Assembly: GCF_028368995.1 (NCBI RefSeq)
Contig: NZ_JAQNDL010000003.1
Span: forward strand, 2,432,001-2,496,000
DNA: 64,000 bases
Source: Nannocystis bainbridge
GTDB taxonomy: Bacteria; Myxococcota_A; Polyangia; Nannocystales; Nannocystaceae
Reading direction: 5' to 3'
Positions 1 through 64,000 of this stretch are shown here, piece after piece. Below the pieces are notes generated by a model. The model saw only the letters and a list, made by a program, of their open reading frames with translations, ran no database searches and was not told where the DNA came from. Numbering within the stretch: position 1 is the stretch's first letter; each line of letters starts with the position of its first letter. Made by a program: the position numbers and the translations under genes.

Positions 1-1388
1 ACCGGCGCGAACGGGCCGAGGCCCTCGCCGTCGCCGGTCCAGCACGAGCCCTCGACGAACAGCCCGTCGCCGAGCTGGATCTCCCGCCGCAGCTCGCTCA
101 GCAGGCGGGTCTTGCCCATGCCCTCCGGCGCCTCGACGATCACGGTGCGGATCACCCGGCTGACGCTCTTGTTGCGCGCGGTGTCGGGGCGCAACACGTC
201 GTGGGCGCGCAGCAGCAGGATGTCGAGGTAGTCGGCGCGGTCGACGAACGGCAGCAGCTCGACGAGGACGCGCGCGAACTCGCGGCGGTCCTGGGCCGAC
301 TTCTGGCGGTCGCGGATGTGGCTCGACTCGCGCCGCAGCAGCTCGAGCACGATGCTGCGGGCGCTCTGCGGCCGCAGCTCCGGGTCGGGCGAGAGCATGC
401 GGCCGACCAGCTCGGCCACCACCGGGCCGCACTGCTGCAGCAGCGCGCCGGCCAGCTCGGGGCGCCAGTCGATCGCGTTGCGCAGCGCCTCTTTGAAGGT
501 GCGCGAGGGGAACGGCCGCACGCCGCGGACCGCCGTGTAGATCGTCGCGGCCAGCGAGTAGATGTCGGCGCGGCTGTCGATGACCTCGCCGCGGACCTTC
601 TCCGGCGCGCTGAAGCCGGGGGTGCCGCGGACCTTGATCAGCTCCTCGCTGTCGTCGAGCTGGTCGAGCGCGAGGTCCTTGAGCTTGCGGTGGTGCCGGA
701 ACAGGCGCGCGAGGCCGAAGTCGATCAGCTTGGCCTGCGGCTGACCGCCGTCGACGTCGGGCGGGCAGACGATGACGTTGCTCGGCTTGATGTCGCCGTG
801 CACGAACCCGACGGCGTGGATGTAGTCGAGCGCGCGCGCCAGCTGGACGAACAGCTCGACGATCGTCTCGCGCGGGGCGGTGCGCAGGCACTCCTGCAGC
901 GACACGCCGGCCAGCAGCTCCTGCGTGAAGTACACCCCGCCGTCCTCGCAGCGGCCGAAGTCGTAGACGGCCGCGAGGTTGGGGTGGTGGAGCTGGGTCA
1001 GCAGGCGGAACTCGGCCTTGAACTCGGCGATGTCGTCGCTGACCGCGCCCTGGGTGGCGCCGAAGCTGCGGGTGATCGGCGGCCGGCGGGCGCCGTCGTG
1101 CAGGCGCGCGCTCGAGCTCGCGGCGGCCGCGGTGGCCGGCTGTTGCACCGAGCTGGCCGGCACGACCTCGCTGGAGCGCGAGCCGGGGGCGTCGAGGCTG
1201 GCGTCGCGGCGGATCAGCTTGAGCGCCACCGGGCGCTCTTCAAGCTCGTCGTAGGCCTCGTAGACGGCGCCGAAACCGCCGCGCCCCAGCAGCCCGCGGA
1301 CCTGATAGCGCCCGGCGATCTTGTCCGGCATCGGCGGCTCCGCCCCGTCCGCCGTGGGCTTCGATGGCTGCGCGTCGGACTGGTTCAT
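1..1388 (-). CDS. Ser/Thr protein kinase fused to a P-loop (AAA-type) domain, runs off the left edge
   Basis: Not in the ORF track (no stop in window). From ATG at 1388: RYQVRGLLGRGGFGAVY, VALK, HGDIKPSN, DFGLA, GTPGFSAPE, DIYSL, then a Walker A-like APEGMGKT near position 110-135. Confidence 0.9.
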   Translation of the reverse strand, partial: MNQSDAQPSKPTADGAEPPMPDKIAGRYQVRGLLGRGGFGAVYEAYDELEERPVALKLIRRDASLDAPGSRSSEVVPASSVQQPATAAAASSSARLHDGARRPPITRSFGATQGAVSDDIAEFKAEFRLLTQLHHPNLAAVYDFGRCEDGGVYFTQELLAGVSLQECLRTAPRETIVELFVQLARALDYIHAVGFVHGDIKPSNVIVCPPDVDGGQPQAKLIDFGLARLFRHHRKLKDLALDQLDDSEELIKVRGTPGFSAPEKVRGEVIDSRADIYSLAATIYTAVRGVRPFPSRTFKEALRNAIDWRPELAGALLQQCGPVVAELVGRMLSPDPELRPQSARSIVLELLRRESSHIRDRQKSAQDRREFARVLVELLPFVDRADYLDILLLRAHDVLRPDTARNKSVSRVIRTVIVEAPEGMGKTRLLSELRREIQLGDGLFVEGSCWTGDGEGLGPFAP

Positions 1389-1546
1389 GGCGCGGAGAGG
1401 GACGGGCGGCGCTCGGGTGCGCGGACAACGGACCGTGCCGCCCCCCGCAACGGCCGAACGCGAGGGACGAGTATTCCACAGCAACGTCCCAGTGACGTAT
1501 CAAATTGAAATATTCGCAGGCCGACGGGTTTTTGGGGCACCGTCGC

Positions 1547-2368
1547 TCAAGACCGGCGGGGACCCCACGGTGGCACTTCGCCCGCGCGAATTGCGCTGAA
1601 CGAAGCGCGTCCGATCGCGGCCTCACCGGCGTCGATACAGCGTTCGTACGCGGCGGCCTCGATGCAGAGGCGCTCTGCTTCGGCCTGCCCGATCGCCCCC
1701 AACAGGCCACGCTTGTACACCGCGACAGCGGTCGGGGAGCGTCGTCGCAGGAGTTCGGCGAAGGTGCGCACGCGGGCGAGACCTGCGTCGATGTCCGGGA
1801 CGATTTCGTGGCAAAGACCGATCCGCAGCGCCTCGTCGGCGCTGATCTCCTCGCCCGTGCAGCCGAGCCGGAGCGCGTGCGCCGGGCCGACCGCGAGCGC
1901 CAGCTCCGCCGTACCGCGCGCGCCGGGGATGATGCCGAGGCCCGTCTCCGGCAGCGCGAAGCGGCCCGTCGGCGTCGCCAGGCAGTAGTCGGCGGTGAGC
2001 AAGAACTCGAGGCCCCAGCCGAGCGTGACGCCGTGGCTCAGGGCGACGGTGAACAGCGGGGCGTGGCGCAGGCGCAGGAGGATCGAGCGCTGGCGGCGGA
2101 CGTGGGCCTTGACGCGCTCGTCGGGCCAGCCGACGCGTTCGGTGACGTCGGCGCCGGCGACGAAGATCGGCGCGCCCGACTTGCTGGTGCGCCGGCTGGT
2201 GGTGCACAGGCAGGCGACCTCGCCGTGCTCGAGCAGGTCGCACAGCGCCTCGAAGGCGTCGAGGATGCCGGTGCCGACCTCGTTGGCCTTGCCGTGATCG
2301 AGGGTCAGCGTGAGGAGCCGGAGCTCGGGGTCGTAGTGCGGATGCAGGGCGTCGATGCGCTCGAACAT
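1547..2368 (-). CDS. enoyl-CoA hydratase/isomerase family protein
   Basis: FVAGADV, GWGLEFLLTADY, FALPETGLGIIPGARGT crotonase motifs. Confidence 0.9.
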   Translation of the reverse strand: MFERIDALHPHYDPELRLLTLTLDHGKANEVGTGILDAFEALCDLLEHGEVACLCTTSRRTSKSGAPIFVAGADVTERVGWPDERVKAHVRRQRSILLRLRHAPLFTVALSHGVTLGWGLEFLLTADYCLATPTGRFALPETGLGIIPGARGTAELALAVGPAHALRLGCTGEEISADEALRIGLCHEIVPDIDAGLARVRTFAELLRRRSPTAVAVYKRGLLGAIGQAEAERLCIEAAAYERCIDAGEAAIGRASFSAIRAGEVPPWGPRRS

Positions 2369-2432
2369 GTGCGCCGGAGACCATACGAGGGCCGCCCGGC
2401 GAGTGCCAGCGGGTAATGGGACCCACCCCGGC

Positions 2433-3017
2433 TCACGGTAGCCGTGCGAGATCGGCGGGCCGGTCGAGGTTGTCGAGCACGGCGGGATCGTCGACCGCCA
2501 GCGCGCTGCGCATGCCGCTGACCGCCGGACGTCCCAGCAGGTCGCGCGGGCTGGCGTCCGGCCCCAGCGCCAGCAGCTCGGGCACCAGCGCCGCCGGCCA
2601 CACCAGCGGATGGCCGCGGCGACCGCCGTGGCTCGGCTGCCAGACCTGCGTGGGCGCCGCGCGGAAGGCCGCCGCCAGCGCCGCGACGGTCTCGGGCCGC
2701 ACGTGCGGGCGGTCGACCGTCAGCACCAGCGCGGCGCAGCCGGGGGCCAGCATCTCGAGCTCCTGCAGGCCGCGGCGCAGGCTGTCCATCTGTCCTTGCG
2801 GCCATGTCGGATTGGTCACCTTGATCGCGGACCCGAGGTCCTCGGCGGGGATGACGACCGCGCCCTCGACGACGACGATCGGGCTGGCGTCGGCCGCCTC
2901 GGCCTGGGCCACGGCGTGGCGCACGAAGGCCCGCCCGCGCCACTCGAGCAGCGCCTTGGGCTGGCCCATGCGCTCGCCGGCGCCGGCCGCGAGGACGATC
3001 GCGCCGAGCGCGGTCAC
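2433..3017 (-). CDS. nucleotidyltransferase, MocA/MobA-like (molybdenum cofactor cytidylyltransferase family)
   Basis: IVLAAGAGERMGQPKALL, NPTWPQGQMDSL, GRRGHP, DNLDRPAD; GTG start at 3017 inferred; XdhC gene nearby. Confidence 0.85.
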   Translation of the reverse strand: MTALGAIVLAAGAGERMGQPKALLEWRGRAFVRHAVAQAEAADASPIVVVEGAVVIPAEDLGSAIKVTNPTWPQGQMDSLRRGLQELEMLAPGCAALVLTVDRPHVRPETVAALAAAFRAAPTQVWQPSHGGRRGHPLVWPAALVPELLALGPDASPRDLLGRPAVSGMRSALAVDDPAVLDNLDRPADLARLP

Positions 3018-3179
3018 GGGCGGCCTCCGAAGCAGCGGTGCGCGGCCACGGGGGGCGAAAATTGCGATGGTCGCGCCAGACGGGTGCAGCGCGTCTGTGA
3101 AGCGCGGTCGTCCCCTCTCTCGCGCGAGCATCGCGCGGCTCGCGAGCGGCGCTCCGCGGTGTCATGAACTAGCGCGAAG

Positions 3180-3231
3180 GGACATGTCCGAACGAACATG
3201 CCCTCTCGCACATGTCCTCGCGGACATGCTC
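3180..3231. repeat. 14-bp-period CATG decamer array (4 units + 1 degenerate)
   Basis: GGACATGTCC gaac GAACATGCCC tctc GCACATGTCC tcgc GGACATGCTC; CATG cores at 3183, 3197, 3211, 3225. Confidence 0.9.
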
Positions 3232-3270
3232 GAAAGGGCAGCAGCGTCGGCGTGTCTGCCACCGGTCCGC

Positions 3271-5109
3271 TCAGGCCGGCGGGAGCGCCGGCGAGGGCTC
3301 GCGCGACTTGTTCGACAGCGGCTTGTCGTTCGGGCGCGCCGGCTCGGCCTTGTCGCCGAACAGCTCGCCGAGCTGGGCGGCGTCGGCCGGCGACGGCACG
3401 AGGACCGCCTTGGGCACGCCGACGGCCAGGCTGCCGAGGTTGGGGTCGAGCTTGACGCCGATGCCGACGGCCCCGCCGATGCGGGCGAAGGCGGCCGCGC
3501 CGGTCTCGATCTTCTTCAGCCGGGCCTTGTCGGCCCGCGACTCGGCGCTGCTCAGCACCGACAGCCGCAGCAGCGCGACCGGGTCGACGCTGACGCAGAA
3601 GTGGCAGCCCTGGCTGGCGGTCCGGGCCAGGCGCAGGCCGGCGTCGCCGCCGAGCGAGGTCTTGCGGCCCTTGAGCTCGGCGCCGATGTCGCCGGCGACC
3701 TTGGTGGCGCCGGCGCCGATGGTGAACACGGCGAGGTTGCCGGTCACGAACGAGGCGGCCTCGAGCTTCTTCTTGGCGACCAGGAACGGCTCGAGATCGG
3801 CTGCCTCTTTGGCCATGTTCTTCGGGACAGGGATCGTCAGCAGGTCGCCCTTGACCGGGCCGGCCTTGGCGCCGTCGGTCTTGAGGGTGAAGCCGATCTT
3901 GGCCGACTTGTCGTCGCCGGTGAGGCTGTCGAACGCGGCGAAGCCCTTGACCAGCGCCTGCTCGATGCCGCGGATGGCCGCCCGCGCGCCGGCCTCGTCC
4001 TTGACGTTGGCGGCCAGCACGGCGGTGGCCTCGCCCTTGGGCGAGAGGTAGAGCGCGAACACGACGTCGCTCTGGACCTGGTCGAGCACAGCGTGGGCGG
4101 CGGCGACGGCGTCCTTGGCGACGACGTCGAAGGGGGCGGGGATCTGGCTCAGCGGGACGCCCTTGTCGAGGGCGCCGTGGAGGGCCTCGGGGGTGCCCCA
4201 GGGCATGGCCACGACGAGGGCGGGGCCGGCCGGGAGGACGGCCTCGAGGGCGGTCGGGGCGGTCCGCGCCGGGCCCAGCGGCGACAGGCCGAGGCGCGAG
4301 AACGGGGCCTCGGCGGCGAGCTGCAGCGCGAGGTCGCGGTCGGTGCCAGCGTCGAGCTCGAGCGAGCCGGCGGTGGCCTCGCGCAGGACCGCCTGCACCT
4401 GCCTGCGCAGGCCGGCCGGCAAGCTGTTGAGGGCGCCGGTCTCGAGCATGCCGGGCGGCAAGTCGGTGCCGCGCAGGCGCAGCCGCCGACCCTGCCCGGC
4501 CTCGCCGGCGAGCCCGGCGGCGCGCTCGAGGTCGGCGTTCGACAGCGCGAACTCGAGGGCCTTGGGCTGCTCGCGCAGCAGCACCCGCAGCTCGCCCTGG
4601 ACCAGCTCCCACAGGCCGTTGCCGAGCGGCTGCGGCCGCTGCGCCGAGGGCATGCCGTCCATGACGCCCTTGGCGCTGACGGCCGCGAGGGTGCCGGCCA
4701 GCTTGAGGTCGTTGCTGGGGTCCTGGACGTGGAAGGTGGCGTCGACGGCGAACGGGCCGGCCAGATCGAGGTTGGCCCACAGACCGGGCCCGAAGCCCAT
4801 CTGCAGCAACATCGCCTGGATCTGCGCGGCCGGATCGATCGGCTGCTTGGGGGTCCAGGCGGTGGTGGTCTGCTTGACGAGGGCCATCAGGTCGCCGGCG
4901 CCGTGGAGGCTGGCGCGCAGCTTGACCGGCTTGCCCGGCGGAGGCTTGCGCGCGGGCCGCCCGCTCTGCCCGTCGCCCGCGCCGGCGCCGTCCTCCTGCG
5001 GTTCGTCGACCACAACGACGGCGGGCGGCGGAGTCTTCTTGGCGCAGCCAAGTGTGGCAGGAGCGACGACCATGGCGATCGTCCCGAGCGCGACGCGGGC
5101 GGTGAACAT
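3271..5109 (-). CDS. hypothetical lipoprotein (612 aa)
   Basis: Signal peptide ending TLGC, GC-typical codon usage, TACACT 7 nt upstream of ATG. Confidence 0.75.
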   Translation of the reverse strand: MFTARVALGTIAMVVAPATLGCAKKTPPPAVVVVDEPQEDGAGAGDGQSGRPARKPPPGKPVKLRASLHGAGDLMALVKQTTTAWTPKQPIDPAAQIQAMLLQMGFGPGLWANLDLAGPFAVDATFHVQDPSNDLKLAGTLAAVSAKGVMDGMPSAQRPQPLGNGLWELVQGELRVLLREQPKALEFALSNADLERAAGLAGEAGQGRRLRLRGTDLPPGMLETGALNSLPAGLRRQVQAVLREATAGSLELDAGTDRDLALQLAAEAPFSRLGLSPLGPARTAPTALEAVLPAGPALVVAMPWGTPEALHGALDKGVPLSQIPAPFDVVAKDAVAAAHAVLDQVQSDVVFALYLSPKGEATAVLAANVKDEAGARAAIRGIEQALVKGFAAFDSLTGDDKSAKIGFTLKTDGAKAGPVKGDLLTIPVPKNMAKEAADLEPFLVAKKKLEAASFVTGNLAVFTIGAGATKVAGDIGAELKGRKTSLGGDAGLRLARTASQGCHFCVSVDPVALLRLSVLSSAESRADKARLKKIETGAAAFARIGGAVGIGVKLDPNLGSLAVGVPKAVLVPSPADAAQLGELFGDKAEPARPNDKPLSNKSREPSPALPPA

Positions 5110-5122
5110 CGCGCGCAGTGTA

Positions 5123-5983
5123 TCAGCGGTCGTCGCGCGCGTCGCCTTCGCGCGGTCCGCCGATCCTGGCGACCGCCTGGGGGACCACGTTCATCGGCAA
5201 GCCGGTGCCACCGTGACGGTCCGCCAGCAGCTCGGCGACGATGCTGACGGCGATCTCGGCCGGGGTGCGACCGCCCAGCGCAATTCCCACCGGCGCCCGC
5301 ACGCGCGACAGGTCGGGGGCGCCGCGGCCCAGCTCCTGCTCGCGGCGCAGGACGCGAGCGACGATCGCGTGGACTTTGCGGACGCTGCCGATCATGCCGA
5401 GGTAGCGGTGGGGGCGGCGGACCAGAGCGGCCAGCGCCCGCTCGTCGCGCGCGTGGTCGCGGGTGAGGATGACGACGTAGTCGCGCTCGCCGAGGTCGGG
5501 CACGGCGCGCTCGAGCTCGTCGACGTCGCGGGCGTGCCGCTCGGCGCCGGCGAACGCGGGGTGGTCCAGCAGCTCCTCGCGGTCGTCGACGACGACGACG
5601 CGAAAGCCGACCCCGGCGGCCACCGGGGCCACCGCCTGGGCCACGTGGCCGGCGCCGACGAGGACGAGCCGCGCTTCGGGGGCGAGATACTCCACGAACA
5701 CCTCCATGGCGCCGCCGCAACACATGCCGAGGTCGCGGACCAGGTGCGCCTTGACGACCCGCGGGCTGCCGTCGCGCAGGCAGCCGCGGCAGGCGCCCAG
5801 CACCTGCTCCTCGATCGCCCCGCCGCCGACCGTGCCGACCTGGACCCCGTCCTCGCGCAGGAGCAGACGGGCCCCCACGACCTGCGGGGCCGAACCCGAG
5901 CGGCCGATGACCGTCGCCAGGGCCGCGGGCCCACCCGTCCTCCCAGACAGGACGTCGACGACGGCACGGGCGACCGGGAGCAC
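5123..5983 (-). CDS. xdhC: XdhC/CoxI family molybdenum hydroxylase maturation protein
   Basis: GSAPQ, GTVGGGAIE, LGMCCGG, VGAGHVA, TRDHARD, YLGMIGS, PVGIALGGRTPAEIAVSI. Confidence 0.9.
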   Translation of the reverse strand: MLPVARAVVDVLSGRTGGPAALATVIGRSGSAPQVVGARLLLREDGVQVGTVGGGAIEEQVLGACRGCLRDGSPRVVKAHLVRDLGMCCGGAMEVFVEYLAPEARLVLVGAGHVAQAVAPVAAGVGFRVVVVDDREELLDHPAFAGAERHARDVDELERAVPDLGERDYVVILTRDHARDERALAALVRRPHRYLGMIGSVRKVHAIVARVLRREQELGRGAPDLSRVRAPVGIALGGRTPAEIAVSIVAELLADRHGGTGLPMNVVPQAVARIGGPREGDARDDR

Positions 5984-6051
5984 CGCCGCGAAGTGTAGCC
6001 CGGGGCTTGTTCGGGGCGCCGGGCAATTTTACAAGGTTGGCCGGACGAGAG

Positions 6052-6663
6052 ATGCGCAGGGTCGCAGCGGTCGCGCTGGTGTTCGGAGCGTGCGGTGAGC
6101 CGGAGGCGGCGCCGCGGGCGGAGCCGCCTCCCGTGCGCCCGACGATCGCCGCCTCCCCGCTGTCGATGACGCCGGACGAGCTGGCCGAGACCCGCCGCAA
6201 GGCCGGCTTCCAGGACGGCGCGACGCTCGAGGCGGAGCGCGCCGAGGCCCGCGAGCGAGTCGCCCGCAGCTACGTGCGCGCCCATCTCCCGGCGTATCGC
6301 GAGGTGGTGAAGGCGCTGCGCGGCAACCTGGCGGAGATCGAGCGCGCGGCCCGACGGTGGCTGCGTACGAGCGATCCACAGCGGGCCTACGAGCGCTGGC
6401 GCGGGGTTTCGCGACGACGGGCCGATCGCGTCGCAGGGTTGTATGCGCAGGTCGCCGACGACGGCTTCGACGGCGGTCACGCCCAACGCCTGCTGGCTGA
6501 CGCGTATCGCCGGTGGGAAGAGCTGCGGGAAGATCTCGGCGGCGAGGTCGCTGCCGACGCGCGTTTCTCCGCCCTCCTCGTCGAATTGCGGGACGCGCTG
6601 ACGGCCGTCGCACGCGTGCTCGACGAGATCGAGCACGACGAAGAACTGGCCGCAGGCCCGTGA
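6052..6663 (+). CDS. hypothetical lipoprotein
   Basis: MRRVAAVALVFGAC lipobox-like N-terminus followed by a helical domain. Confidence 0.65.
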   Translation: MRRVAAVALVFGACGEPEAAPRAEPPPVRPTIAASPLSMTPDELAETRRKAGFQDGATLEAERAEARERVARSYVRAHLPAYREVVKALRGNLAEIERAARRWLRTSDPQRAYERWRGVSRRRADRVAGLYAQVADDGFDGGHAQRLLADAYRRWEELREDLGGEVAADARFSALLVELRDALTAVARVLDEIEHDEELAAGP

Positions 6664-6824
6664 ATTCAGGCGTCTGGCGGCGGTTTTGCGCGCGTTGCGC
6701 GAACAGCCTTCAAGATTCTGGTAATTGGCGAAGTTTTGCGGTACCTGGCTAAAGCACCGTCCACGACGACTGCCCCTCGCAAGGGGCCGTGCACTCGCCC
6801 CGCGAGGGGAAGCCAGGAGAACTC

Positions 6825-7025
6825 ATGAAGAAGACCATCGCGATCATGTTCGCCGCCATCTCGGTTGCGAGCTTCGGCTGCAACAAGAGCAAGACCGACA
6901 CCGCCAACCCGGACGAGGTCAAGACCGACGCCCCGGCGGAGACCCCCGCCGAGACGCCGGCCGAGACCCCGGCCGAGGGCACCCCGGCCGAGGGTGGCGA
7001 CGCGGCTGCTGCCCCCACCCCGTAA
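6825..7025 (+). CDS. small acidic lipoprotein with PAET repeats (66 aa)
   Basis: AGGAGA RBS; MKKTIAIMFAAISVASFGC lipobox; (PAET)x3. Confidence 0.8.
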   Translation: MKKTIAIMFAAISVASFGCNKSKTDTANPDEVKTDAPAETPAETPAETPAEGTPAEGGDAAAAPTP

Positions 7026-7061
7026 GCCCGATCTCCCTCGGGAGATCTCAGCTTGCAATTC

Positions 7062-7105
7062 CATGGGCCAGACTGGCACTTCGCCGGTCTGGCCCATGTT
7101 TTATT
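7062..7105 (+). terminator. rho-independent terminator
   Basis: CATGGGCCAGAC...GTCTGGCCCATG 12-bp stem followed by TTTTATT. Confidence 0.8.
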
Positions 7106-7173
7106 CTGCAGTGTAGTGCCAGGCCCCCGGGGTCGATTTCTGCTATAGGCCCCGGACCCCCGGCCGCTCGCCC

Positions 7174-9006
7174 GTGTCGCTCGCCAACCGCTTCTTCCAA
7201 CGGTACGTCCGGCGCAACCTGCCGCAGTACGCCCTGGGCTTCGCGATGTTGGTGGCGACCAACTACGCGGTGGTGCGGATCCCGACGCTCATCGGCCACG
7301 CCCTCGACGCGCTCGGCGGCGGGCAGGCCGACGCCCTCGCCGTGGGCCGCGGGATCGCCCTCGAGCTGATGATCTGGGCGGTCGCGGTGGTGGTCGTGCG
7401 CACGCTGTCGCGCGTGCTGTTCTTCAACCCCGGGCGCGAGGTCGAGTACCGCGTCAGCGTCGACCTGTTCTCGCACCTGCTGGCGCTGCAGCGGCCGTTC
7501 TTCCTCCGCCGCAAGGTCGGCGAGTTGGTCAGCATGGCGACCAACGACACGATGTCGATCCGCCTGCTCATCGGCTTCGCCGGCCTGCAGGTGTGCAACG
7601 TCCTCGTCGCGGTGCCGCTCCACCTCGGGCAGATGCTCCTCACCGACGCCTGGCTGACGCTGTGGTGCCTGCTGCCGATCGCCGCCGGCAGCGCCTACAC
7701 GATCGCGGTGGTGCGCCGGTTCTACTCGCTGATCCGGGTCTCGTTCGAGGAGCTCGGGCGGCTGTCGGACCGGGTGCTCGAGTCATACGCCGGCATCGGC
7801 ACGGTGCGGGCCCACGGGGCCGATGCGGCGATCCTGCGCCACTTCGACGCCCGCAACCAGGCCTACCTCGACCTGCAGCTGCGGCTGTCGTCGATGCGCG
7901 CGTTCTCGATGCCGGTGCTCGGGCTGTCGGGCCAGGTGGCGGCGGCGATCGTGCTGTGGGTCGGCGGCGCGCGGGTGATCGCCGGCGAGTTGCCGGTCGG
8001 CGCGCTCGTCACGTTCACCACCCTGCTCGCCAGCCTGGTCGCGCTGCTGATGGCGGTCGCGTGGGTGCTGGCCTCGGTGTCGCGCGGGATCGTGGCGGTG
8101 AAGCGCATCGACGAGGTCGTCGCCACGCCCGACGGGCTACCTGTCCCGACGGACAGCTTGCCGCCCGGCCCGCCGCCGGCGCTCGAGCTGCGCGGCCTGA
8201 CCTTCGCCTACCCGGGCGCCGAGGCGCCGTCGCTGCAGGACATCTCGTTCGCGCTCGCGCCGGGCAAGACGCTCGGGATCTTCGGCCGCACCGGCGCCGG
8301 CAAGTCGACGCTCATCCACCTGCTGTCGCGCGTCTACACCCCGCCGGCCGGGACCGTGTTCGTCGCCGGCAAGGACGTCACGAGCTTGCCTTTGGACCAG
8401 GTCCGGGCCCAGCTCGCGGTCGTGCCGCAGGACCCGTTCCTGTTCTCGAACACGCTGCGCGACAACATCCGCCTGCGCGGCGAGCGGAGCGGGCACGTGC
8501 GCGGCGAGGACGGCGGCGGCTCGGCCTCGTCGTCGCAGCTGCGCCGCGAGGAGCCCGAGGACCCGCGGCTGCAGCAGGTGCTGCGCGCGGCCTGCCTGGT
8601 CGACGACGTGCGCTCGCTGCCCGAGGGGCTCGACACGGTGGTCGGCGAGCGCGGGGTGATGCTGTCGGGCGGCCAGCGCCAGCGGACCGCCCTGGCCCGG
8701 GCGCTGTACCGCGGGCCGGGGCTGCTGCTGCTCGACGACGTGCTGTCGGCGGTCGACCAGGGCACCGAGGTCCGGCTGGTCGCGGCCATCCGCGGGCTCC
8801 ACGACGAGGGCGGCGCCGGCCTGATGCGCGAGCCGCCGAGCACCGTGATCGTGTCGCACCGCACCAGCGTGCTCGAGCACGCCGACGAGATCCTCGTGCT
8901 CGAGCGCGGCGTGGTCGTCGAGCGCGGCACGCACGCCCAGCTGCTCGCGCACGACGGCGTCTACGCCGAGACCCACCGCCACCAGGAGGCCGCGCACCAT
9001 GGCTGA
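7174..9006 (+). CDS. ABC exporter permease/ATPase, subunit 1 of a heterodimer (MdlA-like)
   Basis: TM domain, GRTGAGKST, LSGGQRQR, degenerate Walker B LLLLDD. Confidence 0.92.
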   Translation: MSLANRFFQRYVRRNLPQYALGFAMLVATNYAVVRIPTLIGHALDALGGGQADALAVGRGIALELMIWAVAVVVVRTLSRVLFFNPGREVEYRVSVDLFSHLLALQRPFFLRRKVGELVSMATNDTMSIRLLIGFAGLQVCNVLVAVPLHLGQMLLTDAWLTLWCLLPIAAGSAYTIAVVRRFYSLIRVSFEELGRLSDRVLESYAGIGTVRAHGADAAILRHFDARNQAYLDLQLRLSSMRAFSMPVLGLSGQVAAAIVLWVGGARVIAGELPVGALVTFTTLLASLVALLMAVAWVLASVSRGIVAVKRIDEVVATPDGLPVPTDSLPPGPPPALELRGLTFAYPGAEAPSLQDISFALAPGKTLGIFGRTGAGKSTLIHLLSRVYTPPAGTVFVAGKDVTSLPLDQVRAQLAVVPQDPFLFSNTLRDNIRLRGERSGHVRGEDGGGSASSSQLRREEPEDPRLQQVLRAACLVDDVRSLPEGLDTVVGERGVMLSGGQRQRTALARALYRGPGLLLLDDVLSAVDQGTEVRLVAAIRGLHDEGGAGLMREPPSTVIVSHRTSVLEHADEILVLERGVVVERGTHAQLLAHDGVYAETHRHQEAAHHG

Positions 9007-10858
9007 CCCGAAGACCAGGTCGAAGGGCCGGGACGGCGCGCCGCAGGGCAGCACGTGGGCCGCGCTGCGCCGGTTCTGGCCGTACGCGCTGGCGCACAAG
9101 CGGTGGCTGTGGCTCGGCATGTGGATGATCCCGGTGGTCGCGGCGATGTCCGCCCTGCGCCCGCTGCTGGTCAAGCAGGCCGTCGACACCGACATCGCCC
9201 ACGGCGACCTGATCTCGCTGCGCGTCACCGGCATGCTGTTCCTCGCCGCGGTGATGGCCGAGTTCCTGGCCACCGCGGTCCAGGTCTACGCGCTGTCGCG
9301 GGCCGGCCACGCCACCATCACCGACCTGCGGCGCTCGATCTTCGGCCACGTGCTCAAGCTGCCGGCCCGCTTCTACGACAAGACGCCGATCGGCAACCTG
9401 CTCGCGCGCAGCACCAGCGACATCGAGGCGCTGAGCGAGACGCTCGCGTTCGGGGTGTTCACGATCCTCACCGACATCGCCGTGATCCTGTCGATCCTGG
9501 CGGCGATGTTCTTCCTCGACTGGCGGCTCACCCTGGTGTCGCTGGCCGCCGCGCCGCTGCTGTGGGTGATCGTGGTCCACTTCTCGGCCCGCCTGCGCAC
9601 GCTGCAGCTCGAGATCCGGCGCGCGCAGTCGGTCCAGAGCGGGTACCTGGCGGAGCAGCTGGCGGGCGTCACGGTGCTGCAGCTGTTCGGCCGCGAGCGG
9701 GCCGCCGTGCAGGAGTTCGAGCGGCTCGGCGACCGCTTCCTGCGCGCGGTCAAGACCGCCAACTGGTACGACGCCGGGCTCTACTCGGTGATGGACGGCG
9801 TCAGCGCGATGTGCGTGGCGCTGCTGATCTACTTCGCCGCGCCCTACCTGTTCGAGGACGTGGCCCGCAGCGGCGTGACCCTCGGCCTGCTGTTCGCGTT
9901 CATCGACTACCTGCAGCGGGTGTTCATCCCGATCCGCGAGTTCTCGGCCAAGCTCGCCACGATCCAGCGCGCGGTCGCCTCGCTCGAGCGGATCTACGGC
10001 CTCATCGACGAGCCGCCCGAGGCGCGCCTGCCCGCCGGCGCGAGCGACCCACTGCAGGGCTGGAGCGGCGGGCTGCAGGTCCGCGACCTCCGCTTCGGCT
10101 ACCGCGACGGCGGCTCCGACGTGCTCAAGGGCATCGACTTCGACATCGCCCCCGGCGAGGTCGTGGCGGTGGTCGGCCGCACCGGCTCGGGCAAGACCAG
10201 CCTCGGACGGATCTTGACCCGCACCTACGACGGCTACCGCGGCAGCGTCTCGCTGCAGGCGCCCGCGGGGTCGGTCGAGGTCCGCGACGTGGTCCCCGAC
10301 TGTCTCCGGGGACATGTCCTCATGGTCCAGCAGGACGTGTTCCTGTTCAACGACGACGTCGCGTTCAACGTCAGCCTCGGCGAGCCCGGCCTCGCCGACG
10401 AACCAGCGCGCATCGAGGCCGCGCTGCGCACGGTGCAGGCGTGGGAGTTCGTGCAGGAGCGCGGCGGGCTGTCGTTCGTGGTCGGCGAGCGCGGGCGCAA
10501 CCTGTCGGCCGGCGAGGCGCAGCTGCTGGCGTTCGCGCGAGTGGCCGCGCGCCAGCCGACGCTGCTCATCCTCGACGAGGCGACGGCGAGCGTCGACAGC
10601 ATGACCGAGCACAAGGTGCAGGCGGCGATCGAGCGGCTGCTCCGCGGGCGCAGCGTGCTGGTGATCGCGCATCGCTTGAGCACGGTGCGGCGGGCCGACA
10701 AGATCCTGGTGCTGCAAGACGGCGTGGTCGTCGAGCAGGGACCGCACGAGGTCCTGCTCGCGCGCGGCGGCGTGTACGCCGAGCTCTACCGCATGGGCTT
10801 CAAAGAGGAAGAAGACGACGGGAATAGCGGCGCGCAGCCCCCGGTTCCCGCGGCATGA
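8999..10858 (+). CDS. ABC exporter permease/ATPase, subunit 2 (MdlB-like)
   Basis: TM domain, GRTGSGKTS, LSAGEAQ, LILDEAT, IAHRLST; overlaps subunit 1. Confidence 0.92.
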   Translation: MADPKTRSKGRDGAPQGSTWAALRRFWPYALAHKRWLWLGMWMIPVVAAMSALRPLLVKQAVDTDIAHGDLISLRVTGMLFLAAVMAEFLATAVQVYALSRAGHATITDLRRSIFGHVLKLPARFYDKTPIGNLLARSTSDIEALSETLAFGVFTILTDIAVILSILAAMFFLDWRLTLVSLAAAPLLWVIVVHFSARLRTLQLEIRRAQSVQSGYLAEQLAGVTVLQLFGRERAAVQEFERLGDRFLRAVKTANWYDAGLYSVMDGVSAMCVALLIYFAAPYLFEDVARSGVTLGLLFAFIDYLQRVFIPIREFSAKLATIQRAVASLERIYGLIDEPPEARLPAGASDPLQGWSGGLQVRDLRFGYRDGGSDVLKGIDFDIAPGEVVAVVGRTGSGKTSLGRILTRTYDGYRGSVSLQAPAGSVEVRDVVPDCLRGHVLMVQQDVFLFNDDVAFNVSLGEPGLADEPARIEAALRTVQAWEFVQERGGLSFVVGERGRNLSAGEAQLLAFARVAARQPTLLILDEATASVDSMTEHKVQAAIERLLRGRSVLVIAHRLSTVRRADKILVLQDGVVVEQGPHEVLLARGGVYAELYRMGFKEEEDDGNSGAQPPVPAA

Positions 10859-12342
10859 GCTCATCCTCGATCCGGTCCCGACGACTCCGTTCGCCGCAGG
10901 CGCTGCTCGCCTTCCTCGGCCTGACGACGATCGGCGGCGCAGCGGTCGCACTCGGGTATCACGACCAGGCCGAAGCCGCGGACGACCCGCCCGCGGCCAC
11001 CGCCGCCAGCACGCTCTGGCGCGAGGGCAGCGGCGCGCCGGTGGTCGGCGGCGAATTCGACCCCCGCCGCAGCCTGGCCCCGCTCGTCAAGGAGCTGTCG
11101 CCCGCGGTGGTCAACATCCGCGCCTATGGCAAGCGCGCGCAGCTCGACATGCAAGGCGTCGACCCGCGCATGCTGCCGTTCCTCGAGCAATTCAATATGG
11201 GCCCGGGCGCCGAGGCGCCGCCGCAGCAGGGCATCGGCTCGGGCTTCGTGCTCACGCCCGACGGCCTGGTGGTCACCAATCACCACGTGGTCAACGGCAC
11301 CGAGCGGCTCGAGGTCAAGCTGCACGACGGCCGCATGTACAAGGGCAAGGTGCTCGGCTCCGACCCGTACACCGATATCGCCCTGGTCCAGCTCGAGGGC
11401 GCGAGCGGGCTCAAGACGGCGACGCTCGGCAACAGCACCGCGCTGTCGGTCGGCGACTGGGTGATGGCGATCGGCTCGCCGATGGGCCTCGAGCAGACGG
11501 CCACCGCCGGCATCGTCTCGGCCAAGGGCCGCGGCAGCCTCGGGCTCTACGCCAACAGCTACATCGATTTCTTGCAGACCGACGCCTCGATCGCGCCCGG
11601 CAGCAGCGGCGGGCCGCTGTTCAACATGGCGGGCGAGGTGGTGGGCATCAACACGGCGGTCGGGGGGATCGGCCGCGGGCTGGGGTTCGCGGTCCCGGTC
11701 GATCAAGCAAAGACGGTGATCCCGCAGCTCAAGGCGTCCGGCAAGGTGGTGCGCGGGTGGCTGGGGATCTCCGGCCGCGAGATCGAGCCGGCCGTGGGCC
11801 GCGCGCCAGAGGCCGGCGCGGTGGTGGGGACGGTCCAGGCGGGGACGCCGGCGGCGCAGGCGGGCCTGCGCGCGGGCGACCGGGTGACCGCGATCAACGG
11901 CCGCGACGTGCTCAACTTCAGCGACCTCCGCGGCCGCGTCGCCGACACCAAACCTGGCTCTCAGGTCATCCTGTCGGTCGACCGCGGCGGCAAGCAAGTC
12001 GACCTCAAGGCGACGATCGGCAAGCTGCCGAGCGAGGACGAGCTGCAGCGCTCGGCCCGCCGCATGAACGGCGAGCCCGGCAAGCTGTTCCCCGACGGCC
12101 AGCCGCGCCTCGGGGCCCAGGTCGAGGCCAAGGACGGGCTCCTGACGGTCCGCAGCGTGATGCCCGGGTCGCTCGCCGACGAGCTCGGCCTGCGCGAGGG
12201 CGACGTGCTGCAGACGATCAACGGCCAGAAGGTGACGCAGGTCGGCGACGTCGCCGGGGCGCTGGCGAGCGACGACGGCAAGGTGGCCGTCGAGGTGAAG
12301 CGCGGCGGCTCGACCCACTCGGCGATGATCGAGCGTCGCTGA
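10855..12342 (+). CDS. HtrA/DegP-like serine protease with two PDZ domains
   Basis: GSGF, TNHHV, DIAL, QTDASIAPGSSGGPL, RGWLG, two PDZ-like repeats. Confidence 0.92.
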   Translation: MSSSSIRSRRLRSPQALLAFLGLTTIGGAAVALGYHDQAEAADDPPAATAASTLWREGSGAPVVGGEFDPRRSLAPLVKELSPAVVNIRAYGKRAQLDMQGVDPRMLPFLEQFNMGPGAEAPPQQGIGSGFVLTPDGLVVTNHHVVNGTERLEVKLHDGRMYKGKVLGSDPYTDIALVQLEGASGLKTATLGNSTALSVGDWVMAIGSPMGLEQTATAGIVSAKGRGSLGLYANSYIDFLQTDASIAPGSSGGPLFNMAGEVVGINTAVGGIGRGLGFAVPVDQAKTVIPQLKASGKVVRGWLGISGREIEPAVGRAPEAGAVVGTVQAGTPAAQAGLRAGDRVTAINGRDVLNFSDLRGRVADTKPGSQVILSVDRGGKQVDLKATIGKLPSEDELQRSARRMNGEPGKLFPDGQPRLGAQVEAKDGLLTVRSVMPGSLADELGLREGDVLQTINGQKVTQVGDVAGALASDDGKVAVEVKRGGSTHSAMIERR

Positions 12343-12454
12343 GCGCGATGCGCTCGACGCAGAGCCCGGACGCCGCCCACGCGGCGCCCGGGCTCTCGCG
12401 CGCGCCGAGGACGTGCTCGATGGTTACGGAGACGTGCGGGACCGCCGTCTGTCT

Positions 12455-12534
12455 CGACATGTCGATGTGGATATGTCCATGACGACATGTCCAATTCGAC
12501 ATGTTTTTAAAGACATTTCCCGAGGGGCATGTCC
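12455..12534. repeat. 14-bp-period CATG decamer array (6 units)
   Basis: CGACATGTCG atgt GGATATGTCC atga CGACATGTCC aatt CGACATGTTT ttaa AGACATTTCC cgag GGGCATGTCC, between convergent htrA-like gene and trxB. Confidence 0.9.
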
Positions 12535-12611
12535 GAAGGGACTGCCCCGTCTCGCGAAGAGACGAGCGCCCGCGCCGCTCGGCGCGCTGCGCTCGTCCCC
12601 AGCCCGGCGGC

Positions 12612-13544
12612 CTACAGGTGCTCGGCGAGCCAGCGCTCGGCGTCGATCGCCGCCATGCAGCCGGTGCCGGCCGCGCTGACCGCCTGGCGGTAGACCTTGT
12701 CGGCCACGTCGCCGCAGGCGAACACCCCGGGGATGTTGGTCGCGGTCGAGCCGGGGCGGACCTTGAGGTAGCCGGTCTCGTCCATGTCGAGCATGCCCTT
12801 GAAGATGTCGCTGTTGGGCTGGTGGCCGATGGCGAGGAACAGGCCCGTCACTGCCAGCTCGCGGGCGCCCCCGGTCACCGAGTCGCGCAGGGCCAGGCCG
12901 ACCACCCGGTCGCCGCCGAGCACGTCGTCGACCTCGGTGTTGTAGTGCACCGTGATCTTCGGGTTCTCGATCGCGCGGGTCTGCATGATCTTGCTGGCGC
13001 GGAACGTGTCGCGCCGGTGGATCAGGTGGACGTTGCGGCACATGCGGGTGAGGAACGTGGCCTCCTCCATCGCCGTGTCGCCGCCGCCGATCACCGCCAC
13101 GTCCTGGTTGCGGTAGAACGCCCCGTCGCAGGTCGCGCAGGCCGTCACGCCGCCGCCCGACATGCGCAGCCGCTGCTCGTTGGGCAGGCCGAGCCACTTG
13201 GCCGACGCGCCGGTGGCGATGATGAGCGCGTCGCCGTGATAGGTGTCGGCCTCGCCCTCGACCACGAAGGGCCGGCGCGACAGGTCGACGCGCATGCCCA
13301 TGTCGTAGTGGAGCTGGGTGCCGAAGCGCTCGGCCTGCTGGCGGAACTCCTCCATCATGTCGGGGCCGGTGATGCCCTTGGGGAAGCCCGGATAGTTCTC
13401 GACCTCGGTAGTCGTGGTGAGCTGGCCGCCCGGCTCGGGGCCGGCGATCATCACGGGCTCCAGGCTCGCGCGCGCGGCGTAGATCGCGGCGGTGTAGCCC
13501 GCGGGGCCCGAACCGAGGATGAGGACTCTGCTGTGCGTCGGCAT
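12612..13544 (-). CDS. trxB: thioredoxin-disulfide reductase
   Basis: GSGPAGYTAAIY, GGQLTTTTEVENYPG, CATCDG, GGGDTAMEEA, GVFACGDV, YRQAVSAAGTG. Confidence 0.96.
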   Translation of the reverse strand: MPTHSRVLILGSGPAGYTAAIYAARASLEPVMIAGPEPGGQLTTTTEVENYPGFPKGITGPDMMEEFRQQAERFGTQLHYDMGMRVDLSRRPFVVEGEADTYHGDALIIATGASAKWLGLPNEQRLRMSGGGVTACATCDGAFYRNQDVAVIGGGDTAMEEATFLTRMCRNVHLIHRRDTFRASKIMQTRAIENPKITVHYNTEVDDVLGGDRVVGLALRDSVTGGARELAVTGLFLAIGHQPNSDIFKGMLDMDETGYLKVRPGSTATNIPGVFACGDVADKVYRQAVSAAGTGCMAAIDAERWLAEHL

Positions 13545-13751
13545 GAGGCTGGAGGATAGCTGCTCCCGCCAGGCCGCATGACGGGGCCCCGGCCCGCCCG
13601 GCCCCTGAGGGACATCACGCCCGCCGCGCGCGCGAGCCCGTGGACGTGGTTTCACCGCGACGCAGGCCCGAGCCGCGGGGGCGATCGCCGCGACTCACCG
13701 CCGGCGCCGCCACCTCCGGCCATGACGCGGCGGATGTCCTCCCGCGAGCCG

Positions 13752-13775
13752 TGACATGGCCCGAAGGACATGTCC
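13752..13775. repeat. 14-bp-period CATG decamer pair
   Basis: TGACATGGCC cgaa GGACATGTCC; cores at 13755 and 13769. Confidence 0.65.
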
Positions 13776-13841
13776 CGCCCCCGGCGGCCCTTGACGGCGC
13801 GCTCGATGGGGCCAGCGGGCCGCAGAACCATGGCCCGCGGC

Positions 13842-14021
13842 TCACTGGGCCCGCTCGACGGTGACCAGCGGCGAGCCGTCGCGGCGGCGGCGGATCAGCA
13901 TGCGCCACGGACGGCAGCAGACCTCGCAGTCCTCGATCAGCTCACCGCGGGTCCCGGGGTCGACCACGATCTCGACCACCTGGAAGCAGTAGGGGCACTG
14001 GACCTGGGCGATGTCGTCCAT
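13842..14021 (-). CDS. CPXCG motif-type small cysteine-rich (zinc-ribbon-like) protein, 59 aa
   Basis: Below ORF-track cutoff; reads MDDIAQVQCPYCFQVVEIVVDPGTRGELIEDCEVCCRPWRM... Confidence 0.85.
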   Translation of the reverse strand: MDDIAQVQCPYCFQVVEIVVDPGTRGELIEDCEVCCRPWRMLIRRRRDGSPLVTVERAQ

Positions 14022-14096
14022 GCTCGTCGCATAGCACGGGCGGCCCGGCCTGACCGGTCCGGGCGCTTGGCGGGTGCTCTGCTATGCTGGCGCGCG

Positions 14097-14525
14097 ATGT
14101 CCATCCGCGATCAGGCGAAAGACTGGGCCAAGCAGCAGACCGACCAGATCCGCAGCGACCCGAGGGGGTGGGCCAAGGCCCAGGGTGAGCGCTTCAAGCA
14201 GATGGTCGACGTGGCGCCGTTCAGCGACGCGGCGCTCGAGCGCGAGCTCCGGTCCCTGCGCGAGCGCTCGGCCCGCCTGAGCCAGCTCGACGGCGACGAG
14301 CGGCAGAAGCTGGCCGACGAGCTGCTGGCCCTCCACGAGCGCCTCACCGCCGGCGGCGCGCTCATCAGCGGCGCCAAGATCGGCCTCGCCGCCTCGGTCC
14401 TGCCGGTCGTCGGCATGATCACCGGCCCGGTCCTCGGCAGCGCCTACGGCGTGTACCGCTCGCAGCGCCTCGGCGAGGTCCGCGAGGAGGTGCAGGCGAT
14501 GCTGCGCAAGCTCGCTCGCGGCTGA
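14097..14525 (+). CDS. hypothetical protein with C-terminal hydrophobic hairpin
   Basis: MSIRDQAKDWAK...; typical codon usage; TATGCT 8 nt upstream of ATG. Confidence 0.7.
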   Translation: MSIRDQAKDWAKQQTDQIRSDPRGWAKAQGERFKQMVDVAPFSDAALERELRSLRERSARLSQLDGDERQKLADELLALHERLTAGGALISGAKIGLAASVLPVVGMITGPVLGSAYGVYRSQRLGEVREEVQAMLRKLARG

Positions 14526-14599
14526 GCCCGCTCGCGGGAGCGCGTGAGCCGCGGGCGCGTGCCCTGAGCGACGCCGTCGCGTATGCGTGACCGGATCTG

Positions 14600-14770
14600 C
14601 GGGCGAGCGCCGGCCCGACGAACCTTGCGACGTGTCGCGTCGCAAGGTTCGTCGCGACGTGCGAGCGCCGGCCGACGAGCGCGAGCGCCGGCGACCTGTC
14701 GCGTCGCGAGGTTCATTGCGGCGTCCGAGCGCCGGACCGAGGAGCGCGAGCGCCGGCTACGTGTCGCACC
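14600..14770. repeat. REP-like palindromic cluster
   Basis: Perfect 17-bp stem 14616-14632/14638-14654 plus about five copies of CGAGCGCCGG. Confidence 0.6.
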
Positions 14771-14805
14771 GTGACGTCGTCGCGGCGCCTGGACCGGCCC
14801 CGCGT

Positions 14806-14902
14806 CATCATGTCTCTTCGGACAGCCGCGTTCGAGCCCCGGCAGGTCCCCCCGACATGTCTCATGGGCCATCTTTATGAACATGTCTCTTCGGACATGT
14901 CC
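14806..14902. repeat. CATG decamer array, partly out of phase
   Basis: Cores at 14809/14823, 14856/14870, 14882/14896 (pairs 14 bp apart), e.g. GAACATGTCT cttc GGACATGTCC. Confidence 0.7.
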
Positions 14903-15047
14903 TTCGTGCAAGGTCCACATGCCAGAGCTATTCTTTTAAAAGGGGAAGTCTCTTGGGACAGCTTCTTGCTTGACCTCATGAACTCGCCTTCATGCGGACG
15001 GCGGCCTGCGGTCACCGGGGTGGACCGCGCGTGCTAGGGTTTGGTGC

Positions 15048-15701
15048 GTGGAACCGAAGCAGGTTGTTCGGGTGTTGCTGGCGGACGATCACGCGATTGT
15101 CCGGGAGGGGGTCCGCATGCTGCTCGCTGACCAGCCTGGCATCGAGGTCGTGGGCGAGGTCGCCGACGGTCGCGCGGCGGTCGCCGCGGTCGGGCAGCTC
15201 CGACCCGATGTCGTCGTCATGGACCTCGGCATGCCGGAGTTGAACGGCGTCGAGGCGACCCGGGCGATCTGCCGCGATTTTCCTGGCACCCAGGTCCTCG
15301 TGCTCTCGATGTACGCTGGCGAGGAGTACGTGCGCCCGGCGATCCGCGCCGGCGCCAGCGGCTATCTTTTGAAGGGGTCGGGCTTCACCGAGCTGCTCGC
15401 TGCGATCGCGGCCGTGGCGCGCGGCGGCGCCTTCTTCAGCCCGGCGATCGCCAAGCTCGTGCTCGTCGACTCGCGCCGGCGCGAGGACCATCCTGCCGAC
15501 GCCCTCACCCAGCGCGAGTGCGAGATCCTCCGGCTCGTCGTTCAGGGCCAGTCGAGCAACCAGATCGCCCGTGACCTCGGTCTCAGCATGAAGACCGTCG
15601 AGGGCCACCGCGGGCGGATCATGGCCAAGCTCGACGTGCACCACCTCGCCGGCCTGGTGCGCTACGCCGTGCGGGCCGGCATCGTCTCGCCGGATCCGTG
15701 A
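15048..15701 (+). CDS. NarL/LuxR-family response regulator
   Basis: LADDHAIVREG, PDVVVMDLGMP, GYLLK, LTQRECEIL...IARDLGLSMKTVEGHR HTH. Confidence 0.95.
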   Translation: MEPKQVVRVLLADDHAIVREGVRMLLADQPGIEVVGEVADGRAAVAAVGQLRPDVVVMDLGMPELNGVEATRAICRDFPGTQVLVLSMYAGEEYVRPAIRAGASGYLLKGSGFTELLAAIAAVARGGAFFSPAIAKLVLVDSRRREDHPADALTQRECEILRLVVQGQSSNQIARDLGLSMKTVEGHRGRIMAKLDVHHLAGLVRYAVRAGIVSPDP

Positions 15702-15780
15702 GCGGCGGCGTTTCTATTTTTATTAAAGCTGCGTTACCTGGGGGGCGCCAGCGCGCCAGCGCGCCGGGCGCAGATCGCTG

Positions 15781-15846
15781 GACCATGTTCTTTCAGACAT
15801 GCCCTCGCGGACATGCTCCATCGGACATGCCCTCACAGACATGTCC
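15781..15846. repeat. 14-bp-period CATG decamer array (5 units)
   Basis: GACCATGTTC tttc AGACATGCCC tcgc GGACATGCTC catc GGACATGCCC tcac AGACATGTCC; cores 15784, 15798, 15812, 15826, 15840; convergent junction. Confidence 0.92.
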
Positions 15847-15860
15847 GAATCGCCACCCGC

Positions 15861-18458
15861 TCACAGCCCGAACATGTGCTGCAGCTTGAGGAACAGGATG
15901 TCCTCGTTGGCGACCCCCGGGGTGACCAGGTTGCTGAAGCCGCCGATCGGTCGGTAGCTGAAGCGGGGGCTGAAGTCGGTCAGCACGGTGCGGTGGGTGT
16001 AGACGAAGAACAGGAAGCTGCCGGGGCGGTACTCCCAGCGGAGGATCGAGTTGGAGATGAAGCTCGTGAGGCCCTGGTCGACCTCGCCGACGTAGGGCGC
16101 CGGGTTGACCGGCACGAGCACGTCGGGGCGCTGGAGCACGAAGAAATCGGTGTGGCGGGCCGACAGGAAGTACAGCTGATTGAAGGTCTGCAGCGTCAGG
16201 TTGGGCAGGATGCCGAGGGTGCCGCGCAGCACGCCGATGTACTGGGTCACGTAAGCGCGGCCGAACACGGCCTCGTCGAGCTCGTTGGTGGTGGTCCAGC
16301 GCGGGCGGCCGAAGCTGAGGTTGAGGTCGCCGCGCAGCGTCAGCTCGAGCCGCGGCACCGGCCGGAGGCGCAGCTCGACCCCGTAGTCGGGGCCTGGGCG
16401 GCCGTTCTGCTCGCCGTAGGCCCAGTTGAACACGCCGACGACCTTCTTGTTGTCGGGGCTCCAGTAGGTGCCGCCGATCCACCAGTGGAACGGCACCAGG
16501 TACGGGATCCCGCCGCGCGTCTCGTACAGGTCGTACTGCGGCAGGTGGCCGCCGGCGTTCATCGAGGTGCCCCACAGCTTGAGCGTGGTGAGGTTGAGGT
16601 CGAGGTGGAGCTGCTTCTGCAGCAGGTAGCCCTGGTACGACGACGCCACCTGCGTCGACACCGTCGCCGCCATACGGCGGATGTTGCCGACCGGCTGGGC
16701 GTTGAACACACCGACGTTGGCCTTGCCGTCGATGAAGTTGTTGAAGCGCATGTAGCCGAGGTCGTTGAAGTCGGCGTGCGGCGTGAGGGTCTCGAAGGCC
16801 GCCCCCATCGACAGGTTCTTGCTGGTGCGGTTGATGTCGGCCACCGCGCCCATGCCCTCGCGGCGGCCGTTGTGCGTGCCGATGATCTGGGCCGAGTGGC
16901 GCCAGCGCTCGCGGAAGCGGATCCGGTAGTCGATGCCGCCGGTGAACGCCGACGGCTCGCCGCCGCCGCGCACCACCCCGGTCACGAGCGCGCCGATGCT
17001 GGTCTGGCCGTCGAACTCGCGGCGCACGCGGACCACCGAGTACTGGCTGATCGGGTCGACGGTGACGCGGCGCTCGAGGCCGTCGGAGAAGCGCTCGACG
17101 CCGAAGCTGGCGCCGGTGTTGGCCGTCAGCACGCCGAGGCTCCAGCCCGGCTTGACCTGGCCGGTGACGCGCAGGGCCCCGAAGATGCGGGTCAGCGGAT
17201 CGAGCGCGACGACCTCGCCCGTCTCCTCGCCGCGCGGGGTCTGGTCGGCCAGCCCGGCCCGCGGGATGCGCCCCACTCGGCGCGAGTAGAACAGCTGGAA
17301 CCGCGTCTCGAAGATCTCCTTGGACTCGAGGAAGAACGTGCGCCGCTCGGGGAAGTAGACCTCGAACGGCCCGAGGTTCAGCACCGCCGGGTCGACCTCG
17401 GCCTGGCCGAAGTCGGGGTTGACCGCGAGGTCGAGCGTCAGGTTGCCGCGCAGGCCGTACTTGAGGTCGAAGCCGCCGTTGGGCAGCAGCGGGAACGAGC
17501 GGTCGAGGCTGTCGTCGCCGCGCCGCGGCACGCCGCGCAGCGAGAAGAACGGCCGCAGCTCGAGGTTGAGGCCCGGCTGGATGTCCTTGACCCCGGTGTA
17601 GTCGAGCGCCCAGCTGATGCGGCCCGGCAGGCCCTGCGGCGTGGGCGACAGGATCTGGGTCTCGCCGTCGTGGTTGATCCACCGGCCGACGTTGACGCCG
17701 AAGGTGTACTCGTCGCGCGCGGTGAAGCGGATCGTCGACCACGGGATGAACATCTCGGCCGACCAACCGGTGTCGGTCAGCCTGGCCGCGCCCTTCCACA
17801 CCCCATCCCACAAAAACTCCTCGGAGTCGTCGCGAAACAGCTGCGAGTCCTCCTGCGAGCCGGAGGCGTTGAGCGCGAACGAGTAGCCGGTGGTGTCGTT
17901 GTTGTTGGGGTCGAGCTCGAGCCAGACGATGTCGCTGGGGCCGAGCTGGTCCTTGCGAAACACGCCGGCGCGCACGTGCTTCGGGTCGTCCTGGCAGTCG
18001 AAGGCGACGTAGATGCCCTTGCTGCCGTAGGCGATCCGCACCCGCGTCTCGTGGGTCGGCGCGTAGCCGTAGCGCGGCTCGAACTGGACCAGGTCGGGCA
18101 GCAGCGGCACCGCCAGCCAGGCCGGCTCGCTGGTCCGGCCGTCGATGTCGATCGCGCCGTCGTCGATGCGCGTCGACCTCAGCTTGAAGTCCCGCACCCG
18201 CGCCTTGCCGACGATCGGCCGCAGCGGCGGGGCGCTGGTCGGCCGGACCCAAAGTGGCGCTTGGGACATGTCCTGAACGCCAGCTCGCGGCGACGGCGGG
18301 GTCGGCAGCGGCGCGCTCGCCCCGGGCGCCAGCTTGTCGACGGCGGGCCCGGCCGCGGGCGCGGGCGCGGCGGCGCCTGCGGCCGGCACCGGGCCGACGA
18401 CGCGTGCAGACAGACCCCACGCGACCAGGACCCAGACAGGCAGGAGCTGCGCGAGCAC
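15861..18458 (-). CDS. CBM9-like + DUF5916 outer-membrane protein
   Basis: IDGRTSEPAW, WDGVW, GWSAEMFIPWSTIRF, NPDFGQAEVD, FEVYFPERRTFFLE, LFYSRRVG, LRWEYRPGS. Confidence 0.85.
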   Translation of the reverse strand: MLAQLLPVWVLVAWGLSARVVGPVPAAGAAAPAPAAGPAVDKLAPGASAPLPTPPSPRAGVQDMSQAPLWVRPTSAPPLRPIVGKARVRDFKLRSTRIDDGAIDIDGRTSEPAWLAVPLLPDLVQFEPRYGYAPTHETRVRIAYGSKGIYVAFDCQDDPKHVRAGVFRKDQLGPSDIVWLELDPNNNDTTGYSFALNASGSQEDSQLFRDDSEEFLWDGVWKGAARLTDTGWSAEMFIPWSTIRFTARDEYTFGVNVGRWINHDGETQILSPTPQGLPGRISWALDYTGVKDIQPGLNLELRPFFSLRGVPRRGDDSLDRSFPLLPNGGFDLKYGLRGNLTLDLAVNPDFGQAEVDPAVLNLGPFEVYFPERRTFFLESKEIFETRFQLFYSRRVGRIPRAGLADQTPRGEETGEVVALDPLTRIFGALRVTGQVKPGWSLGVLTANTGASFGVERFSDGLERRVTVDPISQYSVVRVRREFDGQTSIGALVTGVVRGGGEPSAFTGGIDYRIRFRERWRHSAQIIGTHNGRREGMGAVADINRTSKNLSMGAAFETLTPHADFNDLGYMRFNNFIDGKANVGVFNAQPVGNIRRMAATVSTQVASSYQGYLLQKQLHLDLNLTTLKLWGTSMNAGGHLPQYDLYETRGGIPYLVPFHWWIGGTYWSPDNKKVVGVFNWAYGEQNGRPGPDYGVELRLRPVPRLELTLRGDLNLSFGRPRWTTTNELDEAVFGRAYVTQYIGVLRGTLGILPNLTLQTFNQLYFLSARHTDFFVLQRPDVLVPVNPAPYVGEVDQGLTSFISNSILRWEYRPGSFLFFVYTHRTVLTDFSPRFSYRPIGGFSNLVTPGVANEDILFLKLQHMFGL

Positions 18459-18604
18459 GTCGAGATCCCAGAGAGGCCGCGTACAGGGTTACGGCCGGCG
18501 GTGCATGTATACCGCGTCCTGCGCGCGAATTGGGTGAGGATCCACACCGGAGCCGCGAACGGGCCGGTCGGTCGCACACACCGACGCGCGTGTACACCCG
18601 AACC

Positions 18605-19771
<1,167 letters not shown>

Positions 19772-19782
19772 GCTGACCTTCG

Positions 19783-19848
19783 GGACATGCCCTCCGGGGC
19801 ATGTCCCTCCCGACATGTAAAAAGGGACATGCTCCGCAGAGCATGTCC
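19783..19848. repeat. 14-bp-period CATG decamer array (5 units)
   Basis: GGACATGCCC tccg GGGCATGTCC ctcc CGACATGTAA aaag GGACATGCTC cgca GAGCATGTCC. Confidence 0.92.
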
Positions 19849-19854
19849 CTTTTT
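19819..19854. terminator. bidirectional rho-independent terminator built from array units 4 and 5
   Basis: AAAAAGGGACATGCTC-cgca-GAGCATGTCCCTTTTT perfect 16-bp inverted repeat between convergent genes. Confidence 0.8.
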
Positions 19855-19867
19855 CTTTAGCCCGCCG

Positions 19868-22318
19868 CTACTCGAGGCTGGCGACGATCAGGTCTTCGGG
19901 GATGAGCTTGCTCGGGGGGCCGGAGCAGACCATCCACAGCTGGTGGGCGGCGCGGGTGGCCCCGATGTGCAGCAGGTGGCGCGACTCGATGACCTCCGGG
20001 TAGTTCTGGGACGTCGGGTCGAGCAGGACCACGTAGTCGAACTCGAGGCCCTTGACCTGGCGGATGTCGGTGACGTCGATGCCGGGGGTGAAGCTGAAGT
20101 CCTGGCGGCCGACGCGGCGCAGCTTGGGCACCTCGGCGATGCGCAGGGCGTCGTAGTACACGTCGGCCTGCTGCGGGTAGCGGGTGACGAGCGCGCAGCT
20201 GGCCGTCGGCTCGCGCTGGATCAGCGCGCGCAGGGCCTCGGCCAGGAACGCGACCGCCTCGCCGGTGTCGCCGAACTGGTAGTAGCCGACCGGCGCGCCC
20301 TCGCGGGCGATGAGCGCGTCCTCCGGGCTGTGCAGCGGCCCGAGCACGAAGCGCGACAGCTCCATCACCTGGCGCGTCGAGCGGTAGGTGATCTTCAGCG
20401 GCTGGATCGCCACGTGCGGCAGCCCGGCGTCGCCGAGCAGCTGCGGCCAGTCGACGAAGCCGTTGTCGAAGATCATCTTCTGCGCCCGGTCGCCGGCGAT
20501 CGTCACGCTCTGGCCGTCGGTGGCGCAGTCGAGCAGCACGCGGACCTCGAGCGGCGCCAGGTCCTGGGCCTCGTCGATGACGATGTGCTCGTACTCGAAG
20601 CGCTTGCCGCCGAGGAACAGGCCGCCGTACTTGCGCTGCAGCAGGCGCAGCAGGATCGCGTCGTCCTCGGGGTCGAGCCCGACGCTGTGGTGGCCCATGC
20701 GCGTGCGCGCCGGCAGCGGCGCGTCGCCCTCGCCGTCCTCGCCCTCGGGCTCGGCCTCGCCCTTCGGCGGGGCCGGCTCGCTGTCGATGCTGGGCTCGCT
20801 GCGCGGCTCGTCGGGCTCGTCCTCGTCGCGCTCCTCGGGCTCGGGCTCCTCGTCGAGCTCGGCCTTGGCCGCGCACCAGCGCACGATCGTGGCCACGTCG
20901 GCGTCGTTGAAGGCGCCGGGGGCGTACTCCCGCAGCGCGGTGCGCAGGGCGTCGCTGTCGGTCATCAGCTCGAGCCAGTCGTCGCAGACGTCGCGCAGGT
21001 CGTCGCGGATGGCCCGCAGCGCGGTCTCGGCGGCCGCGCGCGCGGGCCCGGGGATGCTGACGTCGGCCTTGATCTGGTCGAGCGTGCGCTCGGCGCGGAC
21101 GACCGGCGGGAGGTCGGTGTTGCGCTTCCACACCGCGAACGCCGCCTCGGCGCCGGCGCGCTCGCCGAGCCGCTTCTTGAGCAGCTCCTCGGCCTCCTCG
21201 AGCTGCCAGCCGATGCGGTCGTCGATCATGCGCAGGACGACCGGGTGCTTCTTGAAGCGGCTGACGGCGTCGGGCACCCCGTCGATGTGGCTGATGGGGA
21301 TCCGCAGCTTGAGCTTGCGCAGCAGCTGGGTGCTCCACTTGCGGTAGGTCGTGACCGGCACGCCGTCGATGCCGAGCGCCGGCAGCACGTGGCGGATGTA
21401 CTCGACCAGGGCCTCGTTGAAGACCATGATCAGCATCTTGCTCGGGGCGAACCGGCGCCGGTCCTGATAGGCGAGGTAGGCCACGCGGTGCAGCGCGACC
21501 GTCGTCTTGCCCGAGCCGGCGCCGCCCTGGATCAGCACGATGCCCGACTCGGGCTGCGTGATCAGGTTGAACTGCTCCTTGTCGATGAGCGCCGTGATCT
21601 CCTGCAGGTGCTTGTCGGCGCGCGGCTGGTCGTCGTCGCCGTGGACGCCGAGCTGGCCCTGGGGCACGCGCACGGCGGTGCCGACCCCGCCCTCGAGCAT
21701 CGGCTTGGCGGCGCCGACGGCGTCGCGCCAGCGGCCGCGGCGGTCGCTGACGAAGGTGCCCTGCGGGGCCGACACGCGGCGCAGGCTCGACTCCATCACC
21801 GCGACCGAGCGGCGGATCATGACGGTGCCCTCGAGCGAGCGCGAGTCGAACTCCTCCTCGTACTCGTCGTCCTCCTCGTAGCGGTAGTAGAGGCGCGACA
21901 CCGGGGCGTTGCGCCAGTCGACGATCGACAGGCCGTCGCCGTCGTCGAGCAGGGTGCGCTTGCCGACCAGCACGTCGCGCAGCCGCTTCGACTTGGCCTC
22001 GCGCAGGCGGAGGTGGCCGAAGTACGGGTTGTTCGGGTCGACCGGCGCGTCGCGGCCCTGACCGCGGGTGCGGCTGAGGGCGGCGACTTGGTGCATCTGC
22101 TCGACGAGGGAGGCCTGGTCCTCCTCCTTGGCCTCGGCCAGGGCGTCGCGCAGCTCGATCAGCTGGGCGTCGAGGTCCTCAATCTGCCCGGGCGCGTTCT
22201 GGGCCTCGCGTTCGAGGCGCTCCTGAATGCGGCGCAGAATGTCGAGCTCTTCGGCGACGATCTTGCCGCCCTCGTCGGACAGCGCGTGGAGGTCGGGGTC
22301 CTGGTGCTCCTGCGACAC
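19868..22318 (-). CDS. HelD-like SF1 helicase/ATPase (RNA polymerase recycling family)
   Basis: PYFGHL, IVDWRNAPVSRLYY, QGGAGSGKTTVALHRVAYL, IDEAQD, GDRAQ, YRST, KGLEFD, TRAAHQL; GTG start at 22318 inferred. Confidence 0.88.
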   Translation of the reverse strand: MSQEHQDPDLHALSDEGGKIVAEELDILRRIQERLEREAQNAPGQIEDLDAQLIELRDALAEAKEEDQASLVEQMHQVAALSRTRGQGRDAPVDPNNPYFGHLRLREAKSKRLRDVLVGKRTLLDDGDGLSIVDWRNAPVSRLYYRYEEDDEYEEEFDSRSLEGTVMIRRSVAVMESSLRRVSAPQGTFVSDRRGRWRDAVGAAKPMLEGGVGTAVRVPQGQLGVHGDDDQPRADKHLQEITALIDKEQFNLITQPESGIVLIQGGAGSGKTTVALHRVAYLAYQDRRRFAPSKMLIMVFNEALVEYIRHVLPALGIDGVPVTTYRKWSTQLLRKLKLRIPISHIDGVPDAVSRFKKHPVVLRMIDDRIGWQLEEAEELLKKRLGERAGAEAAFAVWKRNTDLPPVVRAERTLDQIKADVSIPGPARAAAETALRAIRDDLRDVCDDWLELMTDSDALRTALREYAPGAFNDADVATIVRWCAAKAELDEEPEPEERDEDEPDEPRSEPSIDSEPAPPKGEAEPEGEDGEGDAPLPARTRMGHHSVGLDPEDDAILLRLLQRKYGGLFLGGKRFEYEHIVIDEAQDLAPLEVRVLLDCATDGQSVTIAGDRAQKMIFDNGFVDWPQLLGDAGLPHVAIQPLKITYRSTRQVMELSRFVLGPLHSPEDALIAREGAPVGYYQFGDTGEAVAFLAEALRALIQREPTASCALVTRYPQQADVYYDALRIAEVPKLRRVGRQDFSFTPGIDVTDIRQVKGLEFDYVVLLDPTSQNYPEVIESRHLLHIGATRAAHQLWMVCSGPPSKLIPEDLIVASLE

Positions 22319-22493
22319 GATCGGTGTGCATAGCAAACTGGCCGCTAGCCGGCCAGTGGGCGCGCACGCCCCGGTGTGAGGCGACCCATAGATTCGTCCG
22401 GGAGGCGCCATGGCCCGCTGCGTCGGGTTTTGCGGCGGCAGACCGGCCCGCGGCGGCGGCCGATCGGTCCGGCGTCGATCGGGGACGCCGACC

Positions 22494-22529
22494 AAAAAGG
22501 CGGAGGCCGCCTCCGAAAACCGGAGACGG
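22494..22529 (-). terminator. rho-independent terminator downstream of VWA gene
   Basis: Minus strand CGGAGG-cgg-CCTCCG followed by CCTTTTT. Confidence 0.55.
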
Positions 22530-22581
22530 CCCCTGCGTGCGGCTTGGCCGCTCACGGACCTCGTGGGCCCGTGTCGTCCGC

Positions 22582-24837
22582 TCAGGCGCGGCGGCGACGG
22601 CGGATGAAGCCCGCCAGGCCGAGCGTGAAGATCGAGGCGAGCAGGCCGCGGGTCTGACCCTCGGTGTCGTCGACCTTGCAACCGCAACCACCCTCGTCGG
22701 TGCCCGCGCCGGTGTCGGTCGCGGTGTCGGGGCTCTCGGTGTCGGTGCTGTCCGTGTCGCTGCCACCGTCGGTCGCGGTGACGTTGCCACCCGTCGGGTT
22801 GGTGGTCGTCGTCGGCGCGTCGGTGGTCGTGACGGGACCGTCGGTGGTGGTGCCGGTGGTCGGCGGCTCGTCCGTGGTCGGGCCGGCGCTGGTCTCCGAC
22901 GTCTCGGTGGTGGTGACCGGCGTGGTGTCGGTCTCGTCGGTGTCGGTCCCCGGCGTGTCGGTGTCGGTCCCCGGCGTGTCGGTGTCGGTCGCCGTCGTGT
23001 CGGTGTCCGACTCGCTGGTCGTGCTGGTCGTGCCCATCGGCAGCGGATCCGGCTCGTTGGTGGTCGGCTCCGGGTTCATCGCGCAGTTGACGAAGCCGCA
23101 GCACGGGTCGAACGTGATCTGCTCGATGATGCTGGCCAGCGCCGCCTCGAGGGCCGCCTGGTTGTTGGCGTCGTAGTACATCTCGGCGTTGCCCGAGCCC
23201 CACTTGGCCATGTTGTTCAGCTTGGCCTGCGAGGCCGGGCTGCTGACCAGGTCGCCGAAGCCGATCACGTAGGTCGTGACGCCCGCGTTGAACATCGCCT
23301 GCAGCGGCGTCTGGACCTGCGCGTCGGTCGACTGGTAGTCGCCGTCGGTGACCAGGATGTTGATGAACTTGGTGTTCGCGTCACACGGGTACGGGAACAT
23401 CGGGTTCGCGCAAGCGGCCTTGTAGTCCGTGATGTTCTGCTGGACCAGCTGGAGGCCGAGGTGCGTGTACGTGCCGGAGCCGACGCACGCCTCGGGCAGG
23501 TTGCCCGCGAAGTCGCACTTCGGCATGTGGCTGACGGTCTGAGCGTCGAAGCCCGGCGGGTCGTTCGCGGTGCCGTCCTGGAAGGTCCAGGTGATCGGCG
23601 GGCCGCCCCACGGGTCGGTGCAACCGGGCGCCTCGCACGAGGTGGCCGGGTCGAGGGCCCAGTTGAAGTTGTCCTTCATGCAGGGGCCGTAGTTGACGAT
23701 CAGCTTCTGCTCGCCCGGCGCGGGCGCGTTGAAGCCGAACACCGCGAGGCCGAGGTGCACCAGGTTCTCGACCTTCTGCTGGCCGAAGACCTCCTGGTCG
23801 AACAGCGAGTTGGCGCCGGCGAGCGCCTCGCGAGCGGCGTCCCAACCCGTCATGCCCTGCGGGCCGGCCTGGGTGCCGTTCATGATGTTGAGCATCGACG
23901 ACGAGGCGTCGAGGAGCACCATGACGCGCGGGAGGCCCGGCGCGCAGATCGGCTGGATGACGTCGGAGATGATCGCCTGGACGACCATCTTGAGCGCGTC
24001 GATGAGCTGCTGCGGGTTGGCGGCGTCGTACGCCGTGCCGGTGCCGCCGTTCATCGCGATCTCGTCGGCGAACATCTTGCCCATCGCCTCGCCGATGGCG
24101 ACGACGTAGGTCGGGACCTGGCTGTTGTCGAACAGGTCCTTGGCGGTGAGCGACGGGTTCTGGTTGGCCGGGCCGGGCGACTGGGTGCCCGACGGGTCGG
24201 TCCACTGGCCGTCGGTGAGCAGCACGATCGCGCCCTTGCGCTGCGCCTTGTCGTTCGGGTGGTCGGCCCAGGTCTGCAGGATGTAGGCCTTGGCCTTGTC
24301 CATCGCGCCCTTGGTCCACGTGCCGATGCCGGTGAGGCTGCCGTTGATCGGCGCGGGCACCGACATGATGGCGGTCTTGATCGCCTCGCCGTTACACTGG
24401 AAGTACGCCTTGTCCGGCGCCGCCTCGTCGTAGAAACCGACGTCGATCTTCTGACCGTCGGTGATGCCCGACGAGTCGTTCTGGATCAGCGTGCCAGTCT
24501 GACCGACGTTGGGGTCGTGACCGAAGCGCATCAGGCCGAGCAGGACGTTGCCCTGCAGGTAGCCGTTGTCAGCGTCGACCATCTCCACGATCGCGCTCAC
24601 GGCCGCTTCCCAGCGGGTCTCGTTGGCGTCGAACATGGTGTTCATCGACGTCGAGTAGTCGGCGACGATGAGGAACAGCGGCTTGACGAAGGTGCACTGA
24701 CCTTCCTCGACACACACGGGGGCGGCGGCCGCGGGCGGCGGCTCCGAGCCACCGATGAAGGCGATGCCGACGCCGGCGAGGAGACCGACCTGCACGCCGA
24801 GGCGCTTCCAACTTCCAATCAGACTGAGACGCTTCAT
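22582..24837 (-). CDS. double VWA-domain surface protein with Thr-rich stalk and MYXO-CTERM-like tail
   Basis: Two MIDAS-like motifs (DYSTSM, DASSSM) with TDG; DTDTPGT repeats; GCGC...hydrophobic...RRRRRA C-terminus. Confidence 0.85.
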   Translation of the reverse strand: MKRLSLIGSWKRLGVQVGLLAGVGIAFIGGSEPPPAAAAPVCVEEGQCTFVKPLFLIVADYSTSMNTMFDANETRWEAAVSAIVEMVDADNGYLQGNVLLGLMRFGHDPNVGQTGTLIQNDSSGITDGQKIDVGFYDEAAPDKAYFQCNGEAIKTAIMSVPAPINGSLTGIGTWTKGAMDKAKAYILQTWADHPNDKAQRKGAIVLLTDGQWTDPSGTQSPGPANQNPSLTAKDLFDNSQVPTYVVAIGEAMGKMFADEIAMNGGTGTAYDAANPQQLIDALKMVVQAIISDVIQPICAPGLPRVMVLLDASSSMLNIMNGTQAGPQGMTGWDAAREALAGANSLFDQEVFGQQKVENLVHLGLAVFGFNAPAPGEQKLIVNYGPCMKDNFNWALDPATSCEAPGCTDPWGGPPITWTFQDGTANDPPGFDAQTVSHMPKCDFAGNLPEACVGSGTYTHLGLQLVQQNITDYKAACANPMFPYPCDANTKFINILVTDGDYQSTDAQVQTPLQAMFNAGVTTYVIGFGDLVSSPASQAKLNNMAKWGSGNAEMYYDANNQAALEAALASIIEQITFDPCCGFVNCAMNPEPTTNEPDPLPMGTTSTTSESDTDTTATDTDTPGTDTDTPGTDTDETDTTPVTTTETSETSAGPTTDEPPTTGTTTDGPVTTTDAPTTTTNPTGGNVTATDGGSDTDSTDTESPDTATDTGAGTDEGGCGCKVDDTEGQTRGLLASIFTLGLAGFIRRRRRA

Positions 24838-24926
24838 TGCTGGTAATCCTTGTGGGGCTTAGTACCGGGTGCCGACACGCCTCGCGCATGCGCGTTGCGT
24901 TTCGCGGGTTTGAGACAGCGCGGGGC

Positions 24927-24956
24927 ACGGTACGCCAGAGTCACGGAGGGCGTCAA
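24927..24956 (-). promoter_or_regulatory. putative sigma70 promoter for VWA gene
   Basis: TTGACG-N18-TACCGT on minus strand. Confidence 0.5.
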
Positions 24957-25140
24957 TACACCGGAGGGCGGCCGTGCAACCAAGGTTGCACACTAAAGAT
25001 GGTTCGCCTCGAGCACCGTCGAGCACGCGATGATCGTCAGCTTCGGTCGAGTAGTGGGACGAGAATGCGTGAAGCAACGCACGCAAGCGGGAGCACCGCG
25101 ATGTCCGAGGTCGCGGTCAAAAGGGCGCTAAGAGTCGCTC

Positions 25141-27120
25141 GTGCGCACGCCGTTTTCGTCCTCGTCGCTCATGCTGTCGACGGCCCTGATGCTGGCGCCA
25201 GGCTGCACACGGCCCGTCGCATCGACGACCGCGGCGCCTGCGGAGCGAGCTGATGCGTCTGCCCCGACGACTGCGACGTGGACGCCCGACCGCGCCCGTC
25301 TGCAAGCGGACATCGCTGCGCTCGCGCGCGACGAGATGCGGGGCCGCTTCACCTTGAGTCCCGAGCTCGCTCAGGCCGCGGAGTACTTGGCGCAGCGGCA
25401 CCAGGAGCTCGGCCTCGAGCCGGTTGCGGGCGATTCGCTCCTGGCCAACTTTTCGCTTTCCGTCGGCGTCCGTGCGCGTGAGCCTGTGAGCTTGCAGCTC
25501 GTCCGCGGCGCGCGGGCGACGTCGGTCGCGAGCGGCGAGTTTTCGATCTCGCCGCAGACGGCGAGCGGCGAGGTGCAGGGAGCTGCCGTGTTCGTCGGCT
25601 ACGCGGCCGCCTCCGAAGTCACGCCCGGCGACGACGACGCGGCCGCGCCGATCTACGACGACCTCGCCGGCCTCGACCTCAAGGGGAAGATCGCGGTCGT
25701 GCTGCTCGACGCTCCGGGGCGGCCCGACACAGTCACCTTCTTTCGCAGGCTTCAGCGCGAAGCGGGCGATTTCGCGGCAGCGGCCGCCCCGCTCAAGCAG
25801 AGCGGCGACGCGGCCGGCTTGCGCGCGCTGCACGAGCGCACCCGCGGGCGCGTGATCGCCATCCTCCAGCGGTTCATGCCCGAAGCTGACCTGAAGGACA
25901 TGTGGCCCCTGCCCGCCGATCCGCTGACGGTCGAGCTCGATCTGCAGGCGCTCGTCGGCCCGGTCATGCGCGAGGCCGGCAAGCGCAAGGGCCCGCAGTT
26001 CGGCATGGGCGCGGGATCGCTGCGGACCAAGGTCGAGCGTCTGACCAAGGCGGGCGCCGTCGCGGTGATCGCCGTACGCGGGCCTCGGAGTTTCCTCGAC
26101 GCGGAAGAGCGCGAGGCGGACGCGTTCGCGCCGCTGCAGCGGGAGGACGGCGTGGTCGGCGAGCCGTTCGCGCTGCCGGTGGTGCAGATGAAGTGGAAGG
26201 CGGCCGACAGGCTGCTGCGCGTCGGCAAGGCCAAGCAGAAGATCTCCGCGGTGCAGGAGGGGATCGACACCAAGCTCGCGCCGCTCTCGGGGGACATCCC
26301 CGGGGTCGAGCTGAAGTTGTCGGCCAGCGTCGAGCCGATCCAGGTCGAGGTCCCGAACGTGCTGGCGAAGATCTCCGGCACCGACCTCCGCGACGAGATC
26401 GTCGTGCTCGGCGCGCACTACGATCACATCGGCGTCGTCGGCCGCGGCGAGTGCAGCGAGGCGCGCAAGGACGACGTCGTCGACGGCATCTGCAACGGGG
26501 CCGACGACAACGCCAGCGGCACGGCGATGCTGCTCGAGCTGGCGCGGCACTTCCGCGAGCAGCGGCCGCGGCGCACCGTCGTGTTCGCCCACTTCGCCGG
26601 CGAGGAGCTGGGGCTGCTCGGCTCCAAGGCGCTGGCGGAGCGGCCGCCGTTTGCGCTCGACAAGGTCGTCGCCATGGTCAACCTCGACATGATCGGCCGA
26701 CTCGGACCGAAGGGCCTGGCCGTCGGCGGCCTCGTCTCTTCCGACGCCTGGATGCCGCTGCTCGACCGCCTCGGCACCGCCGGCCTCTCGGTGCTCTACG
26801 AGGCCAGCGTCGCCACGCGCAGCGACCACGCCAGCTTCTACAAGAAGAGCCTGCCGGTGCTGTTCTTCTTCACGGGCACCCACGCCGACTACCACCGGCC
26901 GGGCGACCACGCCGACAAGATCAACTACGACGGCCTGGTGGCGATCGGCACCCTCGTCGGCGGGGTCGCGCGCGCGGTCGCCGACGGCTTGCCCGTGCCG
27001 TACAAAGCCCCGCCCGAGGGTGGGGGCCTCGCCTCCGGCTTGCCCGGGTCGAACCCCGACACCGTCGTCAAGCGGGTCCAGGGCACCTCGACCCCGGTCA
27101 CGGCCCCCGTCGCGGAGTGA
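25141..27120 (+). CDS. M28 family aminopeptidase with PA-like insert, probable lipoprotein
   Basis: GAHYDHIG, NGADDNASG, FAGEELGLLGS, NLDMIGR, SDHASF, HADYHRPGD. Confidence 0.92.
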   Translation: MRTPFSSSSLMLSTALMLAPGCTRPVASTTAAPAERADASAPTTATWTPDRARLQADIAALARDEMRGRFTLSPELAQAAEYLAQRHQELGLEPVAGDSLLANFSLSVGVRAREPVSLQLVRGARATSVASGEFSISPQTASGEVQGAAVFVGYAAASEVTPGDDDAAAPIYDDLAGLDLKGKIAVVLLDAPGRPDTVTFFRRLQREAGDFAAAAAPLKQSGDAAGLRALHERTRGRVIAILQRFMPEADLKDMWPLPADPLTVELDLQALVGPVMREAGKRKGPQFGMGAGSLRTKVERLTKAGAVAVIAVRGPRSFLDAEEREADAFAPLQREDGVVGEPFALPVVQMKWKAADRLLRVGKAKQKISAVQEGIDTKLAPLSGDIPGVELKLSASVEPIQVEVPNVLAKISGTDLRDEIVVLGAHYDHIGVVGRGECSEARKDDVVDGICNGADDNASGTAMLLELARHFREQRPRRTVVFAHFAGEELGLLGSKALAERPPFALDKVVAMVNLDMIGRLGPKGLAVGGLVSSDAWMPLLDRLGTAGLSVLYEASVATRSDHASFYKKSLPVLFFFTGTHADYHRPGDHADKINYDGLVAIGTLVGGVARAVADGLPVPYKAPPEGGGLASGLPGSNPDTVVKRVQGTSTPVTAPVAE

Positions 27121-28721
27121 TGACCGTGCCCTCTGCCCCCCAGCGGGTTCGCGTCGACCTCCACCCCGACGCCCTCCTCGACCCCGCCGCCCTGCGCACC
27201 GCCGCCGCCCGCGCGGCCGGCCTGCGCGAGGCCGAGGTCCGCCACGTCGAGGTCGCCCACCGCTCGATCGACGCCCGCCGCGGCCGCGTCCGCGTCCACG
27301 TCGAGCTCGTCGTGCATGTCGGCAAGGACATGCCCGAAGCGCCATGTTACTTGCCACATGTCCTACCGAACATGTCCCAGGAGCCAGCCGTCGTCATCGT
27401 CGGCGCCGGGCCGGCGGGGCTGTTCTGCGCCTGGGGCCTGGCGCGCGCCGGCGTGCGCGCGGTCGTGCTCGAGCGCGGGCGCGACGTGCGGGCGCGGCGG
27501 CACGACCTCGCCGGGCTGAGCCAGCGCGGCGAGCTCGACCCCGAGAGCAACTACTGCTTCGGCGAGGGCGGCGCCGGCACCTACTCCGACGGCAAGCTCT
27601 ATACTCGCGCGACCAAGCGCGGGCCGGTAGATCTGGTCCTGCAGGCCTTCGCCGGCTACGGCGCGCCTGCGGAGATCCTCGTCGACGCCCGGCCGCACAT
27701 CGGCACCAACCGGCTGCCGCGGGTGATCACCGCCATGCGCGAGCACCTCATCGGCGCCGGCGTGGTGGTCCGCTTCGAGGCCCGCGCCGACGCCCTGGTC
27801 GTGCACGACGGCGCGGCCGCGGGCGTGCGCCTGCGCGACGGCGAGGTCGTGCCGGCCCGCGCCGTCGTCGTCGCGCCCGGCCACTCGGCCCGCGACGTCC
27901 AGGCCTGGCTGCGCGCGGCCGGGGTCCAGCTGTCCTTCAAGTCGTTCGCGCTCGGCGTCCGCATCGAGCACCCGCAGGCGCTCGTCGACCGCCTGCAGTA
28001 CGGCGCGCTCGCCGGTCACCCGGCGCTCGGGGCCGCCTCTTACCGCCTCGTCGAGCAGACCAGCGCGGGCGCGGCCTTCTCGTTCTGCATGTGCCCCGGC
28101 GGCTACATCGTGCCCGCGGCCACCGACCCTGGCATGCAGGTCGTCAACGGCATGAGCCCGCACAGCCGGCGCGGCCTGTTCGCCAACTCGGGGCTCGTCA
28201 CCGAGGTCGGCCCGCAGCACCTCGCCGCCGCCGGCCTGTCGCCCGCCGACCCGCTCGCCGGCGTCGAGTATCAGTCGCGCTTCGAGGCCGAGGCCTACCG
28301 CGCCGGCGGTGGGGCCTTCGTCGCCCCGGCCCAGCGCCTCGCCGACTTCGTCGCCGGCGCCCTCTCGCCCGAGCTGCCGCCGACCAGCTATCACCGCGGC
28401 CTCCAGCCGGCCCGCCTCGACCGGCTGCTCGGCCCGCTCGGCCCGCCGCTCCAAGCCGCGCTGCAGGCCCTCGGCGCGCGCATGCCGGGCTTCCTCGGCG
28501 ACGACGCGATCGCCGTGGGTGTCGAGAGCCGCACCAGCTGCCCGGTCCGCATCGACCGCGACGGCGAGACCCTCGAGTCGCCGAGCACCCCGCACCTCTA
28601 CCCGTGCGGCGAGGGAGCGGGATTCGCCGGCGGCATCGTCTCCGCCGCGCTCGACGGCCTCCGCGTCGCGGTCGCCATCGCCCGTCGCCTCGGCGCCCCG
28701 CACGAGCGGATTACGAGCTGA
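27120..28721 (+). CDS. NAD(P)/FAD-dependent oxidoreductase
   Basis: IVGAGPAGLF, FGEGGAGTYSDGKLYTR, PHIGTN, GHSARD, GVRIEHPQ, SFCMCPGG, PCGEGAGFAGGIVSAALDG. Confidence 0.92.
   Translation: MTVPSAPQRVRVDLHPDALLDPAALRTAAARAAGLREAEVRHVEVAHRSIDARRGRVRVHVELVVHVGKDMPEAPCYLPHVLPNMSQEPAVVIVGAGPAGLFCAWGLARAGVRAVVLERGRDVRARRHDLAGLSQRGELDPESNYCFGEGGAGTYSDGKLYTRATKRGPVDLVLQAFAGYGAPAEILVDARPHIGTNRLPRVITAMREHLIGAGVVVRFEARADALVVHDGAAAGVRLRDGEVVPARAVVVAPGHSARDVQAWLRAAGVQLSFKSFALGVRIEHPQALVDRLQYGALAGHPALGAASYRLVEQTSAGAAFSFCMCPGGYIVPAATDPGMQVVNGMSPHSRRGLFANSGLVTEVGPQHLAAAGLSPADPLAGVEYQSRFEAEAYRAGGGAFVAPAQRLADFVAGALSPELPPTSYHRGLQPARLDRLLGPLGPPLQAALQALGARMPGFLGDDAIAVGVESRTSCPVRIDRDGETLESPSTPHLYPCGEGAGFAGGIVSAALDGLRVAVAIARRLGAPHERITS
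27312..27377. repeat. 14-bp-period CATG decamer array inside a CDS (5 units)
   Basis: GTGCATGTCG gcaa GGACATGCCC gaag CGCCATGTTA cttg CCACATGTCC tacc GAACATGTCC; cores 27315-27371 every 14 bp. Confidence 0.88.
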
Positions 28722-28827
28722 CCTTCAGGACAGGCCCCGCGCGTCGGGCGTCTGCGTGACGTTTTTCACTCCTACACCCAGCGTGGGAGGACTGTCTTCA
28801 CGCGAGCGCATGCCTTCTTATGTGCGC

Positions 28828-30021
28828 ATGCGCTCGACACGATGTCTTCCCTTGGTCCTGCTGACCGCGTGCACCGTCTATCAGGTCCCCGACGAGGGGG
28901 ACACCGACACTACCGGAGCGACCAGCATCGGGACCGGTTTGACCGGCACTGGCACTGGCACCGACGCCACGACCGACCAGCCTGACCCGACGACCTCGTC
29001 GACCAGCAGCAGCACCACCGGACCCGACCCGAGCGCCGGGCCCAGCAGCGACCCGACCGTCAGCAGCGATCCGACCACGGAAGATCCGCCGCCTGCGGAC
29101 TGCGACTTCCCGACCTCGATCCAGCCGATCTTCAGCGCCAGCTGCGGCTGCCACCTCAGCGGCATGCCGCCCAAGGGGCTGGTGCTCAGCGAGGGCTCGG
29201 CGTTTGCCGCGCTGGTCGGCGTCGACAGCATGGGCCAGCCCGGCACCCCGCACGTCGACCCGGGCAACTCGGCCGGCAGCTGGCTCATCACCAAGCTCAA
29301 CCCGGCGCCGCCGGTCGGCCTGCAGATGCCCGAGGGCGGCATGCTCTCGGCCGACCAGATCGCCCTGATCGCCGCCTGGATCGACGCCGGCGCGCCCGAG
29401 GCCGGCTCGTTCGCCTGCGACGGCGGCAGCCAGGGCGAGGCCGGCTCGGTCACCATCGACGAGCAGGGCCCGGCGAACGTGGAGATCGGCGAGATGCTGG
29501 ACCTCGACGTCACGGTCCTCGACGCCCAGGGCGACCCGGTCGTCGGCCCGACGGTCAAGTGGATCTCGAGCGACGAGACGGTCCTCTACGTCGACGCCAA
29601 GGGCACCCTGCTCGGCCTCAACCCCGGCACCTCCGAGGTGACCGCCGAGGTCGAGGGCGTGACGAGCGAGCCGCTGTCGGTCTCGGTCCTCAACAACCAG
29701 GCGGTCGCCGCCGCCAGCTTCACCGACGCGCTCAACGTGCTCTCGACCAACTGCGGCTGCCACAAGGGCGCGATGCCCCCCGCCGCCCTGGCCTTCGACC
29801 TCGCCGGCCCCGACGTGCTCGCCGCCCTGCTCGCCCCCGCCACCCAGGACCCGGCGACCAAGCGCGTCATCCCCGACCTCCCGGGCAGCAGCTACCTGTT
29901 CAAGAAGCTCACCCGCACCGTCCAGACCACCGGCGAGCAGATGCCGAAGGGCAAGGCCCCGCTCGAGGCCGAGAAGGTGCAGATCCTGTTCCGCTGGATC
30001 TTCAACGGCGCGCCGGCCTGA
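28828..30021 (+). CDS. lipoprotein with two cytochrome-c-like domains (CGCH) flanking an Ig-like domain
   Basis: LLTAC lipobox; SCGCH...MP...WIDAGAP and NCGCH...MP...WIFNGAP; VKWISSDETVLYVDAKGTL Ig-like segment. Confidence 0.7.
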   Translation: MRSTRCLPLVLLTACTVYQVPDEGDTDTTGATSIGTGLTGTGTGTDATTDQPDPTTSSTSSSTTGPDPSAGPSSDPTVSSDPTTEDPPPADCDFPTSIQPIFSASCGCHLSGMPPKGLVLSEGSAFAALVGVDSMGQPGTPHVDPGNSAGSWLITKLNPAPPVGLQMPEGGMLSADQIALIAAWIDAGAPEAGSFACDGGSQGEAGSVTIDEQGPANVEIGEMLDLDVTVLDAQGDPVVGPTVKWISSDETVLYVDAKGTLLGLNPGTSEVTAEVEGVTSEPLSVSVLNNQAVAAASFTDALNVLSTNCGCHKGAMPPAALAFDLAGPDVLAALLAPATQDPATKRVIPDLPGSSYLFKKLTRTVQTTGEQMPKGKAPLEAEKVQILFRWIFNGAPA

Positions 30022-30031
30022 CCGGCACTCG

Positions 30032-30111
30032 GGACATGCTCGAACGAGCATGTCCCGAACGACATGTCTTGAGTGACATGCCCCGACGGGCATGTCACTT
30101 CAGACATCTCA
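30032..30111. repeat. 14-bp-period CATG decamer array (6 units)
   Basis: GGACATGCTC gaac GAGCATGTCC cgaa CGACATGTCT tgag TGACATGCCC cgac GGGCATGTCA cttc AGACATCTCA; convergent junction. Confidence 0.92.
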
Positions 30112-30906
30112 GGCCGCGCCGAGCAGCGCCCCGCGCTCGGCCAGGTCGGCGAAGTAGCCGGCCATCGCCGCCAGGAGCTCGTCGTCCAGCGCCACCCCGA
30201 GCTCCGCGCACGCGCCCTGCAGGGCGCCCTGCAGCGGCTCTCCGGCCAGCAGTCGCTCCGTCACCGCCGCCGCCCGCGGCGTCAGCTCGAGCGTCTTGAC
30301 CTGATGGTCGCTCCGATCGCGGTACTGCAGCAGCGCCGTCGCCTCGGCCGGCGGCGCCTCTGTCGCGCTCGCGCGGTGGACCGCCCAGCGGTAGCGGCGG
30401 AGCCGGACCGTGCCATCGAACTGTACCGGCCCGTCGAGCGCCAGCGGCTTGCCGCTCGCGGCCTCCCCGCCGGCCGGCAGGTTGCCGAGCTCGGCATCCG
30501 ACCACTCGTGCAGCGCCAGCTCGAGCAGATAATCCGGCAGCGTCGTGTCGACCGCCCACCGCGGCCGGGCCCATCTTAAAAACTCGCCCGTCACCCGCCA
30601 GAAGTACGGGGCCACCGGCGCCGCCTCGGCCACGAACTGGGCGATCTCCAGCCGCAGCCGCAGTCGGCCGAGCCGCGTCGCCGTGTTCGGCAAGAAGTCC
30701 TCCACCGCCCCGCGCAGCCGCCCGTGGACCATCGTGCGGTAGATCGCCAGCCGCTCGGCCGCCGCTTCCGGCAACGCGACCAGCGCCTCGGCCGGCACCC
30801 CGTGGCCGGCCAAAAATCCCTGCACGTCGGCCTTCACCGCTGCCGGCGCCTCGAGCTCGATCACGCTGGCGGCGAACGCCCGGATCCACGCCTCCTCGCC
30901 GCTCAT
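30109..30906 (-). CDS. DUF2063/HvfC-BufC-like MNIO partner protein
   Basis: RLAIYRTMV, FLPNT, YLLELALHEW, YRWAVHR; ATGA overlap with DUF692 gene. Confidence 0.8.
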   Translation of the reverse strand: MSGEEAWIRAFAASVIELEAPAAVKADVQGFLAGHGVPAEALVALPEAAAERLAIYRTMVHGRLRGAVEDFLPNTATRLGRLRLRLEIAQFVAEAAPVAPYFWRVTGEFLRWARPRWAVDTTLPDYLLELALHEWSDAELGNLPAGGEAASGKPLALDGPVQFDGTVRLRRYRWAVHRASATEAPPAEATALLQYRDRSDHQVKTLELTPRAAAVTERLLAGEPLQGALQGACAELGVALDDELLAAMAGYFADLAERGALLGAA

Positions 30907-31796
30907 GCCGCCGCTCCTGCCGCGTGGCGGGCCAGCGCCGCCTGGTACACCGCGTCGACGCGGTCGCGCTCGGCCAGCAGCTCGGCCAGCGGCGGGATGT
31001 TCTCGTCGCGCTCGAGCAGGACCGGCAGCGCACCTGTCCTTTCGATCACCCACGCCAGCAGCGCGTCGACCTCGCTGCGAACCGGCGCCCCGTGGGTGTC
31101 GATGATCAGGTCGCGGCGCTCGTCGTCCCAGAACTCGTGACCGGCCACGTGCAGCTGGACCACCCGATCGAGCGGGACTCGGGCCAACCACTCGAGCGGG
31201 TCGAAGCCGAAGTTGCTCGCGTTGACGAACACATTGTTGACGTCGAGCAGCAGCCCGCAGTCGGCCCGCTCGAGCACCTCGACCACGAACGCCGCCTCGT
31301 CGAGCGGCGCCCCCCCGAGCGGCAGGTAGTAGCTGATGTTCTCGACCAGCATCGGCCGCTCCAGCCGCTCCGACACCTCGCGCACGCGGGCCGCCACGCG
31401 CCTGGCCGACGCCGTCGTCCACGGCAGCGGCAGCAGGTCGTGCAGCATCTTGCCGTCGTGGCCCGAGAAGCACAGGTGGTCCGAGTGCCACGGCGACCGC
31501 AGGCCGGCGTCGAGGAACCCGCGCAGGCCCGCCAAGAATTCCGCGTCGAGCGGATCGAGCCCGCCGAGCGACAGCGACAGCCCGTGCGAAAGGATCGGGA
31601 ACCGCTCCGCCACGCTCGCCAGGCGGGCCGGTCGGCTGCCGCCGCGCGCCACGTAGTTGTCCGGTGAGACCTCCCAGAACGGCACCCGCCCGTCGGCCGC
31701 CCCGCGATCGACCTCCGCGAGGAACGGCCCGCGCAGCCCGAGGCCGACCCCGGTGGGCACCGCGGCGCGCGCGGATATACCTGCTCGAAAAGACAT
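30903..31796 (-). CDS. DUF692 family multinuclear non-heme iron oxidative enzyme (MNIO)
   Basis: GVGLGLR, HGLSLSLG, SDHLCF, HDLLPLP, VENISYY, LLLDVNNVFVN, HVAGH, IDTHG, LLERDENIP; true start may be GTG at 31760. Confidence 0.93.
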   Translation of the reverse strand: MSFRAGISARAAVPTGVGLGLRGPFLAEVDRGAADGRVPFWEVSPDNYVARGGSRPARLASVAERFPILSHGLSLSLGGLDPLDAEFLAGLRGFLDAGLRSPWHSDHLCFSGHDGKMLHDLLPLPWTTASARRVAARVREVSERLERPMLVENISYYLPLGGAPLDEAAFVVEVLERADCGLLLDVNNVFVNASNFGFDPLEWLARVPLDRVVQLHVAGHEFWDDERRDLIIDTHGAPVRSEVDALLAWVIERTGALPVLLERDENIPPLAELLAERDRVDAVYQAALARHAAGAAA

Positions 31797-31814
31797 GTCC
31801 GAAGAAACAGTGTG
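31777..31814. repeat. degenerate 14-bp-period decamer array (3 units)
   Basis: ATACCTGCTC gaaa AGACATGTCC gaag AAACAGTGTG. Confidence 0.5.
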
Positions 31815-31833
31815 GGGTCTCGGCCGACCCCGC

Positions 31834-33291
31834 TCATGGGCCGGTGGGCCTGGCGAAGATGGCGCGACGGACCGCGGCTGCCGGGGCGGATTGGCGGATC
31901 TTCACCTCACCGTCTATCACATCGAGCCCGAGCTTCCCATACAGCGCGGCCAGCTCCGGGAACTCCGCGCGCGGCAGCCACGACCCCGCCAGCTCGGTGA
32001 ACACGGGGCTGCCGGCCCAGGCGTCGAGCTCGCGCAGGACCGCCGCCGCGGGCCACATCCGCGGCGTGCTCGCGCAGCAGCGCAGCAAGTGGCGCATCGC
32101 CGCGTCGAGCGACCGCTCGCCGCCGCCGAGGCGGAGGCCGACGTCGGCCAGCAGGGCGAGCGCCGCGCCGGACCAATACACCCGCTGATAACTGTGCGTC
32201 TCGTGCATCTCGCGGCTCGCCAGCGCCAGCGGCTGCCCCTCCCCGTCCTTGCGTCCGCGGTCGAATCCACGTGACAGCGCTTGCCAGCCCGCCGCCTCGC
32301 TGCGGAAGCCGCGGCGGGTCGGCAGGACCTCCGTGTAGTACGTGACGAAGCCCTCCGACAGCCACGCGTCGGACTGCTGTACGAACGGCATCCCGTGGTG
32401 GAGGAACTCGTGGATCGCCACCCACTCGCCCGGGAACGCGTGGTCGGCCGCCTCGCTCGAGACCAGCAGCTGCACCGAAGGACCGCCGCCGCGCAGCGCC
32501 ATCCCGAAGTACACCGGCCCCCCGCCGCCCGGGAACGGCAGCACCACCACCTGCATGCGTTCGCTCGGGAACCGCCCGTACAGCGTCGCCACCGTCTCGG
32601 CCGCCGTCGTGATCCAGCGATCGATCCCCGCCGTGCTCAGCTTGCGCGGCTCGTCGACGATCGCCACCGAGAACGTCGCCCCGGCCGCCTCCACCGTCTG
32701 CGTCACCAGATCGCCGAACACCGCCTGCGACGCCCACATCAGCGCCGTCACCGGCAGGCGGAACCGCTGCTCGTCGGTCTGCGGCCACGGCACCGACGCC
32801 TTCACCCCCGCCGCCAGCGCCAGCTCGATCGTCACCTCGGCCTCGAAGTAGAGCGTCGCCGGACGCCAAAGGATCAGCCGCGGATCGATCGAGACCACCT
32901 CGCCGGTGCGCGCGCGCAGGCGCGAACCCGAGCCCTCGAGCAGCCCCTCGACCGCCACCGAGTAGCGCACGCACGCACCGGCGCGCAGCGGCCCGAGCTC
33001 GATCGTCGCGCTGTCCGCGTCGAGCCGCGCGGAGCCGCCGTCGGCCGTCACCTCCGACACCGCCGCCACCGCCGCCGCGTCGTCCTCGTCGATCTTCAGC
33101 CGCCGCGGCGCCCCGTCGGGGAAGCAGACCTCGACGCGCAGACGGTCGAGCTCCGCCGGCACCTCGACGCGGTAGCGCCAGCGCAGCGCTCCGTCCTGCC
33201 CGCGCGCGGACCCGTGAGCGCAGCCCCCCGCGAGCGCGAGCAGGCTCGCCAGCGCGGCCCGGGCCCGCGCACGCTGTCGGCGCTGGAACAC
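31834..33291 (-). CDS. zinc metallopeptidase (M61/M1-like), probable lipoprotein
   Basis: LAGGC lipobox; HEFLH, WLSEGFVTYY, YWSGA, SLDAAMR. Confidence 0.8.
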   Translation of the reverse strand: MFQRRQRARARAALASLLALAGGCAHGSARGQDGALRWRYRVEVPAELDRLRVEVCFPDGAPRRLKIDEDDAAAVAAVSEVTADGGSARLDADSATIELGPLRAGACVRYSVAVEGLLEGSGSRLRARTGEVVSIDPRLILWRPATLYFEAEVTIELALAAGVKASVPWPQTDEQRFRLPVTALMWASQAVFGDLVTQTVEAAGATFSVAIVDEPRKLSTAGIDRWITTAAETVATLYGRFPSERMQVVVLPFPGGGGPVYFGMALRGGGPSVQLLVSSEAADHAFPGEWVAIHEFLHHGMPFVQQSDAWLSEGFVTYYTEVLPTRRGFRSEAAGWQALSRGFDRGRKDGEGQPLALASREMHETHSYQRVYWSGAALALLADVGLRLGGGERSLDAAMRHLLRCCASTPRMWPAAAVLRELDAWAGSPVFTELAGSWLPRAEFPELAALYGKLGLDVIDGEVKIRQSAPAAAVRRAIFARPTGP

Positions 33292-33315
33292 CGCCCCATG
33301 GTAGCCTGCGGGTCC

Positions 33316-33912
33316 ATGCGGGTCACATCCCCGGTCGCCCTCAAAGAGTGGGCCGTTTTATGCGCGCGGCTCGAAGCCGGCGAGCAGAGCGTGCTCGTGC
33401 GCAAGGGCGGGATCCGCGAGCCCCGCGCGCCCGGGCAGGCGCCCACCTTCAGCCCCGAGCACCGCGGCTTCTGGCTGCTGCCGACCTTCTTCCACGCCCG
33501 CGAGCCCGGGCGCGACGTCGACCTCGCCCCGGCCGCGCGCGCTCGCCTGCCGCAGGTCCTCGCCGACGCCCCGCCGCCCGGCGTGTTGCGGCTGCGGCTG
33601 TGGGCCGAGGTCGACCTCGCCCTCGAGGTCCACGACCTCGCCGCGCTCGATCGCCTCGGCGACCGCCACGGACTCGACGCCGGGTGCGTCGCCGACCGCT
33701 TCGCCTATCGCAAACCTGGCCTTTGGGTCCTGTTCCTGAGGACCTATCGCTCGGGACAGGTCAGCGAGATCGCCGACCGCGCCGAGTACGCCGGCTGTCA
33801 CTCCTGGGTCGACCTCGCCGAGGAGGTCACCGGCGACGTCGAGCCCGTGCTGTCCGACCGCGAGCACGCCGAACGCCGCGCCGACCTGCGGTCCGCGCTG
33901 GGGGACCGATGA
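33316..33912 (+). CDS. DUF1802 family protein
   Basis: ALKEWAVLC, QSVLVRKGGIRE, FWLLPTFFH, YAGCHSWV. Confidence 0.85.
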   Translation: MRVTSPVALKEWAVLCARLEAGEQSVLVRKGGIREPRAPGQAPTFSPEHRGFWLLPTFFHAREPGRDVDLAPAARARLPQVLADAPPPGVLRLRLWAEVDLALEVHDLAALDRLGDRHGLDAGCVADRFAYRKPGLWVLFLRTYRSGQVSEIADRAEYAGCHSWVDLAEEVTGDVEPVLSDREHAERRADLRSALGDR

Positions 33913-35231
33913 GCGACCCGGCGAACACCTGGCGCAGCCGGGCGGGGGCGATCCTCATCGTCCTCACCGTCATCAACTTCCTCAACTACATCGACCAGAT
34001 GCTGCTCAGCTCCGTGCTCGAGCAGATCAAGCTCGAGTTCAGCCTGAGCGACACCGCGGGCGGCCTGCTCGGCAGCCTGTTCGTCATCACCTATACGATC
34101 GCCGCTCCCCTCGGGTACCTCGGCGATCGCTTCCCGCGCAAGAACATCATCGCCGGCGGCGTCGCCCTGTGGAGCCTCGCCACCCTCGCCGCCGCGTTCG
34201 CCCGCAGCTACGAGGAGCTGCTCGTCTGTCGCGCCCTGCTCGGCATCGGCGAGGCCGCCTACGCCACCACCGCGCCCTCGATCATCGCCGACCTCTACGG
34301 CCCCGACCAGCGCAGCCGCAAGCTCGCCCTGTTCTACCTCGCCACTCCGGTCGGTTCGGCGCTCGGCTTCATCCTCGGGGGCCTCATCGGCGAGCATTTC
34401 GGCTGGCGCGCCGTGTTCCTGGTCGGCGGCCTGCCGGGGTTCGTGTTCGCCGCCCTGGTCGCGCGGATCGTCGAGCCCGAGCGCGGCCGGCTCGACCCGG
34501 CGAGCGCGCGGACCGAGGGCAACTTCTTCACCGCGCTGCGGCGGATCTTCCGCACCCCGGCGTGGGGCATCAACACCGTCGGCCTGGCGATGATGACCTT
34601 CACCGTCGGCGGCCTCTCGCTGTGGATGCCGACCTACCTCGAGCGCGTGCACGGCATGAGCACCGCCAGCGCCGGCCCCGTGTTCGGCGCCGTCACCGTG
34701 ATGGCCGGCCTGTGCGGCACCCTCCTCGGCGGCAGCCTCGGCGACCGCATGCAGGCCCGCTCGCCCGGCGGTTATTTCCGCCTCAGCGGCATGGGGTTGG
34801 TCCTGAGCGCCCCGCTCATCGTCCTGCTCACCCGCATGGAAGACCTCGTCGCGCTATTCGTGGTCGCCTTCTTCGCCGAGCTGCTGCTGTTCCTCAACAC
34901 TGGCCCGCTGAACGCCGCGCTGGTCGGCTGCGTGCCGGCGTGGCTGCGGGGCACCGCGTTTGCCGTCAACATCTTCTGCATTCACGCCTTTGGCGACGCG
35001 CTGTCGCGCACCTTGATCGGCTACGTGAGCGACCGGGCCAAGACCGCCTACCTCGCCGGTCAGGTGCAGACCGAGTCCGCGGTGCGGGCGGCCGAGGCCG
35101 CGGGCCTCAACCTCGCGATCGCCACCACCGCGATCCCGGTGCTGCTCGGGGGAATCGTCCTCTTGTGGGGCGCGCGCCGGATCGCTCGCGCGCCCGACGG
35201 GCTCATGACTCACTCGGACCCGCGCCGTTGA
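33909..35231 (+). CDS. MFS transporter (spinster-like)
   Basis: INFLNYIDQ, GYLGDRFPRK, RALLGIGEA, PSIIADLY, HAFGDALS; about 12 TM segments. Confidence 0.9.
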   Translation: MSDPANTWRSRAGAILIVLTVINFLNYIDQMLLSSVLEQIKLEFSLSDTAGGLLGSLFVITYTIAAPLGYLGDRFPRKNIIAGGVALWSLATLAAAFARSYEELLVCRALLGIGEAAYATTAPSIIADLYGPDQRSRKLALFYLATPVGSALGFILGGLIGEHFGWRAVFLVGGLPGFVFAALVARIVEPERGRLDPASARTEGNFFTALRRIFRTPAWGINTVGLAMMTFTVGGLSLWMPTYLERVHGMSTASAGPVFGAVTVMAGLCGTLLGGSLGDRMQARSPGGYFRLSGMGLVLSAPLIVLLTRMEDLVALFVVAFFAELLLFLNTGPLNAALVGCVPAWLRGTAFAVNIFCIHAFGDALSRTLIGYVSDRAKTAYLAGQVQTESAVRAAEAAGLNLAIATTAIPVLLGGIVLLWGARRIARAPDGLMTHSDPRR

Positions 35232-35328
35232 GGACAGGCGTCCGAGTGGACGCGCCCCCGCCGGCTCCCGTATCGTGTCGACAATTCTGCGCGCCCATCG
35301 CGGGCGCATCGCTCAGGAGCGCCTCCCG

Positions 35329-37089
35329 ATGATCACCCGCAACGCCGCGGCCCTGCTGTTCTCCTGCATCGCCCTGGCCGGCTGCACCTTCGACGCCAGC
35401 GGCCTCGGCGAACAGCCCCCGACTACCAGCGGGGTGACCACCGAGACCACCGGCACGACGACGACCGACGTCACGAGCATGGACGTCACCACGCAGCCGA
35501 CCAGCACCACCGGCGGCGACCTGTGCGGCAATTATCAGACGGACGCCGGCGAGGCGTGCGACCAGGGCCCGAACGGCAACGGCGTGTGCACCCCTGCGTG
35601 CGCCTACAACGTCTGCGGCGACGACTACGTCGGCGCCGGCGAGGACTGTGACGGCCCGGACGACGGCTGCGTCAACTGCCAGCTGGCCTCGTGCGGCAAC
35701 GGCATGACCGACCCCGGCGAAGAGTGCGACGACGGCAACGCGGACGAGACCGACGCCTGCCTCAGCACCTGCAAGAACCCCGGCTGCGGCGACGGCTTCG
35801 TCCAGACCGGCGTCGAGCAGTGCGACGACGGCAACAACCTCGACACCGACGGCTGCGTCGCCGGCTGCAAGCTCGCCACCTGCGGCGACGGCCACGTGTG
35901 GGACGGCACCGAGCACTGCGACGACGGCAACCAGGTCGACGACGACGCCTGCCCCAACAGCTGCGGCCCGCCCGGCTGCGGCGACGGCATCGTCAACAAC
36001 GGCGAGCAGTGCGACGACGGCAACATGACCAACGATGACGCCTGCAGCAACAGCTGCAAGCTCCCCGTCTGCGGCGACGGCATCGTCAACAACGGTGAGG
36101 AGTGCGACAACGGCGAGACCCAGAACGCCGACGACGCCGCCTGCACCCTCGCCTGCGAGACCGCCGAGTGCGGCGACGGCAAGGTCCAGGCCGGCGTGGA
36201 GCCGTGCGACGACGGCAACCAGGTCAACGAAGACGCCTGCACCAACGCCTGCAAGCTCCCCGTCTGCGGCGACGGCTTCGTCAACGGCGACGACGAGTGC
36301 GACGACGGCAACATGTCGCAGACCGACGCCTGCCTCAACGACTGCAAGCTCGCCACCTGCGGCGACGGCCACGTCCGCATGGGCATGGAGCAGTGCGACG
36401 ACGGCAACACCGTCCAGACCGACGCCTGCCTCAACGACTGCGTGCCCGCGGATTGCGGCGACGGCTGGCTGCAGGCCAACTCCGACGAGGACTGCGACCA
36501 CGGCTCGCACAACAGCAACGACATCACCAAGGGCACTTGCAAGACCGACTGCACCCGCGCCGGCTTCCTCGTGTTCGTCAGCTCGAAGCAGTACATCCCC
36601 GGCGGCAACGACTTCAACTCGATCGCCGCCGCCGACGCCCGCTGCGCCGACCTCGCCGCCAGCGACATGGGCTCGCTCAAGATCAAGGGCGGCAAGTGGA
36701 AGGCCTGGCTCGGCGACGGCGCCGCTGGCCCCGGCAACAACTTCCACAAGAGCTCGATCCCTTACTTCACCCTGCGCAACACCACCACCGCCAAGATCGC
36801 CGACAGCTGGACCGACCTGACCGACGCGGACATCATCACCAGCATCGACATCACCGACACCATGCAGGAGCTGACCAGCGGCTCAGACTGCTCGGGCAAC
36901 AACGTCGTCTGGACCGGCATCCACGGCGACAACGGCTTCGGCGATCACTGCGTCAAGTGGACCAGCGGCAACATGGCGATGACCGGCCTCACCGGCAGCC
37001 TCAAGCGCGACGACGGCGGCTGGACCGACGGCTGCAACAACGTCGAGTGCAACCTGTCGGCCCGCATCTACTGCTTCGAGCAGCCCTGA
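35329..37089 (+). CDS. DUF4215/myxococcal Cys-rich repeat lipoprotein with C-terminal DUF1554/endostatin-like domain
   Basis: LAGC lipobox; about 11 CGDG...EQCDDGN...DAC repeats; VFVSS...ADARC...WKAWL...VWTG...IYCFEQ. Confidence 0.85.
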   Translation: MITRNAAALLFSCIALAGCTFDASGLGEQPPTTSGVTTETTGTTTTDVTSMDVTTQPTSTTGGDLCGNYQTDAGEACDQGPNGNGVCTPACAYNVCGDDYVGAGEDCDGPDDGCVNCQLASCGNGMTDPGEECDDGNADETDACLSTCKNPGCGDGFVQTGVEQCDDGNNLDTDGCVAGCKLATCGDGHVWDGTEHCDDGNQVDDDACPNSCGPPGCGDGIVNNGEQCDDGNMTNDDACSNSCKLPVCGDGIVNNGEECDNGETQNADDAACTLACETAECGDGKVQAGVEPCDDGNQVNEDACTNACKLPVCGDGFVNGDDECDDGNMSQTDACLNDCKLATCGDGHVRMGMEQCDDGNTVQTDACLNDCVPADCGDGWLQANSDEDCDHGSHNSNDITKGTCKTDCTRAGFLVFVSSKQYIPGGNDFNSIAAADARCADLAASDMGSLKIKGGKWKAWLGDGAAGPGNNFHKSSIPYFTLRNTTTAKIADSWTDLTDADIITSIDITDTMQELTSGSDCSGNNVVWTGIHGDNGFGDHCVKWTSGNMAMTGLTGSLKRDDGGWTDGCNNVECNLSARIYCFEQP

Positions 37090-37100
37090 CGCTGCCCCTT

Positions 37101-37167
37101 GAACATGTCTCAGGGGTCAGATGGCCGGTCCACCGGCGACCGGCGCCATGTCCCTCGGAACATGTCC
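37101..37167. repeat. CATG decamer cluster
   Basis: GAACATGTCT at 37101; CGCCATGTCC ctcg GAACATGTCC with cores at 37147 and 37161. Confidence 0.65.
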
Positions 37168-38532
37168 CTGAAGCCAGCTCCGGTTCTGCTCGCCGCGCTG
37201 CTCGCCGCCGGCTGCTTCGCCGACCTCGGCCCTGGCGAGCCGCAGCAGCAGACCGCTGGCCCCGACACCTCGACCACCGGCCCCGTCGAAGCCACCACTG
37301 GCCCCGCGGCGGTGTGCGGCGACGGCCTCGTGCAGCCGGGCGAGCAGTGCGACGCCGGCCCGCTCAACGGCGACTGGGCCATCTGCAAGACCGACTGCAC
37401 CGTCGCCGCCTGCGGCGACGGCCTGCGCGGCCCGACCGAGGCCTGTGACGGCGGCGACGACTGCCTGGACGACTGCACCCTGGTGCGCTGCGGCGACGGC
37501 CTCGTCAACCAGGCCAGCGAGCAGTGCGACGACGGCAACCGCGACGACAGCGACGCCTGCGCCAGCACCTGCCTCCCGGTCGGCTGCGGTGACGGCCTGC
37601 TGCAGGACGGCGAGGTCTGCGACCACGGCCCGCACAACGCCGACACCGCCGCCTGCACTTCCACCTGCACCCTCGCCGCCTGCGGCGACGGCTTCGTCGG
37701 CCCCGGCGAGGCCTGCGAGCCGAGCGACGCCGACCCTGCCTGCGGCCTCACCTGCGCCCTCGTCAGCTGCCTCGCCAACGACGAACCCGAGCGCGGCGAG
37801 CAGTGCCAGGTCGCCGACGACGGCTGCACCGAGCGCTGCCTGTTCGACGTCTGCGGCGACAACTTCGACGTCCTCGCCGAGCAGTGCGACGACGGCAACC
37901 TCGTCGGCGGCGACGGCTGCACCTCCGACTGCCAGCTCGAACTCTGCGGCGACGGCGTCCTCGTCGCCGCCGAGGCCTGCGACGACGGCAACCTCGACGC
38001 GGGCGACGGCTGCTCTGCCACCTGCGAGCGCGACGCCTCCTTCGTGTTCGTCACCGAGGGCACCTTCTCCGGCGCCCTCGGCAACGCCGACGCCGCCGAC
38101 GCCGCCTGCCAGGCCGAGGCCGACGCCGCCGCCCTGCCCGGCACCTACCGCGCCTGGCTCACCTTCCCCGGCGACCCTCCGGCCGCCAGCTTCGAGCGCT
38201 ACCCCCTCCCCTACCTCCTGCCCGGCTCCCTCGCCCCCGTCGCCAGCAGCTGGCTCACCCTCGTCGACGGCGACCTCGATCACCCCATCGACCGCACCGC
38301 CGCCGGCCTCGAGCTCCCCGGCGACCTCGCGTGCAGCGACCCCGCCAACCTCGCCTGGACGCACACCCGCGCCACCGGCAGCCCCTTCCCCGGCAACCCC
38401 TGCAGCGGCTGGCTGCTCGACAACGGCACCGCCGTCGCCGGCCTCGTCCACGCCACGGGCCTCGGCTGGACCGAGGGCTGCCCCGACATCGCCTGCGCGC
38501 AGCAGCTCCACCTCTACTGCATCCAGCAGTAG
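37162..38532 (+). CDS. second DUF4215 Cys-rich repeat lipoprotein with the same C-terminal domain
   Basis: LAAGC lipobox; CGDG repeats; VFVT...ADAAC...YRAWL...AWT...LYCIQQ. Confidence 0.85.
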   Translation: MSLKPAPVLLAALLAAGCFADLGPGEPQQQTAGPDTSTTGPVEATTGPAAVCGDGLVQPGEQCDAGPLNGDWAICKTDCTVAACGDGLRGPTEACDGGDDCLDDCTLVRCGDGLVNQASEQCDDGNRDDSDACASTCLPVGCGDGLLQDGEVCDHGPHNADTAACTSTCTLAACGDGFVGPGEACEPSDADPACGLTCALVSCLANDEPERGEQCQVADDGCTERCLFDVCGDNFDVLAEQCDDGNLVGGDGCTSDCQLELCGDGVLVAAEACDDGNLDAGDGCSATCERDASFVFVTEGTFSGALGNADAADAACQAEADAAALPGTYRAWLTFPGDPPAASFERYPLPYLLPGSLAPVASSWLTLVDGDLDHPIDRTAAGLELPGDLACSDPANLAWTHTRATGSPFPGNPCSGWLLDNGTAVAGLVHATGLGWTEGCPDIACAQQLHLYCIQQ

Positions 38533-38556
38533 GATCCACCACCGCGCTCGCGGGCC

Positions 38557-40056
38557 TCAACGCGGCGGCGAATCACCCGCCGGCAGCAAGCGCTGCAGCT
38601 TGCGACGCGCCTCCGCGTCATCCGGCTCGAGCGCCAGGTACGCCCGATAGCTGGCGATCGCCCGCTGCGAATTACCCGACCGGCGGTACGCATCGGCGAG
38701 CCCCAGGTGCACGAAGCTCGCCTGCGGGAACGCGGCCGCGGCCAGCCGGCACGTCACGATCGCCGCCGCGACCTCGCCCTCGAACAGCAGCCGCACCACC
38801 GCCTGCTCGAACATCCCTTCGCGCAGCGTCACCTCCGCCGGCTTCTCGGCCATCACCGCTGCGCCTGCCGCATACCCGCGAGCCGCGCCTGCTTCGATCA
38901 CCCGGCTCGTGAACTCGAAGCTCGCGCGTTCGCTCGTCGGGCCGAGCAGCTCGCGCTTGATGAAGCTCTGCACGTCCCAGAAATTTTCCACGTCCCCGTT
39001 GGTCAAGATCACCACCGTGTAGCCGAGCTCGGGCAAGATCAGCAGCTCGTCGGCGATCCCGACATGTCCCCCGCCGTGGCCGACGATCCGCCGGCCGTTC
39101 GTGAACTCCTCGACGAAGCCATAGCCGTAATTGCGCTTGCCGTAGGCGACCTTGCCGGTCGTCAGCGTCGCCGTCGCCGCGGCCCCGAGCAGCCGGTGAT
39201 TCGTCAGCGCGGTCGCAAATCGCACAAGATCGTCGGCGCTCGCGTAGCTGCCGCCGGCCGGGCTCCCCTTCACGGTATTGACATAGTGATTGTTGAGCCA
39301 CTGGCCCGGTGCCTCGCTCGCTCGCGTGTAGCCGATCGCAAGGTTCGGGATCGCCTGGTCGAGCTCGTCGAACCCTGCCCCGCGCATCCCTGCCGGGGCG
39401 AACACCTGCTGCGTCACGTGGTCGAAGTAGCGCTGGCCCGTCACCGCCTCGATCACCAGCCCGAGCACCATGTAGCCCGAATTGCTGTAAGCGAAGCCTG
39501 TCCCGGGCGGGAACGCCAGCGGCGCGTCGACGAACAGCGGCAGATAGTCCGCCACCTCTTTGAACCGCTCCTTCGCCGCCTTGCCGTGCGCCTCCCAGAA
39601 GTTCCCGAGCCCGCTGGTGTGGGTGAGGAGCTGGTGAATCGTCACCTCCTCGCGCACCGCTCGATTCGGGTACGTCGGAAGGTGCTTTCCGACCCTATCG
39701 TCGAGCGCGATCTGGCCTGACTCGACCAGTCGCAAGATCGCCACCCCCGTGAACATCTTGCCCATCGACGCCAGGTTGAAGCGCGTGTCCACCCGATTCG
39801 GCACCTGGTTGGCCAGGTCGGCGAACCCGTAGGCGCCACTGAAGATCGGCGCGCCATCCTGCGCGATCACCACCACCCCGCTGAGCTGACGGTCGCGCGC
39901 GAGCCTCTCCAGGTGCTGCGCGACCGCCCGCACCAGCGCCGGCTCCTGGGGCGAGCCTGGCGCGTCCGTCGTGGCCTTCCGGGCCGCCGGCGACGCGCAG
40001 GAAGCCCCCACCACCAGGCTGCCGAGGACCAGGAACCTGCGCGCGCGCTTGCTCAT
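38557..40056 (-). CDS. serine hydrolase (beta-lactamase/AmpC family) with C-terminal TPR
   Basis: FNLASMGK (SxxK), LLTHTSGL, YSNSGY, GHGG; TPR-like tail. Confidence 0.9.
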   Translation of the reverse strand: MSKRARRFLVLGSLVVGASCASPAARKATTDAPGSPQEPALVRAVAQHLERLARDRQLSGVVVIAQDGAPIFSGAYGFADLANQVPNRVDTRFNLASMGKMFTGVAILRLVESGQIALDDRVGKHLPTYPNRAVREEVTIHQLLTHTSGLGNFWEAHGKAAKERFKEVADYLPLFVDAPLAFPPGTGFAYSNSGYMVLGLVIEAVTGQRYFDHVTQQVFAPAGMRGAGFDELDQAIPNLAIGYTRASEAPGQWLNNHYVNTVKGSPAGGSYASADDLVRFATALTNHRLLGAAATATLTTGKVAYGKRNYGYGFVEEFTNGRRIVGHGGGHVGIADELLILPELGYTVVILTNGDVENFWDVQSFIKRELLGPTSERASFEFTSRVIEAGAARGYAAGAAVMAEKPAEVTLREGMFEQAVVRLLFEGEVAAAIVTCRLAAAAFPQASFVHLGLADAYRRSGNSQRAIASYRAYLALEPDDAEARRKLQRLLPAGDSPPR

Positions 40057-40087
40057 GAGGCTTCATCCATCCGGGCCTCCGTGGTAT

Positions 40088-40107
40088 ATGCGTAGGCACC
40101 TACGCAT
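40088..40107. promoter_or_regulatory. putative MarR operator
   Basis: ATGCGTAGG-ca-CCTACGCAT perfect inverted repeat in the 49-bp divergent gap, overlapping the marR ATG. Confidence 0.7.
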
Positions 40108-40624
40108 GTCAACCACCCGCACCCCATCGGGCCCCCAGGACTTCACGCGCGAGGGCGGCAGCACCATGATCGGCGCCCGCCTGCGCCGCCTGTCCGAGCG
40201 CATCGACGGCGACGCCGGCCGGATCTACGCCGAGAGCGGCATCGCCTTCGAGCAGCGCTGGATGGCGCCGATGCGCCTGCTTTCGCTGCACGGCCCGCTG
40301 TCGGTCCGAGAGATCGCCGCGGCGCTCGGGATCAGCCACGCCTCGGTCAGCCAGGCCCGGCTGTCCCTGCACAAGGCGCGGCTGATCTCATGGACCACCG
40401 ATCCCACCGACGCGCGCAGCCGCAAGCTCCACCTCACCGCCAGCGGCCGGCGGATGGTCGAGCGGCTCGCCCCGATCTGGAGCGCCCTGATGGCCGCCGC
40501 GATCGAGCTCGACGCCGAGGCCGAGGGCACCGTCGCCGCGCTGGAGCGCCTCGATCGCGCCCTGCAGCGCAGCTCGCTCTACGACCGCGCCAGCGCCCAC
40601 CTGCGCCGTCAAACCCGGGCATGA
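40106..40624 (+). CDS. MarR family transcriptional regulator
   Basis: IGARLRRLSERI, LSVREIAAALGISHASVSQ, DPTDARSRKLHLTASG. Confidence 0.9.
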   Translation: MSTTRTPSGPQDFTREGGSTMIGARLRRLSERIDGDAGRIYAESGIAFEQRWMAPMRLLSLHGPLSVREIAAALGISHASVSQARLSLHKARLISWTTDPTDARSRKLHLTASGRRMVERLAPIWSALMAAAIELDAEAEGTVAALERLDRALQRSSLYDRASAHLRRQTRA

Positions 40625-40946
40625 GCCCTCGCTCCGCCCGCGGTCGAATCCGCCGACCCCGCCCGCTTCCATCCCGCAAGCCTGCGCCGCCGTGCGTGAC
40701 GGCGCCTCCGCGCCCCGCCGCTTCTGCGGCCCAGCGTGACTGTCACCTCCCGCCCGCTGACCCTCGACATCTTCCTCCATACTCATGCGGATGAATCTCC
40801 CGGGGACGAGCATGCGGGCAAGCACCCCTCGCCTCCCAAGGGCACCACCCGCCGCTCTCCTCCTCCACGACCTCCGCATCACCTCGCTCGACGCTCCATC
40901 CCGCTCTTCCCGTGCATCCGCGGTGAGAACCGCTCGAGCGTCGCCC

Positions 40947-42221
40947 TCACGAAGGCGCGCCGAAGCGGATCACCAGGGAATTGGACGACCAATCCTCGAT
41001 GGGGACGATCTCGATCAGGTCTGGCAGCCCATCGCCGTTGAAGTCGCCCGACCCGCGAAGCTCGCCCGCGGGCACGGCAATCGCTGGGCCGAGGCCATCG
41101 GCCGTCCCCAGGTGCCAGCGGTCGTAGAGCATGACGTCGTCCAGGCCATCGCCATCGAGATCGTCAACCACCGGCGTTGCCTCGAATTCATAACCAAAAT
41201 GGAACGGCTGCGTGCCCTTGAAGCCGCCGCCGCCGTCTCCCAGATATACCGCGCCAGGGACGATGAGGTCGCGGTGGCCATCGCCGTCGAAGTCACCGTT
41301 CCCACTCAGGCTCCGATTGCTGAACCCATGCAGAATGTCATAGGCGCGAACCTCTCCGAAATATCCATCGCCTCCGCCGAACATGATTTGCCCGCCATAA
41401 CGCACTTCGCCAAGATCTTCCGCACGAAAACCCAGGTTGAGATCCGCAAGCCCGTCTTCGTCGAAGTCAAAAACCTCGAAGTACTTGATCAGGATGTCCT
41501 CTTCAAAATCCGCACTCTCGTAGGGCAACACCTGAAGCGACTGTGGCGGCCCGAGCATCCCTCCGCTCGAGCCGAAGTGGACGACGGCTCGTCGCGGGAA
41601 GCTCATCGCCGGGTAGACGAGATCCAACGCACCGTCGCCATCGACGTCACCCGTTCGTAGGGCAGTGACGCCCATGGCGAAGTCTACACGCTGACGGAAG
41701 TCCAGCCCGGAGTCCGTCCCGGCGAATACGACCAGAGAGCTCGGCTCACCGTGGAAGGCCCCGACCACATCGGCGCGGCCGTCTCTGTCAAGATCGACGA
41801 CGGTCGCCAGGAGAACCCCGTCATTCACGTCCACGTCGACATAATCGACGAGCGCGATCGTCGGCAGCGCACGCGGCGTGCCGCACTTGCTGCCGAGAAA
41901 TAGGTTGATCCGCGGCGGGGTATGATTGAAGGCCACGGCATCGCTCACACCATCCCCGTCGATGTCGCCGACCGCGAGCCAATTCACAGGATCGGCGATC
42001 TCGGCCTGCCAGGCGTCTCCATAACACAGCTCGATGTCCGGCCCCTCGGCGCACCAGGCGATCGCAATCTCCGACGCGCACTCGCCGACCGTCGTGGCCG
42101 AGCCCGCATCTCCGCTCGATCCGCTCGATCCAGCGGTGCCGTCCCCGGTCGAATCCGCCGGGCCTTCCGCGACGCAGGCCACGATGGCGAGGGGAGCGAA
42201 CAGGCCGGCGCGACGGAGCAC
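40947..42221 (-). CDS. FG-GAP/VCBS repeat lipoprotein
   Basis: IVAC lipobox; multiple GDxDGDGxxD repeats; more A/T-ending codons than neighbours. Confidence 0.85.
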   Translation of the reverse strand: MLRRAGLFAPLAIVACVAEGPADSTGDGTAGSSGSSGDAGSATTVGECASEIAIAWCAEGPDIELCYGDAWQAEIADPVNWLAVGDIDGDGVSDAVAFNHTPPRINLFLGSKCGTPRALPTIALVDYVDVDVNDGVLLATVVDLDRDGRADVVGAFHGEPSSLVVFAGTDSGLDFRQRVDFAMGVTALRTGDVDGDGALDLVYPAMSFPRRAVVHFGSSGGMLGPPQSLQVLPYESADFEEDILIKYFEVFDFDEDGLADLNLGFRAEDLGEVRYGGQIMFGGGDGYFGEVRAYDILHGFSNRSLSGNGDFDGDGHRDLIVPGAVYLGDGGGGFKGTQPFHFGYEFEATPVVDDLDGDGLDDVMLYDRWHLGTADGLGPAIAVPAGELRGSGDFNGDGLPDLIEIVPIEDWSSNSLVIRFGAPS

Positions 42222-42227
42222 CGCATG

Positions 42228-42255
42228 AGTATACTGGACCAGGAAACCTCGTCAA
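42228..42255 (-). promoter_or_regulatory. putative sigma70 promoter (leaderless) for FG-GAP gene
   Basis: TTGACG-N16-TATACT, 6 nt before the GTG start. Confidence 0.6.
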
Positions 42256-42373
42256 AGGTGGTCGAGGATCGTGCTCAGGTCGGTCAAAATCTGGTGATTC
42301 TTGCTTCGGTCCCGGCTGAGTGCGCCCGCGAAGCAGATCCCGTCCGCTCGGAGTACCATGAACGGGCCGGCGG

Positions 42374-42749
42374 TCATTCACGCGAGACGAGGTCCACGCT
42401 GACCGCCGCCGTGAATGTCGCGTTCTGGGTCGTCTGGCTGGCAGAGAGGACGACCTTGATGAACGGGGAGAACCCTGGGAGCAGTCGTCGATCCCGACCT
42501 GAACCCCGCGGCGGTACCGCTCACCGTCGAGGACGTGAATTCGGTGCTGGGATCATCTGCTGTCGGCGCCGTGTTCCGCACGAAGATGTTGATAGCCTGC
42601 CCTGTACCGGTGGTGTGCCCCGTGTGGAGACGTGCGATCGGGACGCCCGACGTATAAGGCGGAACATTCAGTACGCGTGCGAGCACCGTCTCGACGGCGG
42701 TGGGTTTCAAGCGATAGCTCGCCCTATGGCTGTCCCGCGACAGGCACAT
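42374..42749 (-). pseudogene. frameshifted remnant of a small beta-rich protein
   Basis: Frame 1 ETVLARVLNV...INIFVRNTAPTADDPSTEF continues in another frame as GFSPFIKVVLSASQ...AAVSVDLVSRE*. Confidence 0.45.
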
Positions 42750-42987
42750 GGACGCGCCCCGACACTTACGCAGAACGCTGGCGAGAACAGACGGCCTCGC
42801 CCCGCATATAGCCCGATGCGTACGCGCCCAGGAGCGGCACGCGTCGCTTGAAGGGCTCATCTCGTCGCACCGAACGGCATACCGCCAGATGCTCACGAAC
42901 GCCGGACGACTCGAGAGCGAGGTCCCCCCAGCGCCCGAACGGGCAGCGCGCAGGCGACGCCCGCGAGTGAAGCGGTCGGGGAGTGGA

Positions 42988-43512
42988 TCAGTGCCCCAGC
43001 CCATCGGGGATCACGATGACCTCGTAGTCGAGGTCGTTCGCCTTCTCGAAGATGGCTGACAGCTCGCGGGCCAAGTGTTCCGTGTCGAGCTCGGATGGTT
43101 CGGCCGTCACCATCAGACAAGGGTATCCCACCTGGTGCCCTGGATGACAGCACATGGCGAACCCATGACCATTGACGCCTTTCACTGTGTTCAAACGATC
43201 TCGCTGCTGGGCGTCCATGCGATCGATCAACCCTGTACCGGTCGGTCGAGACCCCGTGGCGCGATGTTCCCAGATCTCCGTACCGATCGCGCCGCCTCGA
43301 CGGCGCTGGTAGACGCCGGCGACGCCGTGAGGCTCGGTGCGTTCGGGTACGAGCGGGCAGACAGAAATTTTCGGGCTCGGCGTGTCCGCCGTGCCGCTCT
43401 CGGCTGACGGCGGTCTCGCCGCAGGACCGTCGGCCGCGGGCTCCCGGGGCGGCGGCTCACCCCGGCAGGCGAGCGTGAGGGCGAAGACGGCGGCGCAGAT
43501 TCTCCTGAGCAT
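42988..43512 (-). CDS. hypothetical lipoprotein
   Basis: MLRRICAAVFALTLAC lipobox. Confidence 0.6.
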   Translation of the reverse strand: MLRRICAAVFALTLACRGEPPPREPAADGPAARPPSAESGTADTPSPKISVCPLVPERTEPHGVAGVYQRRRGGAIGTEIWEHRATGSRPTGTGLIDRMDAQQRDRLNTVKGVNGHGFAMCCHPGHQVGYPCLMVTAEPSELDTEHLARELSAIFEKANDLDYEVIVIPDGLGH

Positions 43513-43560
43513 TCGGCCTGCTTTCGGGGAACAAGGTTCAGGCGACAAAGGCCTCGATGC

Positions 43561-43850
43561 TCAATCTTCCATCACGTTCTCGATCGTGCAAGCCCAGGTC
43601 AGGTTGTTCGTGCCGATGATGAGTCCCACGGGACGTTTGCTCAGCGACACCAGCAGCGAGCCAGAGTCGCCGGGTAAGGCGAAGGGCCCCAGATTGCCCG
43701 TGGGACTTATCACATAGCACGGCTTGAACCGGTAACCGCTGCCGTTCAAGGAGAAGTCCTTGCTCTCATTCACCCCGACGATGACACCCTGACGCACGCC
43801 CGAAGTGCCGCCGCTGATCTTCAAGCCCGCGTTGAGGGCCAGCGTCGCCA
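43561..43850 (-). pseudogene. C-terminal fragment of a trypsin-like serine protease
   Basis: GGTSGVRQGVI...PFALPGDSGSLLV...PVGLIIG; lacks the N-terminal His/Asp half. Confidence 0.55.
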
Positions 43851-43869
43851 GAGTTGGATTCAGCGCGCC

Positions 43870-44023
43870 ACGACGGCGACCAGGGCGCCGATTACCTCAT
43901 GCCGCAATTCGAGCCGATGTGGGTCGGCTGGTGGCTCTACCAGGGCAACCCGACCCCGCGCAATACGACGTGTGGATCGACGAGGTCGCCATCGACGGCA
44001 CCCGCATCGGCCGCATCCTCTGA
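43870..44023 (+). pseudogene. frameshifted C-terminal fragment of a beta-sandwich (Cip1/polysaccharide lyase-like) protein
   Basis: PQFEPMWVGWWLYQGNP in one frame, then AQYDVWIDEVAIDGTRIG in the next. Confidence 0.5.
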
Positions 44024-44482
44024 GTCGATGATTCACTGTGTCAGACATCACCACAGCTCCCATGTCTCTCCTTTCATGGCACCGCGCGCTCGTGAAGCAC
44101 CAATCACCATACTCGGCTCCAGTCGCTGTTCGCGGCCGCGACGTCTCGTTCCTCGCGGTCGCCCCGACCATCCGGCCCCGTGCAGGCGTCTGCGCGACAG
44201 AACATGCCTTGCGATCCGCCTTGCGCGCCGGACGCGAGCGGGTCGGAGCCGGACGGCAGTCAGCAGCTTGCGCGGGGCGTATCGCACCGTCGCCGTACAT
44301 CCCCCCGCGAATCTGCCGACGCGTGCGCGCGCGTCTGCGCGCATCGTCGATTAATCCGGCGCATGTCTCCATCGTCATTGTGAGGTGGCAATCGTTCGAC
44401 TCGGCGCTCGCATCGCACCTGCCCGTTCATGGCGCGCGAAAGCGGCGCTTGCAGCCTTGCGCCGATCCGGTACCCTCGCTCG

Positions 44483-45610
44483 ATGTCTAGCATGCAATCT
44501 CGCGGGGGCGTCTCGACGCTCCTGGTGGCGATGACCTTGACCGTCGCGTGTGGCGACCCGGAGGTCCAGGGGACCGGCACCGACACCGGCACGGGTACCC
44601 TGGGCACGGTCGGCACCGACGGCACCGACGGCACCGTCGGCCCGACCGACGGCACCGCCTCCGGCACGGTCACCGACGGCACCGACGGCGGCACGGACAG
44701 CGGCTCCGACTCGACCCCGACGACCACCCAGCCCGTCACCTCCACCACCGACTCGACGGCCAGCGAGACCTCGGACACCGTCACGACGACCCCGGTGACC
44801 TCGACCACCGAGGACACCATCGGCGAGACCACGGTCGACGAGACGACCACGACGACCGACGGCGAGACCACCGACACCACGACCGACGGCACCACGACGA
44901 CCGACGGCGAGACCACCGACACCACGACCACCGGCGAGCCGCCGCTCGAATGTGGCAACCTCCAGGTCAAGTACCGCGACTTCAAGCCGCTGCACACCGA
45001 CTTCGGCTGTCACATGAGCGGCAACATGGCCCGCCCGGGCCTCGTGCAGCAGATGCTGGGCGGCGACCAGACCCCCGTCTACAACCCCAACCCGCCGCCC
45101 CCGCCCCCGAACTACACCGGCACCAACCCGCAGATCACCTCTGCCGCCTCCTACGACGACTGGTACCACACCAAGGCCGACATCAACTTCGAGGTCGCGG
45201 GCGAGCTCGAGTTGACCGAGATCATGCCGGGCATCTGGAGCTTCCAGAGCAACTCGTTCTACCCGCTGACCGGCCAGGGCTTCGGTAACAACGTCACGCC
45301 GAACTGGGCGAACCAGACCTTCCCCGACCGCAACGGCTCGTTCACCACCGAGATCCACACCAACTTCATCTACGAGGCCGGTCAGACCTTCAGCTTCAGC
45401 GGTGACGACGACGTGTGGGTCTTCATCGACGGCAAGCTGGCGATGGACCTCGGCGGCCTCCACGGCCCCGTCAACGGCACCATCAACCTCGACACCCTCG
45501 GCCTCGTCGCCTTCCAGAGCTACACGCTCGACGTGTTCCACGCCGAGCGCTGCGACAGCGGCAGCAACTTCCGCATCGATACCTCGATCAATTGCTTCAT
45601 CCCGATGTGA
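44483..45610 (+). CDS. fibro-slime domain lipoprotein 1
   Basis: TVAC lipobox, Thr-rich stalk, [41 protein letters not shown]. Confidence 0.9.
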
Positions 45611-45778
45611 CCGTTCGCCCTCCGGCGAATGGCCACACCCCGCGGCCGCTCACGCCTCGTCGTGAGCGGCCGCATGCTTTTCCTGCGAACAATCGCCGCA
45701 GCTACGGCCCCGCCCGATTCGCGCCTCCGGCCGCCGCGGCGCTTTGCAGCCGCGAGCCCGATCCGCTACCTTCACGGG

Positions 45779-46861
45779 ATGTCTAGCATTCCTTCTCGCG
45801 GCTCGCTCCTGATGGTGATGAGCTTCTCGGTCGCGTGCGGCACCCCGGTCACCCAGGGCACCGGCACCGACTCCGACTCCGACACTGGCACCGGCTCGAC
45901 CGCCTCCACCGACGGCACCGCCACCACCGTCGACCAGCCCACGGCCGGCACCGCCTCTGACGGCACCGACAGCGGCACCGCGAGCGGCACCGAGTCGACG
46001 TCGACCAGCACCACCGCGCCGACCAGCACCACCGATCCGTCCGGCACCAGCACGAGCACCACCGACTCCACGACGATGCCGGTGACCTCGACGACCGAGG
46101 GCGAGACCACCACCCAGGGCGAGACCACCACCACCGACACGACCGCCGGCGAGACCACCGATACGACGACCACCAGCACCACCGGCGAGCCGCCGCTCGA
46201 GTGCGGCAACCTGCAGGTCGTCTACCGCGACCTGAAGCCGATGCACGTCGATTTCGGCTGTCACATGTGGGGCAACGGCGCCCGGCCGAACCTCGTCATG
46301 CCGACGCTCGGCGGCGACAACAAGCCGACCTACAACCCGCAGTCGGGCCCGAACCCGCCGGGGTACGGCGGCTCGAGCCCGCAGATCACCTCGGGCTCCT
46401 CCTTCAGCGACTGGTACAACACCAAGGACGGCACCAACGTGGAGATCGCCGGTGAGCTGGAGCTGACGGAGATCCAGCCCGGCATCTGGAGCTTCGAGAG
46501 CGACTCGTTCTTCCCGCTCACGGATCAGGGCTTCGGCAACAACATCACGCCGAACTGGGCGGGCGAGCTCTACCCCGACCGCAACGGCTCGTTCACCACC
46601 GAGATCCACACCAACTTCGTCTACGAGGCCGGTCAGACCTTCAGCTTCAGCGGCGACGACGACGTGTGGGTCTTCATCGACGGCAAGCTGGCGATGGACC
46701 TCGGCGGCCTCCACCCGCCCGTCAACGGCACCATCAACCTCGACACCCTCGGCCTCACCGTCAACGAGACCTACTCGCTCGACGCGTTCCACGCCGAGCG
46801 CTGCGAGGCCGGCAGCAACTTCCGCATCGACACCTCGATCAATTGCTTCATCCCGATGTGA
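45779..46861 (+). CDS. fibro-slime domain lipoprotein 2 (tandem paralog)
   Basis: Same architecture and motifs as 44483-45610. Confidence 0.9.
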
Positions 46862-46891
46862 TGCGCCCGCGAATCACCGCACCGCGGCCGC

Positions 46892-48334
46892 TCATGCCTT
46901 GAAGGTCATGAGCGGCCGCATGCGGGCGACGACGTCGCACAGCCCGGCCTCGACCTGGCACGCGACCACCGGGCCGATCGGCTTGTAGGCGGCAGGCGCC
47001 TCCTCGATCCGCCGCTCCTCACGGAGGGTGATGCAGTCGACCCCGGCGAGCCCGAGGTCCCCGGTCTCGCGCCCGCGCCGACCCATCTCGAAGCGAGAGG
47101 TCGCGCGCCCGGCCCCGTGCGACGCCGAGCCGAGCAATTGCGGCGACCCGCGCCCGACCAGCAGATACGAGGCCGCGCCCATCGACCCGGGGATGATCAC
47201 CGGCTGCTCGACCCCGGCCGGGCACGCGCCCTTGCGGGTGATCCATCGCTTCGCCGCGCCTTCCACGGGCAGCGTGATGTTGTGCGGCAGGTCGTACACG
47301 AGCGGCGCGGCGACCTCGCCGAACAGCTCGCGCAGGCGCTGCCGCAGCAGCTCGGCCAGCAGCAGACGGTTGAGGAACCCGTAGTTCGCTGCCGTCGCCT
47401 CCGCCTGCATGTAGCCGGCGACGGCCTCGGGCTGATCCGCCAGCGACAGCGAGAACAGCCCCTCCGGCGGGAACTTCTGGCCCTTCGGCCACAGGCCGCG
47501 CGCCCGGTCGCGCCACAGCGCGCCGACGTGCTTGCCGACCCCGCGCGAACCCGAGTGGATCATGATCGCCACCTGCCCTGCGCGCACGTTCCACTGCCAC
47601 GCGCGGGCCCGGTCGACCACCTCCTCGACCACCTGGATCTCGACGAAGTGATTGCCGCCGCCGATCGTCGCCAGCCCGCCGTCGCGCACCACCCCCTCCT
47701 CCGGCACGATGTCCTCGGGCGCCCAGCGCGGATCGCCGTCCAGCCCGCCGCCCAGGTGCACGCGATCGATCTCCCGCTCGAGCTGATCCAGGTCGCACCG
47801 CGCCAGCTGCCCCAGCGGCCGCCGGCGCACCGCCGACAGCCACCCGGCCAGCCCCTCGCGGAACAGCCCCTGCATCGCCTCGGCCGTCATCGGCAGGTCG
47901 CGCGACGAGAAGAAGTAGTCGCCCTTGAGCCGCTCGACCAGCACATCGCGCTTGGCCAGCAGCTGCTCGGCGGTCAGATCGACCACGTGCAGCCGCATCC
48001 CGCAATTGATGTCGGTGCCGACCGCCGCGGGCACGACGATCCCCTCGGTCTCGACGATCGAACCGATCGCCACGCCGGCGTCGCCCGGATGAAAGTCGGG
48101 CGACGCGCGTACCGTCGTCACGCCGCCGCCCGCCGGGTGGCGCAGCGCGGCCAGTCCGGCCAGCTGGCGCAGCGCCTTGGCTTCGATCGGGAAATCGTCG
48201 GGGAGCAGCACCTCCCCCGCCGGCGCATCGGCGACGTCCTTGAGCCGCACCCGGTACACTCGACCGTCGCGCTCGACATGGAGGCCCTCGCGCGCGAGCG
48301 CGGCGAAGACCCGTTGCAAGTTCTTTGGCTGCAT
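46892..48334 (-). CDS. rtcB: RtcB family RNA ligase
   Basis: PDFHPG, GTDINCG, TIGGGNHFVE, HSGSRG, HN, PGSMG, SHGAGR, EEAPAAYK; AGGAG RBS before ATG at 48334. Confidence 0.95.
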   Translation of the reverse strand: MQPKNLQRVFAALAREGLHVERDGRVYRVRLKDVADAPAGEVLLPDDFPIEAKALRQLAGLAALRHPAGGGVTTVRASPDFHPGDAGVAIGSIVETEGIVVPAAVGTDINCGMRLHVVDLTAEQLLAKRDVLVERLKGDYFFSSRDLPMTAEAMQGLFREGLAGWLSAVRRRPLGQLARCDLDQLEREIDRVHLGGGLDGDPRWAPEDIVPEEGVVRDGGLATIGGGNHFVEIQVVEEVVDRARAWQWNVRAGQVAIMIHSGSRGVGKHVGALWRDRARGLWPKGQKFPPEGLFSLSLADQPEAVAGYMQAEATAANYGFLNRLLLAELLRQRLRELFGEVAAPLVYDLPHNITLPVEGAAKRWITRKGACPAGVEQPVIIPGSMGAASYLLVGRGSPQLLGSASHGAGRATSRFEMGRRGRETGDLGLAGVDCITLREERRIEEAPAAYKPIGPVVACQVEAGLCDVVARMRPLMTFKA

Positions 48335-48339
48335 AGACA

Positions 48340-48525
48340 CTGGGCTCCTGCGCACGCGTCGGCCCACGCGCGAGCATTGCGTCGCGTCGCCTCTCGCGGC
48401 GCGCGACGTGCCTGTGCGACCTGACCCTCGGGGCCGTGTCGTGACGCACAGGTCCAATCCACCCCGACGCGACGGACAGCCGTGCATCAGGGCCCAGAGA
48501 ATTCCGAGCAGCAGCCGCGGAACGG
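48340..48525 (-). ncRNA. candidate structured cis-regulatory leader of rtcB
   Basis: Nested stems 48481-48497/48340-48356 (covers SD), 48465-48474/48380-48389, 48445-48452/48411-48418. Confidence 0.5.
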
Positions 48526-48530
48526 CGAGG

Positions 48531-48559
48531 AAGTTACGAGCAGCCCTCCTCGAAGTCAA
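48531..48559 (-). promoter_or_regulatory. putative sigma70 promoter for rtcB
   Basis: TTGACT-N17-TAACTT on minus strand. Confidence 0.6.
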
Positions 48560-48841
48560 GCCCGATCGCGGCAGCGCGACCTCGAGCCCGACCACGACCT
48601 CTCGCGAATCAATCTGTCCTTCGAGACACATCAAAACCGCGACTCGCCGCTGCCCTCTCACCTTCTGCCTCCGCGTGTCTCACCACCCGACATCGAGGCA
48701 TGACTCTGCGGCTCGCGCTTCGGCACCAACGACCTCCTCTTCGCCTCAGCGCATCGCGCATGCCCGCGGAGCATCGCTTCCATCCCGCACGACGCGTCAC
48801 CGCCCCACCGCTTCGCCCCTGCACCAATCAGCCGCGAGCTC

Positions 48842-50320
48842 TCACCGCGTCGCCTGTCCCTTCGCACACGCCTTCACCAGCTCGGGCGCCGCCGGCTCGC
48901 GGCGCCACCACCCGGCCTCGCCCGGGCGCGTGAACGTGTAGCGCCAGAACTGCACCCGCACGTGCGACGGCCCTTCCAGCAGCGGCGTGGCGAAGAAACC
49001 CTGCGCTCGCTCCGGCTCCTCGCACAGCGTCGTCAGCAGCCGGCGCACGTACCCCGGCGGCGCACGTCGAGCCCGCAGCCCGTAGAACCACAGCATGAAG
49101 TCGAGCCGCGGCTGATGCGGCGCCACCCACGGCGGAGCCCGATCGAGCGGACCCGGCTTGTAGAACATGCCATACGTCCGCCACGCCCCGGCCTCGAAGC
49201 CCGCGAACTCCGGCTCGACGCGCACGCGGGTGATCTGCGCGAACAGGTGATACGCGTTGAACACGTGCCACGGGGCCGCGCACCGCTGCAGCGCCGTCGC
49301 CCACCGCCCGGCCCCGGCGCCGAGCTCGACCCGCGCCGTCGCCAGCGACAGCGTCACGTACACCAGCGCGAACGCGGCCACGAGCCCGGCGCGCAGCCGC
49401 GGCCACGCCGGCGCGCGCACCTCCTCGCGCGGCAGCAGCACCCGCCCCCACACCGAGCGCCCCGGCAGCCGCGCGTACAGCCACAGTAGGTCCGCGTCGC
49501 GCAGCATGAAGAGGTGCAGCGTCAGCGCCAGCCACACGAAGAACCCGTAGTTCGCGGTCGCCAGGTTCAGCGCCTGAAACCCCGTCAGCACCACCAGCGC
49601 GATCAGCCGCCCGCGCCGGCCGCAGAACAGCAGCACCGGCGCCACCAGCTCGGCCACCAGCGTCGCCCGGCTCTCGAGCGCGTGCCACCAGCCGGGCAGG
49701 TGATGGGCGAACCACGCCACTGGCGTCGGCAGCGGCGCCGTCTCGTAATAATAGGACATGGCGCTGCCGTCCAGCCAATCGCCGAGCGGCGAGCCCCACT
49801 TGGCCAGGCCTGACTCGAAGTACAGCTTGAACGCCGCGAACAGCAGCAGCAGGTGCGCCGTCGCCTGCGGCCGGTCGCGCGGCAGCAGCAGCGCCAGCAC
49901 CCCGCACTCGACCAGCAGGCTGTCCCACTGGAACTGCAGGAACGGCGCGCCGACGCTGACGAACGAGAGATACAGCAGCGTGGCGATCGCCAGCCCCACA
50001 CGCGGCCACACGCCGACGAGCGCCAGCGCCCCCGCGAGCATGCCGACGGTCGCGGCCCCGCGCAGCGCCGCGTCGCTCGTGCCCCACCACAAGAAGATCG
50101 TCGGCGTCGCCAACCACCCGCCCGGGCGCGCGCCCGCGACGGCCTCGGCGATCGGCGACAACCCCCCTGTGCCCAGCAGCGGCGCGATCTGTGCGCGCAG
50201 CGATCCGAACGCGATCACGAACACCAGGCCCAGCAACGTGTGAAACAGCCGCGCCACCACCGGACCCGAGTCGGGCGAGACCCAACCGATGCAGCCAGTG
50301 GGCGCGGCGCGGTCCGTCAC
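48842..50320 (-). CDS. lipase maturation factor (LMF1) family membrane protein
   Basis: FLQFQWDSLLVECG, YFESGLAK, YYYETAPLPTP, TANYGFF, NAYHLFA, APHQPRLDFMLWF; start may be about 50260. Confidence 0.92.
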   Translation of the reverse strand: MTDRAAPTGCIGWVSPDSGPVVARLFHTLLGLVFVIAFGSLRAQIAPLLGTGGLSPIAEAVAGARPGGWLATPTIFLWWGTSDAALRGAATVGMLAGALALVGVWPRVGLAIATLLYLSFVSVGAPFLQFQWDSLLVECGVLALLLPRDRPQATAHLLLLFAAFKLYFESGLAKWGSPLGDWLDGSAMSYYYETAPLPTPVAWFAHHLPGWWHALESRATLVAELVAPVLLFCGRRGRLIALVVLTGFQALNLATANYGFFVWLALTLHLFMLRDADLLWLYARLPGRSVWGRVLLPREEVRAPAWPRLRAGLVAAFALVYVTLSLATARVELGAGAGRWATALQRCAAPWHVFNAYHLFAQITRVRVEPEFAGFEAGAWRTYGMFYKPGPLDRAPPWVAPHQPRLDFMLWFYGLRARRAPPGYVRRLLTTLCEEPERAQGFFATPLLEGPSHVRVQFWRYTFTRPGEAGWWRREPAAPELVKACAKGQATR

Positions 50321-50400
50321 CCTTCGACACTACGAGCCAGGGCCGAGCATGACAACCGCGCGGCTTGACCTGCGCCGCGCTTTCGCGTCACCTTTCGACC

Positions 50401-51969
50401 ATGACGCTTATCCGCACTTCCTTAGACCCCGTCCGCACCTCCCTCTTCGTCGCCCTCGGCCTGCTCGCCGCCTGCGCCCCCGGCAAGAACGAGACCGAGA
50501 CCGACGCCACCTCGCTGTCCGAGACCGGCGCCACCACCGACACCGGCAACACCAGCTCGGTCACCGAGGCCACCACCGATCCCGGCACCGGCAGCGAGAG
50601 CGGCGGCCAGACGACCTCGACCCCGACCACCGAGTCGCCGACCTCGACCACCGGCGTGATGCCGTCGCCGGTCTGCGAGGGCACCGTCACCGAGATCGCG
50701 CAAGCCTTCGTCGATCCGCCGACGCCCTCGGGCTTCGTGAAGTGCGACGACGGCGTCATCCACCGCCCCGAGCCGCGCGAGTGCCTGTCGCCGAGCACGC
50801 CGAGCACCTGCCCGGCCGACGCGTCGCCCGACGGCGAGTGCCTCACCGACGCCGACTGCACCGGCAAGCCGTTCGGCTCGTGCCAGCTCAACCAGGTGTT
50901 CGGCGGCATCCTCGCGCCCGGCGATAGCTGCAGCTGCGTGTTCGGCTGCCAGACCGACAGCGACTGCGACACCGGTGAAGTCTGCCGCTGCGCCGGCGAC
51001 GGCCTCGGCCTCCACACCGAATGCATCCCCGCGACGTGCATCACCGACGCCGACTGCGACGGCGAGCTGTGCGGCTTCTCGCCCGACATCTGCGAGCCCG
51101 GCGTGTTCTCCTCGCACTGCACCACCCCCGCCGACAGCTGCGCCGGCGACGGCGACTGCGACAGCCCGCCGTGCAGCTTCGACGGCAGCGCGTGGGCCTG
51201 CGCCAACGCGGCCTGCGGCCGGCCCTTCCTGGTCGACGACGAAGCCGTCACCGCGCCCGCGTGCGCGCGCGACGACTGGCGCGGCCTCGTGCTCGCCCCC
51301 GTCGCGCTGCCGCCGACGCGCGCGCGCCTGGCCGCGTACTGGCAGCAGATCGGCCTGTGCGAGCACGCCTCGGTGGCCTCGTTCGCGCGCTTCATCCTGC
51401 AGCTGCTGGCCGTCGGCGCGCCGGCCGATCTGGTGGAGGGGGCGCAGCGGGCCCTGGCCGACGAGATCGAGCACGCGCGCCTGTGCTTCGCGCTGGCGAG
51501 CCTGTACCAAGGGGCAGGTGTCGGACCGGGCCCGCTGATGGCCGCCGACGCGCTCGGCGAGCTCGACCTCGACGCGGTGGTCGCCGCGGTCATCCGTGAA
51601 GCCTGCGTCGGCGAGACGCTGTCGGCGCTCGAGGCCCGCGAGGCGGCCCTGCGCGCCGAGGACCCGGCCCTGCGCCGTCCGCTCGAGCGCATCGCCGCGG
51701 ACGAGCAGCGCCACGCCGAGCTCGGCTGGAGGTTCGTCCAGTGGGCCCTCGCGCGAGCGAGCGCGGATCAGCGCGCGCGCGCCGAGGCGGTGTTCGCCGC
51801 CGCGATCGCCGACGCCGAGGCGACGATCGCCACGCTCGCGGCCCAGCCCGGCGAGCCCGAGCTGCACGCCCACGGGGTCATCGACGCCCCGCTGCGCGCC
51901 GCGCTGTGGCGCGAGGGCCTGCGCGAGCTCGTCCGCCCGACGCTCGCCGCCCTCCACCACGCCGCCTGA
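50401..51969 (+). CDS. lipoprotein: Thr stalk + Cys-rich region + ferritin-like di-iron domain
   Basis: LAAC lipobox; CxTDxDC repeats; CGRPF; EHASVASF, DEIEHA, EACVGET, DEQRHAELGW. Confidence 0.85.
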   Translation: MTLIRTSLDPVRTSLFVALGLLAACAPGKNETETDATSLSETGATTDTGNTSSVTEATTDPGTGSESGGQTTSTPTTESPTSTTGVMPSPVCEGTVTEIAQAFVDPPTPSGFVKCDDGVIHRPEPRECLSPSTPSTCPADASPDGECLTDADCTGKPFGSCQLNQVFGGILAPGDSCSCVFGCQTDSDCDTGEVCRCAGDGLGLHTECIPATCITDADCDGELCGFSPDICEPGVFSSHCTTPADSCAGDGDCDSPPCSFDGSAWACANAACGRPFLVDDEAVTAPACARDDWRGLVLAPVALPPTRARLAAYWQQIGLCEHASVASFARFILQLLAVGAPADLVEGAQRALADEIEHARLCFALASLYQGAGVGPGPLMAADALGELDLDAVVAAVIREACVGETLSALEAREAALRAEDPALRRPLERIAADEQRHAELGWRFVQWALARASADQRARAEAVFAAAIADAEATIATLAAQPGEPELHAHGVIDAPLRAALWREGLRELVRPTLAALHHAA

Positions 51970-51993
51970 GTTCTCTCTCGACTTAAAGGGAGA

Positions 51994-52116
51994 GCAGCGG
52001 CGCGCCTCGACGCGCCACTGCGGACTCGCTTACGCGCGCTCTTCCACGCGAGCGAGACCGCAGCGGTGCGCCTCGACGCGCCGCTGCGGACTCGCGCGCT
52101 CGTCCGCACGAGCGAG
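51994..52116. repeat. two ~66-bp direct repeats each containing a hairpin (REP-like)
   Basis: GCAGCGG(C/T)GCG-cctcga-CGCGCC(A/G)CTGC GGACTCGC at 51994 and 52060. Confidence 0.65.
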
Positions 52117-52445
52117 TTCGTCGCGCCGAGCTCGCCCGCACGAGCGCCTTCGCCGCCAGGAACTCGCGCTGAGCGGCTCTGCCTCGCGGCGAAAGTGACA
52201 GTGCCCGCCGCCCTCATGCGCACCCGCGCCCGATCCGCTCCTGCTGTCCCACACGCGGCCGGCGACAGCGCCTCCGTGACCGGGTTCCCGGCCGACGCGA
52301 TCGCTGTCACTTTCTCCCCCGCCGACATCGCCCCGGCGTCCGGGTTCCCGCCGCGGCGCACCTGCTTCGCCCGCGACAACGGCCCCTGACGCAGGTTCCC
52401 GGGCGAGTTCGTCGCGTGCTGCCCACACATTTTTTCGCGACCCGA

Positions 52446-52472
52446 GGAACCGCGACCCCGGGCCTCTGTCTG
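52446..52472 (+). promoter_or_regulatory. possible ECF-sigma promoter
   Basis: GGAACC-N16-GTCTG upstream of the AgmX/PglI-type gene. Confidence 0.35.
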
Positions 52473-52562
52473 TAGCCGCGTCGACGGTGCTGCGACGGCG
52501 AGGCGGGAGGCGGCTGCGAACCAGCCCATCCGCCGCCGCGACGGACCCCCGCGCGGCGAGAC

Positions 52563-52614
52563 GAGCCTGCTCGTCGAGACAGTACCCAAAGAACATGTCC
52601 CTTCGGTCATTTCA
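52563..52614. repeat. degenerate 14-bp-period decamer array (4 units)
   Basis: GAGCCTGCTC gtcg AGACAGTACC caaa GAACATGTCC cttc GGTCATTTCA. Confidence 0.5.
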
Positions 52615-52639
52615 TTTTGCCGAGAAAGTCAGTGACGCC

Positions 52640-54334
52640 ATGACCATCCGCGACCAGCGTAACGAAGTCAGCTCTGTCAACAACGAGTCCGAGGTGCAGG
52701 ACGGCGGCCGGGTCGCCGAGGTCGTGGCGATGTACAACGACACCGTCCTCGACGTGCAGCACCTCGGCCAGACCCGCGACGGTCGGCGCAGCGCGCCCAA
52801 GTGGCTCGCCGTCGGCGGCGCCCTGGTGCTCGGCGGCCTGGCCCTCTTCGGCCACGACGCCGCCCAGGACTGGGACGGCCACGCCGAGGCCATGAAGGCC
52901 GCGGCCGAGGTCAGCGCCCCGGCGCCGAAGGCCCCCGGCACCGGCCTCGGCGGCCTCGGCTTCGGCCTGGCGATGCTCGGCCTGATCCCCTTCGGCGTCG
53001 CCGCCATGCGCATGCAGGATCGCTCGCGCACCGCCTACACCCTCGGCGAGGGCCACGACGCCGCCTTCCACGTCGTCGTCCCCGGCCACCGCGATCTCCC
53101 GATCGTCCTCGGCGACCGCGAGCACAGCCTGCAGTTCACCGCCGACATGGCCGGCGAGGTCCGGATCGGCGACACCCACGTGACCCTCGCGGAGCTGATC
53201 CAAAACGGCCTCGCGCGGCAGGTCGAGGCCGGCGTCTACAGCTACCCGCTGGCCGCCGGCGCCAGGGCGCGGATCCGCTGGCAGGGCCTGACCTTCTTCA
53301 TCCACTCGGTCGCTCCCGGCCGCGTGATCGCTCGCAAGAGCGAGATCGACAAGCCGTTCTGGTTCCACAACGGCCTGTCCGCCGCCGCGATCGGCAGCCT
53401 CATCCTGCTCACGCAGATGATCCCGAACGAGGCCGGCGCGCTGGCGCTGCAGGAGGAGCTCGCGGAGAGCCGCTTCGTCGGCTACCTCGCCCAGCCGAAC
53501 GAGCAGAAGGACGAGGCGCTCCCGACCGACGAGGAGCAGGCCGACGAGCCCGGCGGCGCGGCCGGCGAGCGCCACGTCGGTGACGAGGGCAAGGCCGGCA
53601 AGAAGGAGAGCAAGCAGGTCTCCGGTCGTTACGCCATCAAGGGTCCGCCCTCGGCGGTCCCCAAGCTGGCCCGCGCCTTCGACCCTGACATGGACGCGCG
53701 CAACACCGGCGTCCTCGGCCTGATGAAGGCCGACTCGGGTCACTTCATGGCCTCGCCCTTCGGCGACGCCTTCGCCGTCGGCAACGACAGCGACGACGTG
53801 TGGGGTCAGCTCGTCGGCAAGGACATCGCCGAGTCCAACGGCGTCGGCGGCCTCGGGCTCGTCGGCTCCGGCCGCGCGGGCGGCGGCACCGGCGAGGGCA
53901 CGGTGGGCCTGACCTCGGTCGGTCTCATCGGCCACAACCGCCCCGGCGACGGCGAGGGCGGCCTGCGTCGCCGCGTGTCCGGCTTCGACGATCGCAAGGG
54001 CCGTACCCCGCAGGTCCTCGCCACCAAGGCCGAGGTCATCGGCGGGCTCGACAAGGACCTCATCCGCCGCGTCGTGCGGGCTCACATCAACGAGGTGCGC
54101 TACTGCTACAACCAGGGGCTGGCCAAGGACGCCAACCTCAAGGGCCGCGTCGCCGTCCAGTTCACCATCGGCGGCACCGGCAAGGTCACCTCGGCCGTCG
54201 TCGGCGAGACCGACCTCAAGGACCGCGCCGTCGGGTCCTGCATCGCCCAGGCGGTCAAGCGCTGGTCCTTCCCCAAGCCGGCCTCGGGCGGCGCCGCGAT
54301 CGTGACCTACCCGTTCATCCTCCAGCCCGGCTGA
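52640..54334 (+). CDS. AgmX/PglI C-terminal (TonB-C-like) domain membrane protein, GltG-like
   Basis: TM segments, Gly-rich linker, GLDKDLIRRVVRAHINEVRYCY...GRVAVQFTI...CIAQAVKRWSFPKP...VTYPF. Confidence 0.85.
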   Translation: MTIRDQRNEVSSVNNESEVQDGGRVAEVVAMYNDTVLDVQHLGQTRDGRRSAPKWLAVGGALVLGGLALFGHDAAQDWDGHAEAMKAAAEVSAPAPKAPGTGLGGLGFGLAMLGLIPFGVAAMRMQDRSRTAYTLGEGHDAAFHVVVPGHRDLPIVLGDREHSLQFTADMAGEVRIGDTHVTLAELIQNGLARQVEAGVYSYPLAAGARARIRWQGLTFFIHSVAPGRVIARKSEIDKPFWFHNGLSAAAIGSLILLTQMIPNEAGALALQEELAESRFVGYLAQPNEQKDEALPTDEEQADEPGGAAGERHVGDEGKAGKKESKQVSGRYAIKGPPSAVPKLARAFDPDMDARNTGVLGLMKADSGHFMASPFGDAFAVGNDSDDVWGQLVGKDIAESNGVGGLGLVGSGRAGGGTGEGTVGLTSVGLIGHNRPGDGEGGLRRRVSGFDDRKGRTPQVLATKAEVIGGLDKDLIRRVVRAHINEVRYCYNQGLAKDANLKGRVAVQFTIGGTGKVTSAVVGETDLKDRAVGSCIAQAVKRWSFPKPASGGAAIVTYPFILQPG

Positions 54335-54356
54335 CCTTAAAGACAGCCCATGCCCG

Positions 54357-54396
54357 ACCGGGCGGCGCCCTCGCGGCTCCGCCCGGTTTTCTTTTT
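54357..54396 (+). terminator. rho-independent terminator
   Basis: ACCGGGCGG.GCC...GGC.CCGCCCGGT stem then TTTCTTTTT. Confidence 0.7.
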
Positions 54397-55063
54397 ACTC
54401 GAGCCCGTCGTTCAGCCCCGCGTCCGGGTCGCGTCGCAGCTTCAAGATCTTCTCGAGCCGCTCGAACAGATCGATGCGGTCGACCAGGTCGTGGAGATAG
54501 TCGAGCTTGTCGGTCTCGATCGTCACCGTCTCCGACAGGTCGTAGCGCGAGAACCACGCGTCGTAGAGCTCCTGCAGCCGCCGCAGATAGGCGGTCGGGA
54601 TCGCCTGCTCCTCCGGCCGCCCGCGCAGCGCGATCCGCTTGCGCAGCGTCCGCATCGAGCACTTCAAATAGATCATCAGGTCCGGCGGCGGCAGCTGGTG
54701 GACGATGGCCTCGTACAGCTCGCGGTAGGTCTGATAGTCGCGCCGCGTCATCTGTTTGCGGCGGTACAGGTTCTCCGCGAAGATCTCCGCGTCCTCGTAG
54801 ATCGTGCGGTCGCCGATCACCGGCTGCGTGGCCCGGATGAGCTCCTGGTGGATGCGAAACTTCTTGGCCAGGAAGAACACCTGCGAGTGGAACGCCCACC
54901 GCGGCATGTCCCCGTAGAAGTCGACCAGGTACGGGTTCTGCTCGTTCGGCTCGAAGTGCGGCGTCAAACGAAACTGCCGCGCGAGGAACGTGACGAGCGT
55001 CGACTTGCCGACGCCGATGTTGCCGGCGACGGCCACGAACCTGCGGGGGCGGGCAGCGTTCAC
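54395..55063 (-). CDS. deoxynucleoside kinase (dNK family)
   Basis: VAGNIGVGKST, NPYLVDFY, DRTIYED, PDLMIYL, RIALRGRPEE; GTG start at 55063 inferred. Confidence 0.93.
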   Translation of the reverse strand: MNAARPRRFVAVAGNIGVGKSTLVTFLARQFRLTPHFEPNEQNPYLVDFYGDMPRWAFHSQVFFLAKKFRIHQELIRATQPVIGDRTIYEDAEIFAENLYRRKQMTRRDYQTYRELYEAIVHQLPPPDLMIYLKCSMRTLRKRIALRGRPEEQAIPTAYLRRLQELYDAWFSRYDLSETVTIETDKLDYLHDLVDRIDLFERLEKILKLRRDPDAGLNDGLE

Positions 55064-55420
55064 CCAGGCCGGGTACCGCGATCGCGTGCCCATGTCGAGT
55101 GCGCGAACCCGCGCGATCGCCTCCGCGTGCCGCCGCCGGCCCAGCCGTCGCCCCAACCGCCGCCATCGACTCGTCGGCCCCGCAGATCTGCCACGCCATC
55201 GCTCGCAGCGCCGACGTAGCGAGGTGCCCGTCGCATCGACCCTCCGATCGTCCTCAGCGACGAACTCGCCGAGCCACGACTCGCCAGCCGAGCCCACATC
55301 CCTCGACTCGCCTCACCGTCCGGGCCCGGGCCATCGGCGGCCGACACGCGACGGCCCGGAGCGGCGCCTCGCTCGATGACGCGCCGGACCCGTTTGTTTT
55401 CTCGTATCATCCGCGCCCGC

Positions 55421-57382
55421 ATGCCCGCTGTCGACGACCCTGCCGCGCGCCCGTCCGGGCCCGAGCCATCGGGGTCGTCTGCGCCGGAGCGGCCCGTGCG
55501 GCTCGTCTTCGCCGCCCTGCTGATCCTCGCCTTCCATCTCGGGTGGTTCGCCTATTTCGTCCCGCTCGAGGTCTGGTGGACCGACACCCCGATCGCCGGC
55601 GTCGACTTCGAGACTCACGTCGGCCAGACCTGGCGCTTCATCGAGGCCATGGACGGCTGGGGTCACAGCTGGATGTACGACCCGCGGCTGCTCGCCGGCT
55701 ACTTGCAGGGCGTCATCTTCGACGCCGACAACAAGGGCTGGGAGGTCTGGACCTGGCTCTTGAGCCATGCTGGTCTGTCCGCCGGGTTCGCCTTCAACCT
55801 GTTCGCCGCCCTCGCCCACCTCGGCGTGCTGCCGGTCGTCTACGCCTCCGCGCGGCTGTTCGACCTCACGCGCCGCGGCGCCTTGCTCGCCGCCGGCCTC
55901 GCCTCGGCGCTGTGGTTCTTCGACTCCTTCTCGCACTGGTGCTGGTGGATCGGCATGGTCGCCTACGCCTTCTGCGCCTACCTCGCGCTGCTGCCGCTGG
56001 CGCTGTTCTACCGCTGGACCCGCGAGCGCAAGCCGTGGCAGGGCGTCGCCGCCGGGCTCACCCTCGGCCTCGCCCACCTCGTCCACCCCTACACCTTCGT
56101 CATCCTGGTCGCGCCGATGCTCGCGCTGTGGCTCCGCGAGCTGCGTCGCCTCGGCGCGCGCGGCCACTTCGCCGTGCTGGCGATGGTCGTCTTCACCCTC
56201 GTGCTCAACACCTGGTGGCTCGCCGTCGCCGCCCGCTTCTGGCACTACATCCTCGACTCCGGCTTCTTCGGTCAGTCGGGCCCGCAGTGGCTGCTCGCCG
56301 ACTACCTCGGCCTCGTGCTCGACACCGCCACCTCCGGCCTGCTCGGCACCCGCACCGGCTTCCGCTTCCTCGTCCTCGGCGCCGCGCTGGTCGGCCTGTG
56401 GCGCTGGCGACGGGCCCGCGACCCGCGGACCTTGCCGCTGGCGACCGCGGTGGTGGCGATGCTCCTGCTCGCCTACGCCGCCGGTTACATCTGGCTCTTC
56501 AGACAGATCCAGCCGTACCGCCACGTCCTCCCGCTCGCCTTCCTCGCCGTCATCCCCGCCGCCGCCGCGCTCGAGTCGACCCGCCTGCGCGCGCTGTGGC
56601 GCGAGCTGACCCCGCCCGCGCGCCTGCTGACGTTCGCCCTCGCCCTGCCGGCCGGCCAGCTGCTGCTGCGCGACATCCTCTACTTCACGCCCGCGCACCT
56701 GCCCGAGGTCGCCCCGCTGTACAGCGGCGAGAAGGTCCTGCTGGCCGCCAGCGGCTACCCGGCGCACCCGGACTACCGGCTGTTCGCCGCCCGGCCCGAG
56801 CACGGCGAGATGACGAAGTGGGTCCGCGAGGTCGACGACGGCCAGAGCCGCTTCCTGGTCGAAGAGCCAGCCGTGGGCGAGCGGCTGCACTGGCAGACCG
56901 ACGCCCAGATCATCGGCGGCTTCCGCTTCCGCAACCTCGAGCACAGCATGGCCAACCTCTACCGGCGCCACAAGTTCGGGGTCGCCGGCGAGGACCAACT
57001 GCGCACCTACTTCGAGACCTACGCGGTGCGCTGGGTGATCGTCACCAGCAACGCGACCTGGTGGAACCAGCGGCCCGACCTGCTCGTACCGGCCGGCAAG
57101 GTCGGCCACCACCGGATCTTCCGCACCACGATCGAGCCGCACCTGATCCAGCAAGGCGGCGGCACGGTGGTCGCGGGGCCCAACCTGCTCCGCGTCACCG
57201 GCAGCGACCCGAACATCGACCTCGTGCTGCGCTTCCACTGGATGGAGTACCTGGTCTGTGAGCCAGGTTGCGAGCTCCGGCGCGAGAAGATCGACGACCT
57301 CGACCACGTCGGCTTCATCCGCGTGCCCGCGCCGCACCCCGCCGACCTCGACATCGTCAATCGCTACGGAGAGGCCCCATGA
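55421..57382 (+). CDS. polytopic membrane protein, GT-C glycosyltransferase-like
   Basis: About 12 TM segments, acidic residues in first loop (DFETH), YDPRLLAGY, HP motif, QPYRH, soluble C-terminal domain. Confidence 0.6.
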   Translation: MPAVDDPAARPSGPEPSGSSAPERPVRLVFAALLILAFHLGWFAYFVPLEVWWTDTPIAGVDFETHVGQTWRFIEAMDGWGHSWMYDPRLLAGYLQGVIFDADNKGWEVWTWLLSHAGLSAGFAFNLFAALAHLGVLPVVYASARLFDLTRRGALLAAGLASALWFFDSFSHWCWWIGMVAYAFCAYLALLPLALFYRWTRERKPWQGVAAGLTLGLAHLVHPYTFVILVAPMLALWLRELRRLGARGHFAVLAMVVFTLVLNTWWLAVAARFWHYILDSGFFGQSGPQWLLADYLGLVLDTATSGLLGTRTGFRFLVLGAALVGLWRWRRARDPRTLPLATAVVAMLLLAYAAGYIWLFRQIQPYRHVLPLAFLAVIPAAAALESTRLRALWRELTPPARLLTFALALPAGQLLLRDILYFTPAHLPEVAPLYSGEKVLLAASGYPAHPDYRLFAARPEHGEMTKWVREVDDGQSRFLVEEPAVGERLHWQTDAQIIGGFRFRNLEHSMANLYRRHKFGVAGEDQLRTYFETYAVRWVIVTSNATWWNQRPDLLVPAGKVGHHRIFRTTIEPHLIQQGGGTVVAGPNLLRVTGSDPNIDLVLRFHWMEYLVCEPGCELRREKIDDLDHVGFIRVPAPHPADLDIVNRYGEAP

Positions 57383-58251
57383 TCGCGGCGCTGCGGATCC
57401 TCTTCAACGTCGCGCTGTACCGGCTGCGGCGGCTCGAGATGGCCAACATGGGCGGCGCGCTGCTCATCATGCTCGCGCTGCGCTTGTCGCCGCTCGACGT
57501 CGTGGTCCGGCTCGGCTTCGCCTTTTTGCTCAACCTGCTCGTCTACCTCAACAACGACTACCTCGACCTGCCGACCGACCTGCGCTCGCCCGAGCGCGAC
57601 GACGCCAACACCCGCTACCTCCGCGACCACCGGCGCGCGGCCCTCGGCGCCCAGCTCGGCCTGGTCGGCGCGCTGCTGGTCGTCGCCTTCGCCTGGGACC
57701 TCGGCCTGCTCATCCCGCTGGTCGTCGGCGGCGGCGTGTGCTGGCTGTACTCGGCGCGGCTCAAGCACGTCGCCGGGGCCGACATCGCCGCGATGATGGT
57801 GTGGGGCGCAGCGATGTTGACGGTCGCGTTCCCGCCGACGCACGCGCTCGGGTGGGCGCTGGCCGGCCTGCTCGCGCTCGACTCGGCGGTGTTCGAGACG
57901 ATCCAGGTCATCCGCGACCACGACGCCGACCGCGACACCGGCGTGCGCACGACCGCCGTCGCGCTCGGCGTCCCGCGCACCCTCGCGCTCGCGCGCGGCC
58001 TGCTGGTCCTCGGCGCTGGCGCCGCCGCGCTGGCGATCCACCCGCTCGTCGCCCTGCCGCCGTTGATCGGCGTCACCCTGCCGCTCGGTCGCCCGGAGCG
58101 CTACTGGAACCTCATCCGCGTGCTCCTCGGCGTCGCCTTCTTGTTCGCCGCCGGGTGGGTCTACGTCCACGGCGCGACCGCGGGTCTGCTGGTCCGCTGC
58201 GCCCTGGACGGCTGTACGGCGTCACCTGGCCTTTCGGCCATGTCGCAATAA
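57379..58251 (+). CDS. UbiA family prenyltransferase
   Basis: YLNNDYLDLPTD, LYSARLK, RDHDADRDTG Asp-rich motifs; ATGA overlap with upstream gene. Confidence 0.8.
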   Translation: MIAALRILFNVALYRLRRLEMANMGGALLIMLALRLSPLDVVVRLGFAFLLNLLVYLNNDYLDLPTDLRSPERDDANTRYLRDHRRAALGAQLGLVGALLVVAFAWDLGLLIPLVVGGGVCWLYSARLKHVAGADIAAMMVWGAAMLTVAFPPTHALGWALAGLLALDSAVFETIQVIRDHDADRDTGVRTTAVALGVPRTLALARGLLVLGAGAAALAIHPLVALPPLIGVTLPLGRPERYWNLIRVLLGVAFLFAAGWVYVHGATAGLLVRCALDGCTASPGLSAMSQ

Positions 58252-58344
58252 TCGTGTGGCGAGCGGTCGCCTTCCGCCGACATCTGGGGCCGCCCTGCTC
58301 CATTTTCCGACCTAGGGTGTGTAAAATCTCCTGAAGGTTTTTCG

Positions 58345-58373
58345 TTGAACTGGACGACCCCGTCCCATATGCT
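58345..58373 (+). promoter_or_regulatory. putative sigma70 promoter for the reductase
   Basis: TTGAAC-N17-TATGCT. Confidence 0.6.
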
Positions 58374-58417
58374 GAACAGCGCTTCAGTCTAGCGAAGTTT
58401 TGTCGGAGCGGCCGCAC

Positions 58418-60175
58418 ATGTCCCAAGAAGCACGTTATGACACCCACTTCTCGAGCCCCGCGGACGTCGAGGAGTTCGTCTCGGTCCTCGAGCGGTTCGA
58501 GCGCGGCGAGATCTCGTCGGAGGACTTTCGCACCTTCCGCCTGAAGCGCGGCGTCTACGGGCAGCGGCAGATGGAAGTGAACATGCTGCGGGTCAAGTTC
58601 CCCGGCGGCATCATGAGCGCGGCCCAGCTGCGGACCGCGGCTGGCGTGGCCCGCGAGTACACGCAGTTCCACAAGGGCCACATCACCACCCGGCAGAACA
58701 TCCAGTTCCACTTCGTCAAGCTGGCCGACATGCCCGAGGTCATGGGCCGCTTCGACGTCACCGGCGCGACCACCCGCGAGGCCTGCGGCAACACCGTCCG
58801 CAACGTCACCGGCTGCCCGTACGCCGGCGTCAGCGGCACCGAGGCCTACGACATCACCCCGTACATGCACGCGCTCGTGCGCATGTGCCTGCGCGAGGAG
58901 TGGGCCAACAACCTGCCGCGCAAGTTCAAGATGGCCTTCGAGGGCTGCACCCACGAAGACCACGCGCAGACGGCGATCAACGACGTCGGCTTCCGCGCCA
59001 AGAACAAGGACGGCGTGCGCGGCTTCGAGGTGTTCGTCGCCGGCGGCCTGTCGACCAGCCCGCGCCCGGCCTATCGCCTCCACGACTTCATCCCGGCCGA
59101 CGAGATGCTGGCGCGGACCGAGGCGATCATCCGCGTGTTCGACAAGCACGGCAACCGCAAGAACCGCGCCCGCGCCCGCCTCAAGTACGTCATGAAGGCG
59201 CTGGGCGAGGCGGGCTTCGTCGCCGCCTACGAGGAGGAGGTCGCCAAGCTGGTGGCCGCCGGCACGCTGCAGCGGCCGATCGAGCTGCCGCCCGAGGAGA
59301 CCGCGCCGGCGTGGAACGACCGCGCCCTGGCCGGCCCGCGCGCCAGCGACGACGACCCGCAGTACAAGGAGTGGCTGCGCACCGTCGACCCGCAGAAGCA
59401 GCCGGGCTTCGCCGCCGTGACGATCAAGCTCGACCGCGGCGACATCGCGGCCGACCAGTTCGACCAGCTCGCCGAGCTCGCCGAGACCTTCACCGACGGC
59501 ACCCTGCGCGCCGGCAACCGCCAGAACCTCATCGTCCGGTGGGTCCGCACCGAGTACCTGCCGCACCTGTTCGTCGCGCTGCAGCAGATCGGCGTCGCCG
59601 ACCTCGGCTCCAACACGATCCACGACGTCGTCAGCTGCCCGGGCGCCGACAGCTGCAACCTCGCCGTCACCCACAGCATGAGCCTGGCCAAGCACCTGAC
59701 CCGCTTCCTCAAGAACGCGGGCCAGTCGGCGGACAGCGTCGAGCTCGCGCGCACCGCCGACATCAAGATCTCCGGCTGCCCCAACTCGTGCGGCCAGCAC
59801 CACGTGGCGGCGATCGGCTTCCACGGCACCGTGCGCCACGTCGGCGACGGCAAGCAGGTCCCCGAGTACCAGCTCCACCTCGGCGGCGGCTTCGACGCTG
59901 ACGGCGTCCAGTTCGGCCGTCACATCGTCAAGATCCCCGCGCGCCGGGCCGGCGAGGCCCTCCTGCGCCTGCTCGACCTCTACCGCGACGAGCGCGAGGA
60001 CGGCGAGGAGGCCCGCGCCTTCTTCCGTCGCGTCGCCAAGGAGGACGTCGTCGCGGCGCTCGGCGACGCCCTGCTCGACAGCCAGTTCACCAACCTGCGC
60101 GAGGACGACGTGTTCGACCTCGGCCAGGAGCGCACCTTCGACGTGGCCATCGGCCGCGGCGAATGTGCCGCCTGA
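58418..60175 (+). CDS. siroheme/[4Fe-4S] nitrite/sulfite reductase
   Basis: GVYGQRQ, MLRVKFPGG, TTRQNIQFH, LPRKFK, CPGADSC and SGCPNSCGQH cluster ligands. Confidence 0.93.
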   Translation: MSQEARYDTHFSSPADVEEFVSVLERFERGEISSEDFRTFRLKRGVYGQRQMEVNMLRVKFPGGIMSAAQLRTAAGVAREYTQFHKGHITTRQNIQFHFVKLADMPEVMGRFDVTGATTREACGNTVRNVTGCPYAGVSGTEAYDITPYMHALVRMCLREEWANNLPRKFKMAFEGCTHEDHAQTAINDVGFRAKNKDGVRGFEVFVAGGLSTSPRPAYRLHDFIPADEMLARTEAIIRVFDKHGNRKNRARARLKYVMKALGEAGFVAAYEEEVAKLVAAGTLQRPIELPPEETAPAWNDRALAGPRASDDDPQYKEWLRTVDPQKQPGFAAVTIKLDRGDIAADQFDQLAELAETFTDGTLRAGNRQNLIVRWVRTEYLPHLFVALQQIGVADLGSNTIHDVVSCPGADSCNLAVTHSMSLAKHLTRFLKNAGQSADSVELARTADIKISGCPNSCGQHHVAAIGFHGTVRHVGDGKQVPEYQLHLGGGFDADGVQFGRHIVKIPARRAGEALLRLLDLYRDEREDGEEARAFFRRVAKEDVVAALGDALLDSQFTNLREDDVFDLGQERTFDVAIGRGECAA

Positions 60176-60212
60176 GTTCGCCCCCCCCGCTCCGCACCGA
60201 CCGACCAAACTG

Positions 60213-60242
60213 GCGACAGGCTCCCGGGCCTGTCGCTTTTTT
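60213..60242 (+). terminator. rho-independent terminator
   Basis: GCGACAGGC...GCCTGTCGC followed by TTTTTT. Confidence 0.8.
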
Positions 60243-60304
60243 ATGTCCCGACACCGCCGCGCGGAGTCACATGTCCATCCGGACATGTCCTCGAAGACAG
60301 CAAT
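60239..60304. repeat. 14-bp-period CATG decamer array
   Basis: Cores at 60242 (TATG), 60270, 60284, 60298 (CAGC): TCACATGTCC atcc GGACATGTCC tcga AGACAGCAAT; convergent junction. Confidence 0.75.
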
Positions 60305-60310
60305 GAACGC

Positions 60311-61906
60311 TCACTCGATGTCGAGCGGCGGCTCGACCTGCACCGGCGCCGACCACGGCTCGGGCGGCGGCGGGGCCAGCCAGCCGAACAGCTCGCGCTG
60401 CGGCGGGTACCTCCGCGGCAGCCGGCGCTCCAGCTCGCTCGCGCAGAACTCGACCGACGCGTCGGAGTAGGCGAACACCACCGCCTTGTCGAAGCAATAG
60501 GCGAGCGCCTGCGTGGCGAGGTCTTCGTCCGGCCGCGTGTAGTCGCGGAGCGCCCCGCAGTAGGCCTTGATCGCCTGCTCGGAGCCGAGGCCGCGGGGCA
60601 CCTCGGCGGCCAGCAGCGTATCGACCTGCGCCTGCGCGACCACGGCCACCCGGGCCGCCGCCGCGAACCCGCCGCGAGCGCTGCGCCTGAGCTGCGCGAC
60701 CTTCTCGTAGCGGCGGGTCAGGTCGTTGGCCTGCTCGCGGGCCTTCCCCCAGTAGTCGAGGAAGCGCCGCCGCGAATCCTCGTTCTTGCGCCTCTGCTCG
60801 GCGTACTTCTTGCGGTCGCGTGGGTCCGCCGAATATTGAAGGATCTCCTCGACCGTGAAGTTCATGTCCGCGGGCGGTCGCACTGTCAGCGCCGCCTCGA
60901 GCTCGCGGTCGGCGATCAGCAGCTCCGCCAGGTCGAGCGCCTCGCCGACCTTCAGCCGCAGCCATGGGTCCTCGACCGGCGGCAGCGCCTGGCCGAGCTC
61001 GACCACCTGTTGCAGCCGCCGCTGCGCCGACTCGGCCAGCTTGCGATCGCGCGGGTGCACGGTCACCGCCTGCGCCGCCGGCCCGGCGCACGTCAGCGTC
61101 GGCGGCTTGCCGCGCTTCGGCGTATCGATCGGCGCCGGCTTCGAGGTCACGCACAGGTCCATAAGCCCGCCCTGCTGCTTGCAGGAGCGCCGCCACTCGA
61201 TCGCCGCGTACGTCACCTCGGCGACGATCCGCCGCCCCGGGCCGCCCTTGCTGCCGTGGCGCGTGAGGTAGTCGAGCGCGTGCTTCTGTCGCGCCTGGTC
61301 GTCGGGCAAGGTCTTCGGCAGCAGGTCGGCGCGGGCCCAGTGGACGATCGCGCTGCGCAGCGGGTCCTTGGCGCCGTAGAGCTTCTCGACCTTCTCGAAC
61401 AGCGCCAGCGCGCGCGCGTCCTGCCCGAGCTGCGCGCGCAGCAGGCCGGCCTCCTGCAGCAGTTCGCTCGCCTCGGCCTCGCCGGGGTAACGCTCGGCGA
61501 ACCGCTCCATCGCCGCCGCCGCCCGCTCGAACGCCAGCGTCGCCCGCAGGTGACGCACCAGCGCCAGCAGGGCCACGCGAGCCACCGGCAGCCCGGGGAA
61601 CTTCTCGATCAGCCGCTCGCGCGTCGCCACCATCGCGTCGTACTCGCCCGCGGCCTCGTGACAGCGCGCCGCGTACTCGAGCGCCTCGGCGGCCCGCTCG
61701 TGACGGTCGCCGAGCCGCGCCGCCAGCTGCTCGAGCTGCTCGGCGCAGGCACGCCCGCGGGCCGGGTCACCGGTCTGCGCGGTCGCTACCCCGTCTTGAA
61801 GGATCTGCGCGTCGGTCGGTGACAGCGGCTCGCCCGGGGCCATCGCCGCCAGCACGCCGACGCCCACGCCCAGGCAACGCAGCCATGAGCTCCAGCGCCT
61901 CGCCAT
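60311..61906 (-). CDS. secreted tetratricopeptide-repeat protein
   Basis: Signal peptide; TPR-like helices (LIEKFP, FAERYP). Confidence 0.75.
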   Translation of the reverse strand: MARRWSSWLRCLGVGVGVLAAMAPGEPLSPTDAQILQDGVATAQTGDPARGRACAEQLEQLAARLGDRHERAAEALEYAARCHEAAGEYDAMVATRERLIEKFPGLPVARVALLALVRHLRATLAFERAAAAMERFAERYPGEAEASELLQEAGLLRAQLGQDARALALFEKVEKLYGAKDPLRSAIVHWARADLLPKTLPDDQARQKHALDYLTRHGSKGGPGRRIVAEVTYAAIEWRRSCKQQGGLMDLCVTSKPAPIDTPKRGKPPTLTCAGPAAQAVTVHPRDRKLAESAQRRLQQVVELGQALPPVEDPWLRLKVGEALDLAELLIADRELEAALTVRPPADMNFTVEEILQYSADPRDRKKYAEQRRKNEDSRRRFLDYWGKAREQANDLTRRYEKVAQLRRSARGGFAAAARVAVVAQAQVDTLLAAEVPRGLGSEQAIKAYCGALRDYTRPDEDLATQALAYCFDKAVVFAYSDASVEFCASELERRLPRRYPPQRELFGWLAPPPPEPWSAPVQVEPPLDIE

Positions 61907-61912
61907 CGCCCC

Positions 61913-63238
61913 TCAACGCCGGCGGCGCCGCGCCAGCAGCACCAATCCGGCGAGCAGCCACGAGCTGTCTCGAAGGACAGGTTGACCCGAAGCGCAGGAG
62001 CAGCCGCGCTCGGCCAGCTCGCCGCCGTCGGCCCCGGCGCTGTCGTCGTCGCCGCTGTCGTCCCCGCCGTCGCTGCTGCTGCCCGGATCGCTCGGCCCCG
62101 GGGGCTCGGGCTGCGGCTGCGGCTGCGGCTGCGGCTCGGGCTGCGGTGGCGGCGGTTCGGGCTCGGGTTGCGGCGGCGGCGGCTCGGGCTCGGGTTGCGG
62201 CGGCGGCGGTTCAGGCTCGGGCTCCGGCTCCGGCTCCGGCTCGGGATCAGGCCCGGGGAACGGTCCCTGGCCGAACGGCTCGCCGCACATGGCGCTCCAG
62301 CCCCCTGTCAGCGTCGTCGAGCAGCCGTCGCCCCACGTGCTCTGCGGGTCCATCAATTCGCCCGGGAACCCGCCGCAGTTGGCCGTCGGCGTCCAGTTGC
62401 CGTCGATGTCGAAGCACGGCGAAAGATCGACCCCCGCCGCTTGCTCGAGCCAGGCCATGTGCGGCCAGAACATCTCGTAGACCGTCCCGAACCCGCACAC
62501 TTCCTCGTTGGGGCCCGGCGGCGGATCGTCGAGGTGCAGCGTCGAGGCTGCGCCGAGCAGGCGCCACGTGCCGTCGCCCAGGCGCAGGTACGCCGGCCCG
62601 CCCGAGTCGCCGAAGCACCCCCCGTGGTCGGGCCCGACCATGATGATGTCGTTGCCGTCGAGCGACACCTCGATGACGCTCTGCTGCGTGAACCGCTTGG
62701 TGCCCCCGCCGATCGGCTGCGGGTTGCCCTCTCCGTCGAGCACGGCATTGGTCGCGCCGAAGCCGACGATCGTGACCTCCGAGCCCACCAGCGGCGCGAT
62801 CTCGCAGCCCATGATGAGCGGCACCATCGGCACCCCGAGCACCGCCTGCTCGAGCGTGCAGAACGCGAGGTCGTTGACCAGCGCGCCCGGGTCCCACTGC
62901 GGATGCGTGAAACACTCGGCGACCGGCACCTGGCGCACCGGCGCTGCGACGTCCTCCCCGAACATCACGCTTCCGGGCACGGCCCACGACAGCAGCGGGT
63001 CCATGCAGTGCGCCGCGAACACGACGACGTTGGGATGGACCAGCGAGCCGGTGCAGAAGAAGCCCTCGGTGTCGCGGTCGAGCATCGCCACCGCGCTCGG
63101 GAAGTCGCACTCGCCCGCGACCTCACCGTTGAAGATCGGCTGCGGCCGCGAGCTCGGGGCGGCCAACTCGAAGGCCGACGCCTGACCCGTAACCAGCGCC
63201 ACGAGCCCGCCGACCGCCACCGCCGCGAATGCACGCAT
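61913..63238 (-). CDS. trypsin-like S1 serine protease with Pro-rich linker and MYXO-CTERM-like tail
   Basis: IFNG, CTGSLV, FAAHC, NDLA, CFGDSGGP; (PE)n/(PQ)n; GCSC...LVLLARRRRR. Confidence 0.9.
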   Translation of the reverse strand: MRAFAAVAVGGLVALVTGQASAFELAAPSSRPQPIFNGEVAGECDFPSAVAMLDRDTEGFFCTGSLVHPNVVVFAAHCMDPLLSWAVPGSVMFGEDVAAPVRQVPVAECFTHPQWDPGALVNDLAFCTLEQAVLGVPMVPLIMGCEIAPLVGSEVTIVGFGATNAVLDGEGNPQPIGGGTKRFTQQSVIEVSLDGNDIIMVGPDHGGCFGDSGGPAYLRLGDGTWRLLGAASTLHLDDPPPGPNEEVCGFGTVYEMFWPHMAWLEQAAGVDLSPCFDIDGNWTPTANCGGFPGELMDPQSTWGDGCSTTLTGGWSAMCGEPFGQGPFPGPDPEPEPEPEPEPEPPPPQPEPEPPPPQPEPEPPPPQPEPQPQPQPQPEPPGPSDPGSSSDGGDDSGDDDSAGADGGELAERGCSCASGQPVLRDSSWLLAGLVLLARRRRR

Positions 63239-63298
63239 GCGGCCGAGGCTCCCATTCCGGCCGGCCGCGCGCAAGCGTGAACGGGTATCATCGCGCGC

Positions 63299-64000
63299 GT
63301 GTACGCCCCCCTCCTCGCGCTCGGACTCGCTGCCGCAGCCCCCGAGTCGGTCACGAGCCGCGACCGGGCCGCGCAGACGCCCGACCCCGACCAACCTCTC
63401 GTCGACACGACCGACGCACCAGCGTCACCGCCGGAGATCGAGCCGGCGACGTCGACCCCCGTCAGCGCGAGCGACGAACCCGTCACGACCGAACCCGCCG
63501 CACCGCCCGTAGCGATCGAGCCCGCCACACCCGCGCCCCCCGTCGCAGCTGCACCGCCGCCGCCGCCCGCAGACCCGCGCCCGCGCTGGTGGGGCCCCGA
63601 CCCGCGCCCGAAGGTCAGCGGCTACGGCGGCCCCGCCCTGCGCCTGTCCGGCCTCAACGGAGCCTTCGCGGCCTTCGTCGGGCTCGAGGGCGGCATCAAC
63701 ATCCTCCAGCGCGTGACGATCGGCGCCTCGCTGCAGTGGCTGCTCAACCCCGTCGACGCCGGCCCGTTCTCCCGCGGCGCCGCGACCCGGATCAACATCA
63801 ACTACGGCGGCCTCGTGGTCGACGTCGCCTACGTCCGCGGCAAGCGGGTCGCCGGCACCGTCGGCGGCCTGCTCGGCGGCGGCGGCGGCTGCGTGCAGAA
63901 CCCCGAGAACGGCCGCTGCGCCGACCGGACCGCCTTCTTCGTCGGTGAGCCGCGCGCCGGCCTGCGCGTGGTCCTGGCCCCGATCGTCCGCCTCCACCTC
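63299..64000 (+). CDS. secreted protein with Pro-rich linker and probable beta-barrel domain, truncated by window edge
   Basis: Not in ORF track; GTG at 63299: MYAPLLALGLAAA...VSGYGGPALRLS...INYGGLVVDV...FFVGEPRAG; TATCAT 7 nt upstream. Confidence 0.7.
   Translation, partial: MYAPLLALGLAAAAPESVTSRDRAAQTPDPDQPLVDTTDAPASPPEIEPATSTPVSASDEPVTTEPAAPPVAIEPATPAPPVAAAPPPPPADPRPRWWGPDPRPKVSGYGGPALRLSGLNGAFAAFVGLEGGINILQRVTIGASLQWLLNPVDAGPFSRGAATRININYGGLVVDVAYVRGKRVAGTVGGLLGGGGGCVQNPENGRCADRTAFFVGEPRAGLRVVLAPIVRLHL

Follow-up and report, generated by a model that had tools for sequence, protein, structure and literature searches.

Phased 14-bp arrays of a hyper-abundant CATG palindrome follow stop codons in Nannocystis and may be sites for a putative sequence-specific protein

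The window, a 64-kb stretch of the genome of a soil myxobacterium, a Nannocystis species, carries genes interspersed with arrays of a short palindrome. When CATG cores 14 or 28 bp apart were strictly chained, 13 arrays resulted. Six are clear, with four or five CATG cores (3180, 12455, 15781, 19783, 27312 and 30032), four have two units with good arms (13752, 14879, 37144 and 60267), and the pairs at 14974, 44058 and 46890, with poor arms, are probably due to chance. At weaker loci (14806, 31777, 37101, 52563, 58222 and 60239) one or two good units share their register with decayed neighbours whose cores are CCTG, CAGT or CATT. The roughly 13 loci of the original prediction were recovered, the weaker ones with only one or two good units, as were its five arrays at convergent junctions, which by our gene calls are those at 12455, 15781, 19783, 30032 and 60267. 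Gene contexts derive from our own codon-usage gene caller, which called ~85% of the genome coding and surely misplaced some starts. The features are as follows, with no strand assigned except where given.

3180..3231: array of four CATG-core units in 14-bp register, 40 nt 3' of the stop of the minus-strand gene 3271-5109
12455..12534: array of six in-register units (four with CATG, the others TATG and CATT) between the converging genes 10855-12342 (+) and 12612-13544 (-); found in three of four related species
13752..13775: two-unit array, sequence and place kept in all four related species
14853..14902: two-unit array (14879-14902) and a good out-of-register unit at 14853; not aligned in relatives
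15781..15846: five-unit array between the converging ends of a response-regulator gene (15072-15701, +) and of a DUF5916 gene (15861-18458, -); its cores and register kept in five species, with three to five units
19783..19848: five-unit array between the converging ends of an isocitrate/isopropylmalate dehydrogenase-family gene (18590-19771, +) and of a UvrD-like helicase gene (19868-22318, -); together with a flanking A-run and T-run, units 4-5 (~19818-19854) form a bidirectional terminator-like hairpin kept in five species
27312..27377, plus strand: coding array of five units, in frame inside the FAD-dependent protein gene 27117-28721, encoding a linker (residues ~66-88) ahead of the Rossmann domain
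30032..30111: array of five CATG units and one CATC unit, filling the space between the converging genes 28852-30021 (+) and 30109-30906 (-); units 1-2 and 4-5 are exact reverse complements, with units 3 and 6 pairing around them
31777..31815: decayed array of three in-register units (CCTG, CATG, CAGT) directly 3' of the stop of the minus-strand gene 31834-33291
37101..37167: a good unit (37101) followed by an array of two (37144-37167), with co-directional genes 35275-37089 and 37162-38532 on either side
52563..52614: decayed array of four in-register units (CCTG, CAGT, CATG, CATT)
58222..58245: two in-register units (CCTG, CATG) at the 3' end of gene 57379-58251
60267..60290: array of two units, flanked by decayed ones, between the converging genes 58400-60175 (+) and 60311-61867 (-)

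The window contains 27 occurrences of CATGN10CATG, where 0.46 are expected (sd 0.67, maximum 3, 100 dinucleotide-preserving shuffles). Across the whole genome (11.05 Mb, 39,940 CATG) the autocorrelation of CATG is sharp, bearing out the prediction of a dispersed, chromosome-wide cis-feature: pairs lie 14 bp apart 3736 times, with further peaks at 28 (2073), 42 (1586), 56 (751) and 70 bp (383), while distances of 13, 15 and 16 bp account for 72, 262 and 79 pairs. The repeat unit is GGRCATGYCC followed by a free 4-nt spacer; the decamer GGACATGTCC is found in 956 exact copies and degenerate units number several thousand. Hits to a PWM are spaced by 14 bp in 3790 cases, versus 30 at 13 bp and 33 at 15 bp, and the genome total of 2074 arrays is distributed fairly evenly along all contigs. 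The decamer is a hyper-abundant palindrome of the Nannocystis clade, and its abundance across the family is graded, not all-or-none.

Conservation per base reaches 92-94% in the CATG core, against ~70% in the arms, and where both flanking units have CATG the middle unit does so in 1670 of 2073 cases. The spectrum of core variants (CCTG 70, CAGG 62, CATT 58 and AATG 41, exceeding TATG 22, CATA 22, CACG 7 and CGTG 4) is not of the wobble type, and deviations from the decamer consensus gather at the outer bases. Consecutive spacers are identical in 75 of 1670 cases (19 by shuffle), which together with 14-, 28- and 42-bp duplications is a signature of slippage. As spacers are rarely identical, three-unit stretches are rarely common to different loci (10 of 1649) and cores are better conserved than arms, an origin as copied sequence is disfavoured; the period and the core are conserved instead, as had been proposed. 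Neither unit counts nor PWM-hit spacing revealed a preference for even numbers, spacers displayed neither odd/even alternation nor an oriented tetraloop preference, and the outer arms of two-unit arrays are conserved, suggesting that units and spacers are all equivalent, as in a lattice.

In an alignment of five species the arrays keep their place, CATG cores and register, the cores of well-aligned arrays being aligned in register, and the positional conservation asked of relatives was seen in four related species. Identity is 0.666 in arrays versus 0.687 in other intergenic DNA, with arms and spacers diverging at the intergenic rate. Gap events are about four-fold rarer in arrays than in flanking intergenic DNA (9.0 versus 39.2 per kb), based on nine array events of which several stem from a lost or unaligned array. 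The 14-bp spacing and the suppression of indels argue that the array phase is under selection, and the stronger conservation of cores than arms, the aligned cores and the non-wobble variants call for a sequence-specific reader. Because the spacing is rigid and indels are suppressed despite neutral-like substitution, such a reader would be phase-dependent and probably cooperative. To this extent the cooperative landing pads envisaged in the original prediction fit the data, while binding itself we infer.

Arrays start at a median of 20 nt 3' of the upstream stop codon and, in co-directional pairs, lie a median of 189 nt ahead of the next start. They occur in 654 of 1504 convergent gaps, 604 of 5221 co-directional gaps and 130 of 1503 divergent gaps, and preferentially follow genes with native codon usage. 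The REP/BIME elements of enterobacteria and pseudomonads are likewise high-copy extragenic palindromes at gene 3' ends, clustered and common between convergent genes, with reported binding of proteins (gyrase and IHF among them) and stabilisation of upstream mRNA. On that model the arrays, also high-copy, clustered and capable of RNA hairpins, would be a family spread by slippage whose common sequence reflects common descent, with neighbouring units pairing into 3' untranslated hairpins that stop or slow RNA polymerase or guard the transcript against 3' exonucleases, acting in both directions where genes converge. This explanation appears quite doubtful, though post-stop placement, enrichment in convergent gaps and slippage signatures agree with it, as does folding: 327 arrays average -0.42 kcal/mol per nt versus -0.23 for shuffles, and those at 30032 and 19783 make excellent hairpins (z about -9 to -11). 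Sense RNA folds slightly better than antisense (-0.422 versus -0.397 kcal/mol per nt, p = 0.002), and in co-directional pairs the transcribed strand has more G..T than A..C units (322 versus 209, p ~1e-6), the spacers being symmetric; the arm bias and sense folding suggest that selection acts to some extent on RNA or on single strands. Additionally, at two loci (L016 and L024) the orthologous 3' end of relatives without the array bears a plain hairpin, and of the 1277 convergent 3' ends that have an array, 671 have nothing else in the gap, fewer than 30 testable positions being left beside it, with a hairpin-plus-T terminator in only 11 of the 671.

Conversely, complementarity is scarcely higher between adjacent units than between units paired at random (7.89 versus 7.66 of 12 positions; at least 11 paired positions in 5.7% versus 2.0%) and mutual information between partner positions is ~0.02 bits, indicating that RNA pairing is not the main constraint. 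In 631 of 1142 pairs an A of the neighbouring unit stands opposite the C at +4, the core variants run opposite to the prediction of wobble tolerance, a hairpin loop need not be exactly 4 nt, and a model of paired units sits poorly with the indifference to even numbers. Intrinsic terminators resemble the arrays in their position after the stop, and the unit pair at 19818-19854 has the full A-run, hairpin and T-run; some unit pairs are probably true bidirectional terminators. Arrays in general, however, are poorly paired and showed no trailing U-run in the folding survey. tRNA genes have ordinary hairpin-plus-T terminators with unrelated stems, only 5 of 102 having an array within 150 nt downstream, and in the leftover space beside arrays terminator density is only ~20-30% below that of array-free gaps, so the arrays are not simply the terminators of the organism. 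REPs, moreover, are imperfect palindromes of 20-40 nt that fold alone and are tied to RAYT transposases, whereas the unit here is 10 bp, cannot fold alone, is exactly spaced, occurs inside genes and almost never shares multi-unit sequence between loci. No RAYT or other Y1 transposase was found in the genome and nothing in Rfam matches the arrays, in line with the expectation that they would belong to no catalogued REP/MITE family with its transposase; a literature search found no description of such arrays.

Copies within genes bear on a second alternative. Array-free genes, 5952 in all, contain 118 exact decamers, where a synonymous-codon shuffle predicts 14.0 and a codon shuffle 3.9, an 8- to 30-fold excess that spans all three frames and runs against codon bias, the two rare-codon frames holding 36 and 10 decamers versus 0.3 and 0.2 expected. 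Four control palindromes are at or under expectation, and single decamers are evenly distributed along gene length. Among arrays with at least three cores, 55 of 954 lie inside ORFs that are coding on both sides. The in-gene array at 27312 was built in place by substitutions: the 25-residue linker that holds it has kept its length, and a more distant species shows an intermediate with two units. The in-gene excess and the substitution-born array indicate that a genome-wide force favours the decamer site. Since a strong roadblock would be harmful inside genes, these copies are no harder to explain by a motif that is driven or tolerated than by a bound one.

The closest known system is cyanobacterial HIP1 (GCGATCGC), also a short GC-rich palindrome hugely over-represented in one clade in coding and non-coding DNA, and reportedly propagated by nucleotide substitution (as Robinson is said to have described in 1997), an origin seen here at one in-gene array. 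The uptake sequences of Neisseria (DUS) and Haemophilus (USS) are motifs of ~10 bp with a strong short core, evenly spread at about one per kb, with clade-specific dialects and tolerated in-gene positions, thought to accumulate by point substitution; inverted pairs of the Neisseria DUS often act as terminators. The decamer shares their length, strong core, density, even spread, clade-specific dialects, tolerated in-gene positions and presumed build-up by substitution, but uptake sequences are not palindromic, form no phased tandem arrays and are read by the competence machinery. The HIP1 literature classes uptake sequences among over-represented oligomers (PMC4390886), places HIP1 deviations mostly at outer bases (Elhai, PMC4390886), as in the decamer, and describes HIP1 as conserved by selection within and between ORFs (PMC5861425), kept between related genomes with variant forms in some lineages, both as in the decamer, and as improving natural transformation (2024 preprint, 10.1101/2024.09.10.611283). 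Its function and reader are given there as still unexplained (PMC4390886; PMC5861425).

A motif of this kind might be favoured genome-wide, whether through a biased process or because it serves a global function (examples are recombination, natural transformation and a repair ratchet), with no local role at gene ends, copies and slippage-grown arrays gathering where they are least harmful: after stops, between convergent genes and in tolerant protein linkers. We regard this as somewhat unlikely. The even spread along contigs, the preference for genes with native codon usage and the graded abundance across the family are in its favour, and ComEC and DprA are present, as in most bacteria, but not diagnostic. 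A singly read motif, however, explains neither the 14-bp register nor the indel suppression, nor the median start 20 nt after the stop. Most copies here stand in rigid arrays anchored to stops; the periodicity of HIP1 along the chromosome is reported as 10-90 kb (PMC5861425), and the words 'tandem' and 'terminator' are absent from PMC4390886. The decamer also differs in its AT-containing CATG core and its occurrence in Myxococcota. Elhai's m5C-dependent repair model lacks its parts in this genome, where no C5 methylase and no Vsr were found. In-gene single copies, stop-codon anchoring, bidirectional terminators and the HIP1 precedent were absent from the original prediction.

That prediction had also raised phased methylation sites with a methylation-sensitive binder, as for SeqA at GATC clusters. 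CATG is a known methyltransferase target, and homologues of such enzymes are present in the genome: one D12, about nine PF01555 and several PF02384. The Dam-like D12 enzyme, however, is present in 69 of 73 family genomes regardless of arrays, and an array-bearing genome (G053, 67% complete) yields just two PF01555 genes, each of which has orthologues in congeners that lack arrays. In cyanobacteria, HIP motifs and cognate methylases occur together (PMC4390886), whereas no methyltransferase among those tested here (D12 and PF01555) tracks the arrays, and the proposal is now highly improbable. A cognate protein, not evident in the window originally, was not identified in this analysis either. The likeness to a p53 half-site is, as far as can be told, coincidental; a search run without a positive control found no P53-domain match.

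Fixed-period, head-to-tail short sites each read by a dimer are familiar from MetJ metboxes, omega-repressor heptads and ParR iterons. The arrays resemble these in fixed period and variable copy number, and a dimer per site may apply here as well; those systems comprise one or few loci per replicon and a known protein, in contrast to ~2000 loci and a putative protein. Our tentatively preferred reading, possible although short of probable, is that the arrays are selected, phase-dependent sites for a putative sequence-specific protein at gene ends, with hairpin and terminator activity secondary. Each decamer would most likely be read on double-stranded DNA by a symmetric, dimeric protein, and neighbouring dimers would bind cooperatively, three units spanning four helical turns. 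Selection would keep the CATG core and, in arrays, the exact 14-bp register, while arrays may gain or lose blocks of 14, 28 or 42 bp through slippage and may also arise in place through point substitution. RNA hairpins of neighbouring palindromes would follow as a secondary property, although a minority of unit pairs have evolved into true hairpins and some of them into probable bidirectional terminators. With HIP1 as its nearest precedent, the phased arrangement after genes is new, and in Nannocystis it may form protein lattices directly after stop codons, above all between convergent genes, that would mark or insulate gene ends as a barrier to read-through, collision or supercoiling.

The phasing put forward in the original prediction (about 13 loci with 2–6 decamer copies, their cores exactly 14 bp apart) is borne out in the window, where CATG-N10-CATG occurs 27 times against 0.46 expected and where none of 100 dinucleotide-preserving shuffles held more than 3 such pairs. 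Thirteen arrays result when CATG cores are chained at 14 or 28 bp, and they fall into three classes. The weaker of the loci originally named are one or two good units accompanied by decayed neighbours that share the register. Five arrays had also been placed at convergent gene junctions, and the same number is obtained with the gene calls made here. Two further tandem repeats in the window, at 14627–14767 (64-bp unit, 2.2 copies) and 51994–52167 (66- and 32-bp units, about 2 copies each), look non-coding and are unrelated to the CATG arrays.

Arrays of the window (start positions; class)
3180, 12455, 15781, 19783, 27312, 30032; clear arrays with 4–5 cores (n = 6)
13752, 14879, 37144, 60267; arrays with two good units (n = 4)
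14974, 44058, 46890; pairs with poor arms, probably chance (n = 3)

The autocorrelation foreseen for the whole genome (11.05 Mb, 71% G+C) is equally apparent, with 3736, 2073, 1586, 751 and 383 CATG pairs at 14, 28, 42, 56 and 70 bp, and 72, 262 and 79 at the off-register distances of 13, 15 and 16 bp. The genome holds 2074 arrays, distributed fairly evenly over all five contigs; 954 have at least three cores and the longest has 16. Each decamer, GGRCATGYCC, is followed by a 4-nt spacer of about 55% A+T, and the spacing of matches to a position weight matrix is rigid (3790 pairs at 14 bp, 30 at 13 bp and 33 at 15 bp). Loose chaining of such matches (extension score of at least 3) inflates coding-DNA matches, so strict CATG-core arrays underlie every count.

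An unbiased measure of the core comes from pairs of CATG cores spaced 28 bp from each other: the unit midway between them is itself CATG in 1670 of 2073 cases, with conservation per base of 92–94% in the core and about 70% in the arms. The leading variants are CCTG (70), CAGG (62), CATT (58) and AATG (41), and the lowest counts belong to the transitions compatible with RNA wobble pairing (CGTG 4, CACG 7, TATG 22, CATA 22). Adjoining spacers are essentially independent (75 of 1670 identical and 36 complementary, with 19 expected for each), array spacers display neither odd/even alternation nor an oriented tetraloop preference, and array size falls off steadily across the genome with no preference for even numbers. 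Two-unit arrays keep their outer arms, which makes the decamer the repeating unit. Some arrays contain recent duplications of 14, 28 or 42 bp, and a few are made wholly of a non-palindromic CAGG-core unit. One of the latter, at C3:1054304–1054411 on another contig, has eight units (GGACAGGYCC) with repeated spacers and fills a convergent gap, which indicates that slippage can expand arrays even without a CATG core. The idea of an ancestral CCTG/CAGG hairpin was dropped, with only 4–5 such 14-bp pairs present under strict arms.

Conservation was measured in one 8-kb region of the window aligned with four related species. The window's DUF5916 protein is 92–93% identical to its counterparts in N. 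punicea, N. pusilla, N. exedens and Nannocystis sp. RBIL2. Nine gap events fall in arrays, several of them from one unaligned and one lost array.

Conservation in the 8-kb alignment (class; pairwise identity; gap events per kb)
Coding; 0.932; 0.9
Intergenic outside arrays; 0.687; 39.2
Arrays; 0.666; 9.0

Conservation of position in relatives also held: of the five arrays in the aligned stretch, three occur in 4/4 species and one in 3/4, and one is unalignable. The CATG cores keep their register across the five species, arms and spacers vary without such restraint, and arrays have 3 to 5 units, a pattern by which, as judged from the aligned sequences, selection can be shown to target the 4-bp core and its phase and not the remainder of the array. 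Around the 15781 array, which lies between a response-regulator gene and the DUF5916 gene, an AT-rich stretch (15711–15740) separates the response-regulator stop from the array; there GGTAACGCAGCYTTAAT (minus strand) is kept in 5/5 species while its surroundings vary, and the stretch may serve as a small element for regulation or termination. The orthologous 3' end in the Nannocystaceae MAG ABC2.134 (L022:8504–8589) carries a 22-bp tandem repeat of 3.9 copies that contains the palindrome GTGATCAC. This repeat was rejected as a dispersed family, since its 96% matches suggest one duplication of recent date.

Among the 954 arrays with at least three cores, 111 overlap a called gene, and for 55 the surrounding ORF is coding on both sides in the same frame. 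The array at 27312–27377 corresponds to residues ~66–88 of a FAD-dependent protein, just ahead of the Rossmann domain, in a linker that is 25 residues long in orthologues with or without the array. Six close genomes have 3–5 phased cores and unusual low-GC3 codons in this linker, a more distant member of the genus has two units (CATG then CCTG), and none are found farther out. The constant length and the two-unit intermediate indicate that substitutions built the array where it stands, with no insertion, and orthologue comparison can be said to have shown such an origin for this one site. A second in-gene array (C2:2022976) lies in a hypervariable linker in which insertion and in-place origin are indistinguishable and species differ by whole 14-residue blocks, each 42 bp long and equal to three units, the fewest that keep the frame; for a third (C3:1013323), orthologues were found in close species only. 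In-frame arrays add 14-residue blocks to proteins. Repeats of another kind, 96-bp (and 288-bp) tandem repeats at 35718–36465 and 37810–38013, lie inside the genes at 35275–37089 and 37162–38532 and encode Cys/Asp/Gly-rich protein repeats, which look like the cysteine-rich repeats common in myxobacteria.

The decamer is also abundant outside arrays. The exact form, GGACATGTCC, occurs 956 times in the genome against once for a reversed control, with 575 copies in arrays, 208 single in genes and 173 single in intergenic DNA. In 5952 confident array-free genes it is found 118 times, compared to 14.0 expected from synonymous-codon shuffles or 3.9 from whole-codon shuffles; codon shuffles were used, a maximum-order Markov expectation being uninformative when 9-mers are themselves enriched. 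The excess extends to two rare-codon frames (36 and 10 copies, 0.3 and 0.2 expected). In genes, none of four control palindromes exceeds expectation, and a fifth, GGATCGATCC, is mildly enriched (25 against 5.5). GATC is among the most enriched array spacers genome-wide (97 against 17 expected), and the GGATCGATCC/GATC signal may represent a second, weaker palindrome containing a CGATCG core, which is known from HIP1, the highly iterated palindrome of cyanobacteria.

These single copies bear on a reading in which the motif is driven or functions globally, in recombination, uptake or repair, and accumulates merely where it is tolerated. The 208 in-gene copies have no positional bias (p ~0.10), and decamer density is 116 per Mb in non-array intergenic DNA versus 22 per Mb in coding DNA. 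DNA uptake sequences are marked by the preferential import of motif-bearing DNA into competent cells; homologues of ComEC and DprA are present, both being near-universal in bacteria. Set beside the selection on core and phase within arrays, this reading strikes us as rather unlikely.

The spread of the motif across the family is graded. Four-core phased matches were searched in 73 genomes of the family, and G061, a genome of another genus, has only 13 exact decamers yet 10 four-core matches; its arrays may have different arms, possibly a dialect of the motif.

Distribution of the motif (genomes; count)
Triple-core phased matches
This genome; 1670
Five other large genomes of the genus; 1005–1162
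Five MAGs of the genus; 2–62
Other genera searched; 0–4
Four-core phased matches
Own genus, 11/11 genomes; 409–869 in six large genomes, 1–13 in five MAGs
Second genus, 1/7 genomes; 22 (G053)
Third genus, 2/6 genomes; 10 and 2
Fourth genus, 1/11 genomes; 1
Remaining family genomes searched; none
Exact decamers per genome
Six large Nannocystis genomes; 640–956
MAGs of the genus; 43–206
G053; 243
Two neighbouring genera excluding G053; 19–77
Remaining genera; 1–21
Reversed control, family genomes; 0–7

Several traits are held in common with HIP1. Like HIP1, the decamer is a short palindrome far over-represented in coding and non-coding DNA, and conservation between related genomes beyond neutral expectation, tested here for the arrays only, is a further shared trait. 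Single copies in genes, in-place origin, graded spread within a clade and deviations at the outer bases are hallmarks reported for HIP1 (PMC4390886, PMC5861425). On the basis of these shared hallmarks the motif is filed as a HIP-like hyper-abundant palindrome; what is new relative to HIP1 is the phased, 3'-anchored array architecture.

That anchoring is seen in the placement of arrays relative to genes, as called with our own codon-usage gene caller (~85% of the genome coding, starts approximate). Arrays occupy 654 of 1504 convergent, 604 of 5221 co-directional and 130 of 1503 divergent gaps. Those with at least three cores start a median of 20 nt past the upstream stop and, between co-directional genes, lie a median of 189 nt ahead of the next start; the longest fill convergent gaps almost exactly. 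Genes that precede arrays have stronger native codon usage (0.519 versus 0.476 per codon, p ~2e-21), and 32 genes have arrays on both sides, as expected in co-directional gene runs. The anchoring to stop codons, together with the presence of arrays in 43% of convergent gaps, suggests that they act at gene ends.

Only in part can the arrays be called terminators. Intrinsic-terminator anatomy, a GC-rich hairpin followed by a U-run, is absent from the arrays except in the unit pair at ~19818–19854 (A-run, hairpin, T-run), which is conserved in five species; in general no U-run occurs 3' of arrays, where the T fraction of ~0.12 equals background. Ordinary terminators are present in the genome, many tRNA genes being followed by a GC-rich hairpin and T-run with stems unrelated to the arrays, and 5 of 102 tRNA genes have an array no more than 150 nt downstream. 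About 60 kb past the window end, ~27 tRNA genes in 2.6 kb (C2:2556665–2559233), set apart by AT-rich spacers of a kind not seen elsewhere in the genome, may form a phage- or island-borne tRNA array. With arrays masked, as they themselves score as hairpin plus T, terminators were counted at 9–11% of array-bearing convergent ends versus 39%, and at 17–21% of array-bearing co-directional ends versus 42%. Most of this scarcity reflects the space that arrays take up in the gap: of 1277 convergent ends with an array, 671 have fewer than 30 testable positions (terminator in 11 of the 671), and per testable kb the deficit beside arrays is only ~20–30%.

A REP-like role at the RNA level would draw on the folding of arrays, which is much better than that of shuffles, and on a strand bias: on the transcribed strand of co-directional pairs, G..T units outnumber their A..C complements by 322 to 209 with symmetric spacers, which does point to the RNA or single-strand level. 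The arrays at 30032 and 19783 are near-perfect hairpins, and these strong hairpins, like the terminator pair, are exceptions. Adjacent units are complementary at 7.89 of 12 positions, barely above the 7.66 of random unit pairs, at least 11 positions pair in 5.7% versus 2.0%, and mutual information between partner positions is ~0.02 bits. REP/BIME elements and arrays are alike in being extragenic, at 3' ends and rare between divergent genes, but 55 of 954 arrays lie in genes. The REP/BIME unit is an imperfect, self-folding palindrome of ~20–40 nt, whereas the Nannocystis unit is a 10-bp palindrome with a free 4-nt spacer, in which pairing requires two units and is weak on average. REP elements are also associated with RAYT (REP-associated tyrosine transposase), and a search of the 90%-complete genome with the Y1_Tnp profile (PF01797) gave no match at E ≤ 0.001, with 6 of 14 control genomes positive. 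Rfam 15 at gathering score gives 0 matches in the whole window. The RNA runs listed had shares of 0.05–0.18 and none was from pure culture; contigs from four root metatranscriptome runs are 90–97% alike, and so from relatives, match conserved gene bodies only and, among those listed, bridge no array, a result that weighs neither for nor against such a role. We regard an RNA-level role as unlikely. Rejected by argument were a CRISPR-like array (units too short), a Rho loading site (arrays too structured and G-rich), a CsrA sponge (core conserved above GGA) and Z-DNA or cruciform formation alone (sequence specificity unexplained).

A system that senses methylation of the arrays, like that of SeqA at phased methylation sites, seems very improbable. 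In their distribution among genomes, the methylases profiled gave either a negative or an undecided result, and this bears also on the comparison with HIP-type palindromes, for which co-occurrence with a methyltransferase specific for the motif or its core is a trait. Candidate enzymes exist: a D12 adenine methyltransferase is present in this genome and in 69 of 73 family genomes, without correlation with arrays, and of about nine PF01555 methylases those mapped have orthologues in array-free genomes, a mapping that left out four loci (L112, L115, L116 and L117). G053 (67% complete) has only two PF01555 members, both common to array-free congeners. The profiling covered the D12 and PF01555 enzymes; homologues of PF02384 methyltransferases are also present, and neither a C5 methyltransferase nor Vsr was found in the 90%-complete genome. 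The resemblance to the p53 response element is treated as coincidence; the PF00870 profile has 0 matches in the genome, although no control genome could match this family. Among the matches listed, literature with the decamer sequence concerns p53 and unrelated subjects and no bacterial repeats, and no description of the arrays was found in work on Nannocystis or myxobacterial repeats, subscription-only papers aside.

The 4-bp core with its non-wobble variants, the palindromy, the rigid register and suppression of indels, and the equivalence of units and spacers argue for a sequence-specific, symmetric and spacing-dependent reader, for which a cooperative dimeric DNA-binding protein is the simplest candidate. 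We favor this protein-lattice reading tentatively, as a quite possible one; it and the global, RNA-level and methylation readings are not mutually exclusive. In its fullest form, the arrays would be nucleation pads for a clade-specific protein that polymerises along DNA at gene ends, with three units per four helical turns, and the resulting lattice would be made of protein and would insulate both transcription and supercoiling at ~2000 sites, close to half of all convergent junctions among them. As a joint proposal this is improbable. A gene adjoining the 30032 array (30109–30906, minus strand) encodes a DUF2063 'putative DNA-binding domain' and an NGO1945 C-terminal domain, with no evidence linking it to the arrays.

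The hyper-abundant palindromes of cyanobacteria still have no agreed function some thirty years after they became known (PMC5861425, PMC13756078). The Nannocystis decamer constitutes a second, independent case from a different phylum, with an extra readable feature in that most copies stand in a rigid 14-bp register just past stops, especially in convergent gaps, and selection on core and phase turns a loosely defined statistical curiosity into a question that biochemistry can address. The genus includes cultivable, sequenced strains (N. exedens DSM 71, N. pusilla and N. punicea). With ~2000 arrays and thousands of units per genome, the arrays will affect 3'-end annotation, terminator prediction and assembly, and will matter when expression constructs are designed for these producers of natural products. 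Should the insulator lattice be true, it would represent a chromosome-wide cis/trans system without a described bacterial counterpart and would give a first mechanistic handle on the purpose of HIP1-type palindromes.
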